Part shown: piece by piece, positions 1-64,000 of the stretch
Position numbering within the stretch: position 1 is the first letter of the stretch
How the letters are laid out: every line of letters begins with the position of its first letter
DNA from: Haliotis cracherodii
Taxonomy: Eukaryota
Length of the DNA: 64,000 nucleotides
Direction: 5' to 3'
Assembly: GCF_022045235.1 (NCBI RefSeq)
Contig: NW_027266269.1
Span: 5,332,001 to 5,396,000, forward strand
Translations under genes and position numbers: made by a program
The notes under the pieces: model-generated
The model's database searches: none
Seen by the model: the letters and a program-made list of their open reading frames with translations, nothing else
What the model was told of the DNA's origin: nothing

Positions 1-126
1 TACAAACAAGGGAAAAGTCTGGTCACGTGATATGCAAATTAGCCTGTGGCGGTGGTGTTATGCTGAGGCAGCACTGTGCCGGAGTGTGACTGACTCCGCG
101 TGCCGGTGCGGAAGCTCCATCCCTAC

Positions 127-196
127 CTTGCTGATGGCGATGTATCTGTGGGTGTTCTTGAAGTATGCAACTCGCTGTATCACGTCCTTGTGAGGG
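127..196 (-). CDS. WDR49: WDR49-like gene, coding exon 5 (S-PHKDVIQRVAYFKNTHRYIAISK); gene continues off the left edge
   Basis: AG acceptor (plus-strand ct 197-198), GT donor (plus-strand ac 125-126); phase matches exon 4; peptide resembles my recollection of WDR49 ([22 protein letters not shown]). Confidence 0.85.
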
Positions 197-411
197 CTGC
201 AGAAGAAAACACAGAGGTCAATACATTTATAAGAGAGGGAGTTGCGTTTTACACGCTGTTAGCAATATTCCACAAATATCCCATCGGGGGACACCACAAA
301 TGGGCTTCCAACATTGTACCCATGTGGGAATCGAACCAGAGTCTTCCACATGACGAGAGAACCCTTTTATAACTAAAATTCTAACCCTGACTCCACACAG
401 GGTTAATACTA

Positions 412-746
412 TACCGTATTGGACATAATAAGCGCCCCACTCTAATAAGCGGCCATGGCGATATTTGCTAATATATTGGCAAGTGAACAATCACAATTAG
501 CACCCCTTCCGATTAATCAATGTACACAAGACTTATTTATTCGTGTATAATACGCACTCGTGTGTTATATCACCCTTAATTATGGGCAATTCAATTCTTG
601 AAACATATCTGTCGTATGTAAACATTTCAGGCTGTTAGCATAAACCACAAAATTTACCATCTTTCAACTCAAAATATTATTCTAATAAGTGCCCCCTCTT
701 TCTAATTTTGAGAGCGCCCTGGGCACTTATGACGTTGAATACGGTA
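412..746. mobile_element. MITE with TACCGTA termini (Tc1/pogo-like, non-autonomous)
   Basis: TACCGTATT...AATACGGTA ends with imperfect longer inverted similarity (ataagcgccc / gggcacttat). Confidence 0.55.
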
Positions 747-993
747 CTTCTTTGTGTGGATTTCCGATAAACTAAGAAATATAACTACAATGGCAACAGA
801 CTTTGACATTAAATAGCACCTTAACTGTTTCGTAGAAATAAACATTTTCAACTAAACAGTCGGGCCATATCAAAAGTCATTGGCATTTGGTTAGGCGATA
901 AAAATTGATTTGCTAGATTATCATCCCTGTCCAACTCACAACTACAGCTGTAAACTGGTCTACAAGCAACTCTCAGTGCGTGCTCGCTATTTT

Positions 994-1433
994 GACAAGA
1001 GTTTGCCACAAACGTGGCTATATCCCCCGCCCAGTGCAGAATTTATGACATAAATAAATCTAAACAAACCCTAACCTTTTTTAACCGAGGTGGAATTTGT
1101 TATGGAAATGGCAAAAAAAAGAAGAGTTTGGAACCTGAGTCCATCTTGCTGCCATGGAAACCTAAAAAAAAAAAAATTCTAAAATTTCTAAATAGCAAAA
1201 GGCACCAGTTCAGCATGGACCTGACAGACCTGCAAAGTTTGATGAAAAAACATCGAACGGTTTCTGGTTTATGCTCTGGAAACGAACCCTACCTTCACAA
1301 AACCTAAGTCAATCTTGCATTGTCCATCCAAGATATTGAACGGTTTATGAGTTTAGCTCCGGAAACGAAACATGACGGACAGACGAAGCCCGTTTCTATA
1401 TCCCCCGCCAACTTTGTTGGACGTGGGATAAAA
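994..1433 (+). mobile_element. Helentron-associated (HINE)-like non-autonomous element
   Basis: Starts ACAAGAG; repeated TATATCCCCCGCC near both ends; GACG microsatellite; terminal hairpin tcccccgccaac..gttggacgtgggata followed by an A run. Confidence 0.45.
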
Positions 1434-1513
1434 AGGAATAAAAAGCATCCCTCCTACTTTGGAAAAAAAGTGGCTGTGAAGGTAACAATAATTTCATTAC
1501 GGCCTTAATGGGA

Positions 1514-2438
1514 GCAGCTATTTCTAACCCTGTTCCTAGCACCTGGACTTTACCTGGGCAGAGACTTGAGATCCCTCCACTGGGGCAGCTATTTCTAACC
1601 CTGTTCCTAGCACCCCGGCTTTACCTGGGCAGAGACTTGAGATCCCTCCACCGGGGCAGCTATTTCTAACCCTGTTCCTAGCACCTGCGCTTTACCTGGG
1701 AAGAGACTTGAGATCCCTCCACTGGGGCAGCTATTTCTAACCCTGTTCCTAGCACCCCGGCTTTACCTGGGAAGAGACTTGAGATCCCTCCACTGGGGCA
1801 GCTATTTCTAACCCTGTTCCTAGCACCTGGACTTTACCTGGGCAGAGACTTGAGATCCCTCCACCGGGGCAGCTATTTCTAACCCTGTTCCTAGCACCTG
1901 CGCTTTACCTGGGCAGAGACTTGAGATCCCTCCACTGGGGCAGCTATTTCTAACCCTGTTCCTAGCACCCCGGCTTTACCTGGGAAGAGACTTGAGATCC
2001 CTCCACTGGGGCAGCTATTTCTAACCCTGTTCCTAGCACCTGGACTTTACCTGGGCAGAGACTTGAGATCCCTCCACTGGGGCAGCTATTTCTTACCCTG
2101 TTCCTAACACCCCGGCTTTACCTGGGCAGAGACTTGAGATCCCTCCACTGGGGCAGCTATTTCTAACCCTGTTCCTAGCACCTGCGCTTTACCTGGGAAG
2201 AGACTTGAGATCCCTCCACTGGGGCAGCTATTTCTAACCCTGTTCCTAGCACCTGCGCTTTACCTGGGAAGAGACTTGAGATCCCTCCACTGGGGCAGCT
2301 ATTTCTAACCCTATTCCTAGCACCTGGGCTTACCTGGGAAGAGACTTGAGATCCCTCCACTGGGGCAGCTATTTCTAACCCTGTTCCTAGCACCCCGGCT
2401 TTACCTGGGCAGAGACTTGAGATCCCTCCACTGGGGCA
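1514..2438. repeat. 71-bp minisatellite, about 13 copies, each containing the 3' end of WDR49 exon 4 plus its splice donor
   Basis: ttACctggg recurs at 1552, 1623, 1694, 1765 ... 2403 (period 71, one unit 70). Confidence 0.97.
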
Positions 2439-2559
2439 CCTGCGTGGACTTGACGCGGTCGTCGCGCTCGTAGAACTCCAGCAGCATGTGAGAGGCGAAC
2501 TTGTCCCAGTCCACCGTCCCCTCCCGTGTCACGTCGATCTTGTCAAACAGTTCCGCATA
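2405..2559 (-). CDS. WDR49: WDR49-like gene, coding exon 4, EF-hand-like (YAELFDKIDVTREGTVDWDKFASHMLLEFYERDDRVKSTQVPQWRDLKSLP)
   Basis: 155 nt with canonical AG/GT; EF-hand loop DVTREGTVDWDKF; closely resembles the WDR49 N-terminus. Confidence 0.9.
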
Positions 2560-3086
2560 CTGAAACACACAGACATCACACACTTGACAGCTCTGTAGAG
2601 ATGAATTACAACTACTCAACATCCCAGAGTTGTAACTCCAATCTGCTAGTGGTTGGTGGACGGGTCACTTGTTACAAAGGAAATCCAGCTAGGGTCAGAG
2701 CAGGTTTTTTTTGTTTTTTGTTGTTGTTTAATGCTGCACTCATCAATATTCCAGCTACATGGCGGCGGTCTGTATATAATTGAGTCTAGACTTGACAATC
2801 CAGTGATTGACATCATTGATTGATCTTACGACAAGCGTAGTCGCCGTTTACAGCAAGCATGGGTTGCTGAAGACCTATTCTACCCCGGATCTTCTTGGGT
2901 CGGTCATAGCAGTGAGTCTATTGGGTTCTATGCTGATTTTAGCAATATTTCAGCAATAGTACAGCCGGGGACATCAGAAATGGGCATCACTCAGGGAGGG
3001 AGGGAGGCAGGGAGGGAGGGAGGCAGGCAGGCAGAGATAGAGAGAGACCCTTAATCAGCTCGAGAGTGATACAGAGAGACACTTAC

Positions 3087-3182
3087 CTCTTCTCTCGACC
3101 CCTTCCTCAGCAGGAGAGACAGAGCCTCACAGAACTGGGCCTTGTTGAGACTGAGACGGTTGTCGTAACCCTCGCCCTCCAT
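3087..3182 (-). CDS. WDR49: WDR49-like gene, coding exon 3 (MEGEGYDNRLSLNKAQFCEALSLLLRKGSREE)
   Basis: 96 nt, phase 0/0, CAG acceptor, GTAAGT donor, in frame with exons 2 and 4. Confidence 0.85.
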
Positions 3183-3719
3183 CTGCAGACAACACAACAT
3201 TATATTCACCATAACCATGTCCTTTCATTCGTTATGCAGATATACAAGACCTACTTTATACCAAATATTGTATCAAATCCATATGCCGGTAGTATTCTTA
3301 TTATTATCTCACCTCCATGTCAGAATGATGAGATCTGTTTGGTCCATGTGATAAAATAATATGTATCTCGTCTTGGAGGGAAATAAATTGTTTAGAGGGT
3401 GAATAAATCCCTTATACCCCGCCATGAGCAAGTCAGGCTGCATGTTGATTTCTGACAGAATAAATCCCTTATGCTCCGTTTTGAAGCAAAAAGATGGCCG
3501 CATTTCCCGACACAATGGAAGTCACGTGATATAGAGCAAGTTAATCTCAGCTCAATCGAATATCTGTTTTCTATCAATTTTGAATTTGTTGTATTCTTTT
3601 GTAAGGTCATATCAAAACATGTGTCCCTCGTTAGGTCTTATACCAATCATCTCTGGCTCATATTAAACACTGTGTATCCCTCGTGATCCTGCTACAACTT
3701 ATAATGTACATATTTTAAA

Positions 3720-3985
3720 TGAGTGAGTGCGTGAGTTGGGTTTAACGTCGCTTTTAACAGTATTCCAGTTATATCACGGCGTGTCAGCTTAATGTGGGAG
3801 GAGAGCCCGAAGTGATGCAGGCCTCAGACGTTTACCACTTCGGTGAAACCCACGAGCATGGGTATGGTGCTGACAACCTAGAAACAAAATCGGGGCAAAC
3901 CGGGATTCAAACCCACGATCATAGGTTTCTGACGTGCCCAAGGGACGCAACTCTGCACAGCGAATCGCGGCACCTTAGACCCCCC
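3720..3985 (-). mobile_element. tRNA-derived SINE family 4 (long head, TCGGGCT-TCCTCCCAC body, ACTC tail)
   Basis: Reverse-complement homolog of 15052-15318 and 28911-29190. Confidence 0.75.
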
Positions 3986-4066
3986 TTTTTTTATATGAAA
4001 CACTGACAACAAGTCAGTCTTATTAGCATCTTGTTACTGTTGTGTATTGAGATGAAGATGGTCTAC

Positions 4067-4145
4067 CATGAAGTTTCCCTGGAGACGCTCCAAGTCCTTC
4101 ATGTTCAGCCTGTTCTCCAGCTTCTGATCCTGGGGTATCACCTTC
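4067..4145 (-). CDS. WDR49: WDR49-like gene, coding exon 2 (R-KVIPQDQKLENRLNMKDLERLQGNFM)
   Basis: 79 nt, AG/GT boundaries, phases (2 then 0) fit both neighbours. Confidence 0.8.
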
Positions 4146-4204
4146 CTGTAACCATAGCAACACACACATCACTTTGAGGACAAAGAACAACTGTCAAGTT
4201 ATAG

Positions 4205-5155
4205 AGTCACATTCCACAAAGCAATCTTAGCGCTAAGACAATCATATCATTCCTACGTTACCACTGACTTACGACAGACATAGAGCTGAGACAGCCTTTC
4301 TAAAACAGCTCTGGACCCTGTTCCACAAAGCAATCTTAGCGCTAAGACAATCATATCGTTCCTACGTTTCCACTGACTTACGACAGCCATAGAGCTGAGA
4401 CAGCCTTTCTAAAACAGCTCTGGACCCTGTTCCACAAAGCAATCTTAGCGATAAGACGATCATATCTTTCCTACGTTACCACTGACTTACGACAGCCATA
4501 GAGCTGAGACAGCCTTTCTTAAACAGCTCTGGACCCTGTTCCACAAAGCAATCTTAGCGCTAAGACAATCATATCGTTCCTACGTTACCACTGACTTACG
4601 ACAGCCATGGAGCTGAGACAGCCTTTCTTACGACAGCCATAGAGCTGAGACAGCCTTTCTTAAACAGCTCTGGACCCTGTTCCACAAAGCAATCTTAGCG
4701 CTAAGACAATCATATCGTTCCTACGTTACCACTGACTTACGACAGCCATGGAGCTGAGACAGCCTTTCTTACGACAGCCATAGAGCTGAGACAGCCTTTC
4801 TTAAACAGCTCTGGACCCTGTTCCACAAAGCAATCTTAGCGCTAAGACAATCATATCGTTCCTACGTTACCACTGACTTACGACAGCCATGGAGCTGAGA
4901 CAGCCTTTCTTACGACAGCCATAGAGCTGAGACAGCCTTTCTTAAACAGCTCTGGACCCTGTTCCACAAAGCAATCTTAGCGCTAAGACAATCATATCTT
5001 TCCTTCGTTACCACTGACTTACGTCAGTCGTAGGGCTGAAAGAGCCTTTATAATAGAGCTCTGGGCCCCATTCTACAAGCCAATATTGGTGCAAAGACGA
5101 TCGTAACTCCCTATGTTACCACTGACTCATGCCAGTCGTAGAGCTGAGACAGGCT
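4205..5155. repeat. Tandem array of 109-bp and ~140-bp units derived from a Harbinger-type MITE
   Basis: ttccacaaagcaatcttagcgctaagac at 4212, 4321, 4430, 4539, then ~140-bp spacing; unit is similar to the solo MITE at 41489-41595. Confidence 0.9.
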
Positions 5156-5419
5156 TAATTTATATAACAGCCTTGATTGTACATAAGTCTCTTGAGGTAT
5201 CAAGTAAAATATCCTTCAAAACATCACACATGTTAACATATTTTTACATTATCTGGAAAGATACTTGGCTGCTGATGTCCACCATGAATTCTGAGATAAA
5301 TTCTAATATAATATGTTCTTTGAATTCCATATACCGTATTCACCATTACAAACGGCTAAGGGTGGGGGCTTACTAATGCCATACACAGAATTAAATCTGA
5401 TCACAAAGATTGAGCGGTA

Positions 5420-6330
5420 GTGGTTGGTTGGTATCGCTAGAGTTTTACAGGCCTTTGACCACAGAAGATGTGATGAAAAGACAATGCCCAAGTATTTATA
5501 ATACGTTACTATTTTCATTTCTGTATTTTATTGTACCAATTTTCAATTCGTTTAATAACACCACCATTTCGGAATACAATTATATTTGATTTATCCATCA
5601 GAGCTCCAGATAAGCTTTTGGTGCTGTGGGTATTTTACCCATGCATTTTAAAATCATTGGGTATCAGTAATTCTGTCTGCGTATTCAAATTTCTGTTACC
5701 CACTAGTTTTTACACATGTGGGTATTTAAGTTAAATATTTTAAAACACTATTCATTTAGTCCCTGCAAACTGGTGTCGTGTGGGTTCGAGAGCTTTATAG
5801 GACTCAAAAATACCAGGATACTTCCACAAGAAAGTGTGATGGCAAATGATCATGATGTAACTGTCATCGTGGAGTTTGGCAAGGTTGAGGGAATGCCCGT
5901 TTTTTTCAAAATAGGTTGCTGATTTGCTAATCGAATACGCAGGGTTACTTCACAATATTTTGATGATACGCACAAGTTTTATTTTTGTAGCGTATCTGTA
6001 ATGTTCGTTGCGTATTTGATACGCTTGGATTATATTTTACTGTGTATTTCTGCATTTCTGATGCGTATTTTACGCAGTTACGCAGCTTATCTGGAGCTCT
6101 GTCCATATTGACTTCCAGAAACCAAGTATCACAAAAAGATTCCCCATTTATCTAATTTTCTCTGTAACTTAATTACAGAGTAAGCTCCTAAGACAATGTC
6201 ATTCGCAAAAAGCAACAATTGATTTCATCAATAATATCATTCACAAAAATACCTTCCGTATACACTATTATCTAAATCTATAGCAAGTTGGTTTATAATG
6301 AATATAAATAACAAAGGGCTTAACATACAA
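5420..6330 (-). pseudogene. Degenerate non-LTR retrotransposon reverse-transcriptase fragment (CR1/RTE-X-like), interrupted by a MITE and adjoining a SINE
   Basis: Reads LLFANDIVL...FLEVNMD|KSNIIVFRNGG...IVTYYKYLGIVFSS across the MITE junction. Confidence 0.75.
5599..6101. mobile_element. Non-autonomous DNA transposon with 16-bp TIR CAGAGCTCCAGATAAG and 5-bp TSD TCCAT
   Basis: Perfect TIRs; TCCAT at 5594-5598 and 6102-6106; removing it rejoins the RT reading frame. Confidence 0.85.
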
Positions 6331-6818
6331 CCCTGTCGGACTCCATAGGTTGGTTGGTTGGTTGGTTGGTTGGTTAACGCCACACTCAGCAATATTCCAG
6401 CTGTATGACAGCAGTCTGTAAATAATTGAGTCTGGACCAGACAATCCAGTGATTGATATCACGAGCATCAATCCATGCAATAGGGATTGATGGCATGCTT
6501 CAACCAAGTCAGCAAGCCTGACCACCCGATCCCGTTAGTCACAACTTAGTTGAAATGTAAATGTAGCTTAAACATTTTTCAATAAAATCTCACAAGGCAT
6601 TTATGTGCCCATTTTCTGTAACAAAATCAGTAAAATCAAACTTGGGCTTGGACGATACACCAAATGTACGATACGATACGTATCACAATGGTTCCTCGTG
6701 ATCCGAGATGAGGCTAATTTTTTTTCATAGACAGGATGACCAAATATGTGGCAAACTGATGATTTACATTTGGCAGCGTCAAGTATGGCACAATGGATGA
6801 AAAAACTTACGTTTTCAC

Positions 6819-7280
6819 TAGGGCTGTTATGATTCACTCGCGTATTAGGTGAATCGAACCGTAACCATTCATGAATTGAATTAATTATACATAGCCACTA
6901 GAATCGAATATTGATGAATATGCTATCATATATATTTACATACCCTGTACCTAAAAATATCCATAACGACATATTATATGCATAGATTATTTCAATGACA
7001 ACACTCTCATAATATTTAATTTGATAGTATTGTTTTCACTGGTCATTGTCGCATTTGAGCAGATACTAGTACCTGGATAAGTGCAGTATATAAATGTATA
7101 ATTTATTAATAATTAACAAACCATGTCAAATAAATTATGTTGTTATTGTTTCTCTGAATATAATAAATAATACATAAACTGCTGACTTGTTATGGTAATT
7201 GTTAATTAATATTCGTATTCGTTACCCTATATTTGAGATATGAATCGTATTCGCCTCATAGTGTATTCGTTGCAGCCCTA
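6819..7280. mobile_element. hAT-type MITE (TAGGGCTG termini, 8-bp TSD GTTTTCAC)
   Basis: TSD at 6811-6818 and 7281-7288; TAGGGCTG...CAGCCCTA ends. Confidence 0.85.
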
Positions 7281-8105
7281 GTTTTCACCACTAATTTTCA
7301 CTACTACCAATTAGTGTTTGGTGTTGTATTTAGTTATTAAAGCAAACACTGACAGGTCGTCATGTACATTTTCTATCTTTGTAGTGGGCACTCATAACGA
7401 TTTCTTGAAGATTGTTCAAGAAGTTGGTCAGTGTGCGTGGATATGTTTGTCGTAAAAGGCAACTAACGGGATCGAGTGGTCAGGCTCGCTGACTTGGTTG
7501 ATGCATGTCATGGTATCCCAAATCCGTGGATCGATGCTCCTGATGTCAATCACGGGATTTGTCTGGTCCAGACTCGATTATTCACAGCTCGCCATCATAT
7601 AGCTGGAATATTGCTGAGTGCGGCGTTAAACAACAAACCAACTGTAGTCATTTCAAATATTTCATCAGGTATAACTGAAATGTGAATATTTCACAACCTA
7701 ACCTGGATTTATTCATCCCTACATCATTTTCAATCTTTTTGGATGCAGATATGAATTTAAAACAAATAGATTGTTTTGTTACACAGAACCCAAAAGCTAT
7801 GGCAGGGTGAACGAACTGGCATGTAGAATTAATGTGTGTGATGACAACCAACTTAACTGCTTCGGGTATTCTGCCGATGACAAGAGAATTTACTGAGCCA
7901 AAATCATAAAGACTATTTAGATTCTACTTTAATAAATATTCTTACAAACATAAATATTTTTAGGAAAAATATAAGTGAGGAATAGTGACACGTCCCCTAA
8001 CAAGTAGGCCTACACATTTTGGAAGTGGCATTCCCTGTAACGTCCATTTATTAACATGGTCATAGAAAAAGTATGTTGCAATAGGCCCATGTTGGCATGT
8101 ACAAT

Positions 8106-8228
8106 CACAGGACCATGTAACTAATAATAACAATATCAAAACTCGCAAAAAAATCGCAGTGGAGGCCAAAGGCTCTTGGCCTCGTCTGCGAGTTTTTTTG
8201 TTATTATTATTAGTTACATGGTCCTGTG
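8106..8228. mobile_element. Short fold-back MITE (CACAGG termini, 7-bp TSD GTACAAT), P-element-like
   Basis: About 40-bp inverted arms; GTACAAT at 8099-8105 and 8229-8235. Confidence 0.75.
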
Positions 8229-8327
8229 GTACAATGAAACAACACTTTATTTATGCGCAAAGACATCTGTCGATTGAATGAAACAAATGCAAAGCGTCAT
8301 CATAACTGTTATTACGCTTCCACCTAC

Positions 8328-8419
8328 CTTTCCTGTCTCTCCGGGCTCTTGCTTGAGTCCATGTCTTTAGTTGACCGTGTCGGACTTGAGTTGGTCGACA
8401 TTCTGGCCGTTTCACTCAT
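8328..8419 (-). CDS. WDR49: WDR49-like gene, first coding exon (MSETARMSTNSSPTRSTKDMDSSKSPERQE)
   Basis: ATG in AAGATGA context, 92 nt ending AG|GTAGGT, phase 2 matches exon 2; CpG-rich surroundings. Confidence 0.75.
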
Positions 8420-9199
8420 CTTCCCGATGTACGGCTAGATATTCTCCCACCTGGACGCCCGTCTTCTATGTCATCTAAGTATCTCGAGATGGTATCTACC
8501 TCGTATCAATCGCACAGGGCATGTCACATGTTGGTTTGTTTACACTGTCAGTGTTCCCGTTCTTTCAATGATTGAATAGCGGCCGTCGCCATTTGTAAAT
8601 CTTCCGTGTTGCCAGGTGCACCGAATACTGTTTGTGGCACAACTGCTGTTAATTAATTTCAAATAATTACACAATATTCTATAATCTCGCGTTATTTATG
8701 TTGTAATATTAGTTATTAAAACAACGTATTGAGGATACAATTTATTTTTTTATTTGCAACGTATAATATGTAAGGAAAAAAACAGTTTAGGTAAATGCTG
8801 GTGAATAAACTGTAAGTAGTTGCGTCTTGTGTAAACAGGTGCCCGAAGTTGCGCTTTCGTGAGTGAGAGGCTCTGTTTTTATGCCGAATGTGGATTTATT
8901 TATCGTATCGTAACCAGTATTCCAATGATAATCAGTTAGGTACCGACAATTTACACAAATAGCTGAATACGCTGAACATAAATTAAATAATTCATATCTT
9001 GAAAATAACAGAATAACGCTGATAAGGTATTATACGTCCAAAACGATCTGATAAATTTGGTAAAAACAAAAAAAATCATTGTAAGAAACTTATAAACAAA
9101 AATATGAAATGTGTGTTGACAAAGATGTAGCGCCTGTAACTGCAGTCTGTGATATATTATAAGTATACAAATAAATGATCGACACGCAGAATATCTATC

Positions 9200-9287
9200 A
9201 ATCTCATTAAAATCAGATCTTAGTTCGCGCTGCAGCTAAACATTTGTTTAGCGGTAGCTAGAACTAAGATCTGATTTTAATGAGATT
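9200..9287. repeat. 88-bp near-perfect palindrome (probable tiny MITE)
   Basis: aatctcattaaaatcagatcttagttc / gaactaagatctgattttaatgagatt. Confidence 0.8.
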
Positions 9288-10419
9288 AAATATCTTGATG
9301 ATATGTATGGTCTCTGATATAAGATTATTAATCAAATAGAATAAATTAATTGAACATGAAAATTTGAAACAACATTTTAAATAAACAAATTTTGAAATAA
9401 TTAGAAATAATCAATCTAATTGAAAAGATCAATCAAATTTGAACTCTAATTCGCCAATTAACCAATTCAAAAGTAACTAAATTTACAACTGTAAGAAAAC
9501 TAAAGGACCATAAATTAAAATAGTGTGTAACTCTCAAACTTGGAGAACTTAAATCTATTCAACCGTTTTGCTAAATGCTGACATTCAGTGCCATGTTTTT
9601 TAAATCAAACTACATATAACCTTTGAAAACTTCATAAAATGTATCATTCTTCTTTCTGGAAGTGTATTAATTATGGAGAACCCTTTTCCCTAATATCATT
9701 GAAAATATACATATTCGCTTTATAAAACTATGGAGAGATTATTGCCCTCGTATGCTTTCGTAGTTTGAAGTAGAGTTTATACTTTGTTTGTTTGTTTGTT
9801 GTTTAACGCCGCACTCAGCAATATCCCAGCTATATGACGGCGGTCTGAAAAATAATCGAGTCTGGACCAGACAATCCAGTGATTGACATCATGATCATCA
9901 TCCATGCAATTGGTTGGTTGGTTGGTTGGTTGGTTGTTTAACGCCGCACTCAGTAATATTCCAGCTATATGACGGCGGTCTGTAAATAATCGAGTCTGGA
10001 CCAGACAATCCAGTGATTGATATCACGAGCATCGATCCACGCAATTGGGATCGATGACATGCATCAACCAAGTCAGCGAGCCTGACCACCCGATCCCGTT
10101 AGTCGCCTTTAACGACAAGCATAGTCACCTTTTACGGCAATCATGGGTTGCAGTTGGGATATGATGACATGCATCAACCAAGTCAGCAAGCCTGACAACC
10201 CGATCCCGTTAGTCGCCTCTTACGACAAGCATAGTCGCCTTTTACGGCAAGCATGGGTTGCTGAAGACCTATTCTATCCCGGATCTTCAGGTTTATACTT
10301 GTTGCATAGATTGGGGTGCAGTGAAGTGGAAATGCTCTTTGGTACACAAAGCGTACGTAAAATCCCCCGCTTTGTATAATTGCCACAGGTGAATGTTTAG
10401 GTATCACCAGATGGGTGTG

Positions 10420-11145
10420 TAATTGTCACCAAATTATTGTATAATTGTCACTAGAGTATTTGTCTAATTGTCTGATTGTGCCATTGATACCAGATGATTT
10501 TGTCATTGCCACATGTGATTATATAACTGTCGCCAGCTGACTTTGTAATTATCACATGTGATTGTGTAATTCTCCTTTTTATTGTAATTGCCACGGTTGA
10601 TTCTGTAATTGTCACAAGTGATTGTGTTATTGTCACAAGTGATTCTGTAACTGTCACAAGTGATTGTGTCATTGTCATCAGTGATTGTGTTATTGTCATA
10701 AGTGATTCTGTAACTGTCACAAGTGATTGTGTTATTGTCATCAGTGATTGTGTCATTGTCACAAGTGATTCTGTAACTGTCACAAGTGATTGTGTCATTG
10801 TCACAAGTGATTCTGTGATTGTCACAAGTTATTGTGTCATTGTCACTAGCGATCCTGTAATTGTCACAAGTGATTGTGTAATTGTCACGGGTGATTCTGT
10901 GATTGTCACAAGTTATTGTGTCTAGGCATTAGCGAATCTGTAATTGTCACAAGTGATTCTGTGATTGTCACAAGTGATTCTGTGATTGTCACAAGTGATT
11001 CTGTGATTGTCACAGATGATTGTGTATTTGCCACAGGTGATTGTGAAATTGTCACAAGTGATTGTGTCATTGTTACAAGTGATTCTGTAATTGTCACAGA
11101 TAATTGTCACAGATAATTGTTAAATTGTCACAGGTATTTGTGTAA
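10420..11145. repeat. 21-bp minisatellite (tgtcacaagtgattctgtgat-like), about 30 degenerate copies
   Basis: Visible 21-nt periodicity; produces the 7-residue repeat ORFs in the ORF track. Confidence 0.92.
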
Positions 11146-11755
11146 TACATACTGAATCTGTCCACATCACTTGCTCTTCATCAGCCCGCCGTGATATTGC
11201 TGGAATATTGCTAAAAGCGGCGTAAAACCACACTCACTCATTCACTCACTCACTCTTGACCAGACTGCTTGTACATAACTCCAAGGAGGGAATTGAATGT
11301 AAATAAATAAGACCGCGCTATTACTGCTATAACTGATGTGGACATTTTACACACAATGTCGTTTCTGAGCGCCACCAAACACCCAACTCTACACCCGAAC
11401 GGGAGATCCATAGAAGGGATATACAATTTGTGTTCTGTGTGGGTTTCCTTTTGTTAATAAATGACATAAATCTGAGCTGTGTTAGAAAACTGACATCTGA
11501 TTGGCTCAAGAAACCACGCATCCTTCATTTTGATTTGGCGGTCAAAGGTCACTCATGGTTCACCAGAAGTGACCTGTGGATGACCACTGGATGTTTCGTC
11601 AGATCTTCACACAGAAAGGTATCATATCGAAACTGAACATAGGATCTTAACTCTTGCGGTTCAGTGTTACCCCATATGTGCCCAGATTACCTAACGGACT
11701 CACAAGCAAGCACTCTCCACCGAGAGCCTTACGATCTGCTGACAAACATCTACTG

Positions 11756-12012
11756 ACCCGTGAAGATTCCGGGGTAGAATAGGTCTTCAGCAACCCATGC
11801 TTGCCGTAAAAGGTGACTATGCTTGTCGTAAAAGGCGACTAACAGGATCGGGTGGTCAGGCTCGCTGACTTGATGCTCATGATAATAATCACTGGATTGT
11901 CTGGTCTAGACTCGATTATTTACAGACCGCCGTCATATAGCTGGAATATTGCTGAGTGCGGCGTTAAACAACAAACAAACAAACAAACAAACAAACAAAC
12001 AAAACAAACAAA
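11756..12012 (+). mobile_element. SINE-like family 2 (no tRNA head, structured 5' end, AAAC tail); more than 20 full or partial copies, e.g. 2705-2900, 9785-10290, 15370-15648, 22750-23020, 37020-37280, 48022-48290, 61633-61888
   Basis: Recurrent ACCCGTGAAGAT...GTCGTAAGAGGCGACTAACGGGATCGGGTGGTCAGG...GCTGGAATATTGCTGAGTGCGGCGTTAAAC(AAAC)n on both strands. Confidence 0.9.
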
Positions 12013-12424
12013 CATCTACTAACTGACCCCAGAAGGAATCTGAACTCTTTGGCCAGAACTTCTCTGGAAGAAACTCCCGCTAGAAATCAAACTGGCACCA
12101 TCCTTGGACCATTTCGAGAAACTGATTAAAACACCTTTTCCGAAAGTACTACGAGTGAGTGAGTGAGTATGGTTTCACGCCGCTTTTAGCAATATTCCAG
12201 CAATATCACGGCGGGGGACACCAGAAATGGGCTTCACACATTGTACCCATGTCGGGAATCGAACCCGGGTTTTCGGCGTGACGAGCCAGTGCTTTAACCA
12301 CAAGGCTACCCGACCGCCCCGAAAGTGCTACGAGGTTTTTGGCCAGTGAATGCTTCACGTCGTTGCTCCCATTACTATAATTATCATTTATCCCCTCACA
12401 CTTTGCGTTCGTCTGTTTTTCGTT

Positions 12425-12790
12425 GACCGCCTCCGTGGTCTAATGGTAGAGCGTCCGCCTGGAGAGCTGAAGGTCCGGGGTTCTATCCCCGGCCGCGTCA
12501 TACCAAAAGACGTTAAAGGATGGTACTTGTTGTTACCCTGTCTGGCGCTCGACATTGAGGGGCTTTAACAAGGACTGGTCGGCTCGGAGTCAGTATACTG
12601 TGTCTGAGTGGGGTATTTATGTTAAACTGCCGCATGGTATCTCAGTGAGCCAGCACTATAAATCAGCATCAGTCCGGACTAGTACCAGCAGCCACACAAA
12701 CACACACACACGTACATGCACGTCGCTATATAAGTGCAATAATCTTGGACGCGACGTTATACACAATTTCACCTCAGCTCACATCACCTC
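12425..12790 (+). mobile_element. tRNA-headed SINE family 3, RUDI-like, (CACCT)n tail; copies at 23460, 26512(-), 37699, 41647(-), 48734
   Basis: A/B boxes TGGTCTAGTGG / GGTTCGATCCC; body GACTGGTCGGCTCGGAGTCAG...GAGTGGGG...TCAGTGAGCCAGCACTATAAA resembles the molluscan RUDI SINE as I recall it; 10-bp TSD ACGCAAATGG around the 26512 copy. Confidence 0.8.
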
Positions 12791-12803
12791 TACAAGGGAA
12801 GAT

Positions 12804-12836
<33 letters not shown>

Positions 12837-12896
12837 CCTCATCTGCACCTATATTCATGAGAAATCCCTGCCAGAAACAGTTCCGACTGTATAATG

Positions 12897-13500
12897 GTGA
12901 GTGAGTGAGTGAGTTAAAGTTTAACGTCACATCGACAATATTTTAGCCATATCGTGATGATACAAAACTGTATAAAATTCTGCCGACGAAGGGCAGTATA
13001 ATAACTAGAATATCACAGATTTACATAAAACGAGTAAGAGAGCATGTAAAAATATATTATCATTTTGCAACACAATATAAAAACTGAAAGTAGATCACCA
13101 TGCTAGGGTCCATGGGAACTTACAGTACTTTTGCTACCTGCATGGACCCCAGCAGTGGTTGGCGATTATTGTCAATTTAGCCGAATTAAAAGAACATATA
13201 TTCTGCGATTAAAAACGTGGTAGTAATAAATATACTGTGAATGACGTGGACTTACGTACCATCTCCGGGGGACAATCCTTTTACACTACTTCAACCCCCT
13301 TCGAGGTACAGCCACTGACAATCTTAGTTATCCAATTTATTCTACCAATATTAAAAGGTCATTTATTAACTACAAAATGAGCATGAATGTGTTTTTGAAT
13401 CACTATCAAATTGTGATGATGCCAGGTGTTTGTGAAAAGATGATCAAATTCTATCTCCTGTCGCTTGTTAATAATGCACATATAATAAATGATGTAATTT
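12897..13500 (-). mobile_element. Probable 3' end of an I/Nimb-type LINE (copies near 23920, 38138, 43310, 49180)
   Basis: Ends ATATGGCTGAAATATTG-CGATGTGACGTTAAACTTTA(ACTC)n, similar to the SINE tails; extent of the body is uncertain. Confidence 0.45.
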
Positions 13501-14245
13501 ACATGACATCGTCATCGTCATCGTCATCATCATCATCATCATCATTGGAGTAAAAAATCAGATTTTAAAAAATTTAATGAGATTTCACAGTTTTGCAACT
13601 ACAGACTTTAAATTATATTCAGAATAAGCAAAACACAACAGTATCATCATCATCATCATCATTGGAGTTAAAAATCAGATTTTAAAAAATTTAATGAGAT
13701 TTCACAGTTTTGCAACTACAGACTTTAAATTATATTCAGAATAAGCAAAACACAACAGGGTGGGCAGTTTTACCGGTATATCGGTAAATTGAGGCTCATT
13801 CTTTGCATGATGCTATCACAATATCAGATGATTTCAAATAGCGATTTTTATCATGTGTTTAATGTTATTAACTTGCCAAATACATGTATCTGCATTATGT
13901 TTCCGTAATTCCAAAATGCAAGTTCACATTCTGGAGTTTTTCTGTGGCATGATGTAGCACCAAGTCATCATTATCCCGGAGCGTTCATCCTTGCGTAATT
14001 ATTGAATGTCCCAGCATCTTGTTTTGTTCCATTTATAAACTTCTATTCCTGATTGATGTTGCAAATTGCTTCCGAATTCACAATTTTGAATTATACAAAA
14101 CATTGTGATACGTATCACAATACGTCCTTGTGCACTGTGAAATATTGTGATACACTTGAAACATCCAAAACCCACCCCTAAAACAAATATAACAAAATCG
14201 ATCATTTCTGCTAAGAATCAAAATGCACTTAAGGAACTGAACTTG

Positions 14246-14819
14246 TTAGACCGACAACACTGATTGAAAGCAGTCAATCATTTCAGCCATCAGCTTAAAC
14301 TTGGTTTCATTCCCAAGATTCACAAAGTCCTGTTGCTCCTCAAGATAAATGTCAAACGCATAACCATCTGGGTTTCTAAATCTGAACGATTTCGCAATTT
14401 GTATTGCAGCATTCAGGAGTTTAGGCATGCTGTGCTTATCTGCCAGATATAAAGCGTGAAGAACCTCTCTTTTTAAAGTAGATTCGTCACGACAGAGTGT
14501 TAACAGAAACTCCTCACACTTCCGCTTCAAGCCATCCATCTGGTACTCGTCAGCCAGTTCCAGCAGTCTGTCCACCGTTACCTGGGTGACAGGCCTGAGT
14601 TCTGATGGGTAAATACAGAGAAGCAAGTCCACAATGTCATCATATGTTTTTCCCGGTAGAGGGACTTCACTTTGCCGCTTTTCTTTAAAGTCTCCATTAA
14701 ACATCCTGTGAAAAACATCCGATGCTGCTGAAAGTGCCCCTTTGATGACGTGAACACGTCTCCCTTCTACAACCAGAGCGACATCAGTCTTGTCAGAGGG
14801 TTCGTCAAACACAGATGAC
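14246..14819 (-). CDS. BTB/POZ protein type A, copy A1, exon 2 (202 aa with exon 1)
   Basis: TDVALVVEGRRVHVIKGALSAASDVFHRMF...LLELADEYQMDGLKRKCEEFL is a BTB fold followed by BACK-like helices; acceptor tggcag|G; intact to TAA. Confidence 0.92.
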
Positions 14820-15051
14820 CTGCCAGCATAGAAGATCAAGTCCATGGGTCACTTTACATCAGAGAAAACAAGATCATTACAATACATACTCCTCTTTACA
14901 CTTGTGTTTCATTTCTTGACATTGTCATAACAACGTAAGTTACATCTTTACATTTCGCTTGGTCAGATACCATAGAAAGTCCACTCGTTTCGTAAAAATG
15001 GTATCTAATGAGAATGTGTGCTGAATTCACTATTTATCTTTCAAAGTTAGC

Positions 15052-15318
15052 GGGGCACGGGTGGCCCAGTCGTCTAAGGCGCCGCGATTCGCTGTGCAGA
15101 GTTGCGTCCCCTTGACACGCCAGAAACCTATGATTGTGGGTTCGAATCCCGGTTCACCCCGATTATGTTTCTAGGTTTGTCAGCACCATACTTGTGCTCG
15201 TGGGTTTCACCGAAGTGGTAAACGTCGGAGACCTGCATCACTTCGGGCTTTCCTCCCACATTAAGCTGACACGCCGCGATATAACTGGAATAATGTTAAA
15301 CCCAACTCACTCACTCAC
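15052..15318 (+). mobile_element. tRNA-derived SINE family 4 with TSD CTTTCAAAGTTA
   Basis: TSD on both sides; empty sites in paralogous introns near 26210, 41355, 45378, 51278. Confidence 0.85.
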
Positions 15319-15757
15319 TTTCAAAGTTATGGCTACCATTTTGGAGAAATTATAAGTTAAGGAAGGTTTTTTGTTTGTTTGTTTGTTTGTTCGTTTATTG
15401 TTCAACTCCGCGATCGGCAATGTTCCAGCTATATGACGGCGGTCTGTAAATAATCCAATCTGGACCAGTCAATCCAGTGATTGACTTCATGAGCACCGAT
15501 CCACGCAATTAGGGTATGATGACATGCATCAACCATGTCAGCGAGCCTGACCACCCGATCCCGTCTGTTGCCTCTTACGACAAACATAGTCGCCATTTAC
15601 AGCAAGCATGGGTTGCTGAAGACCTTCTCATCCTGAATCTTCACGGGTCTTAAAGAAGGTAAGTCCGAGTAATCTACTGAAACACAGCTCATCACAGAAC
15701 CACTATGGCAAGGGATATTTTATTTGATGTCATCTCGTATTTCCTACAGTGCAAAGT

Positions 15758-15920
15758 GGGGCGGTCGGGAAGCCTAGTGGTTAAAGCATTGGCTCATCAC
15801 GCCGAAGGTCCGGGTTCGATTCCCGACATGGGTACAATGTGTGAAGCCCATTTCTGGTGTACCCCACCGTGATATTGCTGGAATATTGCTAAAAGCGGCG
15901 TAAAATCATACTCACTCACT
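15758..15920 (+). mobile_element. tRNA-derived SINE family 1 (~165 bp, ACTC tail); about 20 copies, e.g. 12153(-), 22463(-), 23190(-), 24654, 28271, 29622, 36740(-), 43824, 45818, 47733(-), 55032, 63120
   Basis: A box TAGCCTAGTGG, B box GGTTCGATTCC, then non-tRNA body and GCGGCGTAAAACCAA(ACTC)n tail. Confidence 0.9.
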
Positions 15921-16544
15921 ACAGTACAAAGTAGATTTAAGATGTAGATGTAGATGTAACCATGGTTACACTGGAGCGGATTATATTTGTCTTCTTTAGA
16001 TTTGAGTATTGATCATGACTACATTTATTTTTTTATATTATGTTATGCCGTGTAAACATGAATTATGATCTGTATGATCTGTGACTAAACACACTTATGA
16101 TAATGTAAATATGATTAAGGTACTACTTACATTGTGTATTTAAAGAAATCGTCATATAAAAATAAAAATTCATCATATGAAATACTTGTATTATGAAATT
16201 ATCATTTGCTTTGTAATGCCAAGAAACGTCTTTTTATTGGATTGTCGCTGGTCCTAGTCGGGGAAATCTTGGGTAAGGGAAGTAACTCTAGCCCCGGATA
16301 ATATGTTATATTGTTAACGTGGTTACCAGGATGGTAAGTTGCGAATGTCTGCGGTACCGGGAGTTAACAGAGGGGTGTCAGCCTGTCGGGGTATATCATT
16401 TCCATGCCAGTGGTTTATTTTATGTCAGTCTTGTCAAATATGCGGGAATTGAAGCAATAGCAAGCACACACATTACATTCTACGCAGATATTGTTTCGAG
16501 TTTCCCGATTTACAATTTCCAGTTTCAAATATACTGATTGTTAC

Positions 16545-16579
16545 CTTATTTCATCCTTGGCATGTTTAGGAGTAGCCAT
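16545..16579 (-). CDS. BTB A1 exon 1 (MATPKHAKDEI-R)
   Basis: ACAATGG Kozak context, 35 nt, AG|GTAAC donor, phase 2 joins G|TCA of exon 2 in frame. Confidence 0.75.
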
Positions 16580-16665
16580 TGTTACCAGGTAGTTACTGCA
16601 CCGTGATAATAATTGTCAGGTGACGAGGCCACAGCTAACACGGTAACTCGATGAACAAAACCCTT

Positions 16666-16719
16666 GTTTCACTCTCGATTTGACACTTCTGAGAAGTAGA
16701 CCTAAGGGAGGTAACTCGC
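16666..16719 (-). promoter_or_regulatory. Putative type A promoter module: IRF-like site, STAT/GAS site TTCTGAGAA, and GGGAGGTAACTCGC motif
   Basis: 87-140 bp upstream of the ATG; conserved at 30686 (GTTTCACTTTC) and 58159. Confidence 0.5.
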
Positions 16720-17225
16720 TTGGCTTTTCTTTCTTACAAATTGAGATTGAAATATCAATACTTAAGCTGTAATGGGTCGGATGGTTAGGGTCGTGTGGGT
16801 TCGAACCTGACGTCGTTAAAACGTGTCCTGATTTCTTTTGGCGTGTGACAGAATTTACTTGACAATTATATGTCTCCTGATTTATTTGGACTTTAGGTAT
16901 ACTGATTTATTTATTTGGTATTTGTGAGTGAGACAGAATTTACCTGGTACTTCCTCGTGTCCTGATGTATTTGGTATTTGGGTTGGTTTGTTGGCTGGTT
17001 TGTTGTTTAACGCCGCACTCGGCAATATTCCAGCTATATGACGGCGGTCTGTAATCCAGTGATTGACATCATGAGCATCGATCCACGTACTTGGGATTGA
17101 TGCCATGGATCAACCAAGTTCGCGAGCCTGACCACCCGATCCCGTTAATCGCCTCTTACGACAAGCGTAGTCGCCTTTTACGGCAAGCATGGGTTCCTGA
17201 AGACCTATTCTACCCCGGATCTACC

Positions 17226-17392
17226 CCGAGACAGAATTTACCAAACACTTCAAAGTTTCCTGATTTATTTGGTATTTGGGAGTGAGAGAGAATTTACCAT
17301 GCACTTCCAAGCTTCCTGATTTATTTGGTATTTGGGAGTGAGACAGAATTTACCCAACACTTCCACGCGTCCTGATTTATTTGGTATTTGGG
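17226..17392. repeat. ~55-bp tandem repeat (cctgatttatttggtatttgggagtgagacagaatttacc...); also 31240-31420 and 58722-58958
   Basis: Direct periodicity, 3-4 copies per block. Confidence 0.85.
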
Positions 17393-17527
17393 TTGGTTTG
17401 TTGTTTCGTTTGTTGTTTAACGCCGCACTCAGCAATATTCCAGCTATATGACGACGGTCTGTAAATAATCAAGCCCCGACCAGACAATCCAGTGATTACT
17501 GTCATGAGCATCGATCCACGCACTTGC

Positions 17528-17680
17528 CACAGTGCCAGTTGACCTCTCCCAGTGCGAGCTGACCAGTGCTTGATGACACACTAACCAGCTCTCACAGTGC
17601 CAGTTGACCTCTCCCAGTGCGAACTGACCAGTGCTTGATGACACACACTTATCGGCCCTAGCCACAGTACCAGTTGACTT
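17528..17680. repeat. 65-bp minisatellite, about 2 copies
   Basis: cacagtgccagttgacctctccc at 17528 and 17593. Confidence 0.85.
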
Positions 17681-18304
17681 AGTAACCTTATCACAGAACA
17701 ACTAACTGGCACTGAACGGAACCTCTTTGAAAAACGACTGAAGTCTCTGAAAGTTCTTCAGCACTCATCTGTTATTCATGAAGAGGACGTAAAACTATTG
17801 TCAAACACGTTTTCAAATAAAGGGAATATTTATTTTAGCAAAAGATCGCACACAAATCGTCTAAACAGTGTGAGGACATATCAGAAATGTTCAGAATTCT
17901 AAATCTACACTGCTTTTGTAATCTTACGTCGTCTATAAATACACACACTTTGTCAATAACGGCAACACAACACAGGTATGTTGATGGAAAACAAAAAGGT
18001 CACATGTCATTTGGGTATAACAAATCCCTGGAAAAAAGTCCATATAAGATGTACCAATTGTCACTCAAGATCAGATAGCAGGGGACCTATTCTCACTTCG
18101 GTTCATCTGACAGGAAACATTGGCACTGTGAATCCTCATAAATCAGAATCATATTATTTTTTATCTTCTCACACTTATCAAAAAAAAAAAGGTGGGCGTT
18201 GGAATAGTCCGAGGATGTATTGCCCACATGCCTACAGTGTAGGCCATTTCTGGTCCCCCGCCATGGGTCCGCTGAAAATCAACTCAATATCTCCTTTTCC
18301 TTTT

Positions 18305-18857
18305 TTACCTTATTTCAAGGTAATCTACTCGCTTACGAAGTAGCTTAGCAAGGCTTCTCGATGAAAGTTTCGTATAGTCTTCATGGTTCGCTATAATCTG
18401 ATTAATTGAAACTTTAGATAACGTGTCTATAACTATCTCTAACAAAGTTTCCAATTCATACTTATCGGCCAGGTATAAGAAGTGCACTATGTCGTTACAG
18501 TTTTGTACACCATAAAACTTATCAGTTTTACATAATGACAATATAAACTCCTCACACCTCCTCTTCAGGCCAACTATCTGGTATTCGTCAGCCAGTTCTA
18601 GCAGTTTGTCGACCGTTTCCATGGTGATAGGCCTGAGTTCCGATGGGTAAATACACAGCAGCATGTCCACAATGTCATCGCGAGATTTGCCTGGAAGTGG
18701 AATTTCAGCCTGCTGCTGTTCTTTAAAGTCGCCATTAAGCATGCGGTCAAAGACATCTGACGCCGTTGACAGAATCGCTTTATTGACGTAGAGACGTCTT
18801 CCCTCCACCACAATCGCAACATCAGATTTAGCTGTGGGTTTATCAAAGACTGATGGC
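18305..18857 (-). CDS. BTB/POZ protein type B, copy B1, exon 2 (193 aa with exon 1)
   Basis: Acceptor ttgcag|G, PSVFDKPTAKSDVAIVVEGRRLYVNKAILS..., intact ORF. Confidence 0.9.
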
Positions 18858-19104
18858 CTGCAACGAATACGAATCTATCAGATGACGTCATAACTGTCAC
18901 CCATTAATAATCGATAATGGACCAGGCAATCCAGTGATTAAGATCATAAGCATCGATCCACGCATCCCGTTAATCGCCTCTTACGACAAGCATTGGCTGC
19001 TGAAGACATAGTCTATCCAGGATCTTCACGGGTCTCACGCGGACCTATACACTGGAGTATGGGCTGTGGGTCCCTGTTCCCCATTACCCGTCTCAGGTAC
19101 TCAC

Positions 19105-19133
19105 CTTCTCTTCAGGAATACATGTGTGGCCAT
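19105..19133 (-). CDS. BTB B1 exon 1, proximal copy (MATHVFLKR-R)
   Basis: AAAATGG context, 29 nt, consensus donor AG|GTGAGT, phase 2. Confidence 0.8.
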
Positions 19134-19206
19134 TTTCAGCTTGCAGTAGAATTGGCTACCACACGGACAAGAAACGAGATCTTTATCGGAAAGCAAACCC
19201 GCTAGT

Positions 19207-19224
19207 GTTTTCAGTTTCGATTTC
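19207..19224 (-). promoter_or_regulatory. ISRE/IRF-like element AGTTTCGATTTC, 80 bp upstream of the type B ATG; also at 19641, 33985, 46604, 53393, 61199
   Basis: Matches ISRE consensus AGTTTCNNTTTC; identical in all six complete type B promoters. Confidence 0.55.
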
Positions 19225-19532
19225 AACAATAGACAAACAGTAATGGGCGGTAACTCGCATGTTAGGTTCTCAGTTTTCCATTCGACTAGTTTATTTATAG
19301 GATGTACTGTTGATTACACATGAACAGGCTTTGACGCACGACATTTACATGAACTGGGTCGAGGTTTAAGCTCAGTAACATTAGTCAGTGATGGTGAGTC
19401 AAACTCGCTGGCTTGGTTGATGCATGTTGAAGACCTAATTCTACCCCAGATCTTCACGGGTCACACGCGGACCTATACACTGGAGTATGGGCTGTGGGTC
19501 CCTGTTCCCCATACCCCGTCTCAGGTACTCAC

Positions 19533-19561
19533 CTTCTCTTCAGGAATACACGGTTGGCCAT
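19533..19561 (-). CDS. BTB B1 exon 1, duplicated distal copy (MANRVFLKR-R)
   Basis: ~430-bp tandem duplication of promoter plus exon 1; ATG and donor intact. Confidence 0.65.
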
Positions 19562-19871
19562 TTTCAACTTGCAGTAGAATTGGCTATCACACTGACAAGA
19601 AACGAGATCTTGATCGGAAAGCACACCTGCTTGTGTTTTTAGTTTCGATTTCAACAATAGACAAACAGTAATGGGAGGTAACTCGCATGCCAGGTTCTCA
19701 GGTTTCCATCTAACAACTAGTTTATGTATAGCATGTATTATTGGTTACACATGAACGCATAAAACGACTGTTGGTGTGTGAATGTGTCCACTTCGCGCTT
19801 AAGTCAAATGTTTGTTGGTTTGTTGCCTCGTCTGTCCGCGCCGACACTAACCGCAAAATCGTAGCGATGTA

Positions 19872-21350
19872 TACTGAGTCAAATTAAAAACTTCACATTT
19901 TTAAAAGTAATCCCATATATGATATAAAACGGACAAATGTATCAGAGAAGGTAATTTTTAATCATTAATGTCCAAAGAAGGATGTTAATTAACGGTGGTA
20001 ACCATAATTTGTTCCAAGCACCTACGGTATTCGGATATAACATCAACAGTTTAAATCATAAGTCCCAAGCACGAGAATCTGATGGCACACAAGTTCAATT
20101 GGGTGTATGGCCACAATGTGCGTTGACAACTGCCACACAACGCCTCCGCATGGACCTTGTGATGCTTGTGAACACATGATTGGGTAGACGACGCCATTGT
20201 TGCTGCAAAATGGTGCCAAGATCTTGCAAATTCTGTGATTGGTTCTCGAGAGTGCGCAGACTTCTGCCAAGAGCATCCCAGACGTGTTCGATAGGATTGA
20301 GGTCGGGAGACCTTGACGGCCAGTCCATGACGTTGACTCCCGCATTCTGAAGGAAATTTCTTGTCAAAATTGCTGTGTGGGGTCTGGCATTGTCGTGTTG
20401 GAAGATCAAACCGGGTCCATGTGCTGCCATAAAAGGCAGAAGTTCTGGTGCCAGCCTGGAACGTGCATTGCCACAGGAAGCACACCACACCATGACACTT
20501 CTGCCTCGAAATCTGTCAACTTCCTGTACACAACACTGGGCGTAACGTTCATGACGGCGCCTCCACACCCTCGCCCTACCATCAGCAAACCGAAGATTAA
20601 ATCGGGATTCATCACTGATGACGACTTGATTCCAATTCCTCTGAGTCCATCGTAAGTGTCGCTGTGCCCACAATTGACGTTGACGTCTGAGTAATTGAGT
20701 CAGAATCGGCCCGCAGTATGGCCGTCGTGCTTGAAGGTGAGCAGTTCTCAGGCGGTTTCTAACAGTTTGCGCACTCAGTTTACCCCTAAACAGTTCATTT
20801 CTGGTTGATGTAGCCGTCAAAAATCGGTTACGGAGGTGACGTAAGACAATCTGACGATCATCTGCATGTGACGTCACACGTGGTCGACCTGGCCGAGGGC
20901 GATCAACAGTGGTATCCGTTTGCTGTAGACGCGTCTGTAAATCATAAACAGTCCGTCGACTACAACCCATCGTCCCTGCGACTTCAGCTACGGACGTTCC
21001 CGTCTGCAACATGCCGATGGCACGTTCACGTTGCACATTTGAAAGGCGTGGCATGACAAATGGCCGTAAAGACTTTTGTTTTCTTGTGTTTTTCTTTTAT
21101 TGTTAATGACTGCTAACACGTATGGCTGAAAACACGTGCGGTATTATGGCCACGTGACCAGTTGCACGTGAAAAACCACTTTTGCCACTATAGTGCTGTG
21201 CACATGATTTTGATCACCTGCACTTAAAACGAGTGTTATCTGAAGACAATACGTGGCCATTACTGTTTAAATACACAATAAGGGCCCACAATGATAACTG
21301 GTCAAAATGTTAAAAGTTTAGGATAGTGAAGTTTTTAATTTGGTTCAGTA
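19872..21350 (-). mobile_element. Tc1/mariner DD34E transposon, copy 1
   Basis: TIR TACTGA(G/A)(T/C)CAAATTAAAAACTTCAC, TA TSD; empty TATATA sites near 46846, 53636, 61437. Confidence 0.95.
20095..21054 (-). CDS. Tc1 transposase (319 aa), open frame but apparently with an internal in-frame deletion
   Basis: Paired HTH, GRPR, SDESRF, FQHDNARPH-34-E (SPDLNPIE); the segment between VMVW and FQHD is shorter than is typical. Confidence 0.9.
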   Translation of the reverse strand: MPRLSNVQRERAIGMLQTGTSVAEVAGTMGCSRRTVYDLQTRLQQTDTTVDRPRPGRPRVTSHADDRQIVLRHLRNRFLTATSTRNELFRGKLSAQTVRNRLRTAHLQARRPYCGPILTQLLRRQRQLWAQRHLRWTQRNWNQVVISDESRFNLRFADGRARVWRRRHERYAQCCVQEVDRFRGRSVMVWCASCGNARSRLAPELLPFMAAHGPGLIFQHDNARPHTAILTRNFLQNAGVNVMDWPSRSPDLNPIEHVWDALGRSLRTLENQSQNLQDLGTILQQQWRRLPNHVFTSITRSMRRRCVAVVNAHCGHTPN

Positions 21351-23823
21351 TATATAACCCCACTGTCTATTATGTAGGATTGTAAAAGCGAGTATACCTG
21401 TGTGTTGTTTAACGCCGTACTAAAACCAGCGTAACCGACATGACGACTGATTGAGACTTGACCAGGTTAACCAGCAATTGACATTGGCATTGCATGAAAC
21501 CATTCACGCCTTCAGGGTATGATGGCACGCATAAAAGCTTTTGGTTGGTTGATTTTACGGCAAGCATGGGTTGCTGAAGACCTATTTTACCCCGGAATCG
21601 TGTGACCATCCAAAACGCCTCTCACACCTAGCAGAGGTTGTTTCGAAAACCCCACGGGGCTTAAATATTAAAATGGTCATACTAAATTATTGATTTATGT
21701 TTAAAATTCCTTCATAATGTTATTGTTATGAATACACATAACGTGTGTACTATCTGTTATGACTGTCCGTCCATGGAAGGAATAGACAGCATTGCGACTG
21801 TAAACCGTTTGTTTTGTTTCTTTGTTTGTTGTTTAACGCCGCACTCTGCACCCGGGCCCGTCAGTCGCCTCTTACGACAAGCATAGTCGCCTTTTACGGC
21901 AAGCATGGGTTGCTGGAGAGTGGAGACCTATTCTATCCCGGATCTTCACGGTACCACAGTTAACTGAATATGTGCGAAACATTCATTGTAGAAATTCTAT
22001 AAAACCGAAAACCACTCTCGTCTTGTTCGTTTTCTTTATTAAATTGTAAATAAAAGATAAGTTGAGTTGAATTGCTTACCAAATATACATTTCTTTCAAA
22101 AGGATATGTCAAAATAAAGAGGTGTAATATTGTTTCAACAGGAAAACAGGCAACAGGGTTGCTGTAACGCCTACATTAATAAGAGTGAGTGAGTATGGTT
22201 TTACGCCGCTTTTAGCAATATTCCAGCAATATCACGGCGGGGGGACACCAGAAATGGGCTTCACACACTGTACATTAATAAGAGTTTTGTTTGAAGTAGT
22301 TCCCGTTATTTATTGTTTAATGCCCCTCTCAGCAATATGACAGCTGCTTGTGAATAATCGAGTCTGGACCAGACAATCCAGTGATAGACAACATGAGCAT
22401 TGATATGTAGGACAGAAGTAGGCTGAATATAAAAAAAGCATTGGACTTTAAAACAGATACTAGTGAGTGAGTGAGTGAGTGAGTTTGGTTTTACGCCGCT
22501 TTTAGCAGTATTCCAGCAATATCACGGCGGGGGACACCAGAAATGGGCTTCACACATTGTACCCATGTCGGGATTCGAACCCGGATGTGCGGCGTGACGA
22601 GCGAACGTTTTAACCACTAGGCTACCCGACCGCCCCAAAACAGATACTAACATCTCATTTAGTAACATATGTTTTTTTATTGAACACTGCTGAAAGCAAT
22701 AATGTTTTGGTTATGCGTATATACTCTGATTACAGCCCAATTGGGGGAGACCCGTGAAGATTCCGGGGTAGAATAGGTCTTCAACAACCCATGCTTGCCG
22801 TGAAAGGTGACTATGCTTGTCGTAAAAGGCGACTAACGGGATCGGGTGGTCAGGCTCGCTGACTTGGTTGATGCATGTCATCGATCCCAATTGCGTGGAT
22901 TGATGCTCATGATATTAATCACTGGATTGTCTGGGCCAGACTCGATTATTTACAGACCGCCGTCATATAGCTGGAATATTGCTGAGTGCGGCGTTAAACA
23001 ACAAACAAATAAACAAAATAAGCAGACATCAACTAACTGTTCCCAGGAGGAAACCGAACTCTTTGGCCAGTTATAATTCAGCTTACGCGCAGAATTTCTC
23101 TGGAAGAAACTCCCGCTAGAAATCAAACTGGCACCATCCTTCGACCATTTCGAGAAACTGATTAAAACACCTTTTCCGAAAGTACTACGAGTGAGTGAGT
23201 GAGTGTGGTTTCACGCCGCTTTTACCAATATTCCAGCAATATCACGGCGGGGGACACCAGAAATGGGCTTCACACATTGTACCCATGTCGGGAATCGAAC
23301 CCAGGTTTCGGCGTGACGAGCGAACGCTTTAACCATTAGGCTACCCGACCGCCCCGAAAGTGCTACGAGGTTTTTGGCCAGTGAATGCTTCACGTCGTTT
23401 CTCCCATTATTATAATTACCATTTATCCCCCCACACTTTGCGTTCGTCTGTCTATCGTCGACCGCCTCCGTGGTCTGGTGGTAGAGCGTCCGCCCGGAGA
23501 GTTGAAGGTCCGGGGTTCGATCCCCGCCATACCAAAAGACGTTAAAAGATGGTACTTGTTGTTACCCTGTCTGGCGCTCGGCATAAAGGGGCTTAAACAA
23601 GGACTGGTCGGCTCGGAGTCAGTATACTGTGTCTGAGTGGGGTATTCATGTTAAACTGCGGCAAGGTATCTCAGTCTGCTAGCACTGTAAATCGGCATCA
23701 GTCCAGACTAGTACAAGCAGCAACACAAACACACACACGTACATGCACGTCGCTATATAAGTGCAATAATCCTGGACTCGACGTTAAACACAATTTCACA
23801 TCACCTCACCTCACCCATACAAG

Positions 23824-23859
<36 letters not shown>

Positions 23860-25367
23860 CCTCACCTGCACCTATATTCATGAGAAATCCCGGCCAGAAA
23901 CAGTTCCGACTGCATAATGGTGAGTGAGTGAGTGACTTAAAGTTTAACGTCACATCGACAATATTTCAGCCATATCGTGACGAAACAAAATTTGACATTT
24001 ACAATATATTTTAAACTGTATAAAATTCTGCCGACGAAGGGCAGTATAATAACTAGAATATCACAGATTTGCATAAAACTAGTTAGAGAGCATGTAAAAA
24101 TATACTATCATTTTGCAACACAATATAAAAACAGGCTATAGATCGCCAACAACTGAAGGTAGATCACCACGCTAGCATCCATGGGGACTTAACGTACTTT
24201 TGCTACCTGCATAGACCCCAGCAGGATTTACACCGTCCCTTCAGTGGTTGGCGATAATTGTCAATTTAACCGAATTAAAATAACATATATTCTGCGATTA
24301 AAAACGTGGTAGTAATAAACATACTGTGAATGACGTGGACTTACGTACCATCTCCGGGGGACAATCATTTTACATTACTTCAACCCTCTTCGAGGTACAG
24401 CCACTGACAATCTTAGTTATCCAATTTATTCTACCAATATTAAAAGATCATTTATTAACTACAAAATGAGCATGAATGTGTTTATGAATCACTATCAAAT
24501 TGTGATGATACCAGGTGTTCGCGAAAAGATGATCAAATTCCATCTCCTGTCGCTTGTCAATAATGTACATATAATAAATGATGTAATTTACATCCCTGTA
24601 CATAGTCATCGTCATCATCATCATCATCATCATGTTCATCATCATCGGAGTAAGGGTGGTCAGGTAGCCTAGTGGTTAAAGCGTTCGCTCGTCACGCCGA
24701 AGACCCGGGTTCGATTCCCGACATTGGTACAATTTGTTAAGCCCATTTCTGGTGTCCCCCGCCGTGATATTGCTGGAATATTGCTAAAAGCGGCGTAAAA
24801 CCAAACTCACTCACTCACTCATCGGAGTAAAAAAATCAGATTTTTAAAAATTGAATGAAATTTCACAGTTCTGCAACTACAGACTTTAAACTTTATTCAG
24901 AATAAGCAAAACAGATAAGAGTGGGAAGTTTTACCGGTATATCGGTAAATTGAGGTTCATTCTTTGCATGATACGTATCACAATATCAGATGATTTCAAA
25001 TAGCGATTTTTTATCATGTGTTTAATGGTATTAACTTGCCAAATACATGTATCTGCATTATGTTTCCGTAATTCCAAAATGCAAGTTCACATTCTGGAGT
25101 TTTTCTGTGGCATGATGTAGCACCAAGTCATCATTATCCCGGAGCGTTCATCCTTGCGTAATTATTGAATGTCCCAGCATCTTGTTTTGTTCCATTTATA
25201 AACTTCTATTCCTGATTGATGTTGCAAATTGCTTCCGAATTCACAATTTTGAATCATACAAAACATTGTGATACGTATCGCAATACGTCCTTGTGCATTG
25301 TAAAATATTGTGATACACTTGAAACATCCAAAACCCATCCCTAATGCAAATATAACAAAATCGATCA

Positions 25368-25985
25368 TTACTGCAATATTTCAATATCAAAATCCGGAAT
25401 GGTTTCACGTAAGGAACTGAACTTGTCAGACCTACAACACATTTGAAAGTAGTCAATCATTTCCGTCATCAGCTTAAACTTGGTTTTATTCCCAAGATTC
25501 ACAAAGTCCTTCTCCAGATGCAAGGAATACCGCGCATTATTTTGTGTTCTAAATCTGAATGATTTCACAATTTGTATAGCAGCATTCAGGAGTGTAGGCA
25601 TGCTGTGCTTATCTGCCAGATATAAAGCGTGAAGAACCTCTCTTTGTAAAGCAGATTTGTCCCTACAGCTTGTTAACAGAAACTCCTCACACTTCCGCTT
25701 CAAGACAGTAATCTGGTACTCGTCAGCCAGTTCCAGCAGTCTGTCCACCGTTACCTTGGTGACAGGCCTGAGTTCTGATGGGTAAATACAGAGAAGCAAG
25801 TCCACAATGTCACCATATGTTTTTCCCGGCAGAGGGACTTCACTTTCCTGCTTTTCTTTAAAATCTCCATCCTGTGAAAAACATCCGATGCTGCTGAAAG
25901 TGCCCCTTTGATGACGTGAAGACGTCTCCCTTCTACAACCAGAGCGACATCAGTCTTGTCAGAGGGTTCGTCAAACACAGATGAC
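25368..25985 (-). pseudogene. BTB type A copy A2, exon 2, frameshifted
   Basis: 7-bp deletion at ~25870 (ccattaaacatcc to ccatcc) splits the ORF. Confidence 0.88.
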
Positions 25986-26351
25986 CTGCCAGCATAGAAG
26001 ATCAAGTCAATGGGTCACTTTACATCAGACAAAACAAGATCGTTACAATACATACCCGTCATTACACTTGTTTTTCATTTCTTGACATCGTCATAACAAC
26101 GTTAGTTGCATCATTACATTTCTGTAGGTCAGATACCATAGAAAGTTCCCTCGTTTCGTAAAAATGATATGGTATCTAACGAGAATGTGTGCTGAATTCA
26201 CTAGTTATCTTTCAAAGTTCGTGTAATGGCTACCTTTTTGGAAAAATTATATGTTAAGGAAGGTTTTTGTTTGTTTGTTTGTTTGTTGTTTAACGCCCCA
26301 CTCAGCAATTTTCCATCTATATGACGGCGGTCTGTAAAATAATCGAGTCAG

Positions 26352-26460
26352 GGCCCCGTTCCACAATCCCCGACCTCAGCTCTAAGTTGATTGTAAGTTC
26401 CATACTTTAACATAAGCTTATGACAGTCGTAACGCTAAGATCACTTTGTGGAACGGGCCC
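26352..26460. mobile_element. Harbinger-type MITE (GGCCCCGTTCCACAA TIR, CWG TSD) nested in a family 2 SINE
   Basis: TIRs; same insertion as 41489-41595. Confidence 0.8.
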
Positions 26461-27400
26461 CTGGACCAGAATCGAGTGATTGACATCATGAGCATCGATC
26501 GACGCAAATGGTGAGGTGAGGTGAGGTGAGGTGAGGTGAGGTGAGGTGAGGTGAGGTGAAATTGGGTTTAACGTCGATTCCAAGATTATTGCACTTATAT
26601 AGCGACGTGCATGTACGTGTGTGTGTTTGTGTGGCTGCTGGTACTAGTCCGGACTGATGCCGATTTATAGCGCTGGCTCACTGAGATACCATGCCGCAGT
26701 TTAACATGAATACCCCACTCAGACACAGTATACTGACTCCGAGCAGACCAGTCCTTGTTTTAGCCCCTTTATGCCGAGCGCCAGACAGGGTAACAACAAG
26801 TATCATCTTTTAACGTCTTTTGATATGACGCGGTCGGGGATCAAACCCCGGACCTTCCGCACCCTGGGCGGATGCTCTACCACTAGACCACGGAGGCGGT
26901 CCCACGCAAATGGGGTACGATGACATGCATCAACCAAGTCAGCAAGCCTGACCACCCGATCCCGTAAGTTGCCTCCTACGACAAACATAGTCGCCATTTA
27001 CAGCAAGCATGGGTTGCTGAAGACCTATTCTACCCCGGATCTTCACGGGTCTTAAGGAAGGTAAGTCCGAGTAATCTAATGAAACATATCGCATCACAGA
27101 CCCACTAAGGTAAGGTATTATATTTGATGTCATCTCGTATTTCCTACAGTGCAAAGTGGGGCGGTCGGGTAGCCCAGTGGTTAAAGCATTGGTTCATCAC
27201 ACCAAACACCCGGGTTCGATTCCCGACATGGGTACAATGTGTGAAGCCCATTTCTGGTGTCCCCCGCCGTGATATTGGGTATCTTCATGATCCTCCCCAA
27301 ATATGTATATAAAGCTTCATGACCCCTAATAATAAATGGATCATCTGAAATTGTCAGAAAAATGTCAGTTAAACTTTATCCTAACAACATAATTATGTAC

Positions 27401-27435
27401 CTTTCATTTGCTACGGAGGAAGTATCGCTGGCCAT
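27401..27435 (-). CDS. BTB A2 exon 1, type A-prime (MASDTSSVANE-R)
   Basis: ACAATGG, 35 nt, AG|GTAC, phase 2; homolog at 42605-42639. Confidence 0.65.
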
Positions 27436-27639
27436 TGTCGACTGTTACTTGTTTAACGAAGAACGTACACCAGGAAATGGCTGTGGCCCAGGTCTGTCCT
27501 GTTTGTATTTTCGTTTTCAATGAAAAATGACCCACTGCAAGCTCCTCACAGCGATAGCCCGTTTGCGGAGCTCTCTATGTTACCGGGAGTGCAACGAAGG
27601 TGTCACGCGCTAGATAGGAGCTTGGACTCACTGGCGGTA

Positions 27640-27800
27640 AGGGAGCTAACTCACAAGCCTATTTCAGTGGATCACACTCCGGCGCTGTGGTGACTTAGCA
27701 TAACACCACTGGAACAGGCTAATTTGCATATCACGTGACCGGACTTATCTCTTGTTTGTAAACAAACGCGCCCTATTCAGAAATCAGACTAGAACGGACC
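27640..27800. repeat. Interspersed repeat also present inverted at 1-95, carrying adjacent E-box (CACGTG) and octamer (ATGCAAAT)
   Basis: Reverse complement of 27670-27760 aligns to 1-90. Confidence 0.7.
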
Positions 27801-28439
27801 AATGCAAGTAATCGCTAGCTCTCTGTAGGGCTTCGACGACAGCACGTGGAGCCGTACAACCAATGTAAACAAAGGATAACTACGCAAATGGAAAAAGATT
27901 TTCGCGATTTAGGACATTTTCTCAATGAAAGTTAACCATTCTACGACATATGTTTATCTAGATATGTAGACTTGTCAAAAATTAAACAGATATATATGCA
28001 ATATCTTGAATGGCTGTGTAAGATGTGACGAATCGTCACATGGCGCTGGCCTGTGGCAGAGGTACTATGCTGGTCGCACGGAACTCTGGGTAGGAGAATG
28101 AACTTGGATACGACCAGAACTGTGAAAGCAGTCCACAATTTCATAAAACCCCATTTACTGCGGTAATGCTTTCGGTTAACTCTAACATGTTTGGCGATAT
28201 AAATGAGGAATATGATTTAGTTTATATTATTGTTGTGAACCATAATAAATATGAGCCTTTTTATATTACCAGGGACGGTCGGTTAGCCTAGTGGATAAAG
28301 CGTTCGCTCGTCACGCCGAAGACCCGGGTTCGACTCCCGACATGGGTACAATGTGTGAATCCCATTTCTGGTGTCCCCCGCCGTGATATTGCTGGAATAT
28401 TGCTTAAAGCGGCGCAAAACCAAACTCACTCACTCGCTC

Positions 28440-30588
28440 ATCGGAGTAAAAAAAGCAGATTTTTAAAAATTGAATGAAATTTCACAGTTCTGCAACTACA
28501 GACTTTAAATTTTATTCAGAATAAGCAAAACAGTGGGCAGTTTTACCGGTATATCGGTAAATTGAGGTTCATTCTTTGCATGATACGTATCACATTATCA
28601 GATGATTTCAAATAGCGATTTTTATCATGTGTTTAATGGTATTAACTTGCCAAATACATGTATCTGCATTATGTTTCCGTAATTCCAAAATGCAAGTTCA
28701 CATTCTGATCACTTTACATCAGACAAAACAAGATCGTTACAATACATACCTGTCTTTACACTTGTGTTTCATTTCTTGACATTGTCATAACAACGTAAGT
28801 TACGTCATTACATTTCGCTTTGTCAGATACCATAGAAAGTCCACTCGTTTCGTAAAAATGGTATCTAATGAGAGTGTGTGCTGAATTCACTATTTATCTT
28901 TCAAAGTTAGGGGGGCACGGTTGGCCCAGTCGTCTAAGGCGCCGCCATTCGCTGTGCAGAGTTGCGTCCCCTTGACACGCCAGAAACCTATGATTGTGGG
29001 TTCGAATCCCGGTTCACCCCGATTATGTTTCTAGGTTTGTCAGCACCATACCCGTGCTCGTGGGTTTCACCGAAGTGGTAGACGTCTGAGACCTGCATCA
29101 CTTCGGGCTTTCCTCCCACATTAAGCTGACACGCCGTGATATAACTGGAATAATGTTAAAAGCGGCGTTAAACCCAACTCACTCACTCACTTTCAAAGTT
29201 AGTGTAATGGCTACCATTTTGGACACATTATAAGTTCAGGAAATTTTTTGTTTGTTTGTTTGTTCGTTTATTGTTCAACTCCGCGATCGGCAATGTTCCA
29301 GCTATATGACGGCGGTCTGTAAATAATCCAATCTGGACCAGTCAATCCAGTGATTGACATCATGAGCACTGATCCACGCAATATAGGGTATGATGACATG
29401 CATCAACCATGTCAGCGAGCCTAACCACCCGATCCCGTCTGTTGCCAAACATAGTCGCCATTTACAGCAAGCATGGGTTGCTGAAGACCTTCTCATCCCG
29501 AATCTTCACGGGTCTTAAGGAAGGTAAGTCCGAGTAATCTACTGAAACACAGCTCATCACAGAACCACTATGGTAAGGGGTATTTTATTTGATGTCATCT
29601 CGTATTTCCTACAGTGCAAAGTGGGGCGGTCGGGAAGCCTAGTGGTTAAAGCATTGGCTCATCACGCCGAAGATCCGGGTTCGATTCCCGAAATGGGTAC
29701 AATATGTGAAGCCCATTTCTGGTGTCCCCCACCGTGATATTGCTGGAATATTGCTAAAAGCGGCGTAAAATCAAACTCACTCACTACAGTACAAAGTAGG
29801 GAGAAGATATATGGATGAACAACTTCTTTATTGCAATCAGGAACGACGTTTCGGTGTAGGTTCTAACACTGTCATCAAACTAGTACAGAGTATGGCTGAC
29901 AAGTATTTATACAGGTAGGAGGTGGTGTTTATACAGTAGAGTAGATTTAAGATGTAGTTAACATGGTTACACTGGAGCGGATTATATTTGTCTTCTTCTT
30001 TAGATTTGAGTATTGATCATGACTACATTTATTTTTTTATATTATGTTATGACGTGTAAACATGAATTATGATCTGTATGATCTGTGACTAAACACACTT
30101 ATGATAATGTAAATATGATTAAGGTACTACTTACATTGTGTATTTAAAGAAATCGTCATATAAAAATCAAAATCCATTATATGAAATACTTGTATTATCA
30201 TTTGCTTTGTAATGCCAAGAAATGTCCTTTACATTGGATTGTCGCTGGTCGTAGTCAGGGAAATCTTGGGTAAGGGAAGTAAATCTAGCCCCGGATAATA
30301 TGTAATATTGTTTACGTGGTTACCAGGATGGCCAGTTGCGAATGTCTGCGGTACCGGGAGGTTAACAGAGGGGTGTCAGCCTGTCGGGGTATATCATTAC
30401 CATGCCAGTGACGCTCAGTGGTTTATTTTATGTCAGTCTTGTAAAACATGCGGGAATTGCAAGCAAAAACCAGCACACACATTACATTCTACGCAGATAT
30501 TGATTCGAGTTTCCGAATTTACAATTTCCAGTTTCAAATATACTGATTGTTACCTTATTTCATCCTTGGCATGTTTAGGAGTAGCCAT
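28440..30588 (-). pseudogene. BTB type A relic: 3'UTR and intron fused at ~28708 with the whole coding exon 2 deleted; exon 1 intact at 30554-30588
   Basis: Junction gttcacattctg|a|tcactttacatcagac joins sequences that are ~915 bp apart in A1. Confidence 0.88.
29826..29915 (-). ncRNA. Penelope-like pLTR fragment: TATA box, degenerate type I hammerhead-like motif, AATAAA (also 55236-55321, 63324-63410)
   Basis: Minus strand TATAAATAC...TTGATGA-CAGTGTTAG AAC CTACAC-CGAAACGTCGTTC...AATAAA; core has U instead of C3. Confidence 0.55.
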
Positions 30589-31555
30589 TGTCACCAGGTA
30601 GTTACTGCACCGTGATTGTATGATGATAATAATTGTCAGGTGACGAGGCCACAGCGAACACGGTAACTCGATGAGCAAAACCCTTGTTTCACTTTCGATT
30701 TGACACTTCTGAGAAGTAGACCTAAGGGAGGTAACTCGCTTCGTTTTAAATTGAGATTGAAATATCAATACTTAAGCTGTAATGGGTCGGATGGTTAGGG
30801 TCGTGTGGGTTCGAACCTGACGTCGTTAAAACGTGTCCTGATTTGTTTTGGCGTGTGACAGAATTTACTTGACAATTATGTGTCTCCTGATTCATTTGGA
30901 CTTTAGGTATACTGATTTATTTATTTGGTATTTGTGAGTGAGACAGAATTTACCTGGTACTTCCTCGTGTCCTGATGTATTTGGTATTTGGGTTGGTTTG
31001 TTGGCTGGTTTGTTGTTTAACGCCGCACTCAGCAATATTCCAGCTATATGACGGCGGTCTGTAATCCAGTGATTGACATCATGAGCATCCATCCACGTAC
31101 TTTGGATTGATGCCATGCATCAACCAAGTTCGCGAGCCTGACCACCCGACCCCGTTAGTCGCCTCTTACGACAAGCGTAGTCGCCTTTTACGGCAAGTAT
31201 GGGTTGCTGAAGACCTATTCTACCCCGAATTTTCGAGGGCCTGGTATTTGGGAGTGAGACAGAATTTACCTGGCACTTCCACGTATCCTGATTTATTTGG
31301 TATTTGGGAGTGAGACAGAATTTACCAAGCACTTCCAATTTTACTGATTTATTTGGTATTTGGGAGTGAGACAGAATTTATCAAGCACTTCCACATGTCC
31401 TGATTTATTTGGTATTTGGGTTTGTTTGTTGGTTCGCTTGTTGTTTAACGCCGCACTCAGCAATATTCCAGCTATATCACGGCGGTCTGTTAACAATCAA
31501 GCCTGGACCAGACAATCCAGTGATTAATGTCATGAGCATCGATCAACGCACTTGC

Positions 31556-32415
31556 CACAGTGCCAGTTGACCTCTCCCAATGCGAGCTGACCAGTGCTTG
31601 ATGACACACTAACCAGCTCTCACAGTGCCAGTTGACCTCTCCCAGTGCGAGCTGACCAGTGCTTGATGACACACTAACCAGCTCTCACAGTGCCAGTTGA
31701 CCTCTCCCAATGCGAGCTGACCAGTGCTTGATGACACACAAACCATCTCTCACAGTGCCAGTTGACCTCTCCCAATGCGAGCTGACCAGTGCTTGATGAC
31801 ACACTAACCTGCTCTCACAGCGCCAGTTGACCTCTCCCAGTGCTTGATGACACACTAACCAGCTCTCACAGTGCCAGTTGACCTCTCCCAAGGTGTGTTG
31901 ACCAGTGCTTGATGACACACTTACCTGCTTTCACAGTGCCAGCTGATCTCTCCCGGTGTGAGCTGACCAGTTCTTGATGACACACTAACCTACTGTCACA
32001 GTGCCAGTTGACCTCTCCCAATGTGTGTTGACCAGTGCTTGATGACGCACCAACCTGCTCTCACAGTGCCAGTTGACCTCTCTCAGTGTGAGCTGACCAG
32101 TGCTTCATGACACACTAACCATCTCTCACAGTGGGGGTTGACCTCTCCCAATGCGAGCTGACCAGTGCTTGATGACACACTAACCATCTCTCACGGTGCC
32201 AGTTGACCTCTCCCAGTGCGAGCTGACCAGTGGTTGATGACACACTAACCAGCTGTCACTGTGCCAGTTGACCTCTCCCAATGCGAGCTGACCAGTGGTT
32301 GATGACACACACAAATCTGCTCTCACCCCAGTGCCAGTTGACCTCTCCAAATGCGAACTGACCAGTGCTTGATGACACACACTTATCGGCCCTAGCCACA
32401 GTACCAGTTGACATA
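31556..32415. repeat. 65-bp minisatellite, about 13 copies
   Basis: Period 65 (31556, 31621, 31686...). Confidence 0.95.
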
Positions 32416-33061
32416 GTAACCTCATCACAGAACAACTAACTGGCACTGAACGGAACCTCTTTCAAAAACGACTGAAGTCTCTGAAAGTTCTTCAGCACTC
32501 ATCTGTTATTCATGAAGAGGACGTAAAACTATTATCAAACACGTTTTCAAATAAAGGGAGTATTTATTTTAGCAAAAGATCGCATACAAATCGTCTAAAC
32601 AGTGTGAGGACATATCAGAAATGTTCAGAATTCTAAATCTACGCAGCTGTTGTAATCTTACGTCGTCTATAAATACACACACTTTGTCAATAACGGCAAC
32701 ACAACACAGGTATGTTGATGGAAAACAAAAAAGTCACATGTCATTTGGGTATAACAAATCCCTGGAAAAAAGTCCATATAAGATGTACCTATTGTCACTC
32801 AAGATCAGATAGCAGGGGACCTATTCTCACTTCGGTTCATCTGACAGGAAACAGTGGCACTGTGAATCCTCATAAATCACAATCATATTATTTTTTATCT
32901 TCTCACACTTATCAGAGAAAAAAGGATGGGCGTTGGAATAGCCGCGTTGCTCGTTACACTGAAGTCCGAGGATGTATTGCCCACATGCCTACAGTGCAGG
33001 CCATTTCTGGTCCCCCGCCATGGGTCCGCTGAAAATCAACTCAATATCTCCTTTTCCTTTT

Positions 33062-33629
33062 TTACCTTGTTTCAAGGCAATCTACTCGCTTACGAAGTAG
33101 CTTAGCAAGGCTTCTCGATGAAAGTTTCGTATAGTCTTCATGGTTCGCTATTGAGAAGCCATATCTAATCTGATTTATTGAAACGTTAGATAACGTGTCT
33201 GTTGCTATCTCTAACAAAGTTTCCAATTCATACTTATCGGCCAGGTATAAGAAGTGCACTATGTCGTTACAGTTTTTTACAACACGAAACTTATCAGTTT
33301 TACATAATGGCAATAGAAACTCCTCACACCTCCTCTTCAGGCCAACAATCTGGTACTCGTCAGCGAGTTCTAGCAGTTTGTCGACCGTTTCCATGGTGAT
33401 AGGCCTGAGTTCCGATGGGTAAATACACAGCAGCATGTCCACAATGTCATCGCGAGATTTGCCTGGAAGTGGAATTTCAGCCTGCTGCTGTTCTTTGAAG
33501 TAGCCATTAAGCAAGCAGTCAAAGACATCTGACGCAGTTGACAGAATCGCTTTATTGACGTAGAGACGTCTTCCCTCCACCACAATCGCAACATCAGATT
33601 TAGCTGTGGGTTTATCAAAGACTGATGGC
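33062..33629 (-). CDS. BTB type B copy B2, exon 2 (198 aa with exon 1)
   Basis: Intact paralog of B1, same acceptor. Confidence 0.9.
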
Positions 33630-33876
33630 CTGCAACGAATACGAAATTATCAGATGACGTCATGACTGTCACCCATTAATAATCGATAATGGACCAGACA
33701 ATCCAGTGATTAAGATCATAAGCATCGATCCACGCATCCCGTTAATCGCCTCTTACGACAAGCATTGGCTGCTAAGGACATATTCTATCCAGGATCTTCA
33801 CGGGTCTCACGCGGACGTATACACTGGAGTATGGGCTGTGGGTCCCTGTTCCCCATACCCCGTCTCAGGTACTCAC

Positions 33877-33905
33877 CTTCTCTTCAGGAATACACGGTTG
33901 GCCAT
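33877..33905 (-). CDS. BTB B2 exon 1 (MANRVFLKR-R)
   Basis: 29 nt, AG|GTGAGT. Confidence 0.8.
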
Positions 33906-34229
33906 TTTCAGCTTGCAGTAGAATTGGCTATCACACTGACAAAAAACGAGATCTTGATCGGAAAGCACACCCGCTTGTGTTTTTAGTTTCGATTTCAACA
34001 ATAGACAAACAGTAAAGGGCGGTAACTCGCATGCCAGGTTCTCACGTTTCCATCAAACAACTAGTTTATTTATAGCATGTATTACTGGTTACACATGAAC
34101 GCATAAAACGACTGTTGGTGTGAGAATGTGGCCACTTCGCGCTTAAGTCAAATGTTTGTTGGTTTGTTGCCATAGGAGGTATTCCTCGTCTGTCCGCGCC
34201 GACACTAAGCGCGAAATCGTAGCGATGTA

Positions 34230-35683
34230 TACTGAGTCAAATTAAAAACTTCACATTTTTAAAAGTAATCCCGTATATGATATAAAACGGACAAATGTAT
34301 CAGAGAAGGTAATTTTTAATCATTAATGTCCAAAGAAGGATGTTAATTAACGGTGGTAACCATAATTTGTTCCAAGCACCTACGGTATTCGGAAATAACA
34401 TCAACAGTTTAAATCATAAGTCCCAAGCACAAGAATCTGATGGCACACAAGTTCAATTGCGTGTATGGCCACAATGTGCGTTGACAACTGCCACACAACG
34501 CCTCCGCATGGACCTTGTGATGCTTGTGATGCTTGTGAACACGTGATTGGGAAGACGACGCCATTGTTGCTGCAAAATGGTGTCAAGATCTTGCAAATTC
34601 TGTGGTTGGTTCTGGAGAGTGCGCAGACTTCTGCCAAGAGCATCCCAGACGTGTTCGATGGGATTGAGGTCGGGAGACCTTGACGGCCAGTCCATGACGT
34701 TGACTCCCGCATTCTGAAGGAAATTCCTTGTCAAAATTGCTGTGTGGGGTCTGGCATTGTCGTGTTGGAAGATCAAACCGGGTCCATGTGCTGCCATAAA
34801 AAGTTCTGGTGCCAGCCTGGAACGTGCATTGCCACAGAAAGCACACCACACCATGACACTTCCGCCTCGAATCTGTCAACTTCCTGTACGCAACACTGGG
34901 CGTAACGTTCATGACGGCGCCTCCACACCCTCGCCCTACCATCAGCAAATCGAAGATTAAATCGGGATTCATCACTTAAGACGACTTGATTCCAATTCCT
35001 CTGAGTCCATCGTAAGTGTCGCTGTGCCCACAATTGACGATGACGTCTGAGTAATTGAGTCAGAATCGGCCCGCAGTATGGCCGAAGGTGAGCAGTTCTC
35101 AGACGGTTTCGAACAGTTTGCACACTCAGTCTACCCCTAAACAGTTCATTTCTGGTTGATGTAGCCGTCAAAAATCGGTTACGGAGGTGACGTAAGACAA
35201 TCTGACGATCATCTGCATGTAACGTCACACGTGGTTGACCTGGCCGAGGGCGATCAACGGTGGTATCCGTTTGCTGCAGACGCGTCTGTAAATCATAAAC
35301 AGTCCGTCGACTACAACCCATCGTCCTTGCGACTTCAGCTACGGACGTTCCCGTCTGCAACATGCCGATGGCACGTTCACGTTGCACATTTGAAAGGCGT
35401 GGCATGACAAATGGCCGTAAAGAATTTTGTTTTCTTGTGGTTTTCTTTTATTGTTAATGACTGCTAACAAGTATGGCTGAAAACACGTGCGGTATTATGG
35501 CCACGTGACCAGTTGCTATAGTGCTGTGCACATGATTTTGATCGATTCACCTGCACTAAAAACGGGTGTTATCTGAAGACAACACGTGGCCATTACTGTT
35601 TAAATACACAATAAGGGCCCACAATGATAACTGGTCAAAATGTTAAAATTTTAGGATAGTGAAGTTTTTAATTTGGTTCAATA
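34230..35683 (-). mobile_element. Tc1 transposon copy 2, frameshifted transposase (34453-35405)
   Basis: Same TIRs, same flanks and same internal deletion as copy 1; frameshift near 34870. Confidence 0.93.
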
Positions 35684-38600
35684 TATATAACCCCTATGTC
35701 TATTATGTAGGATTGTAAAAGCGAGTATATTTGTGTGTTGTTTAACGCCGTACTAAAATCAGCGTCACCGACATGACGACTGATTGAGACTTGACCAGGT
35801 TAACCAGCAATTGACATTGACATTGCATGAAACCAATTACGCCTTCAGGGTATGATGGCACGCATAAAAGCTTTTGGTTGGTTGGTTTTACGGCAAGCAT
35901 GGGTTGCTGAAGACCTATTCTACCCCGGAATCTTCACGGGTTATGTTGACAAGTGTGACCATCCAAAACGCCTCTAACACCTAGCAGAGGTTGTTTCAAA
36001 ACCCCCACGGGGCTTAAATATTAAAATGGTCATACTAAATTGTTGATTTATGTTTAAAAGTAATCTATACATCTCTTGACATGGTAGATATGGTATTCCT
36101 TCATAATGTTATTGTGATGAATACACATAACGTGTGTACTATCTGTATTGACTGTCCGTCCAAGGAAGGAATAGACAGCATTGCCACTGTAAACCGTTTG
36201 TTTTGTTTGTTTGTTTGTTTGTTGTTTAACGCCGCACTCTGCAATATTCAGCGAGCCTGACCACCCGATCCCGTCAGTCGCCTCTTACGACAAGCGTAGT
36301 CGCCTTTAACGGCAAGCATGGGTTGCTGGAGAGTGGAGACCTATTCTATCCCGGATCTTCACGGTACCACAGTTAACTGAATATGTGCGAAACATTCATT
36401 GTAGAAATTCTATAAAACCGAAAACCACCCTCGTCTTGTCCGTTTTCTTTATTAAATTGTAAATAAAAGATAAGTTGAGTTGAATTGCTTACCAAATATA
36501 CATTTCTTTCAAAAGGATATGTCAAAATAAAGAGGTGCAATATTGTTTCAACAGGAAAACAGGCAACAGGGTTTTCTGTCATGTTTGTTGTTTAATGCCC
36601 CTCTCGGCAATATGACGGCTATTTGTGAATAATCGAGTCTGGACCAGACAATCCAGTGATAGACATCATGAGCATTGATATGTAGGACAGTAGTAGGCTG
36701 AATATAAAAATAAAGCATTGGACTGTAAAACAGATACCAGTGAGTGAGTGAGTTTGGTTTTACGCCGCTTTTAGCAGTATTCCAGCAATATCACGGTGGG
36801 GGACACCAGAAATGGGCTTCACACATTGTACCCATGTCGGGATTCGAACCCGGATCTGCGGCGTGACGAGCGAACGCTTTAACCACTAGGCTACCCGACC
36901 GCCCCAAAACAGATACTAACATCTCATTTAGTAACATATGGGTTTTTTATTGAACACTGCTGAAAGCAATAATGTTTTGGTTATGCGTATATACTCTGAT
37001 TAGAGCCCAATCGGGGGATACCCATGAAGATTCCGGGGTAGAATAGGTCTTCAACAACCCATGCTTGCCGTAAAAGGTGACTATGCTTGTCGTAAAAGGC
37101 GACTAACGGGATCGTGTGGTCAGGCTCGCTGACTTGGTTGATGCATGCAATCCCAATTGCGTGGATTGATGCTCATGATATTAATCACTGGATTGTCTGG
37201 GCCAGACTCGATTATTTACAGACCGCTGTCATATAGCAGGAATTTTGCTGAGTGCGGCGTTAAACAACAAACAAATGAACAAAATAAGCAGACATCAACT
37301 AACTGTTCCCAGGAGGAAACCGAACTCTTTGGCCAGTTATAATTCAGCTTACGCGCAGAACTTCTCTGGCACCATCCTTGGACCATTTCGAGAAACTGAT
37401 TAAAACACCTTTTCCGAAAGTACTACGAGTGAGTGAGTGAGTATGGTTTCACGCCGCTTTTAGCAATATTCGAGCAATATCAAGGCGGGGGACACCAGAA
37501 ATTGGCTTCACACATTGTACCCATGTCGGGAATCGAACCCGGGTTTTCGGCGTGACGAGCCAATGCTTTAACCATTAGGCTACCCGACCGCCCCGAAAGT
37601 GCTACGAGGTTTTTGGCCAGTGAATGCTTCACGTCGTTGCTCCCATTACTATAATTATCATTTATCCCCCCACACTTTGCGTTCGTCTGTCTATCGTAGA
37701 CCGCCTCCATGGTCTAGTGGAAGAGCGTCCGCCCGGAGAGCGGAAGGTCCGGGGTTCGATCCCCGACCGCGCCATACCAAAAGACGTTAAAAGATGGCAC
37801 TTGTTGTTATCCTGTCTGGTGCTCGGCATAAAGGGGCTTAAACAAGGACTGGTCGGCTCGGAATCAGTATACTGTGTCTGAGTGGGGTATTCATGTTAAA
37901 CTGCGGCAAGGTATCTCAGTGTGCTAGCACTATAAATCGGCATCAGTCCGGAGTAGTACAAGTAGCCACACACACACACACGCGTACATGCACGTCGCTA
38001 TATAAGTGCAATAATCTTGGTCGCGACGTTAAACCCAATTTCACCTCACCTCACCTGCACCTATCATAATAAAAGCGTCAAAAATCTTTCCATATTCATG
38101 AGAAATCACTGCAAGAAACAGTTCCGACTGTTTAATGGTGAGTGAGTGAGTGAGTTAAAGTTTAACGTCACATCAGCAATATTTCAGCCATTTCGTGACG
38201 AAACAAAATTTGACATTTACAATATATTTTAAACTGTATACAATTCTGCCGACAAGGGGCAGTATAATAACTAGAATATCACAGATTTACATAAAACTAG
38301 TTGCAACACAATATAAAAACAGGCCATAGATCGCCAACAACTGAAGGTAGATCACCATGCTAGGGTCCATGGGGACTTACAGTACTTTTGCAACCTGCAT
38401 GGACCCCAGCAGGATTTACACCATCACCAGGTGTTGGCGATTATTGTCAATTTAGCCGAATTAAAAGAACATATATTCTGCGATTAAAAACGTGGTAGTA
38501 ATAAATATACTGTGAATGACGTGGACTTACGTACCATGGCCGGGGGACAATCCTTTTACACTACTTCAACCCCCTTCGAGGTACAGCCACTGACAATCTG

Positions 38601-38790
38601 AGTTATCCAATTTATTCTACCAATATTAAAAGGTCATTTATTAACTACAAAATGAGCATGAATGTGTTTATGAATCACTATCAAATTGTGATGATACCAG
38701 GTGTTCGCGAAAAGATGATCAAATTCTATCTCCTGTCGCTTGTCAATAATGCACATATAATAAATTATGTAATTTACCACCTGTACATCG

Positions 38791-38830
<40 letters not shown>

Positions 38831-39572
38831 GTTCATCATCATCGGAGTAAAAAATCAGATTTTTAAAAATTTAATGAGATTTCACAGTTCTGCAACTACA
38901 GACTTTAAATTTTATTCAGAATCAGCAAAACAGATAAGGGTGGGCAGTTTTACCCGTATATCGGTAAATTGAGGCTCATTCTTTACATGATACGTATTAC
39001 AGTATCAGATGATTTCAAATAGCGATTTTTATCATGTGTTTAATGGTATTAACTTGCCAAATACATGTATCTGCATTATGTTTCCGTAATTCCAAAATGC
39101 AAGTTCACATTTTTTAGTTTTTCTGTGGCATCACTATCCCGGAGCGTGCACCCTTTGGGCAATTATTGAACGTCTCAGCATCTTGTTTTGTTCCATTTAT
39201 AAACTTCTATTCCTGATTGATGTTTCAAATTGCTTCTGAATTCACAGTTTTGAACTATACAAAACATTGTGATACGTATCGCAATATGTCCTTGTGGATT
39301 GTAAAATATTGTGATACACTTGAAACATTCAAAACCCATCCCTAAAACAAATATAACAAAATCGAGCATTTCTGCTAAGAATCAAATATCGTTTGATTTA
39401 TTTGACTTTGAGGGACTGAACATGTCAGAGCTACAACGCATATATTTATAGATCACAGATGTTCTACAACGAGAATCCTTTCAGCTGTGAGTGCAATGGT
39501 ACCCTCACACCTACTCAATAATGAAGTTAAACATAAGTTGAAAACACGTAGAGAGGGGGCAAGTATTGTTAT

Positions 39573-40044
39573 TTTTTTTATTATAACTTTTTATTTCTGT
39601 TGCATTTTTACACATGGGTTATACAATGTAATACATAGGCAGTAAACAAAAGTTGAGAACAGAATTATTGTGTGGGAAACAAAAGATGACAAGATGACCA
39701 AAATCTGTAGAATTTATCGATACTATTACTTATGAGAGCTGTGTATTTTGTAAGCATGTAATATTTGTAAATCTCTTTTTTTAAAAACTGGAAGTTCGGT
39801 ACCTTTTTTTTTATATCTATATTTAAAAAGTACGAATTTGCAAAGTAAGATAATTACATTTATAGGATCGTTGTGTTGCTGATGAAATCCAAGCAGAATG
39901 TTTTTTCTTGTTAATGTGAGCTTAACTTGAATCTCATCTGATAGCCACTCTTCCAGTTTTTGCCATATGGGTTTCACTTTGCTACAGTCTGCCAGTGCAT
40001 GGGAAACAGATTCTATACTATTTGAACAAAAACTACATGTCTCC
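39573..40044 (-). mobile_element. 5'-truncated L1/Tx1-clade LINE (C-terminal zinc-binding region plus poly-A), TSD GTATTGTTAT
   Basis: CSFC-x4-ES-x2-H-x4-C-x2-V-x2-IW...ILLG pattern; T run at 39573; TSD at 39563-39572 and 40045-40054. Confidence 0.85.
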
Positions 40045-40552
40045 GTATTGTTATGGTGTTCAGGTGATTTTTGTTTTTTAACAATGAAGTTAAACATTAG
40101 TTTAAAACACGTAGAGAGGGGGCAAGTATTGTTATGGTGTTCAGGTGATTTTTGTTTTTTAACAATGAAGTTAAACATTAGTTTAAAACACGTAGAGAGG
40201 GGGCAAGTATTGTTATGGTGTTCAGGTGATTTTTGTTTTTTAACAATGAAGTTAAACATTAGTTTAAAACACGTAGAGAGGGGGCAAGTATTGTTATGGT
40301 GTTCAGGTGATTTTTGTTTTTTAACAATGAAGTTAAACATTAGTTTAAAACACGTAGAGAGGGGGCAAGTATTGTTATGGTGTTCAGGTGATTTTTGTTT
40401 TTTAACAATGAAGTTAAAAAATTAGTTTAAAACACGTAGAGAGGGGGCAAGTATTGTTATGGTGTTCAGGTGATTTTTGTTTTTTAACAATGAAGTTAAA
40501 CATTAGTTTAAAACACGTAGAGAGGGGGCAAGTATTGTTATGGTGTTCAGGT
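40045..40552. repeat. 81-bp tandem repeat, 6 near-identical copies plus partials
   Basis: gtattgttatggtgttcagg at 40045, 40126, 40207, 40288, 40369, 40451, 40532. Confidence 0.97.
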
Positions 40553-40571
40553 GGAGTCAATGCCGTGCATA

Positions 40572-41136
40572 TCACTTTTGAAAGTGGTAAATCATTTCAG
40601 CCATCAGCTTGATCTTGGTTTCATTCCTAAGATTCACAAAGTCCTGTTCGTTCTCCAGATACATGGTATTCTTCGGGTTATACGCTGGACATCTAAATTG
40701 GTAGTATTTCACAATTTGTATTGCACCATGCAGGAGATCAGGCAAGCTGTGCTTATCTGCAAGATATAAAGCGTGAAGAACCTCTCTTTGTGAAATATAT
40801 TTGTCAACACAGCGTGTTAACAGAAACCCCTCACACTTCCGCTTCAAGACATCAATCTGGTACTCGTCAGCCAGTTCCAGCAGTCTGTCCACCGTTGCCT
40901 TGGTGACAGGCCGGAGTTCTGATGGGTAAATACAGAGAAGCAAGTCCACAATGTCATCATATGTTTTTCCCGGTAGAGGGACTTCACTTTCCTGCTTTTC
41001 TTTAAAATCTCCATTAAACATCCTGTGAAAAACATCCGATGCTACTGAAAGTGCCCCTTTGTTGACGTGAAGACGTCTCCCTTCTACAACCAGAGCGACA
41101 TCAGTCTTGTCAGAGGGTTCGTCAAACACAGATGAC
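40572..41136 (-). CDS. BTB type A copy A3, exon 2 (199 aa with exon 1)
   Basis: Intact BTB ORF; stop codon supplied by an insertion. Confidence 0.9.
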
Positions 41137-41488
41137 CTGCCAGCATAGAAGATCAAATCCATGGGTCACGTAACATCAGACAAAACAAGATCGTTACAAT
41201 ACATACTCGTCTTTACACTTGTGTTTCATTTCTTGACATTATCATAACAACGTAAGTTACATCAATACATTTCGCTCGGTCAGAAACCATAGAAAGTCCA
41301 CTCGTTTCGTAAAAATGGTATCTAACGAGAATGTGTGCTGAGTTCACTATTTATCTTTCAAAGTTAGTGTAATGGCTACCATTTTGGAAAAATTATAAGT
41401 TAAGGAAGGTTTTTGTTTGTTTGTTGTATAACGCCCCACTCAGCAATGTTCCAGCTATATGACGGCGGTCTGTAAATGATCGAGTCTG

Positions 41489-41595
41489 GGCCCCGTTCCA
41501 CAAAGCGATCTCAGCTCTAAGTTGATTGTAAGTTCCATACTTTAACATAAGCTTATGACAGTCGTAACGCTAAGATCACTTTGTGGAACGGGCCC
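41489..41595. mobile_element. 107-bp Harbinger-type MITE with CTG TSD
   Basis: cgagtCTG|ggccccgttccacaaag...ctttgtggaacgggccc|CTGgacc versus uninterrupted SINE cgagtctggacc. Confidence 0.88.
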
Positions 41596-42604
41596 CTGGA
41601 CCAGAATCAAGTGATTGACATCATGAGCATCGATCGACGCAAATGGTGAGGTGAGGTGAGGTGAGGTGAGGTGAGGTGAGGTGAGGTGAGGTGAAATTGG
41701 GTTTAACGTCGTTCCAAGATTATTGCACTTATATAGCGACGTGCATGTACGTGTGTCTGTTTGTGTGACTACCTGTACTAGTTCGGACTGATGCCGATTT
41801 ATAGCGCTAGCTCACTGAGATACCATGCCGCAGTACATGAATACCCCACTCAGACACAGTATACTGACTTCGAGCCGACCAGTCCTTGTTTTAGCCCCTT
41901 AATGTCGAGCGCCAGACAGGGTAACAACAAGTACCATCTTTTAACGTCTTTTGGTATGACGCAGCCGGGGATCGAACCCCGGACCTTCCGCACCCTGGGC
42001 GGATGCTCTTCCACTAGATCGACGGGTATTTAATCATAATAAACTTGTTTTCATCGCAAAATGGCTGCAATATTGCCGATGCGATGTAAAATTTTAACTC
42101 GCTTACTCACTCTACCACTAGACCACTGAGGCGGGCCGAGGCAAATGGGGTATGATGACATGCATCAACCAAGTCAGCAAGCCTGACCACCCGATCCCGT
42201 TAGTCGCCTCCAATGACAAACATAGTTGCTATTTACAGCACGCATGGGTTGTTGAAGACCTATTCTACCCCGGATATTCACGGGACTTAAGGAAGGTAAG
42301 TCCGAGTAATCTACTGAAACACAGCGCATCACAGAACCACTAAGGTAAGGTATTATATTTGATGTCATCTCGTATTTCCTACTGTGCAAAGTGGGGCAGT
42401 CGGGTAGCCTAGTGGTTAAAGCATTGGCTCATCACACCAAAGACCCGGGTTCGATTCCCGACATGGGTACAATGTGTGCAGCCCATTTCTGGTGTCCCCC
42501 GCCATGATATTGGGTATCTTCATGATCCTCCCCAAATAATAAGTGGATCTGAAATTGTCAGAAAAATGTCAGTTAAACTTTATCCTAACAACAGAATGAT
42601 GTAC

Positions 42605-42639
42605 CTTTTTATTGCAGCGGAGATAATTACGAGGGCCAT
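42605..42639 (-). CDS. BTB A3 exon 1, type A-prime (MALVIISAAIK-R)
   Basis: ACAATGG, 35 nt, AG|GTAC, phase 2. Confidence 0.65.
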
Positions 42640-42785
42640 TGTCGACTGTTGCTTGTTAAACGAAGAACGTACACCAGGAAATGGCTGTGCCCCAGGTCTG
42701 TCCTGTTTGTATTTTCGTTTTTAACGAATGCTGACTCACTGCAAGCTCCTCACAGCGATACCCGTTCGCGGAGCTCTCCATCCGA

Positions 42786-43307
42786 GACGTGTTCAGGAGG
42801 GCGGGCGCTCGCGCGAGCGAACAGCGAGACACTATAACGCCTTCCTGAACGGAAGGCGCGAACTCGCTCTCGCGGCACAGCATTCAAAATGGCGTCGCCG
42901 GGTGTCGGGACTGCTCTACTCGAGTTGGCGTTAGAGGAATTATCAAGGCCGGCGGAGGCAATGGATGCCACTTATTTAGATTATGCCCACACTGCTCTCG
43001 GTGTTTTATCACAAGACAGAAGAGGGATCCAAGCCCCACTTGGCACAGTACGCATAGAGGACTATGTAGAGGCTACCGTGCCTCGATACAGGGACCCCCT
43101 GTTCAGGGCTCACTTCAGAATGAACAGAACGTCCTTTCAGGTTGTAATATTATTTCCAGTAGTGAATAAAGGCAAAAAAATTCACTGCTAGAATACCGGA
43201 TAACTTCCGCCATAGGTCTATTAGAAATAAGGAATGTGCACGCGCTCCTTCCTCAGTGACAGTTGACAACTTATTGTACATGTCGTTTTAACCACCTTGA
43301 TAAAATA
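42786..43307 (+). mobile_element. Truncated PIF/Harbinger element; transposase first exon ~42889-43140
   Basis: FRAHFRMNRTSFQ motif typical of the Harbinger transposase N-terminus, followed by cag|GT; inverted GTTCAGGAGGGCG / CGCCTTCCTGAAC near the left end; host sequence resumes ~43308. Confidence 0.75.
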
Positions 43308-44582
43308 AATCGCCAACAACTGAAGGTTGATCACCACGCTAGGGTCCATGGTGACTTACAGTACTTTTGCTACCTGCATGGACCCCAGCAGGATTTACAC
43401 CATCCCTTCAGTGGTTGGCGATTATTGTCAATTTAGCCGAATTAAAAGAACATATATTCTGCGATTAAAAACGTGGTAGTAATAAATATACTGTGAATGA
43501 CGTGGACTTACGTACCATCTCCGGGGGACAATCCTTTTACACTACTTCAACCCTCTTCGAGGTACAGCCACTGACAATCTTAGTTATCCAATTTATTCTA
43601 CCAATATTAAAAGGTCATTTATTAACTACAAAATGAGCATGAATTTGTTTATGAATCACTATCAAATTGTGATGATGCCAGGTGTTCGCGAAAAGATGAT
43701 CAAATTCTATCACCTGTCGCTTGTCAATAATGTACATATAATAAATGATGTAATTTACATCCCTGTACATCGTCATCGTCATCATCATCATAATCATCAT
43801 CATGTTCATCATCATTGGAGTAAGGGCGGTCGGGTAGCCTGGTGGTTAAAGCGTTCGCTCGTCACGCCGAAGACCCGGGTTCGATTCCCGACATGGGTAC
43901 AATGTGTTAAGCCCATTTCTGGTGTCCCCCGCCGTGATATTGCTGGAATATTGCTAAAAGCGGCGTAAAACCAAACTCACTCACTCACTCACTCATCGGA
44001 GTAAAAAAATCAGATTTTTAAAAATTTAATGAAATTTCACAGTTCTGCAACTACAGACTTTAAATTTTATTCAGAATCAGCAAAAAAAGATAAGAGTGGA
44101 CAGTTTTACCAGTATATCGGTAAATTGAGGTTCATTCTTTGCATGATGCGTATCACAATATCAGATGGTTTCAAATAGCGATTTTTATCATGTGTTTAAT
44201 GTTATTAACTTGCCAAATACATGTATCTGCATTATGTTTCCGTAATTCCAAAATGCAAGTTCACATTCTGGAGTTTTTCTGTGGCATGATGTAGCACCAA
44301 GTCATCATTATCCCGGAGCGTTCATCCTTGCGTAATTATTGAATGTCCCAGCATCTTGTTTTGTTCCATTTATAAACTTCTATTCCTGATTGATGTTGCA
44401 AATTCCTTCCGAATTCAAAATTTTGAATTATACAAAACATTGTGATACGTATCACAATACGTCCTTGTGCACTGTGAAATATTGTGATACACTTGAAACA
44501 TCCAAAACTCACCCCTAAAACAAATATAACAAAATCGATCATTTCTGCTAAGAATCAAAATGCACTTAAGGAACTGAACTTG

Positions 44583-45156
44583 TTAGACCGACAACACTGA
44601 TTGAAAGCAGTCAATCATTTCAGCCATCAGCTTAAACTTGGTTTCATTCCCAAGATTCACAAAGTCCTGTTCCTCCTCAAGATGAATGTCAAGCGCATAA
44701 GCATCTGAGTCTCTAAATCTGAACGATTTCGCAATTTGTATTGCAGCATTCAGGAGTTTAGGCATGCTGTGCTTATCTGCCAGATATAAAGCGTGAAGAA
44801 CCTCTCTTTTTAAAGTAGATTCGTCACGACAGAGTGTTAACAGAAACTCCTCACACTTCCGCTTCAAGACAGTAATCTGGTACTCGTCAGCCAGTTCCAG
44901 CAGTCTGTCCACCGTTACCTTGGTGACAGGCCCGAGTTCTGATGGGTAAATACAGAGAAGCAAGTCCACAATGTCATCATATGTTTTTCCCGGTAGAGGG
45001 ACTTCACTTTCCTGCTTTTCTTTAAAATCTCCATTAAACATCCTGTGAAAAACATCCGATGCTGCTGAAAGTGCCCCTTTGATGACGTGAAGACGTCTCC
45101 CTTCTACAACCAGAGCGACATCAGTCTTGTCAGAGGGTTCGTCAAACACAGATGTC
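44583..45156 (-). CDS. BTB type A copy A4, exon 2
   Basis: Intact ORF and acceptor; mosaic of A2-like and A1-like residues. Confidence 0.9.
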
Positions 45157-46495
45157 CTGCCAGCATAGAAGATCAAGTCAATGGGTCACTTTACATCAGA
45201 CAAAACAAGATCGTTACAATACTTTCCCCGTCATTACACTTGTGTTTCATATCTTGACATTGTCATAACAACGTAAGTTACGTCATTACATTTCGCTCGG
45301 TCAGATACCATAGAAAGTCAACTCGTTTCGTAAAAATGGTATCTAACGAGAGTGTGTGCTGAATTCCCTATTTATCTTTCAAAGTTCGTGTAATGGCTAC
45401 CATGTTGGACAAATTATAAGTTAAGGAAGGTTTTTGTTTGTTTGTTTGTTCGTTTTATCATTTAACTCCGCGATCGGCAATGTTCCAGCTATGTGACGGC
45501 GGTCTGTAAATAATCGAGTCTGGACCAGACAATCCAGTGATTGACATTATACGCACCGATCCACGCAATTAGGGTATGATGACATGCATCAACCATGTCA
45601 GCGAGCCTGACCACCCGATCCCGTCTGTCGCCTCTTACTACAAACTTAGTCGCCATTTACAGCAAGCATGGGTTACTGAAGACCTTCTCATCCCGGATCT
45701 TCAGAGGTCTTAAGGAAGGTAAGTCCGAGTAATCTACTAAAACACAGCGCATCACAGAACCACTATGGTAAGGGATATTATATATGATGTCATCTCGTGT
45801 TTCCTACAGTGCAAAGTGGGGCGGTCGGGTAGCCCAGTGGTTAAAGCATTCGCTTGTCACGCCGAAGACCCGGGTTCGATTCCCGACATGGGTACAATGT
45901 GTGAAGCCCGTTTCTTGTGTACCCCGGCCGTGATATTGCTGGAATATTGCTAAAAGTCGCGTAAAATCAAACTCACTCACTACAGTGCAAAGTAAGGAGA
46001 AGATTGATATAGAAATGCTGTTATAATATGGCATCAGCGCTCGATTCCAACATGTGTACAATGCTAAGAACGGCCACTAGTTCGCAATGAAAGTCATTGG
46101 TTACCGAGTTGTATAAAAAGGAGATATGTTAACATTTTGTTTGCCAAATATGGGGCGGTCGCGAAATTTCTGATTTTAACTCCAGAAATGCGACTAAATC
46201 TGAATTTTTCCGAAATAATTACACCACAACACAATTTTTGTAGGCTTTCAGACAAATGTTATCCTATTATCGGTCTCAAATCATCGATCAACGCAATTGG
46301 GATCGATGACATTTATCAACCAAGTCAGCGAGACTGACCACACGATCCCGTTAGTTGCCTCTTACGACAAGCATAGTCGCCTTTTGGTTGCTGAAGACCT
46401 ATTCTATCCCAGATATTCACGGGTCTCACGCGGACCTATACACTGGAGTATGGGCTCTGGGTCCCTGTTTCCCGTTCCACGTCTCAGGTACTCAC

Positions 46496-46524
46496 CTTCT
46501 CTTTGGGGATACACGAGTGGCCAT
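46496..46524 (-). CDS. Type B exon 1 (MATRVSPKR-R) located upstream of type A exon 2 (A4)
   Basis: ATG, GTGAGT donor and ISRE intact; no type B exon 2 between it and A4. Confidence 0.6.
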
Positions 46525-49500
46525 TTTCAGCTTGCAGTAGAATTGGCTATCACACGGACAAGAAACGAGATCTTTATCGGAAAGCACACCCGCTAGTGTT
46601 TTTAGTTTCGATTTCAACAATAGACAAACAGTAATGGGCGTTAACTCGCATGCCAGGTTCTCGCGTTTCCAGTCAACAACTCGTTTATTTATAGGATGCA
46701 CTATTGATTACACATGAACGCATAAAACGACTATTGGTGTCTGAATGTTGCCACTTCGCGCTTAAGTGAAATGTTTGCTGGTCTGTTGCCATAGGAGGTA
46801 TTCCTCGTCTGTCCGCGTCGATTCAACCGCGAAATCGTGGCGATGTATATACCGCCACTGTCTATTACGTATTATTGTAAAGGCGAGTATATTTGAGTGT
46901 TGAGTGTGACATGACTGCTTGTACATAATTGAGACTTGACCAGGTAAACAAGCAATTGACATTTCAAGAAACGATTCCCGCCTTCAGGGTACGATGGCAC
47001 GCATAAAAGGTTGTTTTGTTGTTTAACGCCGCACTCAGCATGCTTAAATATTAAAATGGTCATACTAAATTATTGATTTATGTTTAAAATTCCTTCATAA
47101 TGTTATTGTGATGAATACACATAACGTGTGTACTATCTGTTATGACTGTCCGTCCAAGGAAGGAATAGACAGCATTGCCACTGTAAACCGTTTGTTTTGT
47201 TTGTTTGTTTGTTTGTTGTTTAACGCCACACTCAGCAATATTCAGCGAGCCTGACCACCCAATCCCGTCAGTCGCCTCTTACGACAAGCATAGTCGCCTT
47301 TTACAGCAAGCATGGGTTGCTGGAGAGTGGAGACCTATTCTATCCCGGATCTTCATGGTACCACAGTTAACTGAATATGTGCGAAACATTCATTGTAGAA
47401 ATTCTATAAAACCGAAAACCACCCTCGTCTTGTCCGTTTTCTTGATTAAATTGTTAATAAAAGATAAGTTGAGTTGAATTGCTTACCAAATATACATTTC
47501 TTTCAAAAGGATATGTCAAAATAAAGAGGTGCAATATTGTTTCAACAGGAAAACAGGCAACAGGGTTTTCTGTCATGTTTGTTGTTTAATGCCCCTCTCG
47601 GCAATATGACGGCTGTTTGTGAATAATCGAGTCTGGATCAGACAATCCAGTGATAGACAACATGAGCATTGATATGTGGGACACAAGTAGGCTGAATATA
47701 AAAATAAAGCATTGGACTTTAAAACAGATACTAGTGAGTGAGTGAGTGAGTGAGTTTGGTTTTACGCCGCTTTTAGCAATATTCCAGGAATATCACGGCG
47801 GGGGACACCAAAAATGGGCTTCACACATTGTACCCATGTCGGGATTCGAACCCGGATCTTCGACGTGACGAGCGAACGCTTTAACCACTAGGTTACCCGA
47901 CCGCCCCAAAACAGATACTAACATCTCATTTAGTAACATATGTTTTTTTATTGAACACTGCTGAAAGCAATAATGTTTTGGTTATGCGTATATACTCTGA
48001 TTACAGCCCAATTGGGGGAGACCCGTGAAGATTCCGGGGTAGAATAGGTCTTCAACAACCCATGCTTGCCGTAAAAGGTGACTATGCTTGTCGTAAAAGG
48101 CGACTAACGGGATCGGGTGGTCAGGCTCGCTGACTTGGTTGATGCATGTCATCAATCCCAATTGCGTTGATTGATGCTCATGATATTAATCACTGGATTG
48201 TCTGGGCCAGACTCGATTATTTACAGACTGCCGTCATATAGCTGGAATTTTGCTGAGTGCGGCGTTAAACAACAAACAAATAAACAAAATAAGCAGACAT
48301 CAACTAACTGTTCCCAGGAGGAAACCGAACTCTTTGGCCAGTTATAATTCAGCTTACGCACAGAACTTCTCTGGAAGAAACTCCCGCTAGAAATCAAACT
48401 GGCACCATCCTTGGACCATTTCGAGAAACTGATTAAAACACCTTTTCCAAAAGTACTACGAGTGAGTGAGTGATTATGGTTTCACGCCGCTTTTACCAAT
48501 ATTCCAGCAATATCACGGCGGGGGACACCAGAAATTGGCTTCACACATTGTACCCATGTCGGGAATCGTACCCCGGGTTTTCGGCGTGACGAGCTAACGC
48601 TTTAACCATTAGGCTACCCGACCGCCCCGAAAGTGCTACGAGCTTTTTGGCCAGTGAATGCTTCACGTCGTTTCTCCCATTACTATAATTACCATTTATC
48701 CCCCCCACACTTTGCGTTCGTCTGTCTATCGTCGACCGCCTCCGTGGTCTGGTGGTAGAGCGTCCGCCCGGAGAGCGGAAGGTCCGGGGTTCGATCCCCG
48801 CCATACCAAAAGACGTTAAAGGATGGTACTTGTTGTTACCCTGTCTGGCGCTCGGCATAAAGGGGCTTAAACAAGGACTGGTCGGCTCAGAGTCAGTATA
48901 CTGTGTCTGAGTGGGGTATTCATGTTAAACTGCGAAAAAGGTATCTCAGTCTGCTAGCACTGTAAATCGGCATCAGTCCAGACTAGTACAAGCAGCCACA
49001 CAAACACACACACGTACATGCACGTCGCTATATAAGTGCAATAATCTTGGACGCAAAGTTAAACCCAATTTCACCTCACCGCACCTGCACCTATCATAAT
49101 AAAAGCGTCAAAATTCTTTCCATATTCATGAGAAATTACTGCCAGAAACAGTCGATTGTACGTTCCGACTGTATAATGATGAGTGAGTGAATTAAAGTTT
49201 AACGTCATATCGGCAATATTTCAGCCATATCGTGACGAAACAAAATTTGACATTTACAATATATTTTAAAATGTATAAAATTCTGCCGACGAAGGGCAGT
49301 ATAATAACTAGAATATCACAGATTTACATAAAACTAGTTAGAGAGCATGTTAAAATATACTATCATTTTGCAACACAATATAAAAACAGGCTATAGATCG
49401 CCAACAACTGAAGGTAGATCACCACGCTAGGATCCATGGGGACTTACAGTACTTTTGCTACCTACATGGACCCCAGCAGGATTTACACCATCCCTTCAGT

Positions 49501-50483
49501 GGTTGGCGATTATTGTCAATTTAGCCGAATTAAAAGAACATATATTCTGCGATTAAAAACGTGGTAGTAATAAATATACTGTGAATGACGTGGACTTACA
49601 TACCATCTCCGGGGGACAATCCTTTTACACTACTTCAACCCCCTTCGAGGTACAGCCACTGACAATCTTAGTTATCCAATTTATTCTACCAATATTAAAA
49701 GATCATTTATTAACTACATAATGAGCATGAATGTGTTTATGAATCACTATCAAATTGTGATGATACCAGGTGTTCGCGAAAAGATGATCAAATTCTATCA
49801 CCCGTCGCTTGTCAATAATGTACATATAATAAATGATGTAATTTACATCCCCGAACATCGTCATCATCATCATCATCATCATCATGTTCATCATCATCGG
49901 AGTAAAAAAATCAGATTTTTAAAAAAATTATGAAATTTCACAGTTCTGCAACTACAGACTTTAAATTTTATTCAGAATCAGCAAAAAAAGATAAGAGTGG
50001 ACAGTTTTACCGGTATATCGGTAAATTGAGGTTCATTCTTTGCATGATGCGTATCACAATATCAGATGATTTCAAATACCGATTTTTATCATGTGTTTAA
50101 TGGTATTAACTTGCCAAATACATGTATCTGCATTATGTTTCCGTAATTCCAAAATGCAAGTTCACAATCTGGAGTTCTTCTGTGGCATGATGTAGCACCA
50201 AGTCATCACTATCCCGGAGCGTGCATCCTTGCGTAATTATTGAATGTCCCAGCATCTTGTTTTGTTCCATTTATAAACTTCTATTCCTGATTGATGTTTC
50301 AAATTGCTTCTGAATTCACAATTTTGAATCATACAAAACATTGTGATACGTATCGCAATACGTCCTTGTGCACTGTGAAATATTGTGATACACTTGAAAC
50401 ATCCAAAACCCACCCCTAAAACAAATATAACAAAATCGATCATTTCTGCTAAGAATCAAAATGCACTTAAGGAACTGAACTTG

Positions 50484-51057
50484 TTAGAACGACAACACTG
50501 ATTGAAAGCAGTCAATCATTTCAGCCATCAGCTTAAACTTGGTTTCATTCCCAAGATTCACAAAGTCCTGTTGCTCCTCAAGATAAATGTCAAACGCATA
50601 ACCATCTGGGTTTCTAAATCTGAACGATTTCGCAATTTGTATTGCAGCATTCAGGAGTTTAGGCATGCTGTGCTTATCTGCCAGATATAAAGCGTGAAGA
50701 ACCTCTCTTTTTAAAGTAGATTCGTCACGACAGAGTGTTAACAGAAACTCCTCACACTTCCGCTTCAAGCCATCCATCTGGTACTCGTCAGCCAGTTCCA
50801 GCAGTCTGTCCACCGTTACCTGGGTGACAGGCCTGAGTTCTGATGGGTAAATACAGAGAAGCAAGTCCACAATGTCATCATATGTTTTTCCCGGTAGAGG
50901 GACTTCACTTTGCCGCTTTTCTTTAAAGTCTCCATTAAACATCCTGTGAAAAACATCCGATGCTGCTGAAAGTGCCCCTTTGATGACGTGAACACGTCTC
51001 CCTTCTACAACCAGAGCGACATCAGTCTTGTCAGAGGGTTCGTCAAACACAGATGAC
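50484..51057 (-). CDS. BTB type A copy A5, exon 2 (identical to A1 exon 2 protein except last residue)
   Basis: Intact ORF and acceptor. Confidence 0.92.
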
Positions 51058-51947
51058 CTGCCAGCATAGAAGATCAAGTCCATGGGTCACTTTACATCAG
51101 ACAAAACAAGATCGTTACAATACATACCCGTCACTACACTTGTGTTTCATATCTTGACATTGTCATAACAACGTAAGTTACGTCATTACATTTCGCTTCG
51201 TCAGATACCATAGAAAGTCCACTCGTTTCGTAAAAATGGTATCTAACGAGAGTGTGTGCTGAATTCCCTATTTATCTTTCAAAGTTCGTGTAATGGCTAC
51301 CTTGTTGGACAAATTATAAGTTAAGGAAGGTTTTTGTTTGTTTGTTTGTTCGTTTATCATTTAACTCCGTGATCGGCAATGTTCCAGCTATGTGACGGCG
51401 GTCTGTAAATAATCGAGTCTGGACCAGACAATCCAGTGATTGACATTATACGCACCGATCCACGCAATTAGGGTATGATGACATGCATCAACCATGTCAG
51501 CGAGCCTGACCACCCGATCCCGTCTGTCGCCTCTTACTACAAACTTAGTCGCCATTTACAGCAAGCATGGGTTGCTGAAGACCTTCTCATCCCGGATCTT
51601 CAGAGGTCTTAAGGAAAATAAGTCCAAGTAATCTACTGAAACACAGCGCATCACAGAACCACTAAGGTAAGGGATATTATATATGATGTCATCTCGTGTT
51701 TCCTACAGTCCAAAGTGGGGCGGTCGGGTAGCCTAGTGGTTAAAGCATTCGCTTGTCACGCCCGGGTTCGATTCCCGACATGGGTACAATGTGTGAAGCC
51801 CATTTCTGGTGTACACCGGCCGTGATATTGCTGGAATATTGCTAAAAGCCGCGTAAAATCAAACTCACTCACTACAGTGCAAAGTAAGGAGAAGATATAT
51901 GGATGAATACCAACACCGTCATCAAACTAGTACAGAGTATGGCTGAG

Positions 51948-52098
51948 AAGTATTTATACAGGTAGGAGGCAGCGTTTATACAGTAGAGTAGATTTAAGAT
52001 GTAGTTACCATGGTAACACTGGAGCGGAGAAGCATATAAACTGCATCTTAAATCTACTCTACTGTATAAACATTGCCTCCTACCTGTATAAATACTTA
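51948..52098. repeat. Inverted repeat, ~60-bp arms, ~30-bp spacer
   Basis: aagtatttatacaggtaggaggc...gatttaagatgtagtt / aactgcatcttaaatc...gcctcctacctgtataaatactt. Confidence 0.85.
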
Positions 52099-52825
52099 GA
52101 AAACACATTGGTGCTACGTTTGAGCTTATATTTCACACGTTCGTCTTTGTATATACACAAACGAGAGGCTCGTTCCTCTCTTAAATATTGTAATTATACA
52201 TTTACAGTGGAGAAGTGGGGTCAAATGAAAATAATATGGTTGCGTAAAAATACTAAATAATCAAGTCAGCTTCGTGTGACTAAATCACTAATTGTTTACA
52301 ACTAATCACCAACCTTTCCCTGTTCGGAGATTGATATAGAAATGCTGTTATAATATGGCATCAGCGCTCGATTCCAACATGTGTACAATGCAAAGAACGG
52401 CCACTAGTTCGCAATGAAAGTCATTGGTTACCGAGTTTGTATAAAAAGGAGATATGTTAACATTTTGTTTGCCAAATATAGGGCGGTCGCGAAATTTCTG
52501 ATTTTGACTCCAGAAATGCGACTAAATCTGAATTTTTCCGAAATAATTACACCACAACTCTAGATTTTTGTAGGCTTTCAGACAAATGTTATCCTATTAT
52601 TGGTCTCAAATCATCAATCAACGCAATTGGGATCGATGACATTTATCAACCAAGTCAGCGAGACTGACCACACGATCCCGTTAGTTGCCTCTTACGACAA
52701 GCATAGTTGCCTTTTGGTTGCTGAAGACCTATTCTATCCCAGATATTCACGGGTCTCACGCGGACCTATACACTGGAGTCTGGGCTCTGGGTCCCTGTTT
52801 CCCGTTCCCCGTCTCAGGTACTCAC

Positions 52826-52854
52826 CTTCTCTTCAGGGATACACGAGTGGCCAT
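52826..52854 (-). CDS. Type B exon 1 copy (MATRVSLKR-R); promoter truncated at ~52915
   Basis: ATG and donor intact, upstream ISRE missing. Confidence 0.4.
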
Positions 52855-53284
52855 TTTCAGCTTGCAGTAGAATTGGCTACCACACGGACAAGAAACGAGA
52901 TCTTGATCGGAAAGCCCAGTAGTCACATATGATAAAAAAAACATATGAGGGAAAAAGGTAACTTATCCGTGACTTCATTCATACAACACCCAACTACCAG
53001 ATTGTTGGTATTCAGACAACTTCATTCTGGTTGAAATGTGAGTCAGTAAGGTCACGCGGACGTTGGTTGGTTGGTTTGTTGTTTAACGCCGCACTCAGCA
53101 ATAGTCCAGCTTTATGACGGCGGTCTGTAAATAATCAAGTCTGGACCTGACAATCCAGTGATTTACATCATGATCATCGATCCACGCAATTGTGATCGAT
53201 GACATTTATCAAAGTCGCGCGGACCTATACACTGGAGTATGGGCTCTGGGTCCCTGTTTCCCGTTCCCCGTCTCAGGTACTCAC

Positions 53285-53313
53285 CTTCTCTTTGGAGATA
53301 CAGGAGTGGCCAT
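53285..53313 (-). CDS. Type B exon 1 (MATPVSPKR-R), candidate first exon for A5
   Basis: ATG, donor and ISRE (53393) intact. Confidence 0.55.
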
Positions 53314-55771
53314 TTTCAGCTTGCAGTAGAATTGGCTACCACACTGACAAGAAACGAGATCTTGATCGGAAAGCACACCCGCTAGTGTTTTCAGTTTCGA
53401 TTTCAACAATAGACAAACAGTAATGGGCGTTAACTCGCATGTCAGGTTCTCGCGTTTCCATTCAACAACTAGTTTATTTATAGGATGCACTATTGATTAC
53501 ACATGAACGCATAAAACGACTATTGGTGTCTGAATGTTGCTACTTCGCGCTTAAGTGAAATGTTTGCTGGTCTGTTGCCATAGGAGGTATTCCTCGTCTG
53601 TCCGCGTCGATTCAACCGCGAAATCGTGGCGATGTATATACCGCCACTGTCTATTACGTATTATTGTAAAGGCGAGTATATTTGAGTGTTGAGTGTGACA
53701 TGACTGCTTGTACATAATTGAGACTTGACCAGGTAAACAAGCAATTGACATTTCAAGAAACGATTCCCGCCTTCAGGGTACGATGGCACGCATAAAAGGT
53801 TGTTTTGTTGTTTAACGCCGCACTCAGCATGCTTAAATATTAAAATGGTCATACTAAATTATTGATTTATGTTTAAAATTCCTTCATAATGTTATTGTGA
53901 TGAATACACATAACGTGTGTACTATCTGTTATGACTGTCCGTCCAAGGAAGGAATAGACAGCATTGCCACTGTAAACCGTTTGTTTTGTTTGTTTGTTGT
54001 TTAACGCCACACTCAGCAATATTCAGCGAGCCTGACCACCCAATCCCGTCAGTCGCCTCTTACGACAAGCATAGTCGCCTTTTACAGCAAGCATGGGTTG
54101 CTGGAGAGTGGAGACCTATTCTATCCCGGATCTTCATGGTACCACAGTTAACTGAATATGTGCGAAACATTCATTGTAGAAATTCTATAAAACCGAAAAC
54201 CACCCTCGTCTTGTCCGTTTTCTTTATTAAATTGTTAATAGAAGATAAGCTGAGTTGAATTGCTTACCAAATATACATTTCTTTCAAAAGGATATGTCAA
54301 AATAAAGAGGTGCAATATTGTTTCAACAGGAAAACAGGCAACAGGGTTGCTGTATCGCCTACATTAATAAGAGTGAGTGAGTATGGTTTTACGCCGCTTT
54401 TAGCAATGTTCCAGCAATATCACGGCGGGGGGACACCAGAAATGGGCTTCACACACTGTACATTAATAAGAGTTTTCTGTCATGTTTGAAGTAGTTCCCG
54501 TTGTTTGTTGTTTAATGCCCCTCTCAGTAATATGACAGCTGTTTGTGAATAATCGAGTCTGGACCAGACAATCCAGTGATAGACAACATGAGCATTGATA
54601 TGTAGGACAGAAGTAGGATGAATATAAAAATAAAGCATTGGGCTTTAAAACAGATACTAGTGAGTGAGTTTGGTTTTACGCCGCTTTTAGCAGTATTCCA
54701 GCAATATCACGGCGGGGGACACCAGAAATGGGTTACCCGACCGCCCCAAAACAGATACTAACATCTCATTTAGTAACATATGGTTTTTTTTATTGAACAC
54801 TGCTGAAAGCAATAATGTTTTGGTTATGCGTATATACTCTGATTACAGCCCAATCGGGGGAGACCCGTGAAGATTCAGGGGTAGAATAGGTCTTCAACAA
54901 CCTATGCTTGTCGTAAAAGGTGACTATGCTTGTCGTAAAAGGCGACTAACAGGATCCGGTTGTCAGGCTCGCTGACTTGGTTGATGCATGTCATCAATCC
55001 CAATCATCTCGTATTTCCTACAGTACAAAGTGGGGCGGTCGGGTAGCCTAGTGGTTAAAGCATTGGCTCATCACGCCGAAGATCCGGGTTCGATTCCCGA
55101 CATGGGTACAATGTGTGAAGCCCATTTCTGGTGTCCCCGGCCGTGATATTGCTGGAATATTGCTAAAAGCGGTGTAAAATCAAACTCACTCACTACAGTG
55201 CAAAGTAAGGAGAAGGTATATGGATGAACAACTTTTTTATTGCAATCAGGAACGACGTTTCGGTGTAGGTTCTAACACTGTCATCAAACTAGTACAGAGT
55301 ATGGCTGACAAGTATTTATACAGGTAGGAGGCGGTGTTTATACAGTAGAGTAGATTTAAGATGTAGATGTAGATGTAACCATGGTTACACTGGAGCGGAT
55401 TATATTTGTCTTCTTCTTTAGATTTGAGTTTTGATCATGACTACATTTATTTTTTTATATTATGTTATGCCGTGTAAACATGAATTATGATCTGTATGAT
55501 CTGTGACTAAACACACTTATGATAATGTAAATATGATTAATGTACTACTTACATTGTGTATTTAAAGAAATCGTCATATAAAAATCAAAATCCATTATAT
55601 GAAATACTTGTATTATGAAATTATCATTTGCTTTGTAATGCAAAGAAACGTCATTTCATTTGATTGTCGCTGGTCGTAAGGGAAGTAACTCTAGCCCCGG
55701 ATAATATGTTATATTGTTTACGTGGTTACCAGGATGGTAAGTTGCAAATGTCTGCGGTACCGGTAAGTTAA

Positions 55772-57835
55772 AGGGGCACTGATCTAACGCAATTCCCCGG
55801 GACTGGTTGTTGCCTTTGTAATTGTTTTTTCCCAGTGAGTACCCAGATGTATAGCAGAAATCTAGACTAGTTCGCGACCTCTGCTGCGCCATTCGTAAGC
55901 GCATTAGTCACTTTTATGGGTAGTAATAAGGGCGTATGGTCACATTGATCAACAAAATGAAATACAGTTTTCGAGATAATAAGGAAATGTAGGTATCTTT
56001 GTGAGTAGCATCTGTAATGGTGACGAAGTTTTGATAAGTCACTTGCGTGGTAATTTTGCGATTTTTGTTTACACTATTTCGACTTGCAACACAAAGTAAA
56101 TATTTCACCTGAGCATTGCTTTTTTTATAGTGTGTATATTTTTTTACTGTCAAAATGTGTAACAAATTTATTAAACGTCTAAATATTCAGTTATTTTACA
56201 AAGAGACTGAAAAACATTTCCATCTGTATTATTATGATAACGAATTCCAACATTTTGAGGTTTAATGTCATCACCAAGAGACTGAAAATGTTACGTTGAA
56301 AAGTACATTTCTATGTTGTTTGGCTTCTAATCCTACATAATAATCTGTAATGTTTGTAGGCCCTTTTGATCGTCTTAATCAACATGGACAGATATTTTAG
56401 TCAAAATGACTGAAATATTTACACATTTTATAAATTGCCTGAGAGAATCACATTTTACAAATTGACGGTAAGATATACACGCTTATAAAGGAAAAGACCT
56501 GTGACAACAACGTCTATCGCGCATTGAAGAATTTCCCAACCAAGACGTAGAGAAACAAGAACGAATCGGTTCAAATGAAGGAAAACAAAATGCAAATACC
56601 ATAATTACAACCTACCAAATTTATGTGTATAAATTTTAAGCAGCTTCCGTGTTCGAGGAATGTATCCGTGAATATCCACACAAAGGAACAACATCCCACT
56701 CGTCTGCAGCTGTACAAAGAAACTTATTCGATGTCACGTGTCTCAGTAACAATCAAATATTTTAAAAGATATATATCGTTTCGGGATATTATAACCCGTG
56801 TTCGTTTCTAAACTGATCACTTGGATTGTTTCAGGTGTTTCACATAGGTGTCAAGTCTCAAAGGTCGGCTGAGAAAGCCCACGTGACAACTATTTTCATA
56901 ATGTCCACGGTTCCTAAAAAATCCATTGAGTGATTGATAACAATAATCAATCAATCAACGTATTATCGGTTAACCCTTTGAACAAAGTAAGTTGTTTTTA
57001 CATCGGCACTTCACGCCATGATGTGAGTGTTTTCCCTTTGTTTTAGTAAACCTAGACATGTAAACACTCACTTTTGATATATCCACTGTGCAAGATAACA
57101 GTGATTTATCAATCAACGTATTTTCTGTTAATCCTTTGATGACTAGGAACGATCCGTTGATTTACAAAAAAAAGTAAATCAACTGATCATTCATCTGTTG
57201 CTGGGCTGCCACGTGCATATAACATAACACACATTTCATCTCACTTTAAACCTGGATTTAGATTGAATAATTACCCCAGACACAATAAATGCCAAATGGG
57301 GACCTTTGTCTGGTAATCTAAGTGGTGCTACCACTAATTGTACCTGTAATAAATTCATTAACTGAGCATCAAGTGAATGACGACAAATACACAAGTGTAG
57401 GGTTATGCGAGAAAACGTGGATGACAACAGTGGAGTAGTAATCGTATTATCGACGCAATCGGAAATCCGAAAATGCTATCACTGCATGGGTACTTTTTTT
57501 AGTATTAAACTATAACCATCTGGGGTATTTCCAAATGACGACATCCGATGAGCTCCGTCGTTCTTTTTGTCTGTTTGTTTAGGCTGAAGAAATTAATTAA
57601 CATGCGCCCTTTGTCGAAATCTTTACAGTTAACCAATCAGTTAACCAATCAGTGTTTATGCAAAAATGAGTAAAACAAATATTGCCTCCAGCCTCCAAGT
57701 TTATTTAGCTGTCCTTGCAGACGGTAGCCCAGTCTGTGGTCACGCTCAGTTGCGTTGCGTATCATCCGGGTACTCACGGGGAAAAAAACAATAACAAATA
57801 ACCAGTCCGGGGAATTGCGTTAGATCAGTGCCCCT
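55772..57835. mobile_element. 2.06-kb non-autonomous Kolobok-like DNA transposon, TTAA TSD
   Basis: TTAA|AGGGGCACTGATCTAACGCAATTCCCCGG...CCGGGGAATTGCGTTAGATCAGTGCCCCT|TTAA; empty gTTAAc sites near 16363 and 30361; no long ORF. Confidence 0.88.
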
Positions 57836-58026
57836 TTAACAGAGGGGTGTTGGCCTGTCGGGTTATATCATTTCCATGCCAGTGACGCTCAGTGGTTTAT
57901 GTTATGTCAGTCTTGAAAAACATGCGGGAATTGAAGCAAAAGCAAGCACACACATAACATTCTACGCAGATATTGATTCGAGTTTCCCGATTTACAATTT
58001 CCAGTTTCAAATATACTGATTGTTAC

Positions 58027-58061
58027 CTTATTTCATTCTTGGGATGTTTAGGAGTAGCCAT
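58027..58061 (-). CDS. Type A exon 1 (MATPKHPKNEI-R) whose own exon 2 is deleted (junction ~55003)
   Basis: Homologous to 16545-16579; intron homology runs down to ~55005 then switches to spacer sequence. Confidence 0.55.
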
Positions 58062-59088
58062 TGTCACCAGGTAGTTACTGCACCGTGATTGTATGATGAT
58101 AATAATTGTCAGGTGACGAGGCCACAGCTAACACGGTAACTTGATGAGCAAAACCCTTGTTTCACTCTCGATTTGACACTTCTGAGAAGTAGACCTAAGG
58201 GAGGTAACTCGCTTGGTTCTTCTTTCTTACAAATTGAGATTGAAATATCAATACTTAAGCTGTAATGGGTCGGATGGTTAGGGTCGTGTGGGTTCGAACC
58301 TGACGTCGTTAAAACGTGTCCTGATTTCTTTTTCCGTGTGACAGAATTTACTTGACAATTATGTGTCCCCTGATTTATTTGGACTTTAGGTATACTGATT
58401 TATTTATTTGGTATTTGTGAGTGAGACAGAATTTACCTGGTACTTCCTCGTGTCCTGATGTATTTGGTATTTGGGTTGGTTTGTTGGCTGGTTTGTTGTT
58501 TAACGCCGCACTCGGCAATATTCCAGCTATATGACGGCGGTCTTTAATCCAGTGATTGACATCATGAGCATCAATCCACGTACTTGGGATAATGCCATGC
58601 ATCAACCAAGTTTGCGAGCCCGACCACCCGATCCCGTTAATCGCCTCTTACGACAAGCGTAGTCGCCTTTTACGGCAAGTATGGGTTGCTGAAGAACTAT
58701 TCTACCCCGAATTTTCACGGGCCTGGTATTTGGGAGTGAGACAGAATTTACCTGGCACTTCCACGAGTCCTGGTTTATTTGGAATTTGGGAGTGAGACAG
58801 AATTTATCTGGCACTTCCAAGTTTCCTGGTTTATTTGGTATTTGGGAGTGAGACAGAATTTACCTGGCACTTCTACGAGTCCTGGTTTATTTGGAATTTG
58901 GGAGTGAGACAGAATTTTCACAACACTTCCACGTGTCCTGAATTATTTGGAATTTGGGTTGGTTAGTTGGTTCGCTTGTTGTTTAACGCCGCACTCAGCA
59001 ATATTCCAGCTATATGACGGCGGTCATAATCAAGCCTGGACCAGACAATCCAGTGATTAATGTCACGAGGATCGATTCACGCACTTGC

Positions 59089-59755
59089 CACAGTGCCAGT
59101 TGACCTCTCCCAATGCGAGCTGACCAGTGCTTGATGACACACACTAACCATCTCTCACAGTGCCAGTTGACCTCTCCCAATGCGAGCTGACCAGTGCTTG
59201 ATGACACACTAACCATCTCTCACAGTGCCAGTTGACCTCTCCCAATGCGAGCTGACCAGTTGTTGATGACACACTAACCTCATCTCACAGCGCCAGTTGA
59301 CCTCTCCCAATGCGAGCTGACCAGTGCTTGATGACACACTAACCAGCTCTCACAGTGCCAGTTGACCTCTCCCAATGCGAGCTGACCAGTGGTTGATGAC
59401 ACACGTCAATCTGCTCTCACAGCGCCAGTTGACCTCTCCCAGTACGAGCTGACCAGTGCTTGATGACACACTAACAAGCTCTCACAGTGCCAGTTGACCT
59501 CTCCCAGTGCGAGCTGACTAGTGCTTGATGATACACTTACAAGCTCTCACAGTGCCAGTTGACCTACCCCAATGCGAATCGACCAGTGGTTGATGACACA
59601 CGTCAATCTGCTCTCACAGCGCCAGCTGACCTCGCCCAGAGCGAGCTGACAAGTGGTTGATGACACACTAACCATCTCTCACAGTGCCAGTTGATCTCTC
59701 CCAGTGCGAGCTGACCAGTGCTTGATGACACACACGTATCGGCTCTAGCCACAGT
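59089..59755. repeat. 65-bp minisatellite, about 10 copies
   Basis: Same unit as the 31556 array. Confidence 0.93.
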
Positions 59756-60221
59756 GTTATTCATGAAGAGGACGTAAAAGTATTATCAAACACGTTTTCA
59801 AATAAAGGGAATATTTATTTTAGCATAAGATCGCATACAAATCGTCTAAACAGTGTGAGGACATAAATATAAATACACACACTTTGTCAATAACGGCAAC
59901 ACAACATGATGGAAAACAAAAACGTCAAATGTCATTTGGGTATAACAAATCCCTGGAAAAAAATCCATAGAAGATGTACCTATTGTCACTCAAGATCAGA
60001 TAGCAGGGGACCTATTCTCACTTCGGTTCATCTAACAGGAAACAGTGGCACTGTGAATCCTCATAAATCACAATCATATTATTTTTTATCTTCTCACACT
60101 TATCAGAGAAAAAAAGGATGGGCGTTGGGATAGCCGTGTTGTTAAGGCGTTACTCGTTATACTGAAGTCCGAGGATGTATTGCCCACATGCCTACAGTGA
60201 AAATCAGCTCAATATCCCATT

Positions 60222-60795
60222 TTAGTGTTTTATTTTTTCAAGGCAATCTATTCGCTTACGAAGTAGCTTAGCAAGGCTTCTCAATGAAAGTTTCGTATAG
60301 TCTTCATGGTTCGCTATTGAGAAGCCATATCTAATCTGATTTATTGAAACGTTAGATAACGTGTCTGTTGCTATCTCTAACAAAGTTTCCAATTCATACT
60401 TATCGGCCAGGTATAAGAAGTGCACTGTGTCGTTACAGTCATGTACATGTTCATATATAGACGTTTTACATAATGGCAATAGAAACTCCTCACACCTCCT
60501 CTTCAGGCCAACAATCTGGTACTCGTCAGCCAGTTCTAGCAGTTTGTCCACAGTTTCCCTGGTGACAGGCCTGAGTTCTGATGGGTAAATACATAGCAGC
60601 ATGTCCACAATGTCATCGCGAGATTTGCCTGGAAGTGGAATTTCAGCCTGCTGCTGTTCTTTGAAGTAGCCATTAAGCATGCAGTCAAAGTCATCTGACG
60701 CCATTGACAGAATCAGTTTATTGACGTAGAGACGTCTTCCCTCCACCACAATCGCAACATCAGATTTAGCTGTGGGTTTATCAAAGACTGATGGC
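60222..60795 (-). CDS. BTB type B copy B3, exon 2 (200 aa with exon 1)
   Basis: Intact paralog, same acceptor. Confidence 0.9.
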
Positions 60796-61090
60796 CTGCA
60801 ACGAATACGAAATTATCAGATGACGCATGTTTAACGCCGCACTCAGCAATATTCCAGTCTGTAAATAATCGAGTCTGGACCAGACAATCCAGTGATTTAC
60901 ATCATGAGCATCGATCCACGCAATTAGGATCGATGACATGCATCAACCAAGTCAGCGAGATTGACCACCCGGTCCCGTTAGTTGCCTCTTACGACAAGCA
61001 TAGTCGCCTTTTTGATTGCTGAAAACCTATTCTATCCTGGATCTTCACGGGTCTCACGCGGACCTATACACTGGAGTCTCGGGTACTCAC

Positions 61091-61119
61091 CTTCTCTTCA
61101 GGGATACATGAGTAGCCAT
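61091..61119 (-). CDS. BTB B3 exon 1 (MATHVSLKR-R)
   Basis: 29 nt, AG|GTGAGT. Confidence 0.8.
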
Positions 61120-62269
61120 TTTCAGCTTGCAGTAGAATTGGCTACCACACGGACAAGAAACGAGATCTTGATCGGAAAGCACACCCGCTTGTGTTTTTAG
61201 TTTCGATTTCAACAATAGACAAACAGTAATGGGCGGTAACTCGCATGCCAGGTTCTCGCGTTTCAATTCAACAACTCGTTTATTTATAGGATGCACTATT
61301 GATTACAAATGAACGCAGAATGTGAATAATGTGAATGTGGCCATTTCGCGCTTAAGTAAAATGTTTGTTGTTTTGTTGCCATAGGAGGTATTCCTCGCCT
61401 GTCCGCGCCCACACTAACCGCGAAATCGTAGCGATGTATATACCGCCACTGTCTATTACGTATTATTGTAAAAGCGAGTATATTTGTGTGTTGTTTAACG
61501 CCGTACTAAAATCAACGTCACCGACATGACGACTGCTCGTACATAATTGAGACTTGACCAGGTAAACCAGCAATTGACATTGCATGAAACCATTCACGCC
61601 TTCAGGGTACGATGGCACGCATAAAAGCTTTTGGTTGTTTAACGCCGCACTCAGCAATATTCCAGCTATATGACGGCGGTCTGTAAATAATCGAGTCTGG
61701 AACAGACAATCTAGTGATTGATATCAAGAGTATCGATCTAAGCAATTGGGATCGATGACATGCATCAACCAAGTCAGCGAGCCTGACCACCCGATCCCGT
61801 TCGTCGCCTTTTACGACAAGCATAGTCACCTTTTACGGCAAGCATGGGTTGCTGAAGACCTATTCTACCCTGAGAATCTTCACCGGTCATGTTGACAAGT
61901 GTGACCCCCACGGGGCTTAAATATTAAAATGGTCATACTAAATTGTTGGTTTATGTTTAAAAGTAATCTATACATCTCTTGACATGGTAGATATGAATTT
62001 CCTTTATAATGTTATTGTGATGAAAACACATAACATGTAACGTGTGTACTATCTGTATTGACTGTCCGTCCAGGGAAGGAATAGACAGCATTGCCACTGT
62101 AAACCGTTTGTTTTGTTTGTTTGTTTGTTTGCTGTTTAACGCCGCACTCTACAATATTCAGCGAGCCTGACCACCCGATCCCGTTAGTCGCCTCTAACGT
62201 CAAGCATAGTCACCTTTTACGATATGCATTGGTTGCTGAAGAGCTATTCGACCCCGGGTCTTCACGGGT

Positions 62270-62420
62270 CTGTCGAGATGTTGTGACCCTAGGACGACCG
62301 CTCCGAGGAAGGTCATCTGTGGTCTGTGTAGCATTGTATCGATGCATGAGACGGTAAATTGTGGTTATGTTAACGTTGTAATGACGGGCAACATCTTGGA
62401 CAGACTCTCCTGCTTCCAAA
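62270..62420 (-). pseudogene. Fragment of a second Tc1-family transposase (HTH to GRPR)
   Basis: EAGESVQDVARHYNVNITTIYRL...DDLPRSGRPRVTTSRQ; no TIRs. Confidence 0.8.
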
Positions 62421-63858
62421 CTGCTGGAGAGTGGAGACCTATTCTATCCCGGATCTTCACGGTACCACAGTTAACTGAATGTGTGCGAAACATGCATTGT
62501 AGAAATTCTATAAAACCGAAAACCACCCTCGTCTTGTCCGTTTTCTTTATTAAATTGTTAATAAAAGATAAGTTGAGTTGAATTGCTTACCAAATATACA
62601 TTTCTTTCAAAAGGATATGTCAAAATAAAGAGGTGCAATATTGTTTCAACAGGAAAACAGGCAACAGGGTTGCTGAAAATCCTACATTAATAAGAGTGAG
62701 TGAGTATGGTTTTACGCTGCTTTTAGCAGTATTCCAGCAATATCACGGCGGGGGACACCAGAAATGGGCTTCACACATTGTACCCATGTCGGTATTCGAA
62801 CCCGGATGTGCGGCGTGACGAGCGAACGCTTTAACCTCTAGGCTACCCGACCGCCCCAAAACAGATACTAACATCTCATTTAGTAACATATGGTTTTTTT
62901 TATTGAACACTGCTGAAAGCAATAATGTTTTGGTTATGCGTATATACTCTGATTACAGCCCAATCGGGGGAGACCCGTGAAGATTCCGGGGTAGAATAGG
63001 TCTTCAACAACCCATGCTTGTCGTAAAAGGCGACTAACAGGATCCGGTTGTCAGGCTCGCTGACTTGGTTGATGCATGTCATCAATCCCAATCATCTCGT
63101 ATTTCCTACAGTGCAAAGTGGGGCGGTCGGGTAGCCTAGTGGTTAAAGCATTGGCTCATCACGCCGAAGATCTGGGTTCGATTCCCGACATGGGTACAAT
63201 GTGTGAAGCCCATTTCTGGTGTCCCCGGCCGTGATATTGCTGGAATATTGCTAAAAGCGGCGTAAAATCAAACTCACTCACTACAGTGCAAAGTAAGGAG
63301 AAGGTATATGGATGAACAACTTCTTTATTGCAATCAGGAACGACGTTTCGGTGTAGGTTCTAACACTGTCATCAAACTAGTACATAGTATGGCTGACAAG
63401 TATTTATACAGGAAGGAGGCGGTGTTAATACAGTAGTGTAGATTTAAGATGTAGATGTAGATGTAACCATGGTTACACTGGAGCGGATTATATTTGTCTT
63501 CTTCTTTAGATTTGAGTATTGATCATGACTACATTTATTTTTTTATATTATGTTATGCCCTGTAAACATGAATTATGATCTGTATGATCTGTGACTAAAC
63601 ACACTTATGATAATGTAAATATGATTAAGGTACTACTTACATTGTGTATTTAAGAAATCGTCATGTAAAAATCAAAATCCATTATATGAAATACTTGTAT
63701 TATGAAATTATCATTTGCTTTGTAATGCAAAGAAACGTCATTTCATTGGATTGTCGCTGGTCGTAAGGGAAGTAACTCTAGCCCCGGATAATATGTTATA
63801 TTGTTTACGTGGTTACCAGGATGGTAAGTTGCGAATGTCTGCGGTACCGGGAAGTTAA

Positions 63859-64000
63859 AGGGGCACTGATCTAACGCAATTCCCCGGGACTGGTTGTTGC
63901 CTTTGTTATTGTTTTTTCCCAGTGAGTACCCGGATGTATAGCAGAAATCTAGACTAGTTCGCGACCTCTGCTGCGCCATTCGTAAGCGCATTAGTCACTT
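63859..64000. mobile_element. Second copy of the Kolobok-like element (left end, cut by window edge)
   Basis: TTAA|AGGGGCACTGATC... in the same flank as 55772. Confidence 0.88.

What the first reader, a model, noticed from the sequence alone, without database searches (positions are those of the whole stretch)
14246..61210. Candidate IRF/STAT-inducible, fast-evolving cluster of BTB-only proteins (possible invertebrate innate-immune Cullin-3 adaptor family)
Seen: eight BTB exon-2 copies plus at least three exon-2-less relics in ~50 kb, each ~200 aa with only a BTB fold and BACK-like helices (no MATH, Kelch or zinc finger). They show gene birth and death, mosaicism, variable loops, and IRF-type motifs at the same promoter position. 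Established: BTB proteins are Cullin-3 substrate adaptors; nematode MATH-BTB and F-box families expand with positive selection; molluscs have IRF/STAT antiviral signalling. Inference: this is an interferon-stimulated-gene-like array that targets or decoys foreign proteins. I cannot tell whether it has been described.
Basis: partly seen in the sequence, partly recalled or inferred. Interest (0 to 1): 0.85.

Follow-up and report, generated by a model that had tools for sequence, protein, structure and literature searches.

The report
Abalone BTB-only gene array with IRF-type promoters
The window holds half of a 115-kb black-abalone array of small genes that look like cullin-3 ubiquitin-ligase adaptors without a target-binding domain. 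They diverge fast in surface loops and carry interferon-regulatory-factor-type DNA motifs in front of their first exons, which makes them a testable but unproven candidate for an inducible immune gene family.

Summary
The window (Haliotis cracherodii, contig C6:5332001-5396000) holds eight minus-strand BTB terminal exons, one of them frameshifted, and twelve ATG-bearing first exons of three types. The full array is 18 terminal exons and 29 first exons over about 115 kb.

The proteins are about 200 aa: a BTB domain, a 3-box and one further helix, with no MATH, Kelch or zinc finger. They model confidently onto CRL3 adaptors (KBTBD4, vaccinia A55, SPOP, KLHL3) and keep the hydrophobic-x-Glu loop and the 3-box signature.

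Every GAAANNGAAA in 154 kb (28 of 28) lies on the gene strand, and 22 of these sit 83-108 nt before a first-exon ATG. The three diverged promoter types align over a (GAAANN)3 block.

dN/dS is about 1 or higher. 17 of 18 ORFs are intact and all coding indels are in frame. My site-model signals are inflated by mosaic ancestry, so positive selection is likely but not proven.

RefSeq annotates the genes automatically, and I found no paper on them.

First readers of the scan also noted the rest of this array and other BTB clusters in this genome.

The parts
14246..14819 (-). Terminal exon, subfamily A (A14), 190 codons plus stop; acceptor ...ctggcag|G
   Evidence: (BTB E 3.5e-24)
16545..16579 (-). 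First exon type II (MATPKHAKDEI + AG), GT donor. Upstream lie GAS TTCTCAGAA at -116 and the variant GAGAGTGAAAC
18305..18857 (-). Terminal exon, subfamily B (B18); equals exon 2 of RefSeq protein P0010
19105..19133 (-). First exon type I (MATHVFLKR + AG), used in P0010. Its promoter has three perfect GAAA repeats, GAAATCGAAACTGAAA, at 19209-19224
19533..19561 (-). Second type I first exon upstream of the same terminal exon (MANRVFLKR + AG); ISRE at 19643-19652
25368..25985 (-). Terminal exon, subfamily A, frameshifted by a 7-nt deletion between codons for HRM and GDFKEK. A pseudogene or an assembly error
27401..27435 (-). First exon type III (MASDTSSVANE + AG); GAAAACGAAA at 27509-27518 (-83)
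30554..30588 (-). First exon type II; GAAAGTGAAAC at 30687-30696 (-108) and GAS TTCTCAGAA at -127
33062..33629 (-). Terminal exon, subfamily B (B33); equals exon 2 of RefSeq protein P0008
33877..33905 (-). First exon type I (MANRVFLKR + AG), used in P0008; GAAATCGAAACT at 33987-33996 (-91)
40572..41136 (-). Terminal exon, subfamily A (A40); equals exon 2 of P0275
42605..42639 (-). First exon type III (MALVIISAAIK + AG), used in P0275/P0004. Its motif is degraded to TAAAAACGAAAAT
44583..45156 (-). Terminal exon, subfamily A (A44); equals exon 2 of P0001, the protein modelled
46496..46524 (-). First exon type I (MATRVSPKR + AG), used in P0001; GAAATCGAAACT at 46606-46615
50484..51057 (-). Terminal exon, subfamily A (A50), 99% identical to A14; equals exon 2 of P0272
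52826..52854 (-). First exon type I whose promoter homology breaks off about 64 nt before the ATG, with no ISRE. Its duplicate outside the window is used in RefSeq isoform P0274
53285..53313 (-). First exon type I (MATPVSPKR + AG), used in P0272; triple repeat GAAATCGAAACTGAAA at 53389-53404
58027..58061 (-). First exon type II with no terminal exon of its own. Its duplicate outside the window is the first exon of RefSeq isoform X1 (P0273), so it is probably an alternative first exon for A50. Variant GAGAGTGAAAC, plus GAAAAAGAAA at 58325-58334
60222..60795 (-). Terminal exon, subfamily B (B60); equals exon 2 of P0277
61091..61119 (-).
20095..21054 (-). Intact Tc1/mariner-type transposase ORF (319 aa) carried inside the duplicated unit. 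A degraded second copy lies at 34453-35405
   Evidence: (DDE_3, HTH_Tnp_Tc3_2)

Best explanation
This is a tandem array in the black abalone, enlarged by repeated duplication.

Shown:
- The genes have two exons. A 10-12-codon first exon with its own promoter is spliced in phase 2 to one terminal exon.
- Each gene encodes a protein of about 200 aa made of a BTB domain, the two-helix 3-box and one long C-terminal helix. There is no separate substrate-binding domain.
- The array grows and shrinks by segmental duplication and by exchange between copies. Several terminal exons have two or three alternative first exons.

Inferred mechanism:
- The proteins dock on Cullin-3 through the conserved Phe-Lys-Glu loop and the 3-box.
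- The fast-diverging loops that flank the 3-box, together with the C-terminal helix, either recognise targets or pair with other BTB proteins.
- Transcription is driven by IRF-family factors, plus STAT for type II promoters. These would bind a tandem GAAANN element 83-108 nt before the ATG, making the array an inducible, diversifying set of ubiquitin-ligase adaptors or modulators used in conflict with pathogens.

My odds for the separate steps: anatomy and evolution about 0.9; Cul3 docking about 0.6; IRF control about 0.5; immune role about 0.35. The overall confidence of 0.4 is a judgement on this reading as a whole, not the product of these odds.
For: Array and gene structure. The RefSeq proteins are identical to exon 1 plus exon 2 pairs of the window.

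Fold:
- pLDDT 87, pTM 0.81.
- Top Foldseek hits are all CRL3 adaptors: KBTBD4, vaccinia A55 BTB-BACK bound to Cul3, KBTBD2-CUL3, SPOP, KLHL3/Cul3, at E 5e-8 to 5e-7.
- Sequence hits are to KLHL22, SPOP and KBTBD4.

Cul3 elements:
- FKE aligns with KLHL22 LKE. This is the position of SPOP Met233 and KLHL11 Phe130, which insert into Cul3 (PMC3597819).
- F54, K55, E56 and H131, L135, A136, D137 of the 3-box helix are invariant or nearly so, even in 40%-identical paralogues.

Promoters:
- 28 of 28 GAAANNGAAA in 154 kb are on the gene strand; 22 of them lie 83-108 nt before a first-exon ATG, 4 lie about 273 nt before type II first exons, and 2 lie inside a long intron. In the window the count is 11 against 4.0 expected.
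- The genome-wide density of GAAANNGAAAC is 0.021 per kb, against about 0.14 per kb in the array.
- The three promoter types are otherwise diverged but align over a (GAAANN)3 block.
- The type I promoter and the GCGAGTTACC...ISRE module occur nowhere else in the genome, so they are not a dispersed repeat.
- One 45%-identical paralogue on another contig has the same GAAATCGAAAC followed by TATAAA.
- IRF DNA-binding-domain genes are present.
- Oyster IRF2 and IRF8 activate ISRE reporters (PMC5557890).
- The abalone viperin promoter has a GAS site and a one-mismatch ISRE.

Evolution:
- Pairwise dN/dS is 1.1-4.9 in A. In B it is 0.1-0.7 in the BTB core, and 1.2-2.0 in the C-terminal part for most pairs (range 0.3-2.0).
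- One-ratio codon model: A has omega 2.65, with 2dlnL 9.3 against omega = 1. The B BTB core has omega 0.35, with 2dlnL 8.8.
- For the pair A14/A86, dN (0.12) exceeds the flanking non-coding divergence (0.08).
- 17 of 18 ORFs are intact.
- Every coding indel is a multiple of 3, while flanking non-coding indels are of all lengths.
Against: - There are no expression data of any kind, so the transcription start is unknown.
- In type I promoters a TATAAATA lies about 70 nt upstream of the motif, so the motif could sit in the 5' UTR.
- 10 of the 29 first exons lack a perfect motif, including one that a RefSeq isoform uses.
- Copies are paralogous, so the motif gives at most three to five independent observations.
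- Six of seven distant paralogues have no exact motif nearby.
- Cul3 binding is not shown; the complex test was not specific.
- The N-terminal helix that strengthens BTB dimers in SPOP and KLHL proteins is short or absent.
- In subfamily A the variable loops also have high synonymous divergence. Pairwise pN/pS there is 1.1-1.7 and not significant per pair. The large M1a/M2a signals are therefore partly an artefact of mosaic ancestry.
- Part of the copy number could be haplotype duplication in the assembly, because the large blocks are 98.5% identical.
Confidence: 0.4

Rival explanations
1. The genes and proteins are as described, but the role is not immune. This would be a rapidly turning-over BTB family used in germ line or early embryo, like the rodent TDPOZ arrays. 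Other fast-evolving abalone reproductive proteins are a precedent. The GAAA repeats would serve another factor or a constitutive promoter.
For: - Fast evolution and birth-and-death are equally typical of reproductive genes (my own knowledge).
- No expression data were obtainable.
- First exons without the motif are used in RefSeq models.
- The genome has many other BTB tandem clusters, so expansion as such is not specific to this locus (notes).
Against: - The tandem GAAANN element is kept in register in three otherwise diverged promoter types and found nowhere else in 154 kb.
- IRFs are the known readers of this element, and mollusc IRFs use it.
Confidence: 0.28
2. The proteins do not build active ligases. 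Lacking a substrate-binding domain, they would act as caps or decoys. They could occupy Cullin-3, or heterodimerise with full-length BTB adaptors such as the SPOP/roadkill homologue and so tune or block them. They could also serve as bait for pathogen factors that attack BTB adaptors.
For: - There is no MATH, Kelch, PHR or other domain.
- The whole protein is BTB, 3-box and one helix.
- Subfamily A shows amino-acid change within the BTB domain itself, with omega 3.8 in that half.
Against: - Small BTB proteins with short C-terminal parts can still recognise substrates (my own knowledge of KCTD proteins).
- The most variable positions lie outside the BTB core in both subfamilies.
- Nothing here separates a decoy from an adaptor.
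Confidence: 0.2
3. The array is largely non-functional. It would be recently duplicated copies drifting neutrally, with dN/dS near 1 and chance motifs inherited by duplication. Part of the copy number would be an assembly artefact.
For: - dN/dS is close to 1 in many pairs.
- One copy is frameshifted.
- Large blocks are 98.5% identical.
- Motif copies are identical by descent.
Against: - 17 of 18 ORFs are intact at 5-13% divergence.
- All coding indels are in frame, while neighbouring non-coding DNA has many indels of other lengths.
- The B BTB core is under purifying selection, omega 0.35.
- Cul3-contact residues are invariant across 40%-identical paralogues.
- The motif block is conserved between promoter types that have otherwise diverged.
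Confidence: 0.07

Closest known systems
Nematode MATH-BTB (BATH) and F-box adaptor expansions
   Same: - Large, clustered, lineage-specific families of cullin adaptors with rapid birth and death.
- Diversification lies outside the cullin-binding part, which has been read as surveillance of foreign proteins (summarised in PMC4334554).
- RefSeq names the abalone genes after C. elegans BATH-36/38.
   Different: - There is no MATH domain. The variable part is a few loops and a helix next to the 3-box.
- Subfamily A also changes within the BTB domain.
- An IRF-type promoter element is present; I know of no IRF genes in nematodes (my own knowledge).
SPOP / HIB (roadkill) and BTB-BACK-Kelch adaptors (KLHL3, KLHL11, KLHL22, KBTBD2, KBTBD4, KEAP1); vaccinia A55
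   Same: - Best sequence and fold matches.
- The same BTB plus 3-box arrangement, the hydrophobic-x-Glu loop and the A-D-x-H signature of the first 3-box helix.
   Different: - The abalone proteins stop shortly after the 3-box and lack the rest of BACK and any Kelch or MATH domain.
- Identity is only 20-31%.
- Cul3 binding is not demonstrated.
Virus-inducible, multicopy E3 families of vertebrates (fish finTRIM, mammalian TRIM5/TRIM22 clusters)
   Same: This is a resemblance in how it may work, from my own knowledge: tandem arrays, ISRE-type promoters, variable surface loops, copy-number differences between close species.
   Different: - An unrelated fold (RING-B-box-coiled-coil-B30.2), and those proteins are ligases in themselves.
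- For the abalone array, induction and antiviral activity are unknown.
Rodent TDPOZ (MATH-BTB) clusters
   Same: A tandem, recently expanded, SPOP-related family (my own knowledge).
   Different: TDPOZ genes keep the MATH domain and are expressed in early embryo and testis. This is the model for the non-immune rival.

Membership tests
BTB/POZ domain superfamily (Pfam PF00651) | Match to the BTB profile above the curated cut-off | tested here: met
   70-86 bits against a cut-off of 20.5 for the seven intact copies; the frameshifted copy scores 28.5 bits
BTB/POZ domain superfamily (Pfam PF00651) | BTB fold | tested here: met
   AlphaFold2 model with pLDDT 87; Foldseek probability 1.00 to solved BTB structures
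Cullin-3 (CRL3) substrate adaptors | Hydrophobic-x-Glu residue pair in the alpha3-beta4 loop that inserts into Cul3 | tested here: met
   F54-K55-E56 aligns with KLHL22 L-K-E. It is invariant or nearly so in the family. Role of the position: PMC3597819
Cullin-3 (CRL3) substrate adaptors | 3-box: two helices after the BTB domain packing on its last helices | tested here: met
   Helices 126-138 and 142-152 in the model. Alignments of 166-182 columns to BTB-BACK structures. Sub-threshold PF24570/PF07707 matches
Cullin-3 (CRL3) substrate adaptors | Physical binding to Cullin-3 | tested here: inconclusive
   The complex test with a surrogate CUL3 N-terminal domain gave 'no answer', because an unrelated control scored as high. 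This is evidence neither for nor against binding
Cullin-3 (CRL3) substrate adaptors | A separate substrate-recognition domain (MATH, Kelch, PHR, zinc finger ...) | tested here: not met
   No second Pfam domain in the ORFs or in the RefSeq proteins. The protein ends 48 residues after the 3-box
MATH-BTB (BATH / SPOP / TDPOZ) family | N-terminal MATH domain | tested here: not met
   Only 10-12 residues precede the BTB region and there is no MATH match. The whole-genome MATH scan found nothing anywhere, so it is uninformative. The RefSeq name 'BTB and MATH domain-containing' is a best-hit label only
BTB-BACK-Kelch family | Full BACK domain and Kelch propeller | tested here: not met
Interferon-stimulated-gene-like (IRF/STAT-driven) genes | ISRE / IRF-E element in the proximal promoter | tested here: met
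   GAAATCGAAACT (type I), GAAAGTGAAAC (type II) and GAAAACGAAAAT (type III) lie 83-108 nt before the ATG. 19 of 29 first exons have a perfect core. The transcription start is unknown
Interferon-stimulated-gene-like (IRF/STAT-driven) genes | Induction by dsRNA, virus or IRF overexpression | not testable with these tools
No paper in the held library reports expression of these genes
Interferon-stimulated-gene-like (IRF/STAT-driven) genes | Presence of the transcription factor in the organism | tested here: met
   IRF DNA-binding-domain exons at two loci in this genome

The most novel reading that the evidence does not exclude
A mollusc may have built an interferon-stimulated-gene-like restriction system from minimal Cullin-3 adaptors. 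It would be an array of BTB plus 3-box proteins whose variable loops bind pathogen proteins. Each terminal exon would be served by interchangeable first exons that bring different IRF- or IRF/STAT-responsive promoters. The array appears expanded in black abalone (about 17 annotated proteins) compared with red abalone (2 in the database).
Probability: 0.25. Interest if true: 0.8.

Novelty: new variant of a known kind. Interest (0 to 1): 0.55.

Why it matters
If the array is IRF-induced and acts through Cullin-3, it would have three consequences.

- It would be an invertebrate counterpart of the virus-inducible E3 families of vertebrates, built from a different and much smaller scaffold.
- It would give mollusc antiviral biology a concrete set of effector candidates downstream of the RIG-I/STING-IRF axis already shown in oysters.
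- It would show that a BTB plus 3-box module alone can diversify as a recognition surface.

The species is the critically endangered black abalone, whose decline is due to an intracellular bacterial disease (my own knowledge). A species-specific expansion of possible immune ubiquitin-ligase adaptors would therefore be worth surveying for copy number and haplotypes in surviving populations.

Even without an immune role, the locus is a clean example of alternative first exons with separate promoters feeding tandem terminal exons.

Tried and rejected
I therefore could not fetch promoters from H. rufescens, H. rubra or H. asinina for cross-species footprinting.
- Complex prediction (P0001 with residues 30-215 of a full-length CUL3 homologue, P0258) was busy eight times. 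It then returned 'no answer': score 0.79, but one unrelated control scored 0.77. This counts neither for nor against binding.
- A whole-genome MATH scan found nothing anywhere and is uninformative.
- Distant paralogues on C23, C1, C34 and C7 have no exact motif near their coding start; only one on C80 does.
- Site-model tests (my own M1a/M2a implementation) gave large likelihood ratios: A 12.9 and 28.9 by half, B C-terminal part 11.1. I do not rely on them. One search shows that synonymous divergence is also high in the variable loops of A, as expected from mosaic ancestry, and pairwise excesses of non-synonymous change are not significant.
- I rejected a dispersed repeat or transposon as the origin of the promoters.
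- I rejected the neutral-pseudogene reading.
- Literature searches for this family in abalone or molluscs found nothing relevant.
Full-length proteins used were those returned by the database search, and the codon analyses used terminal exons only.

Full report
WHAT IS THERE

The window is G000:C6:5332001-5396000. Several RefSeq proteins named 'BTB and MATH domain-containing protein 36/38-like' are identical to exon pairs in the window.

Eight minus-strand ORFs carry a Pfam BTB domain at E 1e-19 to 4e-24; the frameshifted copy's ORF holds only the end of the domain and scores 2e-06. They fall into subfamily A (terminal exons ending at 14246, 25368, 40572, 44583 and 50484) and subfamily B (18305, 33062 and 60222). 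The two subfamilies are about 50% identical.

The long ORFs are not the whole genes. In every copy a polypyrimidine tract and AG lie just before the codons for (S/T/P)SVFD. The RefSeq proteins start with 10-12 other residues. I located those residues in twelve micro-exons on the same strand, each an ATG plus 29 or 35 coding nt ending in a phase-2 GT donor. There are three types:
- Type I: MAT/N-x-V-x-x-KR.
- Type II: MATPKH-x-K-x-EI.
- Type III: MALVIISAAIK or MASDTSSVANE.

Full-length proteins are those returned by the database.

The copy at 25368-25985 has a 7-nt deletion between the codons for HRM and GDFKEK and is frameshifted.

EXTENT

The array continues beyond the window. Over C6:5346249-5461214 there are 18 terminal exons, all on the minus strand: nine A, seven B and two of a third type, C. 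There are 29 first exons.

The window is a mosaic of duplicated blocks 88-98% identical. The largest blocks shared with the part outside the window are 98.5% identical. That means either a very recent segmental duplication or haplotype duplication in the assembly, and I cannot tell which.

The genome has at least 100 BTB loci, with smaller tandem BTB clusters on other contigs. First-reader notes of this scan mention those clusters and the rest of this array.

RELICS OR ALTERNATIVE FIRST EXONS

There are four more first exons than terminal exons in the window. RefSeq isoforms X1 and X2 of one gene just outside the window (P0273, P0274) share one terminal exon. One starts with a type II first exon 6.6 kb upstream and the other with a type I first exon. 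That region is the 98.6%-identical duplicate of window 52328-61906.

The 'orphan' type II exon at 58027-58061 is therefore probably an alternative first exon of the gene ending at 50484. One type I copy (52826-52854) has lost its promoter upstream of about -64. Its duplicate is nevertheless used in a RefSeq model.

THE PROTEIN

P0001 is the first exon at 46496-46524 plus the terminal exon at 44583-45156. It models with pLDDT 87 and pTM 0.81. The model shows a BTB core, then helices 126-138 and 142-152, a poorly predicted loop at 153-172, and a final helix at 180-199.

The best structural matches are all Cullin-3 adaptors: KBTBD4, vaccinia A55 BTB-BACK in complex with Cul3, KBTBD2-CUL3, SPOP and KLHL3/Cul3. 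Sequence search of solved structures gives KLHL22, SPOP and KBTBD4.

F54-K55-E56 aligns with L-K-E of KLHL22. This is the loop residue (SPOP Met233, KLHL11 Phe130) that inserts into Cul3. The two helices after the BTB domain are the 3-box that completes the Cul3 interface (PMC3597819). These residues, and H131/L135/A136/D137 of the first 3-box helix, are invariant or nearly so even in paralogues only 40% identical.

There is no MATH, Kelch or other domain, so the RefSeq name is a best-hit label.

BTB-only relatives of 200-440 aa occur in other Haliotis species, in Gigantopelta, Mercenaria and Saccostrea, and in Porites corals. Copies at least 50% identical were found only in Haliotis. The database holds about 17 proteins of this array for H. 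cracherodii but only two genes for H. rufescens. Their closest cross-species pairs are 89% identical. This may reflect real expansion or differences in assembly.

PROMOTERS

GAAANNGAAA occurs 11 times in the window against 4.0 +/- 2.0 in shuffles. All 11 lie on the gene strand and within 300 nt upstream of a first-exon ATG.

In the 154 kb that I assembled from the genome, all 28 occurrences are on the gene strand. Of these, 22 lie 83-108 nt before a first-exon ATG, 4 lie about 273 nt before type II first exons, and 2 lie inside a long intron. None lies in the flanks. Genome-wide, GAAANNGAAAC occurs once per 47 kb, against about once per 7 kb in the array.

The motifs by promoter type are:
- Type I: GAAATCGAAACT at -91, a full match to the ISRE consensus. 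Some copies read GAAATCGAAACTGAAA.
- Type II: the palindromic GAS-type site TTCTCAGAA, then (C)AAATCGAAAGTGAAAC at -108.
- Type III: GAAAACGAAAAT at -83.

The three types are otherwise hard to align, but this block aligns in register as three GAAANN repeats. Types I and II also share a GCGAGTTACC-N-CCC box about 35-42 nt upstream. The type I promoter and the box-plus-motif module occur nowhere else in the 1.18-Gb genome, so they are not a dispersed repeat. One distant paralogue on contig C80 has the same GAAATCGAAAC followed by TATAAA; six others have none.

IRF DNA-binding-domain genes exist in the genome. Oyster IRF2 and IRF8 activate ISRE reporters (PMC5557890). The abalone viperin promoter has a GAS site and a one-mismatch ISRE.

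Limits:
- Copies are paralogous, so there are only three to five independent observations.
- 10 of the 29 first exons lack a perfect core.
- The transcription start is unknown.
- In type I a TATAAATA lies upstream of the motif.

EVOLUTION

Pairwise dN/dS is 1.1-4.9 in A. In B it is 0.1-0.7 for the BTB core, and 1.2-2.0 for the C-terminal part in most pairs (range 0.3-2.0).

My one-ratio codon model gives omega 2.65 for A (2dlnL 9.3 against omega = 1) and 0.35 for the B BTB core (2dlnL 8.8). My M1a/M2a tests are large, and the favoured sites are residues 120-127, 143, 154-166, 193 and 196.

However, one search shows that in A these loops also have high synonymous divergence, and no pairwise excess is significant. 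The 5' half of A copies is nearly identical at synonymous sites (0-0.03) while the 3' half is not (0.16-0.21). Exchange between copies has therefore produced mosaics, which violates the model.

What holds:
- For the pair A14/A86, amino-acid divergence (0.12) is at least as fast as divergence in the flanking non-coding DNA (0.08).
- 17 of 18 ORFs are intact.
- All coding indels are in frame, while flanking indels are of all lengths.
- The Cul3-contact residues do not change.

That pattern fits diversification under a constraint to stay functional, not decay.

VERDICT

The complex test gave no verdict. No paper in the held library describes the family.

I class it as a new variant of a known kind: clustered, diversifying cullin adaptors, as in nematode MATH-BTB genes (PMC4334554). 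It differs in lacking a substrate domain and in carrying IRF-type promoters.

Noticed in passing
window 20095-21054 (-) and 34453-35405 (-): An intact 319-aa Tc1/mariner-type transposase ORF (DDE_3, HTH_Tnp_Tc3_2) and a degraded second copy. Both sit at the same place in a duplicated block (19438-21706 and 33782-36059, 93% identical), so the element was copied with the block.
   Followed up: partly
window 1509-2438; 10372-11146; 31556-32412 and 59089-59756; 39726-40553: Four minisatellite-like tandem arrays seen in the self-comparison. The one at 10451-10825 and the one at 39726-40553 read as long repetitive ORFs. The one at 39726-40553 lies directly downstream of the stop of the A40 gene.
   Followed up: no
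outside the window: L001/L011, window-equivalent 75269-80260, and again at 131960-135009: About 5 kb of a 54-55-bp tandem repeat fills the roughly 8-kb intron between the type III first exon and the terminal exon of the two C-type genes.
   Followed up: no
L023 (G000:C13:13966801-13969300), minus strand: The abalone viperin gene has several elements within 140 nt of its ATG: a GAS site TTCCCAGAA at -86, TTCAGCGAA at -135, a one-mismatch ISRE (GAAAGCAAAACT, reverse strand) at -138, and a TATA-like CATATAAAC. It could serve as a positive control in induction experiments.
   Followed up: partly
L016 (G000:C80, around 45401532-45402018, + strand): A 45%-identical BTB paralogue with an in-frame TAA has GAAATCGAAAC followed about 25 nt later by TATAAA, upstream of its open frame. 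It has the same core as the type I promoters but lies on another contig.
   Followed up: partly
G000:C7:20189333-20253846; C5:31323030-31341936; C5:36438894-36454231; C5:38047742-38065229; C1:24827495-24834441: Further tandem clusters of BTB-domain exons in the same genome. At least 100 BTB loci score E <= 1e-8, with 263 first-look candidates.
   Followed up: no
window 52328-61906 against window-equivalent 116766-126344, and 40126-46585 against 110911-117353: Blocks of 6-10 kb are 98.5-98.7% identical within the array. This is either a very recent segmental duplication or haplotype duplication in the assembly, and it affects the copy count.
   Followed up: partly

What the first reader, a model, noticed from the sequence alone, without database searches (positions are those of the whole stretch)
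16666..19652. ISRE/IRF motifs sit 70-100 bp upstream of the ATG in all three different first-exon types
Type B has AGTTTCGATTTC (exact ISRE pattern) 80 bp upstream in six copies with no substitution, while nearby bases vary. Type A has GTTTCACT(T/C)TC at 16666, 30686 and 58159, followed by TTCTGAGAA (GAS/STAT pattern). Type A-prime has ATTTTCGTTTT(C/T) at 27507 and 42711. Types A and B also share GGG(A/C)GGTAACTCGC further upstream. Positional conservation among otherwise dissimilar promoters argues against chance, though the motifs are short and the copies within a type are not independent.
Basis: partly seen in the sequence, partly recalled or inferred. Interest (0 to 1): 0.75.

Follow-up and report, generated by a model that had tools for sequence, protein, structure and literature searches.

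The report
IRF-like motifs before abalone BTB genes
Three diverged promoter and first-exon versions of a tandem abalone BTB gene cluster all keep an interferon-regulatory-factor-type DNA motif 72-108 bases before the start codon, so these genes are plausible but untested virus-inducible genes.

Summary
Every motif sits at the stated coordinates. The genes are on the minus strand: a tandem cluster of two-exon BTB-only genes in an abalone genome, with splicing confirmed by RNA contigs.

On the gene strand the motifs form arrays of GAAANN hexamers:
- Type B: GAAATC-GAAACT-RAAARC
- Type A: CAAATC-GARAGT-GAAACA
- Type A': RAAAAC-GAAAAT-ACAAAC

They start 91, 97/108 and 83 nt before the ATG.

The comparison between types is significant. 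The IRF-like block and the GCGAGTTACC.CCC block are the best local alignments between otherwise unalignable promoters (0-7 of 1000 shuffles reach the score).

The genome has IRF and STAT genes. Its viperin gene and one IRF gene carry ISRE-like sites upstream.

Three corrections:
- RNA contigs run into the motif, so the start of transcription lies within or upstream of it.
- The shared upstream block is part of a dispersed repeat (165 genome copies).
- Binding and induction are untested.

Other notes of this scan report ISRE-like motifs at four other gene families of this genome.

Verdict: a candidate IRF element, a new member of a known kind.

The parts
19207..19224 (-). Type B hexamer array GAAATCGAAACTGAAAAC, containing the ISRE-like 12-mer at 19213-19224. 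Proximal promoter of the BTB gene whose exon 2 is at 18305-18856.
19635..19652 (-). Type B hexamer array of the distal duplicate promoter. An RNA contig from its exon 1 reaches 19646, inside the motif.
33979..33996 (-). Type B hexamer array (ATG at 33905).
46598..46615 (-). Type B hexamer array (ATG at 46524).
53387..53404 (-). Type B hexamer array (ATG at 53313).
61193..61210 (-). Type B hexamer array (ATG at 61119).
16665..16682 (-). Type A hexamer array CAAATCGAGAGTGAAACA (ATG at 16579). An RNA contig reaches 16673, inside the motif.
30685..30702 (-). Type A hexamer array CAAATCGAAAGTGAAACA (ATG at 30588). This copy has the exact GAAANNGAAA core.
58158..58175 (-). Type A hexamer array CAAATCGAGAGTGAAACA (ATG at 58061).
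16687..16695 (.). GAS-like palindrome-type site TTCTCAGAA, 10 nt upstream of the type A IRF-like motif GARAGTGAAAC. Also at 30707-30715 and 58180-58188.
27501..27518 (-). Type A' hexamer array GAAAACGAAAATACAAAC (ATG at 27435). TTCATTGAA overlaps its start at 27516-27524.
42705..42722 (-). Type A' hexamer array AAAAACGAAAATACAAAC (ATG at 42639).
16704..16719 (-). Shared block GCGAGTTACCTCCCTT (type A). The equivalent blocks are at 19243-19258, 19671-19686, 30724-30739, 34015-34030, 46634-46649, 53423-53438, 58197-58212 and 61229-61244. A diverged copy GTGAGTTAGCTCCCTT lies at 27639-27654 in A'. Its core is a dispersed genomic 16-mer.
19105..19133 (-). Type B first exon, coding part (MATHVFLKR + 2 nt, donor AG|GTGAGT). 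Other copies: 19533-19561, 33877-33905, 46496-46524, 53285-53313 and 61091-61119. A partial copy without the motif is at 52826-52854.
   Evidence: protein models
16545..16579 (-). Type A first exon, coding part (MATPKHAKDEI + 2 nt). Other copies: 30554-30588 and 58027-58061.
27401..27435 (-). Type A' first exon, coding part. The other copy is at 42605-42639.
   Evidence: (P0004, P0007)
18305..18856 (-). BTB exon 2 (second coding-exon type). The acceptor at 18856 is confirmed by an RNA contig. Sister exons hold the ORFs 33062-33583 and 60222-60749.
14246..14817 (-). BTB exon 2 (first coding-exon type). The acceptor at about 14817 is confirmed by RNA contigs. Sister exons hold the ORFs 40572-41162, 44583-45176 and 50484-51083. 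The copy at 25368-25805 holds only a truncated open frame.
19292..19299 (-). TATAAATA, 75-78 nt upstream of the type B array (166-169 nt before the ATG). Other copies: 19723-19730 (TATACATA), 34067-34074, 46686-46693, 53475-53482 and 61281-61288. A possible TATA box if transcription starts upstream of the motif.
27537..27624 (-). 88-nt high-copy repeat module that ends about 20 nt upstream of the A' motif.

Best explanation
The motifs are IRF-binding elements of the ISRE / IRF-E type, built as two to three GAAANN hexamers. They lie in the region around the transcription start, or in the 5' leader, of a tandemly amplified family of small BTB-only genes that look like Cul3 adaptors, in an abalone.

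Shown: the element travels with the short first exon as a promoter-plus-first-exon cassette in three diverged versions (A, A', B). These cassettes stand in front of different BTB coding exons.

Inferred: after virus or nucleic-acid sensing, an abalone IRF binds the shared AANNGAAA core and raises transcription of the cluster. In type A and some A' cassettes a STAT may also bind the adjacent TTCNNNGAA site.
For: 1. Sequence. Type B reads GAAATCGAAACT in 12 of 13 cluster copies. Type A reads GAAAGTGAAAC (4 of 8), GAGAGTGAAAC (3 of 8) or AAAAGTGAAAC (1 of 8). Type A' reads GAAAACGAAAAT (3 of 5) or AAAAACGAAAAT (2 of 5). All are on the gene strand and start 83 to 108 nt before the ATG.

2. Rarity. 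Exact GAAANNGAAA occurs 15 times in 457,444 background strand-positions (3.3e-5). 26 of the 31 exact matches in the 154-kb cluster lie in the first-exon flanks (-300 to +50 of each ATG).

3. Footprint between types. In 220 nt upstream of the ATG, the best local alignment of B against A' is the motif block itself: 18 of 21 identical, at -93..-73 against -85..-65, reached by 2-3 of 1000 dinucleotide shuffles. A gapped A-B alignment runs from the 16-mer block through the hexamer array (7 of 1000).

4. A GAS-like TTCNNNGAA site adjoins the array in type A (8 of 8) and A' (3 of 5). The background chance of one within 16 positions is 0.009.

5. Trans-factors. At least 2 IRF-domain genes and 1 STAT gene are in the genome. 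Oyster IRF2 and IRF8 activate human ISRE reporters (PMC5557890, passages). Shrimp IRF binds a functional ISRE in the 5' UTR of Vago4 (PMC4602278, passages).

6. Test chosen in advance on three immune genes of the same genome. Viperin has TTCCAGGAA, 9 nt, then GAAACTGAAA (antisense) 584 nt before its ATG. One of two IRF genes has GAAATAGAAACT 773 nt before its ATG. That is 2 of 3 loci, against about 0.07 expected per locus and 0 of 6 BTB paralogs outside the cluster.

7. The genes are real and expressed. Spliced contigs join exon 1 to exon 2 in runs X1, X2 and X5.
Against: - No binding, induction or start-site data exist. All runs were assembled contigs, which give neither expression levels nor true 5' ends.
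- The contigs reach into the motif (to 19646 in type B and 16673 in type A). The element is therefore at least partly transcribed, unlike classical ISREs upstream of the start site (recalled).
- Within each type the motif is no better conserved than its surroundings.
- One type B copy carries GAAATCTAAACT. Half of the type A copies (4 of 8) and 2 of 5 A' copies miss the exact core.
- The three types probably share ancestry, so they are not three independent inventions.
- The motif class was chosen after the fact from many known motifs.
- No paper links this gene family to immunity.
Confidence: 0.5

Rival explanations
1. The shared block is under constraint but is not an IRF site. It could be a core-promoter or initiator-region element, a site for another factor that reads GAAA-rich DNA (for example a PRDM1/Blimp-like protein, a suggestion from memory), or an RNA element of the 5' leader that acts on stability or translation.
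For: - RNA contigs end inside the motif in both type A and type B, within 3 nt of each other in the aligned hexamer register. This fits a start site at the motif or a transcribed motif.
- The invariant part across the three types is only AAA-N-CGAAA-N-T.
- Type B has no GAS-like partner.
Against: - The match to the IRF core is full length: 12 of 12 for the ISRE pattern in type B, with a third hexamer.
- GAS-like sites adjoin it in two types.
- The same composite occurs far upstream of viperin, where it cannot be an initiator or leader element.
Confidence: 0.25
2. There is no function. The blocks are relics of common ancestry, or of short gene-conversion tracts between paralogous promoters, possibly left from an exapted SINE fragment. 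Their likeness to ISRE and GAS is fortuitous.
For: - The copies within a type are young, and the motif is not better conserved than its flanks.
- The neighbouring shared block is a dispersed 16-mer with 165 genome copies, 6 of 12 sampled in tRNA-like SINEs.
- One copy of the A' repeat module elsewhere (L030) is followed by TTAAAAACGAAAAT.
- Variants that break the core exist in all three types.
Against: - Outside the two blocks the promoter types do not align at all, yet the 21-nt block keeps 18 identities at the same distance from the ATG.
- The promoters themselves are not repeats: all 15 type B hits and all 8 type A hits are in the cluster.
- The combination of 16-mer and IRF core gives 13 matches genome-wide, 10 of them in the cluster.
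- Only 1 of about 27 repeat-module copies outside the cluster carries a similar tail.
Confidence: 0.2

Closest known systems
Vertebrate ISRE / IRF-E (PRDI-like) elements of interferon-stimulated genes
   Same: Direct repeats of GAAANN. Type B matches GAAANNGAAACT in full. The element is in sense orientation close to the gene's 5' end, and a GAS-like TTCNNNGAA site adjoins it in type A and A'.
   Different: - No interferon is known in abalone.
- The element is at or downstream of the transcription start, not upstream of it as I recall for classical ISG promoters.
- Binding and induction are untested.
Shrimp Vago4 ISRE, bound and activated by Litopenaeus vannamei IRF (PMC4602278, passages read)
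   Same: An invertebrate gene with an ISRE-like site in the 5' untranslated region. This is a precedent for an IRF site that works from the leader.
   Different: - Vago4 is a secreted cytokine-like gene with a single site.
- Here the target is a tandem family of BTB genes with three cassette versions.
- No EMSA or reporter data exist here.
IRF and STAT motifs found among known transcription-factor sites when the poly(I:C)-induced genes of Nematostella were searched (PMC8476169, passages read; the motif lists are in supplements that I did not see)
   Same: Vertebrate-type IRF and STAT motifs upstream of antiviral genes in a non-vertebrate.
   Different: - That study starts from measured induction.
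- Here induction is unknown and the evidence is sequence only.
TE-borne interferon-inducible enhancers
   Same: Repeat-derived sequence sits in all three promoters: the dispersed 16-mer, and an 88-nt high-copy module in A'.
   Different: - The IRF-like array itself is not part of the repeats.
- The type A and B promoters have no copies outside the cluster.
- The combination of 16-mer and IRF core is nearly confined to the cluster.
SPOP / BATH-type BTB Cul3 adaptors (the sources name the proteins 'BTB and MATH domain-containing protein 36/38-like')
   Same: A BTB domain with the start of a SPOP-type BACK domain (Pfam). The nearest solved relatives are the BTB domains of KLHL22, SPOP and KBTBD4.
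   Different: - No MATH domain was found in the exon-2 ORFs.
- The proteins are only about 170-230 aa long.

Membership tests
ISRE / IRF-binding element | Sequence: direct GAAANN repeats (core GAAANNGAAA; full ISRE GAAANNGAAACT, consensus recalled) | tested here: met
   Type B: 12 of 13 copies match the full 12-mer. Exact core: A 4 of 8, A' 3 of 5. All remaining copies have one mismatch.
ISRE / IRF-binding element | Occurrence beyond chance and conserved position | tested here: met
   Background rate 3.3e-5 per position. The best B-A' local alignment is the motif block, at -93..-73 against -85..-65, reached by 2-3 of 1000 shuffles. Within-type conservation is not significant.
ISRE / IRF-binding element | Location in the regulatory region next to the transcription start | tested here: inconclusive
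   The element lies 72-108 nt before the ATG. Spliced contigs reach 19646 and 16673, inside the motifs, so the start is within or upstream of the element. No raw reads or CAGE data were available.
ISRE / IRF-binding element | Bound by an IRF protein | not testable with these tools
   IRF-domain genes exist at C12:81.326 Mb and C2:52.91 Mb.
ISRE / IRF-binding element | Gene induced by virus, dsRNA or an interferon-like signal through the element | not testable with these tools
   Only assembled contigs of runs without a library record were on offer. No paper on this family was found.
GAS (STAT-binding) element | TTCNNNGAA next to the IRF site, with a STAT gene in the genome | tested here: inconclusive
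   Present in type A 8 of 8, A' 3 of 5 and B 0 of 13. Background is 62 in 229 kb. A STAT_bind domain gene is on C8. The motif is short and binding is untested.
TE-borne interferon-response enhancer | The IRF/STAT motif is part of a dispersed repeat consensus | tested here: not met
   All 15 type B and all 8 type A promoter hits are in the cluster. The A' repeat module ends about 20 nt before the motif, and only 1 of about 27 copies outside the cluster has a similar tail. 10 of 13 matches of the 16-mer plus core pattern are in the cluster.
MATH-BTB (BATH / SPOP) Cul3 adaptors | BTB domain | tested here: met
   Pfam BTB with E-values from 7.8e-21 to 3.5e-24 in 3 of 3 exon-2 ORFs tested. Nearest PDB relatives: KLHL22, SPOP, KBTBD4.
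MATH-BTB (BATH / SPOP) Cul3 adaptors | MATH substrate-binding domain | tested here: not met
   No MATH match in the 3 exon-2 ORFs. The database models are 166-231 aa and carry BTB only. Exon 1 adds only 10-12 residues.

The most novel reading that the evidence does not exclude
The cluster is a lineage-specific antiviral effector family: small BTB-only Cul3 adaptors or decoys with fast-changing C-terminal parts. It is wired to the ancestral IRF/STAT pathway by a portable cassette (IRF array, 5' leader and 10-12-codon first exon). That cassette has been duplicated and placed in front of different coding exons: 28 first exons stand before 17 BTB exons. Together with viperin, an IRF gene and the other families noted by this scan, it would outline a vertebrate-style ISRE regulon in a mollusc that has no known interferon.
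Probability: 0.27. Interest if true: 0.65.

Novelty: new member of a known kind. Interest (0 to 1): 0.45.

Why it matters
Molluscs have IRFs, STATs and many interferon-stimulated-gene homologues but no recognised interferon. Few native cis-elements that connect sensing to effector genes have been described for them.

A conserved IRF-type array in the leaders of a large, abalone-specific BTB cluster gives a concrete set of sites to test by EMSA, reporters and challenge RNA-seq. It also nominates a new candidate effector family, which matters for abalone herpesvirus disease in aquaculture.

If the element works from the transcribed leader, as in shrimp Vago4, that would also say something about how invertebrate IRF targets are built.

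Tried and rejected
This is the main gap.
- Within-type invariance as evidence. Rejected, because 17% (B, window), 22% (B, cluster), 68-74% (A) and 60% (A') of same-size windows vary no more than the motif window. The last sub-run of that script (A', window copies) crashed on a regex and gave no number.
- ISRE carried by a transposon. Rejected.
- The 88-nt module upstream of A' is not the SINE-like element that another note places at 22750-22845.
- Rfam found only 9 tRNA-like matches, which I take to be heads of tRNA-derived SINEs, and nothing at the motifs.
- BTB paralogs outside the cluster: 0 of 6 have an exact GAAANNGAAA in about 1.2 kb upstream. Their true first exons may lie further away.
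- Start-site mapping. Contigs give only a lower bound. A TATA-directed start about 50 nt upstream of the type B array and a start at the array itself both remain possible.
- An idea that the first hexamer descends from a SINE B box was not tested statistically and is left as a note.
- Literature searches found no paper on native ISREs in abalone or on this BTB family. The searches were: ISRE + mollusc + IRF + promoter; the BTB-and-MATH name + abalone (0 papers); abalone + IRF + ISRE (3 papers, none on abalone promoters); OsHV-1 + BTB; abalone + herpesvirus + transcriptome + BTB; oyster + IRF + motif enrichment. Lists of differentially expressed genes usually sit in supplements, which were closed and not consulted, so the family could be listed there unseen.
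- I never joined exon 1 and exon 2 translations for a search. Exon-2 ORFs were searched alone, and database proteins were used as returned.
Full report
WHAT IS THERE

The window is part of an abalone (Haliotis) genome, at G000:C6:5332001-5396000. The contig length of 40,864,218 equals that listed for the contig carrying Haliotis cracherodii proteins.

All long BTB open reading frames lie on the minus strand. Pfam finds BTB in 3 of 3 ORFs tested, with E-values from 7.8e-21 to 3.5e-24, and no MATH domain. The nearest solved relatives are the BTB domains of KLHL22, SPOP and KBTBD4.

Each gene has two coding exons:
- A first exon of 29 or 35 coding bases that ends AG|GT in phase 2.
- A BTB exon that begins after a CAG acceptor.

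Database protein models from the same species have exactly these N-termini: MATHVFLKRR, MANRVFLKRR, MATRVSPKRR, MATPKH..., MALVIISAAIKR and MASDTSS....

Spliced contigs confirm the joints:
- Run X2, record 11 joins 14694-14817 to 16543-16673 (type A first exon).
- Run X5, record 21 joins 18569-18856 to 19532-19646 (the distal type B first exon, skipping the proximal one).
- Run X1, record 3 carries 49 nt beyond the same type A joint. I infer this from the depth bin and table 3 of that call.

The runs have no library record, but the removed introns show that they hold RNA. No retrocopy exists in this genome, because all first-exon hits lie in the cluster.

THE OBSERVATION

Every motif is at the stated place. 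On the gene strand the motifs read as arrays of GAAANN hexamers:
- Type B: GAAATC GAAACT RAAARC
- Type A: CAAATC GARAGT GAAACA
- Type A': RAAAAC GAAAAT ACAAAC

The arrays start at these distances before the A of the ATG:
- Type B: 91 nt (13 of 13 copies)
- Type A: 108 nt (7 of 8) or 97 nt (1 of 8)
- Type A': 83 nt (5 of 5)

I extended the view to the whole cluster, C6:5.346-5.468 Mb (window plus nine adjacent stretches). It holds 13 full and 2 partial type B first exons, 8 type A and 5 type A'. These stand before 17 BTB exons.

Across the cluster:
- GAAATCGAAACT is exact in 12 of 13 type B copies. One copy has GAAATCTAAACT.
- Type A reads GAAAGTGAAAC in 4, GAGAGTGAAAC in 3 and AAAAGTGAAAC in 1 of 8 copies.
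- Type A' reads GAAAACGAAAAT in 3 and AAAAACGAAAAT in 2 of 5 copies.
- The two partial type B exons (52854 in the window and a twin outside it) lose homology about 58 nt before the ATG and lack the array.

IS IT MORE THAN CHANCE?

Within a type the answer is no. The copies are 86-100% identical. The motif window is no better conserved than its surroundings:
- Type B window copies: 0 of 12 columns vary, but 17% of 12-column windows in the same alignment do as well.
- Type B, all 13 copies: 22% of windows do as well.
- Type A: 68% (cluster) and 74% (window copies).
- Type A': 60%.

Between types the answer is yes. Exact GAAANNGAAA occurs 15 times in 457,444 background strand-positions, and 26 of the 31 exact matches in the 154-kb cluster lie in the first-exon flanks (-300 to +50 of each ATG).

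Local alignment of the 220 nt before the ATG, with no motif given, returned these as the best-scoring blocks:
- B against A': TTGAAATCGAAACTAAAAACA and TTGAAAACGAAAATACAAACA. 18 of 21 bases are identical, at -93..-73 and -85..-65, and 2-3 of 1000 dinucleotide shuffles reach the score.
- A against B: GCGAGTTACC.CCCTT (0 of 1000).
- A against A': GAGTTA.CTCCCTTA (5 of 1000).
- A gapped A-B alignment that runs from that block through the array (7 of 1000).

The part invariant in all three types is AAA-N-CGAAA-N-T, which contains the minimal IRF half-site context AANNGAAA (a consensus I recall).

CORRECTIONS TO THE READING

(a) Transcription start. The spliced contigs run from exon 1 up to 19646 (type B motif at 19641-19652) and 16673 (type A motif at 16666-16676). 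The start therefore lies within or upstream of the motif. The element is at the start site or in the 5' leader, not at a classical upstream position.

A conserved TATAAATA lies 75-78 nt upstream of the type B array. It would predict a start about 50 nt upstream of the array. Contigs cannot decide between the two options. Shrimp Vago4 is a precedent for a functional ISRE in a 5' UTR (PMC4602278, passages read).

(b) The shared upstream block is not private to these promoters. Its core GAGTTACCTCCCTTAG has 165 exact copies in the genome, against 0 for the reversed control. 6 of 12 sampled copies lie in tRNA-like SINEs with a B box downstream.

The IRF-like array is not repeat-borne:
- All 15 type B and all 8 type A promoter hits are in the cluster.
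- The pattern of 16-mer, 14-32 nt, then GAAANNGAAA gives 13 matches genome-wide, 10 of them in the cluster.
- In A', an 88-nt high-copy module (1615 first-look candidates) ends about 20 nt before the motif. Only 1 of about 27 copies elsewhere has a similar tail.

(c) GAS-like sites. TTCTCAGAA lies 10 nt upstream of the IRF-like motif in 8 of 8 type A copies. TTCATTGAA overlaps the start of the array in 3 of 5 A' copies. Type B has none in 13 copies. The background is 62 in 229 kb, so the chance of one within 16 positions of a given site is about 0.009.

CONTEXT IN THE SAME GENOME

The genome encodes at least two IRF-domain genes and one STAT.

As a test chosen in advance, I looked upstream of three immune genes:
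- Viperin (C13) carries TTCCAGGAA, 9 nt, then GAAACTGAAA in antisense, 584 nt before its ATG.
- The IRF gene on C12 carries GAAATAGAAACT 773 nt before its ATG. That exon follows an acceptor-like TTTCAG, so the site may be intronic.
- The IRF gene on C2 has none.

That is 2 of 3 loci, against about 0.07 expected per locus and 0 of 6 BTB paralogs outside the cluster.

Other notes of this scan report ISRE-like motifs at PHYHIP-C, TRIM, macro-E3 and IFI44L genes of this genome. I did not check them and count them only as leads.

Oyster IRF2 and IRF8 activate human ISRE and IFN-beta reporters (PMC5557890, passages read). IRF and STAT motifs were among the known sites found when the poly(I:C)-induced genes of Nematostella were searched (PMC8476169, passages read; the lists are in supplements that I did not see).

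MECHANISM

Shown:
- The gene models and their splicing.
- The motif strings, positions and strand.
- The sharing of the block between promoter types.
- The presence of IRF and STAT genes.

Inferred:
- An abalone IRF binds the array, and a STAT binds the adjacent site in type A and some A' cassettes.
- This induces the cluster after virus or nucleic-acid sensing.

I give this reading 0.5. The rivals are a constrained element with another function at the start site or in the leader (0.25), and a neutral relic (0.2).

COMPARISON AND NOVELTY

The element works like a vertebrate ISRE / IRF-E, and like the shrimp Vago4 leader ISRE. Membership in the class of functional IRF elements is met on sequence and non-random occurrence, inconclusive on position relative to the start site, and untestable here for binding and induction.

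The proteins are BTB-only relatives of SPOP/BATH-type adaptors and fail the MATH criterion.

I found no paper on native ISREs in abalone or on this gene family. Supplements were closed.

I class this as a new member of a known kind, with moderate interest (0.45).

Noticed in passing
G000:C13:13967764-13967773 (locus L081): The viperin gene has a composite site 584 nt before its ATG: TTCCAGGAA (a perfect STAT-type palindrome), 9 nt, then GAAACTGAAA in antisense. A TATAAA-like box lies 58 nt before the ATG.
   Followed up: partly
G000:C12:81327791-81327802 (locus L083): GAATAGAAACT preceded by G, that is GAAATAGAAACT, a full match to the ISRE pattern. It lies 773 nt before the ATG-bearing exon of an IRF gene and may be in an intron. 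The second IRF gene (C2, L082) has no exact core in about 1.3 kb.
   Followed up: partly
window 16704-16719 and genome-wide: The 16-mer GAGTTACCTCCCTTAG has 165 exact copies in the genome (0 for the reversed control). 6 of 12 sampled copies are tRNA-like SINEs with a B box 12-31 nt downstream. In types A and B the hexamer array sits at a similar distance, and GTTGAAATC / GTCAAATC faintly resembles a B box. This was not tested statistically.
   Followed up: partly
window 16642-16650 and 16710-16718; 30662-30670 and 30730-30738: In type A the GAS-like site and the IRF-like array are flanked by a 9-nt direct repeat GGTAACTCG (plus strand). This looks like a small duplication or a target-site duplication.
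   Followed up: no
window 27537-27624: An 88-nt module with inverted ends (CAAGCTCC...GGAGCTTG) has more than 1600 first-look candidates genome-wide. It ends sharply at GAGGAGCTTG and is followed by unrelated sequence. It is not the same as the SINE-like element noted at 22750-22845.
   Followed up: partly
window 52826-52854 (twin outside the window at C6:5449264-5449292): Partial type B first exons keep the last 58 nt or so of the leader and the coding part, but lack the hexamer array and everything upstream. They are natural promoter-deletion controls.
   Followed up: partly
window 19090-19760: The type B cassette is duplicated in tandem, 428 bp apart. The RNA contig of run X5 uses the distal first exon and skips the proximal one. 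The source's protein model P0010 uses the proximal one.
   Followed up: partly
window 20095-21054 (minus); 34401-35405: A Tc1/mariner-type transposase ORF of 319 aa (DDE_3 plus HTH domains) that looks intact. A second copy is split over several shorter open reading frames.
   Followed up: no
C6:5346000-5468000: The cluster is a higher-order duplication. For example, the window segment around 19090-19330 recurs 85 kb away at 99% identity. There are 28 first exons for 17 BTB exons, so many genes have alternative promoter and first-exon cassettes.
   Followed up: partly
window 15763-15834, 24664-24722, 29636-29691, 37518-37589, 42398-42469, 45823-45894, 48746-48808, 55037-55108, 63125-63196: Nine weak Rfam tRNA matches (29-36 bits). 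I take them to be heads of tRNA-derived SINEs in the introns and spacers of the cluster.
   Followed up: no

What the first reader, a model, noticed from the sequence alone, without database searches (positions are those of the whole stretch)
22750..22845. Abundant SINE-like element with no tRNA head but a pseudoknotted 5' RNA motif
Family 2 lacks evident Pol III A/B boxes. Its first 70-90 nt can form CCCGU/ACGGG (closing stem), GAAGAU(C/U)/GGUCUUC crossing GGGUAG/CAACCC (H-type pseudoknot), and a GUCG-UAAGAGG-CGAC hairpin followed by UAA. The hairpin module is single in some copies (62973, 18960) and a 22-nt tandem duplicate in others (11756, 22750). Many copies start at the same ACCCGTG. Established: several non-LTR clades use 5' self-cleaving ribozymes. 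By eye this fold does not match canonical HDV, hammerhead or pistol, so it may be an uncharacterised ribozyme, promoter or translation element from a LINE 5' end.
Basis: partly seen in the sequence, partly recalled or inferred. Interest (0 to 1): 0.7.

Follow-up and report, generated by a model that had tools for sequence, protein, structure and literature searches.

The report
Double-pseudoknot RNA in SINEs and viruses
The front end of an abundant short jumping element in this (apparently abalone) genome is predicted to fold into a double-knotted RNA; the same motif sits in full-length jumping genes and in the tails of unrelated RNA viruses, and it likely works as a roadblock to RNA-chewing enzymes rather than as the promoter it was once assumed to be.

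Summary
The element is real: a ~270-nt SINE with thousands of copies and target-site duplications, starting at G22749. Its head is the published 'LP' (LINE promoter) domain (PMC4758252), described there as sequence only.

Covariation over 19 sequences supports two tandem H-type pseudoknots with a T-loop-like hairpin inside the second (87.7% of cells paired; 16 of 23 pairs compensatory).

The motif also lies in I-group LINE 5' UTRs and, sense strand, just after the last stop codon of six unrelated RNA-virus contigs, so it acts as RNA. In this genome's intact LINEs it follows an HDV-like ribozyme, which 100 of 100 listed copies keep. That argues against the motif cutting or starting transcription at its own edge.

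Best explanation (0.45, untested): a new kind of 5'-3' exonuclease-resistant RNA that fixes the element's 5' end. The scan reached the same idea before on another genome (e1-8075267), which is not independent support. New here: the second pseudoknot, the ribozyme-plus-motif tandem and a candidate partner LINE.

The parts
22749..23020 (+). Whole SINE copy (LP-SINE type): structured head, body, LINE-like tail, (CAAA)n end. This copy has no TSD of its own: its 5' flank is shared with 37020/48021/54863/62973 and its 3' flank resembles that of the 11755 copy.
   Evidence: flank mosaic read by eye
22749..22749 (+). First base (G) of the element, 6 nt before the S1/S2 linker U
22751..22767 (+). Pseudoknot 1, stem S1: CCCG (22751-54) predicted to pair with CGGG (22764-67)
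   Evidence: helix 1: 88% paired, 2 of 4 pairs compensatory; not modelled in the CM; coordinates
22755..22782 (+). Pseudoknot 1, stem S2: GAAGAUU (22756-62) with GGUCUUC (22776-82), and loop L3 (22768-75) ending in the conserved AGAAUA
   Evidence: RNAalifold; helix 2: 90% paired, 7 of 7 compensatory; p<1e-4
22783..22795 (+). Pseudoknot 2, stem S3: AACA (commonest family form AGCA, so this copy has one mismatch) with UGCU (22792-95); its loop carries S4a CCC (22788-90)
   Evidence: helix 3: 91% paired, 3 of 4 compensatory, four pair types at one pair; not modelled in the CM
22792..22813 (+). First, degenerate copy of the 22-nt unit (S3 3' strand plus hairpin)
22819..22836 (+). Intact hairpin H5 GUCG-UAAAAGG-CGAC (7-nt, T-loop-like loop) followed by UAA
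   Evidence: helix 5: 98.7% paired, but invariant by the way homologs were found; T-loop label recalled, not tested
22838..22840 (+). S4b GGG closing pseudoknot 2 with CCC at 22788-90
   Evidence: helix 4: 69% paired, 4 of 4 compensatory; p=8e-5 on 14 families
22959..23003 (+). 3' tail shared with intact I-group LINEs of the same genome and with SINE family 1
   Evidence: 30 of 32 nt identical to the 3' end of L286
62972..63092 (+). Single-hairpin copy, 3'-truncated
11755..11987 (+). Duplicated-hairpin copy with a 13-nt TSD ending one base before the head
   Evidence: TSD read by eye
18906..19034 (-).

Best explanation
The head of this SINE is a mobile ~80-nt motif, predicted to fold into two stacked pseudoknots with a hairpin, that likely blocks 5'-to-3' exonucleases (Xrn1/Xrn2) and so would set the element's 5' end. 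Model: the SINE needs no promoter; it would be transcribed inside host Pol II transcripts, the upstream RNA chewed back to the base of stem S1, and the unit-length RNA copied by an I-group LINE that recognises the shared tail. In viral 3' UTRs the same block would leave a short non-coding RNA. Shown: element boundaries, TSDs, shared tail, covariation, locations in LINEs and viruses. Inferred: folding in vivo, docking of the hairpin loop on AGAAUA, nuclease resistance, read-through origin.
For: (1) 5' ends sit at the base of S1 in unrelated families: G in 5,110 of 6,478 own copies; a fixed purine at the same place in three metagenome families (18 of 22, 16 of 17, 9 of 11), with mixed bases one position upstream (members picked by eye for complete ends). 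Class 3 xrRNAs halt Xrn1 'precisely at the base of P1' (PMC12397905, passages). (2) In 6 of 6 distinct RNA-virus-like contigs the motif is sense-strand and 3' of the last ORF: 1, 4, 19, 69, 96 and 194 nt after the stop. Two have a second tandem copy: L091 (25.6 bits, cut by the contig end) and L271 (hairpin only, 15.1 bits, rest by eye). (3) Three viral loci not used in training score 69.6, 62.9 and 36.1 bits; 20 pattern-only viral contigs score at most 18.6. (4) In G000 LINEs a complete HDV-like ribozyme precedes the motif; TSDs abut its first G in 4 of 6 full-length elements; 100 of 100 listed copies of 588 keep it. A passive block is compatible with this; a cutter or start site at the motif's edge is not. 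(5) No excess G before the first base (5 of 22, 2 of 17, 1 of 11), so no sign of a capped template. (6) A short 5' stem, a 7-9 bp pseudoknot, an AG motif just before its 3' strand and a T-loop-like partner parallel class 3 anatomy.
Against: No nuclease assay or RNA-end data. S1 is only 4-5 bp and there is no P2, so a threaded ring is not obvious. L3 tolerates insertions of about 60 nt and more in some repeat families. None of 100 listed LINE copies is trimmed back to the motif, so there is no trace of it stopping a nuclease there, yet the LINEs conserve it, which may mean another job such as translation. One copy is intergenic in a 212-kb DNA-virus contig (L266). Single-sequence nested folding of the SINE head is no better than shuffles (z 0.68 and -0.08; pseudoknots not modelled). 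Homologs were collected with hairpin patterns, so hairpin invariance is circular, and S2, S4 and H5 were fitted by the model.
Confidence: 0.45

Rival explanations
1. Cap-independent translation or ribosome/initiation-factor binding element: an IRES-like leader for uncapped LINE RNA, a 3' enhancer in viruses, and a way for the SINE to meet LINE protein at the ribosome.
For: Ribozyme-cut LINE RNA has no cap, yet ORF1 (415-505 aa) and ORF2 are intact in most elements examined. The motif is kept behind the ribozyme in 26 of 30 ORF1 loci (25 by the stricter hairpin match). Tombus-like viruses use 3' enhancers, and tobamovirus 3' UTRs use stacked pseudoknots (both recalled).
Against: Does not explain why non-coding families start at the base of S1. 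The motif lies 600-830 nt upstream of the matched ORF1 segment. It occurs in viruses with very different proteins.
Confidence: 0.2
2. Internal DNA promoter ('LINE promoter', as proposed in PMC4758252), possibly doubling as an RNA structure like the trypanosome Pr77 element.
For: 5'-terminal position and purine start in many families. No Pol III boxes. Found in front of tRNA-derived heads in scallop SINEs (PMC4758252 section 9 and Fig. S2).
Against: Conserved with compensatory changes in RNA viruses that have no DNA stage. LINE copies begin 58 nt upstream, at the ribozyme. No cap-G signature. The paper states that the promoter function was untested.
Confidence: 0.12
3. A new self-cleaving ribozyme class that cuts just 5' of G1.
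For: Sharp 5' end at a purine; compact double pseudoknot with invariant unpaired bases. The second pseudoknot, hairpin and CUAA follow the order of HDV P1, P2, P4 and J4/2.
Against: No P3/L3/P1.1, so no HDV active site. The C before UAA is paired in H5. Cutting would remove the upstream ribozyme, which 100 of 100 listed LINE copies keep, and would sever viral 3' ends. No Rfam ribozyme hit at E<=10. Contigs of a related species run across the 5' boundary (37 loose ends; that run may be DNA).
Confidence: 0.1
4. A binding site for the element's own polymerase or a host protein (template switching, packaging, replication, RNA stability), spread by recombination with no single shared function, like the mobile viral s2m motif (recalled).
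For: Patchy spread over I-group and RTE LINEs (PMC4758252), SINEs, RNA viruses and a DNA virus. Loop L3 accepts long insertions.
Against: Reverse transcriptases and several RdRp types are unrelated, so a shared ligand would be a host factor. The fixed 5' geometry would still need explaining.
Confidence: 0.13

Closest known systems
LP-SINEs and the LP head (Hdi/Hmi_LP, Lsa_2, Sgl_LP, scallop MESC SINEs; Nimb-17_LMi, I-3_DR, RTE-9_CPB). Matetovici et al. 2016, PMC4758252: abstract, sections 9 (part 1) and 10, supplement file 4 part 1 and rows of file 3 read; figures not seen.
   Same: ~70-nt LINE-derived head. The scallop heads in Fig. S2 carry the same hairpin and UAA and, by eye, fit all four stems. 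Hdi_LP consensus is 255 bp, close to this element with one hairpin. TSDs and short tandem-repeat tail.
   Different: The text read gives no RNA structure for the head, proposes an untested promoter, calls the partner LINE unidentified and mentions no viruses. The Haliotis LP sequence itself (Fig. 3) could not be compared.
Class 3 exoribonuclease-resistant RNAs of plant viruses (ST9a, SCNMV, PLRV). PMC12397905, passages read.
   Same: Short 5' stem, 8-9 bp pseudoknot, AG motif before the pseudoknot 3' strand, T-loop as anchor, RNA end at the base of the first stem.
   Different: No P2, no J1/2 bulge, no T-loop inside the apical loop; instead a second pseudoknot with a downstream hairpin. AGA rather than AGY. 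Found in cellular retroelements.
HDV-like ribozymes at LINE 5' ends (R1, R2, R4, RTE, Ingi, LOA as listed in PMC5786205, parts 1-3 of 5 read), including the Pr77 promoter/ribozyme of ingi/L1Tc
   Same: A ~70-nt module shared at the 5' extremity of otherwise unrelated elements; order S3, S4, hairpin, CUAA like P1, P2, P4, J4/2.
   Different: Lacks P3/L3/P1.1; has an extra 5' pseudoknot; coexists with a true HDV-like ribozyme upstream in this genome's LINEs.
Flavivirus class 1/2 xrRNAs (definition from PMC12397905 introduction; tandem placement after the stop codon recalled)
   Same: Double pseudoknot involving the 5' end; start of the 3' UTR; tandem copies.
   Different: No three-way junction at the 5' end; different helix order.

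Membership tests
LP-SINE (Matetovici 2016) | Head homologous to the ~70-nt 5' domain of Nimb-type LINEs | tested here: met
   Same motif in intact LINE 5' UTRs and in the paper's 'Nimb-17 homology' block
LP-SINE (Matetovici 2016) | Variable TSDs directly flanking the element; short tandem-repeat tail | tested here: met
   15 of 25 full-length copies vs 21 of 600 controls; (CAAA)n ends
LP-SINE (Matetovici 2016) | No tRNA-derived head or Pol III boxes | tested here: met
   Rfam tRNA hits in the window miss this family. ARAGORN found nothing but also missed family 1, so it adds nothing.
LP-SINE (Matetovici 2016) | Sequence identity to the Hdi/Hmi_LP consensus | not testable with these tools
   Consensus is only in Fig. 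3; length 255 bp agrees
HDV-like ribozyme (the motif itself) | Nested double pseudoknot with P3, L3 and P1.1 | tested here: not met
   No such hairpin between S4a and S3b; no Rfam hit at E<=10
HDV-like ribozyme (58-nt segment upstream of the motif in G000 LINEs) | P1 7 bp with G-U at +1, P2 7 bp, P3 3 bp, 7-nt L3, P1.1, C in J4/2 | tested here: met
   Rfam RF02682 E=0.0019 and RF00094 E=0.27, both below gathering score
HDV-like ribozyme (58-nt segment upstream of the motif in G000 LINEs) | Self-cleavage at G+1 | not testable with these tools
   Indirect only: TSD abuts G+1 in 4 of 6
Hammerhead, twister, twister-sister, pistol, hatchet | Match to the family model | tested here: not met
   that Rfam 15 holds each of these models is recalled
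Class 3 xrRNA | P1 at the RNA end plus pseudoknot between apical loop and 3' segment | tested here: met
   S1 and S2
Class 3 xrRNA | P2 helix, J1/2 bulge and L2B T-loop within the apical loop | tested here: not met
   The S1 loop holds only U plus the S2 strand
Class 3 xrRNA | AGY motif before the pseudoknot 3' strand | tested here: inconclusive
   AGAAU at the same place; third base is A, not a pyrimidine
xrRNA (any class) | Protein-independent arrest of Xrn1; ring around the 5' end | not testable with these tools
   Needs assay and structure
Class 1/2 flavivirus xrRNA | Three-way junction with double pseudoknot | tested here: not met
   Two serial H-type pseudoknots; no 5' three-way junction
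I-group LINE (partner) | ORF1 with CCHC knuckles; ORF2 with endonuclease, RT and RNase H | tested here: met
   (knuckles weak in Pfam, read by eye)
Nimb clade (partner) | RT phylogeny within Nimb | not tested
   No reference RTs on hand; the label rests on the shared head in PMC4758252

The most novel reading that the evidence does not exclude
A new structural class of exonuclease-resistant RNA (two stacked pseudoknots clamped by a T-loop hairpin) that moves between RNA viruses, a DNA virus and animal retrotransposons, and lets whole SINE families multiply with no promoter of their own: host decay enzymes cut them out of longer transcripts. It would be an xrRNA encoded in thousands of copies in animal genomes.
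Probability: 0.4. Interest if true: 0.9.

Novelty: new variant of a known kind. Interest (0 to 1): 0.72.

Why it matters
How SINEs without Pol III boxes get their 5' ends is open, and the 2016 paper asked for a test of this very domain. The fold and the viral occurrences turn that into a direct bench test on an 80-nt RNA. If it resists Xrn1, it adds a new xrRNA class, a third way (besides promoters and ribozymes) to define retrotransposon 5' ends, and a case of one RNA module shared by viruses and host transposons. Copies in introns and UTRs might also stabilise host RNA decay fragments. Even if the function differs, it is a well-covarying RNA family missing from Rfam 15.

Tried and rejected
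Rfam: no hit for the head or in five viral loci (one unrelated weak hit).

My first parse mis-assigned several sequences. One search chose S1 and S2 by best fit, so its p-values for those two are optimistic. My first model treated the S3 3' strand as an internal loop; RNAalifold and the column scan corrected this.

HDV, twister and pistol parses were tried by hand and failed (topologies recalled).

RNA data: no RNA holder listed. Small-RNA reads of a related species gave 53 reads in 3 runs and no pile-up at G1: uninformative. The LINE 5' end has no read data.

Six stretches around top RT hits of another LINE family held only scattered SINE copies, with no motif at a LINE 5' end.

Pattern scans also returned 20 viral contigs and one bacterial locus (L233, 24.4 bits) judged chance.

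Literature searches found no description of the fold or of the viral link: sequence words, 0 papers; listings only, none on this motif; 0 papers. Subscription journals, Repbase and Dfam were not searchable, and bioRxiv supplements are closed, so large motif tables there could hold it.

Full report
Observation. The stretch at 22750-22845 is the head of an interspersed repeat of about 270 nt. A 48-nt head word occurs 1,866 times exactly in G000 and a 27-nt word 6,478 times, 5,110 of them preceded by G. Among 30 loci taken in genome order, 25 are full length; 15 of these have a target-site duplication of at least 9 bp (one mismatch allowed) within -1..+2 of that G, 10 of them exactly at it. The cross-locus control gave 21 of 600. 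The element therefore starts at G22749 and moves by retrotransposition. The window overstates local abundance: 32 head hits share only 11 upstream flanks. There are no exact Pol III boxes, unlike the neighbouring family 1, and no Rfam match. The 22-nt duplication is as described and is the majority form (23 of 30).

Identity. PMC4758252 (sections 9 part 1 and 10, supplement file 4 part 1 and rows of file 3 read; figures not seen) describes LP-SINEs in Haliotis and other molluscs. Their ~70-nt head is shared with the 5' ends of Nimb-17_LMi, I-3_DR and RTE-9_CPB. Its Fig. S2 scallop heads contain the same hairpin and UAA, and the Haliotis consensus is 255 bp. The paper names the domain a presumed promoter, says this is untested, notes the Pr77 promoter/ribozyme precedent and calls the partner LINE unidentified.

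Homologs. It also returned 5 hits in prokaryote assemblies, two of which lie upstream of LINE ORFs and are probably host DNA. Six scans of viral contigs gave 28 distinct contigs. Eight score 36-70 bits with the model and 20 score at most 18.6. The eight are seven distinct viruses. Four have Pfam RdRp hits (L093, L095, L268, L271), one has a tetravirus-type capsid (L092 and its twin L094), one has RdRp-like motifs by eye only (L091), and one is a 212-kb DNA-virus contig with an NAD-dependent ligase nearby (L266). In all six RNA-virus-like cases the motif is sense-strand, 1-194 nt after the last stop codon. L266, L268 and L271 were not in the training alignment.

Fold. On a 19-sequence alignment (1 SINE, 4 LINEs, 7 other repeats, 7 viruses; sources chosen one to three per family) the supported structure is S1a-U-S2a-S1b-L3(..AGAAUA)-S2b-S3a-S4a-S3b-U-H5-UAA-S4b. 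That is two H-type pseudoknots in series, with hairpin H5 inside the last loop of the second. It has 87.7% of 431 cells paired (shuffles 70.1%, slid controls 31-45%) and 16 of 23 pairs with compensatory change (1 of 500 shuffles as high). Helices are 88, 90, 91, 69 and 99% paired. S1 and S3 were not in the model that made the alignment, and S2 and S3 came out of RNAalifold unprompted. Caveats: H5 is invariant because it was the search key; S4 registers vary; S1 has few changes; single-sequence nested folding of the SINE head is not better than shuffles; the finding's own copy has a mismatch in S3. L3 takes insertions of about 60 nt and more in some families while AGAAUA stays next to S2.

Partner LINE. 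An ORF1 search in G000 scored 150 of 3,567 candidates. Of 30 loci fetched, 25 carry the hairpin 600-830 nt upstream of the match and 26 the pseudoknot start. Full-length elements of about 5.7-6.2 kb have ORF1 and an endonuclease-RT-RNase H ORF2. The tail of L286 matches the SINE tail at 30 of 32 nt, making this family a candidate partner. These LINEs begin 58 nt before the motif with a minimal HDV-like ribozyme: P1 7 of 7, P2 7 of 7, P3 3 of 3, canonical-looking L3 and C in J4/2; best Rfam E=0.0019, below gathering score. TSDs abut its first G in 4 of 6 elements. Of 588 copies of the LINE motif preceded by a purine 11 nt upstream, all 100 listed carry the ribozyme's 3' end. The pattern would have shown about half of any copies that start at the motif.

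Mechanism. Four facts must fit. Non-coding families start at the base of S1. LINEs keep an upstream ribozyme. RNA viruses conserve the fold at the start of the 3' UTR, twice in tandem. No extra G marks a capped template. A promoter fails on the viruses and the ribozyme; a 5'-cutting ribozyme fails on the same two; a translation element fails on the SINE ends. A passive block to 5'-3' exonucleases fits all four, and class 3 xrRNAs halt Xrn1 at the base of their first stem and use a T-loop and an AG motif as anchor (PMC12397905, passages). By helix lengths, H5 leaves at the S2/S3 junction and could reach AGAAUA at the S1/S2 junction; this contact is a guess. Against: S1 is short, L3 is variable, no LINE copy is trimmed to the motif, and there are no RNA-end data (uninformative). 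I put this at 0.45, translation 0.2, protein-binding or no shared function 0.13, promoter 0.12, ribozyme 0.1.

Comparison and novelty. The element is a member of the LP-SINEs by the features testable here. The motif is not a member of HDV-like ribozymes, class 3 or class 1/2 xrRNAs, each failing a defining feature; it may still work like an xrRNA. Ten literature searches found the 2016 sequence description but no fold and no viral link; Repbase, Dfam, subscription journals and preprint supplements were out of reach.

Verdict. Known SINE type with an apparently undescribed, well-covarying RNA fold shared with viruses; function inferred. Interest 0.72.

Noticed in passing
L254:667-724; L281:102-159 (G000:C6:4840101-4840158): A minimal HDV-like ribozyme forms the exact 5' end of an abundant, intact I-group (Nimb-like) LINE family; Nimb is not among the ribozyme-bearing clades listed in PMC5786205.
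   Followed up: partly
G000:C2:20900000-21750000: Dense cluster of more than 60 full-length-headed LINE copies in both orientations within 0.85 Mb; could be a piRNA-cluster-like trap. In one search several LINEs sit inside other LINE copies.
   Followed up: no
window 22483-22636, 63121-63283 and others: tRNA-headed SINE family 1 shares the same LINE-type tail core but ends in (CACT)n like the LINE, whereas family 2 ends in (CAAA)n.
   Followed up: partly
window about 15000-63000: The window is a segmental tandem repeat: the same SINE insertions with the same flanks recur up to six times. The 22749 copy looks like a mosaic of two insertions.
   Followed up: partly
L266:2478-2558: A clean copy of the motif (62.9 bits) lies between genes in a 212-kb DNA-virus contig, about 110 nt before a long ORF.
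   Followed up: partly
L128, L131, L140, L166, L174, L176: A metagenome repeat family has the motif fused directly in front of what looks like a tRNA-derived head, a second case of the arrangement reported for scallop MESC SINEs (by eye).
   Followed up: no
L108, L148, L156 and relatives: Repeat families with about 60 nt or more inserted in pseudoknot loop L3, including (TAAG)n runs, while both stems are kept.
   Followed up: partly
L234/L235 (G001:C4), L230, L231, L232: An intact eukaryote-type LINE and motif-bearing repeats lie in bacterial symbiont or bin assemblies; probably host contamination.
   Followed up: partly
L121:1364-1520; L064; L089; L090: Tandem or stacked motif copies at repeat heads, including older diverged heads placed directly in front of young SINE copies.
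   Followed up: no

Follow-up and report, generated by a model that had tools for sequence, protein, structure and literature searches.

A decayed Penelope-like pLTR fragment, whole, damaged or lost, in the first introns of a BTB gene array of Haliotis cracherodii

The BTB gene array and its intronic cassette

The window, that is, the whole stretch of 64,000 nucleotides from Haliotis cracherodii analysed here, is part of a minus-strand tandem array of BTB-domain genes that have two exons. Both exon-2 types match the Pfam BTB domain with E about 4e-24 (3.6e-24 for exon 2 of copy A1). With the flanks of the window, examined over 20 kb on its left and 140 kb on its right (coordinates above 64000 continue its numbering), the extended region holds eight A-type, seven B-type and two C-type copies of exon 2, and all eight A-type copies found in the assembly, by a genome search of which the best 40 candidates were scored, sit in the array. 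The first exons, short and phase-2, are of three kinds (a, b and c) and have been shuffled among the A, B and C second exons via junctions in intron 1: A-type exon 2 is paired with exon 1a in A1 and A6, with 1b in A4, A5 and A8, and with 1c in A2, A3 and A7. Rearrangement is found in every block of the array.

14249..14819, minus strand: exon 2 of A1 (BTB domain), an open frame of 202 aa with exon 1a
30554..30588, minus strand: coding part of an exon 1 of type a with its phase-2 donor, spliced to A-type exon 2 in contigs of the runs X4 and X11
16545-16607, 19094-19149, 27385-27445, 42589-42649, 46485-46540, 52815-52870, also in L031-L038: first exons of types a, b and c

The gene model is supported by contigs of the runs X4 and X11, which join exon 1a to A-type exon 2. 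These runs were taken, by guess, to be RNA, as were 17 of 22 runs in all; they come from other animals, whose cassette state is not readable from the contigs.

Several further features of the array were recorded. Exon 2 of A1 (14249-14848) and that of A5 (50487-51086) are 99.8% identical while the introns differ by 5-9%, which suggests gene conversion of the exon. Over the first 110 codons, every non-identical pair of A copies has a pN greater than its pS, a result based on very few synonymous changes. The third type of BTB exon 2, type C, lies at virtual positions 72046-72479 (L031) and 128761-129194 (L037), the first of these copies having a first intron of 7.9 kb filled by a 54-bp satellite array. 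A 2-kb insertion with terminal inverted repeats of about 80 bp occupies intron 1 at 55767-57840 and 63.85-65.79 kb, as well as in three copies beyond the window, in two of which exon 1a DNA and a B-type gene meet at the end of the insertion, in the manner of a transposon-adjacent deletion. Moreover, Tc1-like DDE transposase frames lie upstream of B genes on the minus strand at 20098-21096 (an open frame of 333 aa) and 34404-35447, and a short exon-like frame at 2178-2664, also on the minus strand, adjoins a 71-bp tandem repeat (1511-2441) and includes a stretch which we take to resemble an EF-hand.

The cassette described in an earlier, sequence-only reading of this DNA, consisting of a TATA box, a UUGAUGA-stem II core and an AATAAA within intron 1, is present at 29911-29827 on the minus strand, in sense orientation relative to the BTB genes. 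The reading had located complete cassettes at about 29826, 55236 and 63324, always in blocks devoid of exon 2, and exon 2 is indeed absent from all three window blocks with a complete cassette.

29789..29981, minus strand: pLTR fragment, copy Ad1, 5'-truncated, in an exon-2-less block; 82-87% identity to dispersed copies
29911-29906, minus strand: TATA box of the pLTR (TATAAA), at the same position in family copies
29878-29845, minus strand: hammerhead core of 34 nt, UUGAUGA...GAAACGUC, a degenerate minimal core
29832-29827, minus strand: AATAAA of the pLTR, a putative poly(A) signal
29622..29785, minus strand: tRNA-derived SINE abutting the 3' end of the pLTR fragment, with an Rfam tRNA-like match at 29636-29691; many copies in the window
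55198..55399, minus strand: pLTR fragment, copy Ad2, with core at 55287-55254 and AATAAA at 55241-55236
63286..63487, minus strand: pLTR fragment, copy Ad3, with core at 63375-63342 and AATAAA at 63329-63324

As had also been noticed, two of the retained copies are recent duplicates, Ad3 being 96.4% identical to Ad2 over 1183 bp. The 34-nt core is identical in four exon-less copies (starting at 29878, 55287, 63375 and 119733), and exon 2 was lost from these four blocks by two events, both of them ordinary deletions with junctions far from the cassette.

28707..28709: deletion junction of the first exon-2 loss, block Ad1
55003..55004: junction of the second exon-2 loss, joining B-upstream DNA to an A intron, common to the 55.0-, 63.1- and 119.4-kb blocks

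Family identity and decay of the hammerhead core

The cassette is, judged by its alignments, the 3' end (pLTR, about 190 bp) of a high-copy Penelope-like retroelement of a known kind, truncated at its 5' end. The recognition of a Penelope pLTR in the earlier reading was right, a reverse transcriptase frame lying directly 5' of the pLTR in fuller copies. Thus, the retroelement frame of locus L048 ends at 2914 and is directly followed by an 82% match to the cassette at 3033-3191, and locus L052 has a related frame of 611 aa with a Pfam RVT_1 match at E 9.2e-8. The succession of an RT frame and a pLTR with hammerhead in these two loci is like that of PAc, the Poseidon element of Anolis (PMC11167929); unlike PAc, which has C3-G8, the fragment in the array is without the ORF part. 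No Pfam match to GIY-YIG was obtained with five short frames of L011 and L028, the L025 frame or those of L048 and L052. The C-terminal motifs of the element's frame presumably correspond to those of PLE endonucleases (GIY-YIG).

A genome search with the cassette gave 1984 first-look candidates, so that it is not a chance motif. The 25 dispersed copies fetched are 83-87% identical to it and keep the AATAAA in 22 cases; truncated dispersed copies are common, many loci having inverted pieces, as does A5. At L006:1-1650, a stretch of 70 bp from the TATA region of this pLTR has been multiplied in tandem, directly upstream of a full core.

In the core of the 25 dispersed copies, U3-A8 is found in 23 and G10.1 in 18, together with an extra base after A9 and the ACGU palindrome. 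The family is like the metazoan PLE min-HHRs treated in the accessible text of Cervera and De la Pena (2014, PMC4209133) in its U3-A8 variant, as in Schistosoma Cercyon, in the extra base between 9 and 10.1, the pair G10.1-C11.1 and the palindrome at 15-16, as well as in being scattered as solo truncated copies. Unlike the min-HHRs of that text, even the family copies have only two Watson-Crick pairs in stem I beside the core, and in the array copies U3·G8 and A10.1·C11.1 are joined by damage to stem I.

The decay of the array copies can be followed position by position. Position 3 faces 8 as U3·G8, which is not a Watson-Crick pair, in all of them. The exon-less copies have the mismatch A10.1·C11.1 in place of the closing pair G10.1-C11.1, the G being found only in the A5 remnant, and show a bulged C between 9 and 10.1 and the ACGU palindrome at 15-16, which is ACAU in A6. 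Stem I of the array copies runs U·G, G·U, A-U and then into mismatches, short of a stem of 4-5 bp. As to a dimer fold, each block holds one motif and the nearest two are 8 kb apart in different blocks, which leaves no tandem partner. The predicted pairing probability of stem II is 1.0 in family copies, 0.5-0.66 in the retained copies and 0 in A6. Relative to the family majority, the array copies have in common a 5-nt deletion and seven changes, which include A8>G and changes at two stem I positions (in A5, six of the seven were checked as well); being common to the copies, these changes place the damage to the core before the expansion of the array.

Rfam hammerhead models gave no match at E up to 10 either in the window or in the family copy L048, and the models therefore miss this minimal type. 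Regarding activity, a single metazoan min-HHR showed no detectable cleavage in vitro according to the accessible text of PMC4209133. The Poseidon hammerhead cleaved only when the element's protein was present, the single mutants C3G and G8C were inactive, and RNA reads neither started nor ended at its site (PMC11167929). Furthermore, introns cut by a slow hammerhead are reported in the available part of PMC2995048 to be still spliced, unlike those cut by a fast HDV ribozyme. For C3U/G8A variants, PMC4209133 was the one source found, and its accessible text, like the rest of the literature found, held no data on U3·G8 itself, so that the effect of U3·G8 is one that we infer. The retained array cores are presumably inactive and would not be cleaved in vivo. 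In the earlier reading the insertion had acted as a cleavage or premature-termination trap; the cleavage arm of that proposal is weak because the common ancestor of the copies already had U3·G8 and a damaged stem I.

Loss and damage in the copies with exon 2

Upstream of the intact copies of exon 2, the cassette had been described as removed by three different deletions.

15930..15931: A1, junction of a 145-bp deletion of most of the pLTR fragment, with 4-nt microhomology
51878..52028, minus strand: A5 remnant, in which 45 bp (most of the core and the AATAAA) are replaced by 4 nt at 51911-51908
52039..52097, plus strand: A5, inverted 59-bp pLTR arm at the 5' end of the insertion, a predicted DNA hairpin of -57.7 kcal/mol
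46001..46004: A4, 435-bp deletion relative to A5, spanning the inverted repeat, with 4-nt microhomology
27277..27278: A2, junction inside a SINE, the same as that of A3 at 42512; cassette and exon 1a replaced by exon 1 of type c

All three deletions (A1, A5 and A4) exist; they may not all be independent, since A4, the sister copy of A5, has lost the same place. A4 and its duplicate A8 are 1.9-3.2% apart from A5 and 4.3-8.9% from other copies in the two segments nearest the cassette. By this comparison the A4 deletion is nested on an A5-type allele, and with A4/A8 as sister to A5 the focal deletions number two or three. In A2, A3 and A7, cassette and exon 1a were lost together at one SINE junction, and exon 2 of A2, which has no cassette, is frameshifted. 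The possibility that A1 represents an empty pre-insertion site was rejected, as the 5' end of the fragment is still present.

The A5 deletion starts 18 nt inside the core, and its remnant retains G10.1 and a longer 5' match to the family. This G, which had been read as restoring the closing pair of stem II, is there, but has been retained rather than restored, because it is the majority state in the family (18/25). The inverted pLTR arm at the 5' end of the insertion is a typical Penelope structure. Inverted, 5'-truncated PLE insertions are described in the accessible part of PMC8557442, and like these A5 keeps its 59-bp arm directly at the 5' end; unlike them, the arm is absent from the lineage of A1, A6 and the exon-less copies.

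A further A-type copy, A6 (locus L033), is an open-frame paralog lying 24 kb past the window and collinear with the 29.8-kb block, with 95-97% identity.

89103-89213 (L033 5103-5213): A6 exon 1a, GT/AG splice ends present
88361-88561 (L033 4361-4561): A6 cassette, whole, with TATA and AATAAA kept (AATAAA at L033:4403-4398)
from 87243 (L033 2630-3243): A6 exon 2, predicted open spliced frame of 220 aa

In A6, then, a predicted open frame of 220 aa stands together with a whole cassette, against the claim that the cassette was kept only in copies that had lost exon 2. Nor, as A6 shows, did genes survive only by excising it, and the cassette was also inherited through every intact-gene duplication; an intact paralog retaining it, named beforehand for expressed copies as the case against the idea, exists at the DNA level. 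As for transcripts, the spliced exon 1a-exon 2 contig of run X4 is an exact match to neither A1 nor A6. One contig of run X5 matches A6 over 234 nt without a difference, A4 and A6 themselves showing one difference in the first 232 nt of exon 2, and it is not proof of A6 expression because its 47 upstream letters do not align to exon 1a. The comparison of A6 with four runs was dominated by SINE contigs, and the almost complete lack of cover of the intron between exon 1a and the cassette in four runs was not counted as evidence.

Counted by lineage, intact genes lost the cassette three times and kept it once, and exon-less blocks kept it in two of two (one-sided Fisher p 0.2; p 0.3 with focal deletions only). 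Across the rest of the cluster the strict correlation fails for the whole cassette, and a pattern survives at the core only. The A6 core has five private substitutions in 34 nt (G5>A, three in stem II and G16.2>A), two of them CpG decay, so that no exon-2-intact copy has an undamaged core. This density compares with 25 changes in 2484 sites elsewhere (1.0%; Fisher p 3.7e-5); with the three non-CpG changes alone p is 0.005, and when any window of A6 is allowed it is 0.012. The 34-nt core was a pre-specified window and A6 an out-of-sample case. Of the 1527 non-overlapping windows in 22 duplicated segments, with 54,396 copy sites in all, two reach five private changes, and a sliding scan yields three clusters of five, including the A6 core, whose empirical p is about 0.001-0.002. 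All four intact lineages (A1; A5/A4/A8; A2/A3/A7; A6) have a damaged core, and the four exon-less copies have one and the same core (lineage p 0.07; leaving out A2/A3/A7, 0.1), its unchanged state in the latter being unremarkable because their total branch length is estimated at only about 3%. The excision idea, narrowed to the core, survives in this form the out-of-sample test in A6. Conversion of the A6 core from a dispersed copy was rejected, since the array's own letters are kept.

A probably break-prone spot and the possible origin of the lesions

Thirty further dispersed copies were chosen by their 5' flank alone. In 11 of them the sequence is interrupted, mostly by a LINE, at a point no more than about 25 nt 5' of the core. 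Both junctions are visible in nine of the 30: in eight the insert belongs to one LINE family and has target duplications (L058 and L059 being duplicates, there are seven distinct inserts, of 60-1431 bp), and in one it is a SINE. Two more copies run into the same LINE. Deletions of at least 13 bp in the core or AATAAA were seen by eye in 2 of the 22 copies reaching the core within 130 nt, and the core is not hypermutable in dispersed copies (3.9% vs 4.8% in the tail, in 25 copies picked by full-length match).

L058, L059, L062, L063, L069, L070, L073, L079: LINE-interrupted pLTR copies
L089, L094, L095, L099, L102, L104, L105, L112: LINE 3' ends
29884..29891, minus strand: site 15 nt after the TATA box where the LINE inserts in dispersed copies; immediately 3' of it, 5 nt are deleted in all array copies

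The LINE frames include RNase H and an APE-type endonuclease, and the tail is (TCAG)n/(TAAG)n. In 30 LINE 3' ends picked independently, the target duplication was verified in 8, that of L112 being the weakest, and not in 22. TATAWA ends 11-15 nt upstream in five of the eight insertions with verified duplication, against 2.6% of flanking windows (p 7e-7), and the LINE appears, on this sample, to insert 11-15 bp downstream of TATA boxes. Three of the 30 ends are followed, after 16-19 nt, by a hammerhead-like core that belongs to another family, and two more are placed likewise or share the target (by eye). Because of this apparent fixed-distance insertion, the LINE lands just 5' of hammerhead cores in the pLTRs of several Penelope families, at least two and probably three. 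Specificity for the pLTR family of the cassette was rejected, as none of the 30 ends enters the target of that family. In a literature search thin on subscription journals, no report was found of a TATA-directed or pLTR-preferring LINE.

The window cassette keeps the geometry of the LINE site, with the end of the TATA box at 29906 and the site at 29891. Both the shared 5-nt deletion and the start of the A6 cluster are at this site, and the A5 deletion begins about 30 nt further on. Moreover, PAc is reported to nick its own pLTR (PMC11167929). Nicks by the LINE, nicking of the pLTR and the inverted repeat may all be sources of breaks linked to the lesions of the array.

Taken together, the cassette, a decayed Penelope pLTR, is probably a mere passenger in a place prone to breakage, and not a trap, because the intact A6 still carries it. 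A truncated pLTR was probably inserted a single time in intron 1 of an A-type BTB gene and then duplicated along with the gene; the cassette or its traces lie in the first intron of A-type copies, and it is whole in at least one open-frame copy. The repeated damage probably results from repair of DNA breaks at a fragile spot, leaving microhomology deletions, filler and one clustered mutation event; the deletions carry 4 nt of microhomology (A1, A4) or of filler (A5), and the five changes of A6, more than selection needs to kill a ribozyme, might stem from one error-prone repair event. Against the passenger reading, the private changes of A6 fall on the core, where the earlier idea points, the exon-less copies do not differ in theirs, dispersed copies show no general hypermutability of the core, and the LINE site lies 5' of it, the A5 deletion starting 18 nt inside it.

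Selection against the core in working genes, where it would cut or hamper the pre-mRNA alone, as a dimer or with the element's protein, is rather unlikely, yet a serious rival. The contrast between damaged cores in all intact lineages and four identical exon-less ones, the out-of-sample position of A6, with changes that hit G5, stem II and the palindrome, and the rarity of background deletions of 20 bp or more (at least 8 across 54 kb of the array's copies) point to it, as does the depletion of hammerhead-bearing retrozymes in Xenopus introns given in the available part of a preprint (bioRxiv 10.64898/2026.07.22.740005). However, U3·G8 and a broken stem I were present in the ancestor already, the tandem partner is lacking and so, by analogy with PAc (PMC11167929), is the protein-binding ORF part, A2/A3/A7 lost the core in a wholesale exchange of exon 1, one change would do where A6 has five, and the lineage p is 0.07-0.1. 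We doubt, in particular, that an orphan Penelope hammerhead acts in vivo against the pre-mRNA of its host, each working BTB paralog having purged the core differently, A1 and the A5 clade by deletions and A6 by five point changes, and the dead copies having kept it unchanged; if true, the array would be a natural experiment on animal min-HHRs active outside their element. It is quite improbable that unrelated lesions fell on the same 34 bases by plain chance, with neither hotspot nor selection: every block is rearranged, two other clusters of five changes in 34 nt exist in 54 kb, and A1 and A5 are the cases that suggested the idea, but a single target of 34 nt was hit by three separate lesions, the background chance of each being roughly 0.002-0.09.

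A premature polyadenylation trap, in which transcripts would stop in intron 1 at the sense AATAAA and the copies that kept it would have been killed in this way, is very improbable. The signal was removed in A1, A4 and A5 and is frequent in the family (22/25 copies), and the accessible parts of PMC3517506 and PMC1794541 attribute the antisense bias of mammalian intronic elements to such signals. The arrangement is like the mammalian traps of sense intronic retroelements, as far as the available texts of PMC3517506, PMC1794541 and PMC3088655 go, in that the AATAAA of a retroelement lies in sense inside an intron; unlike in those traps, the open-frame paralog A6 keeps the putative signal here, its intron having four AATAAA. 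The termination arm of the original proposal is further weakened because the A1 intron has five AATAAA after the deletion, of which three lie between the donor and the former place of the cassette; besides, exon 2 was lost by ordinary deletions far from the cassette. The literature search on intronic polyadenylation with selection found no relevant report.

Under the passenger reading the cassette is ordinary, animal genomes holding thousands of such pLTR hammerheads. Damage to the core reflecting selection would matter, because in vivo cutting by metazoan min-HHRs is undecided in PMC11167929 and the accessible text of PMC4209133, and the array offers matched alleles. The LINE, which appears to insert at a fixed distance downstream of TATA boxes and to land in this way in several Penelope pLTR families, may be the more interesting lead.
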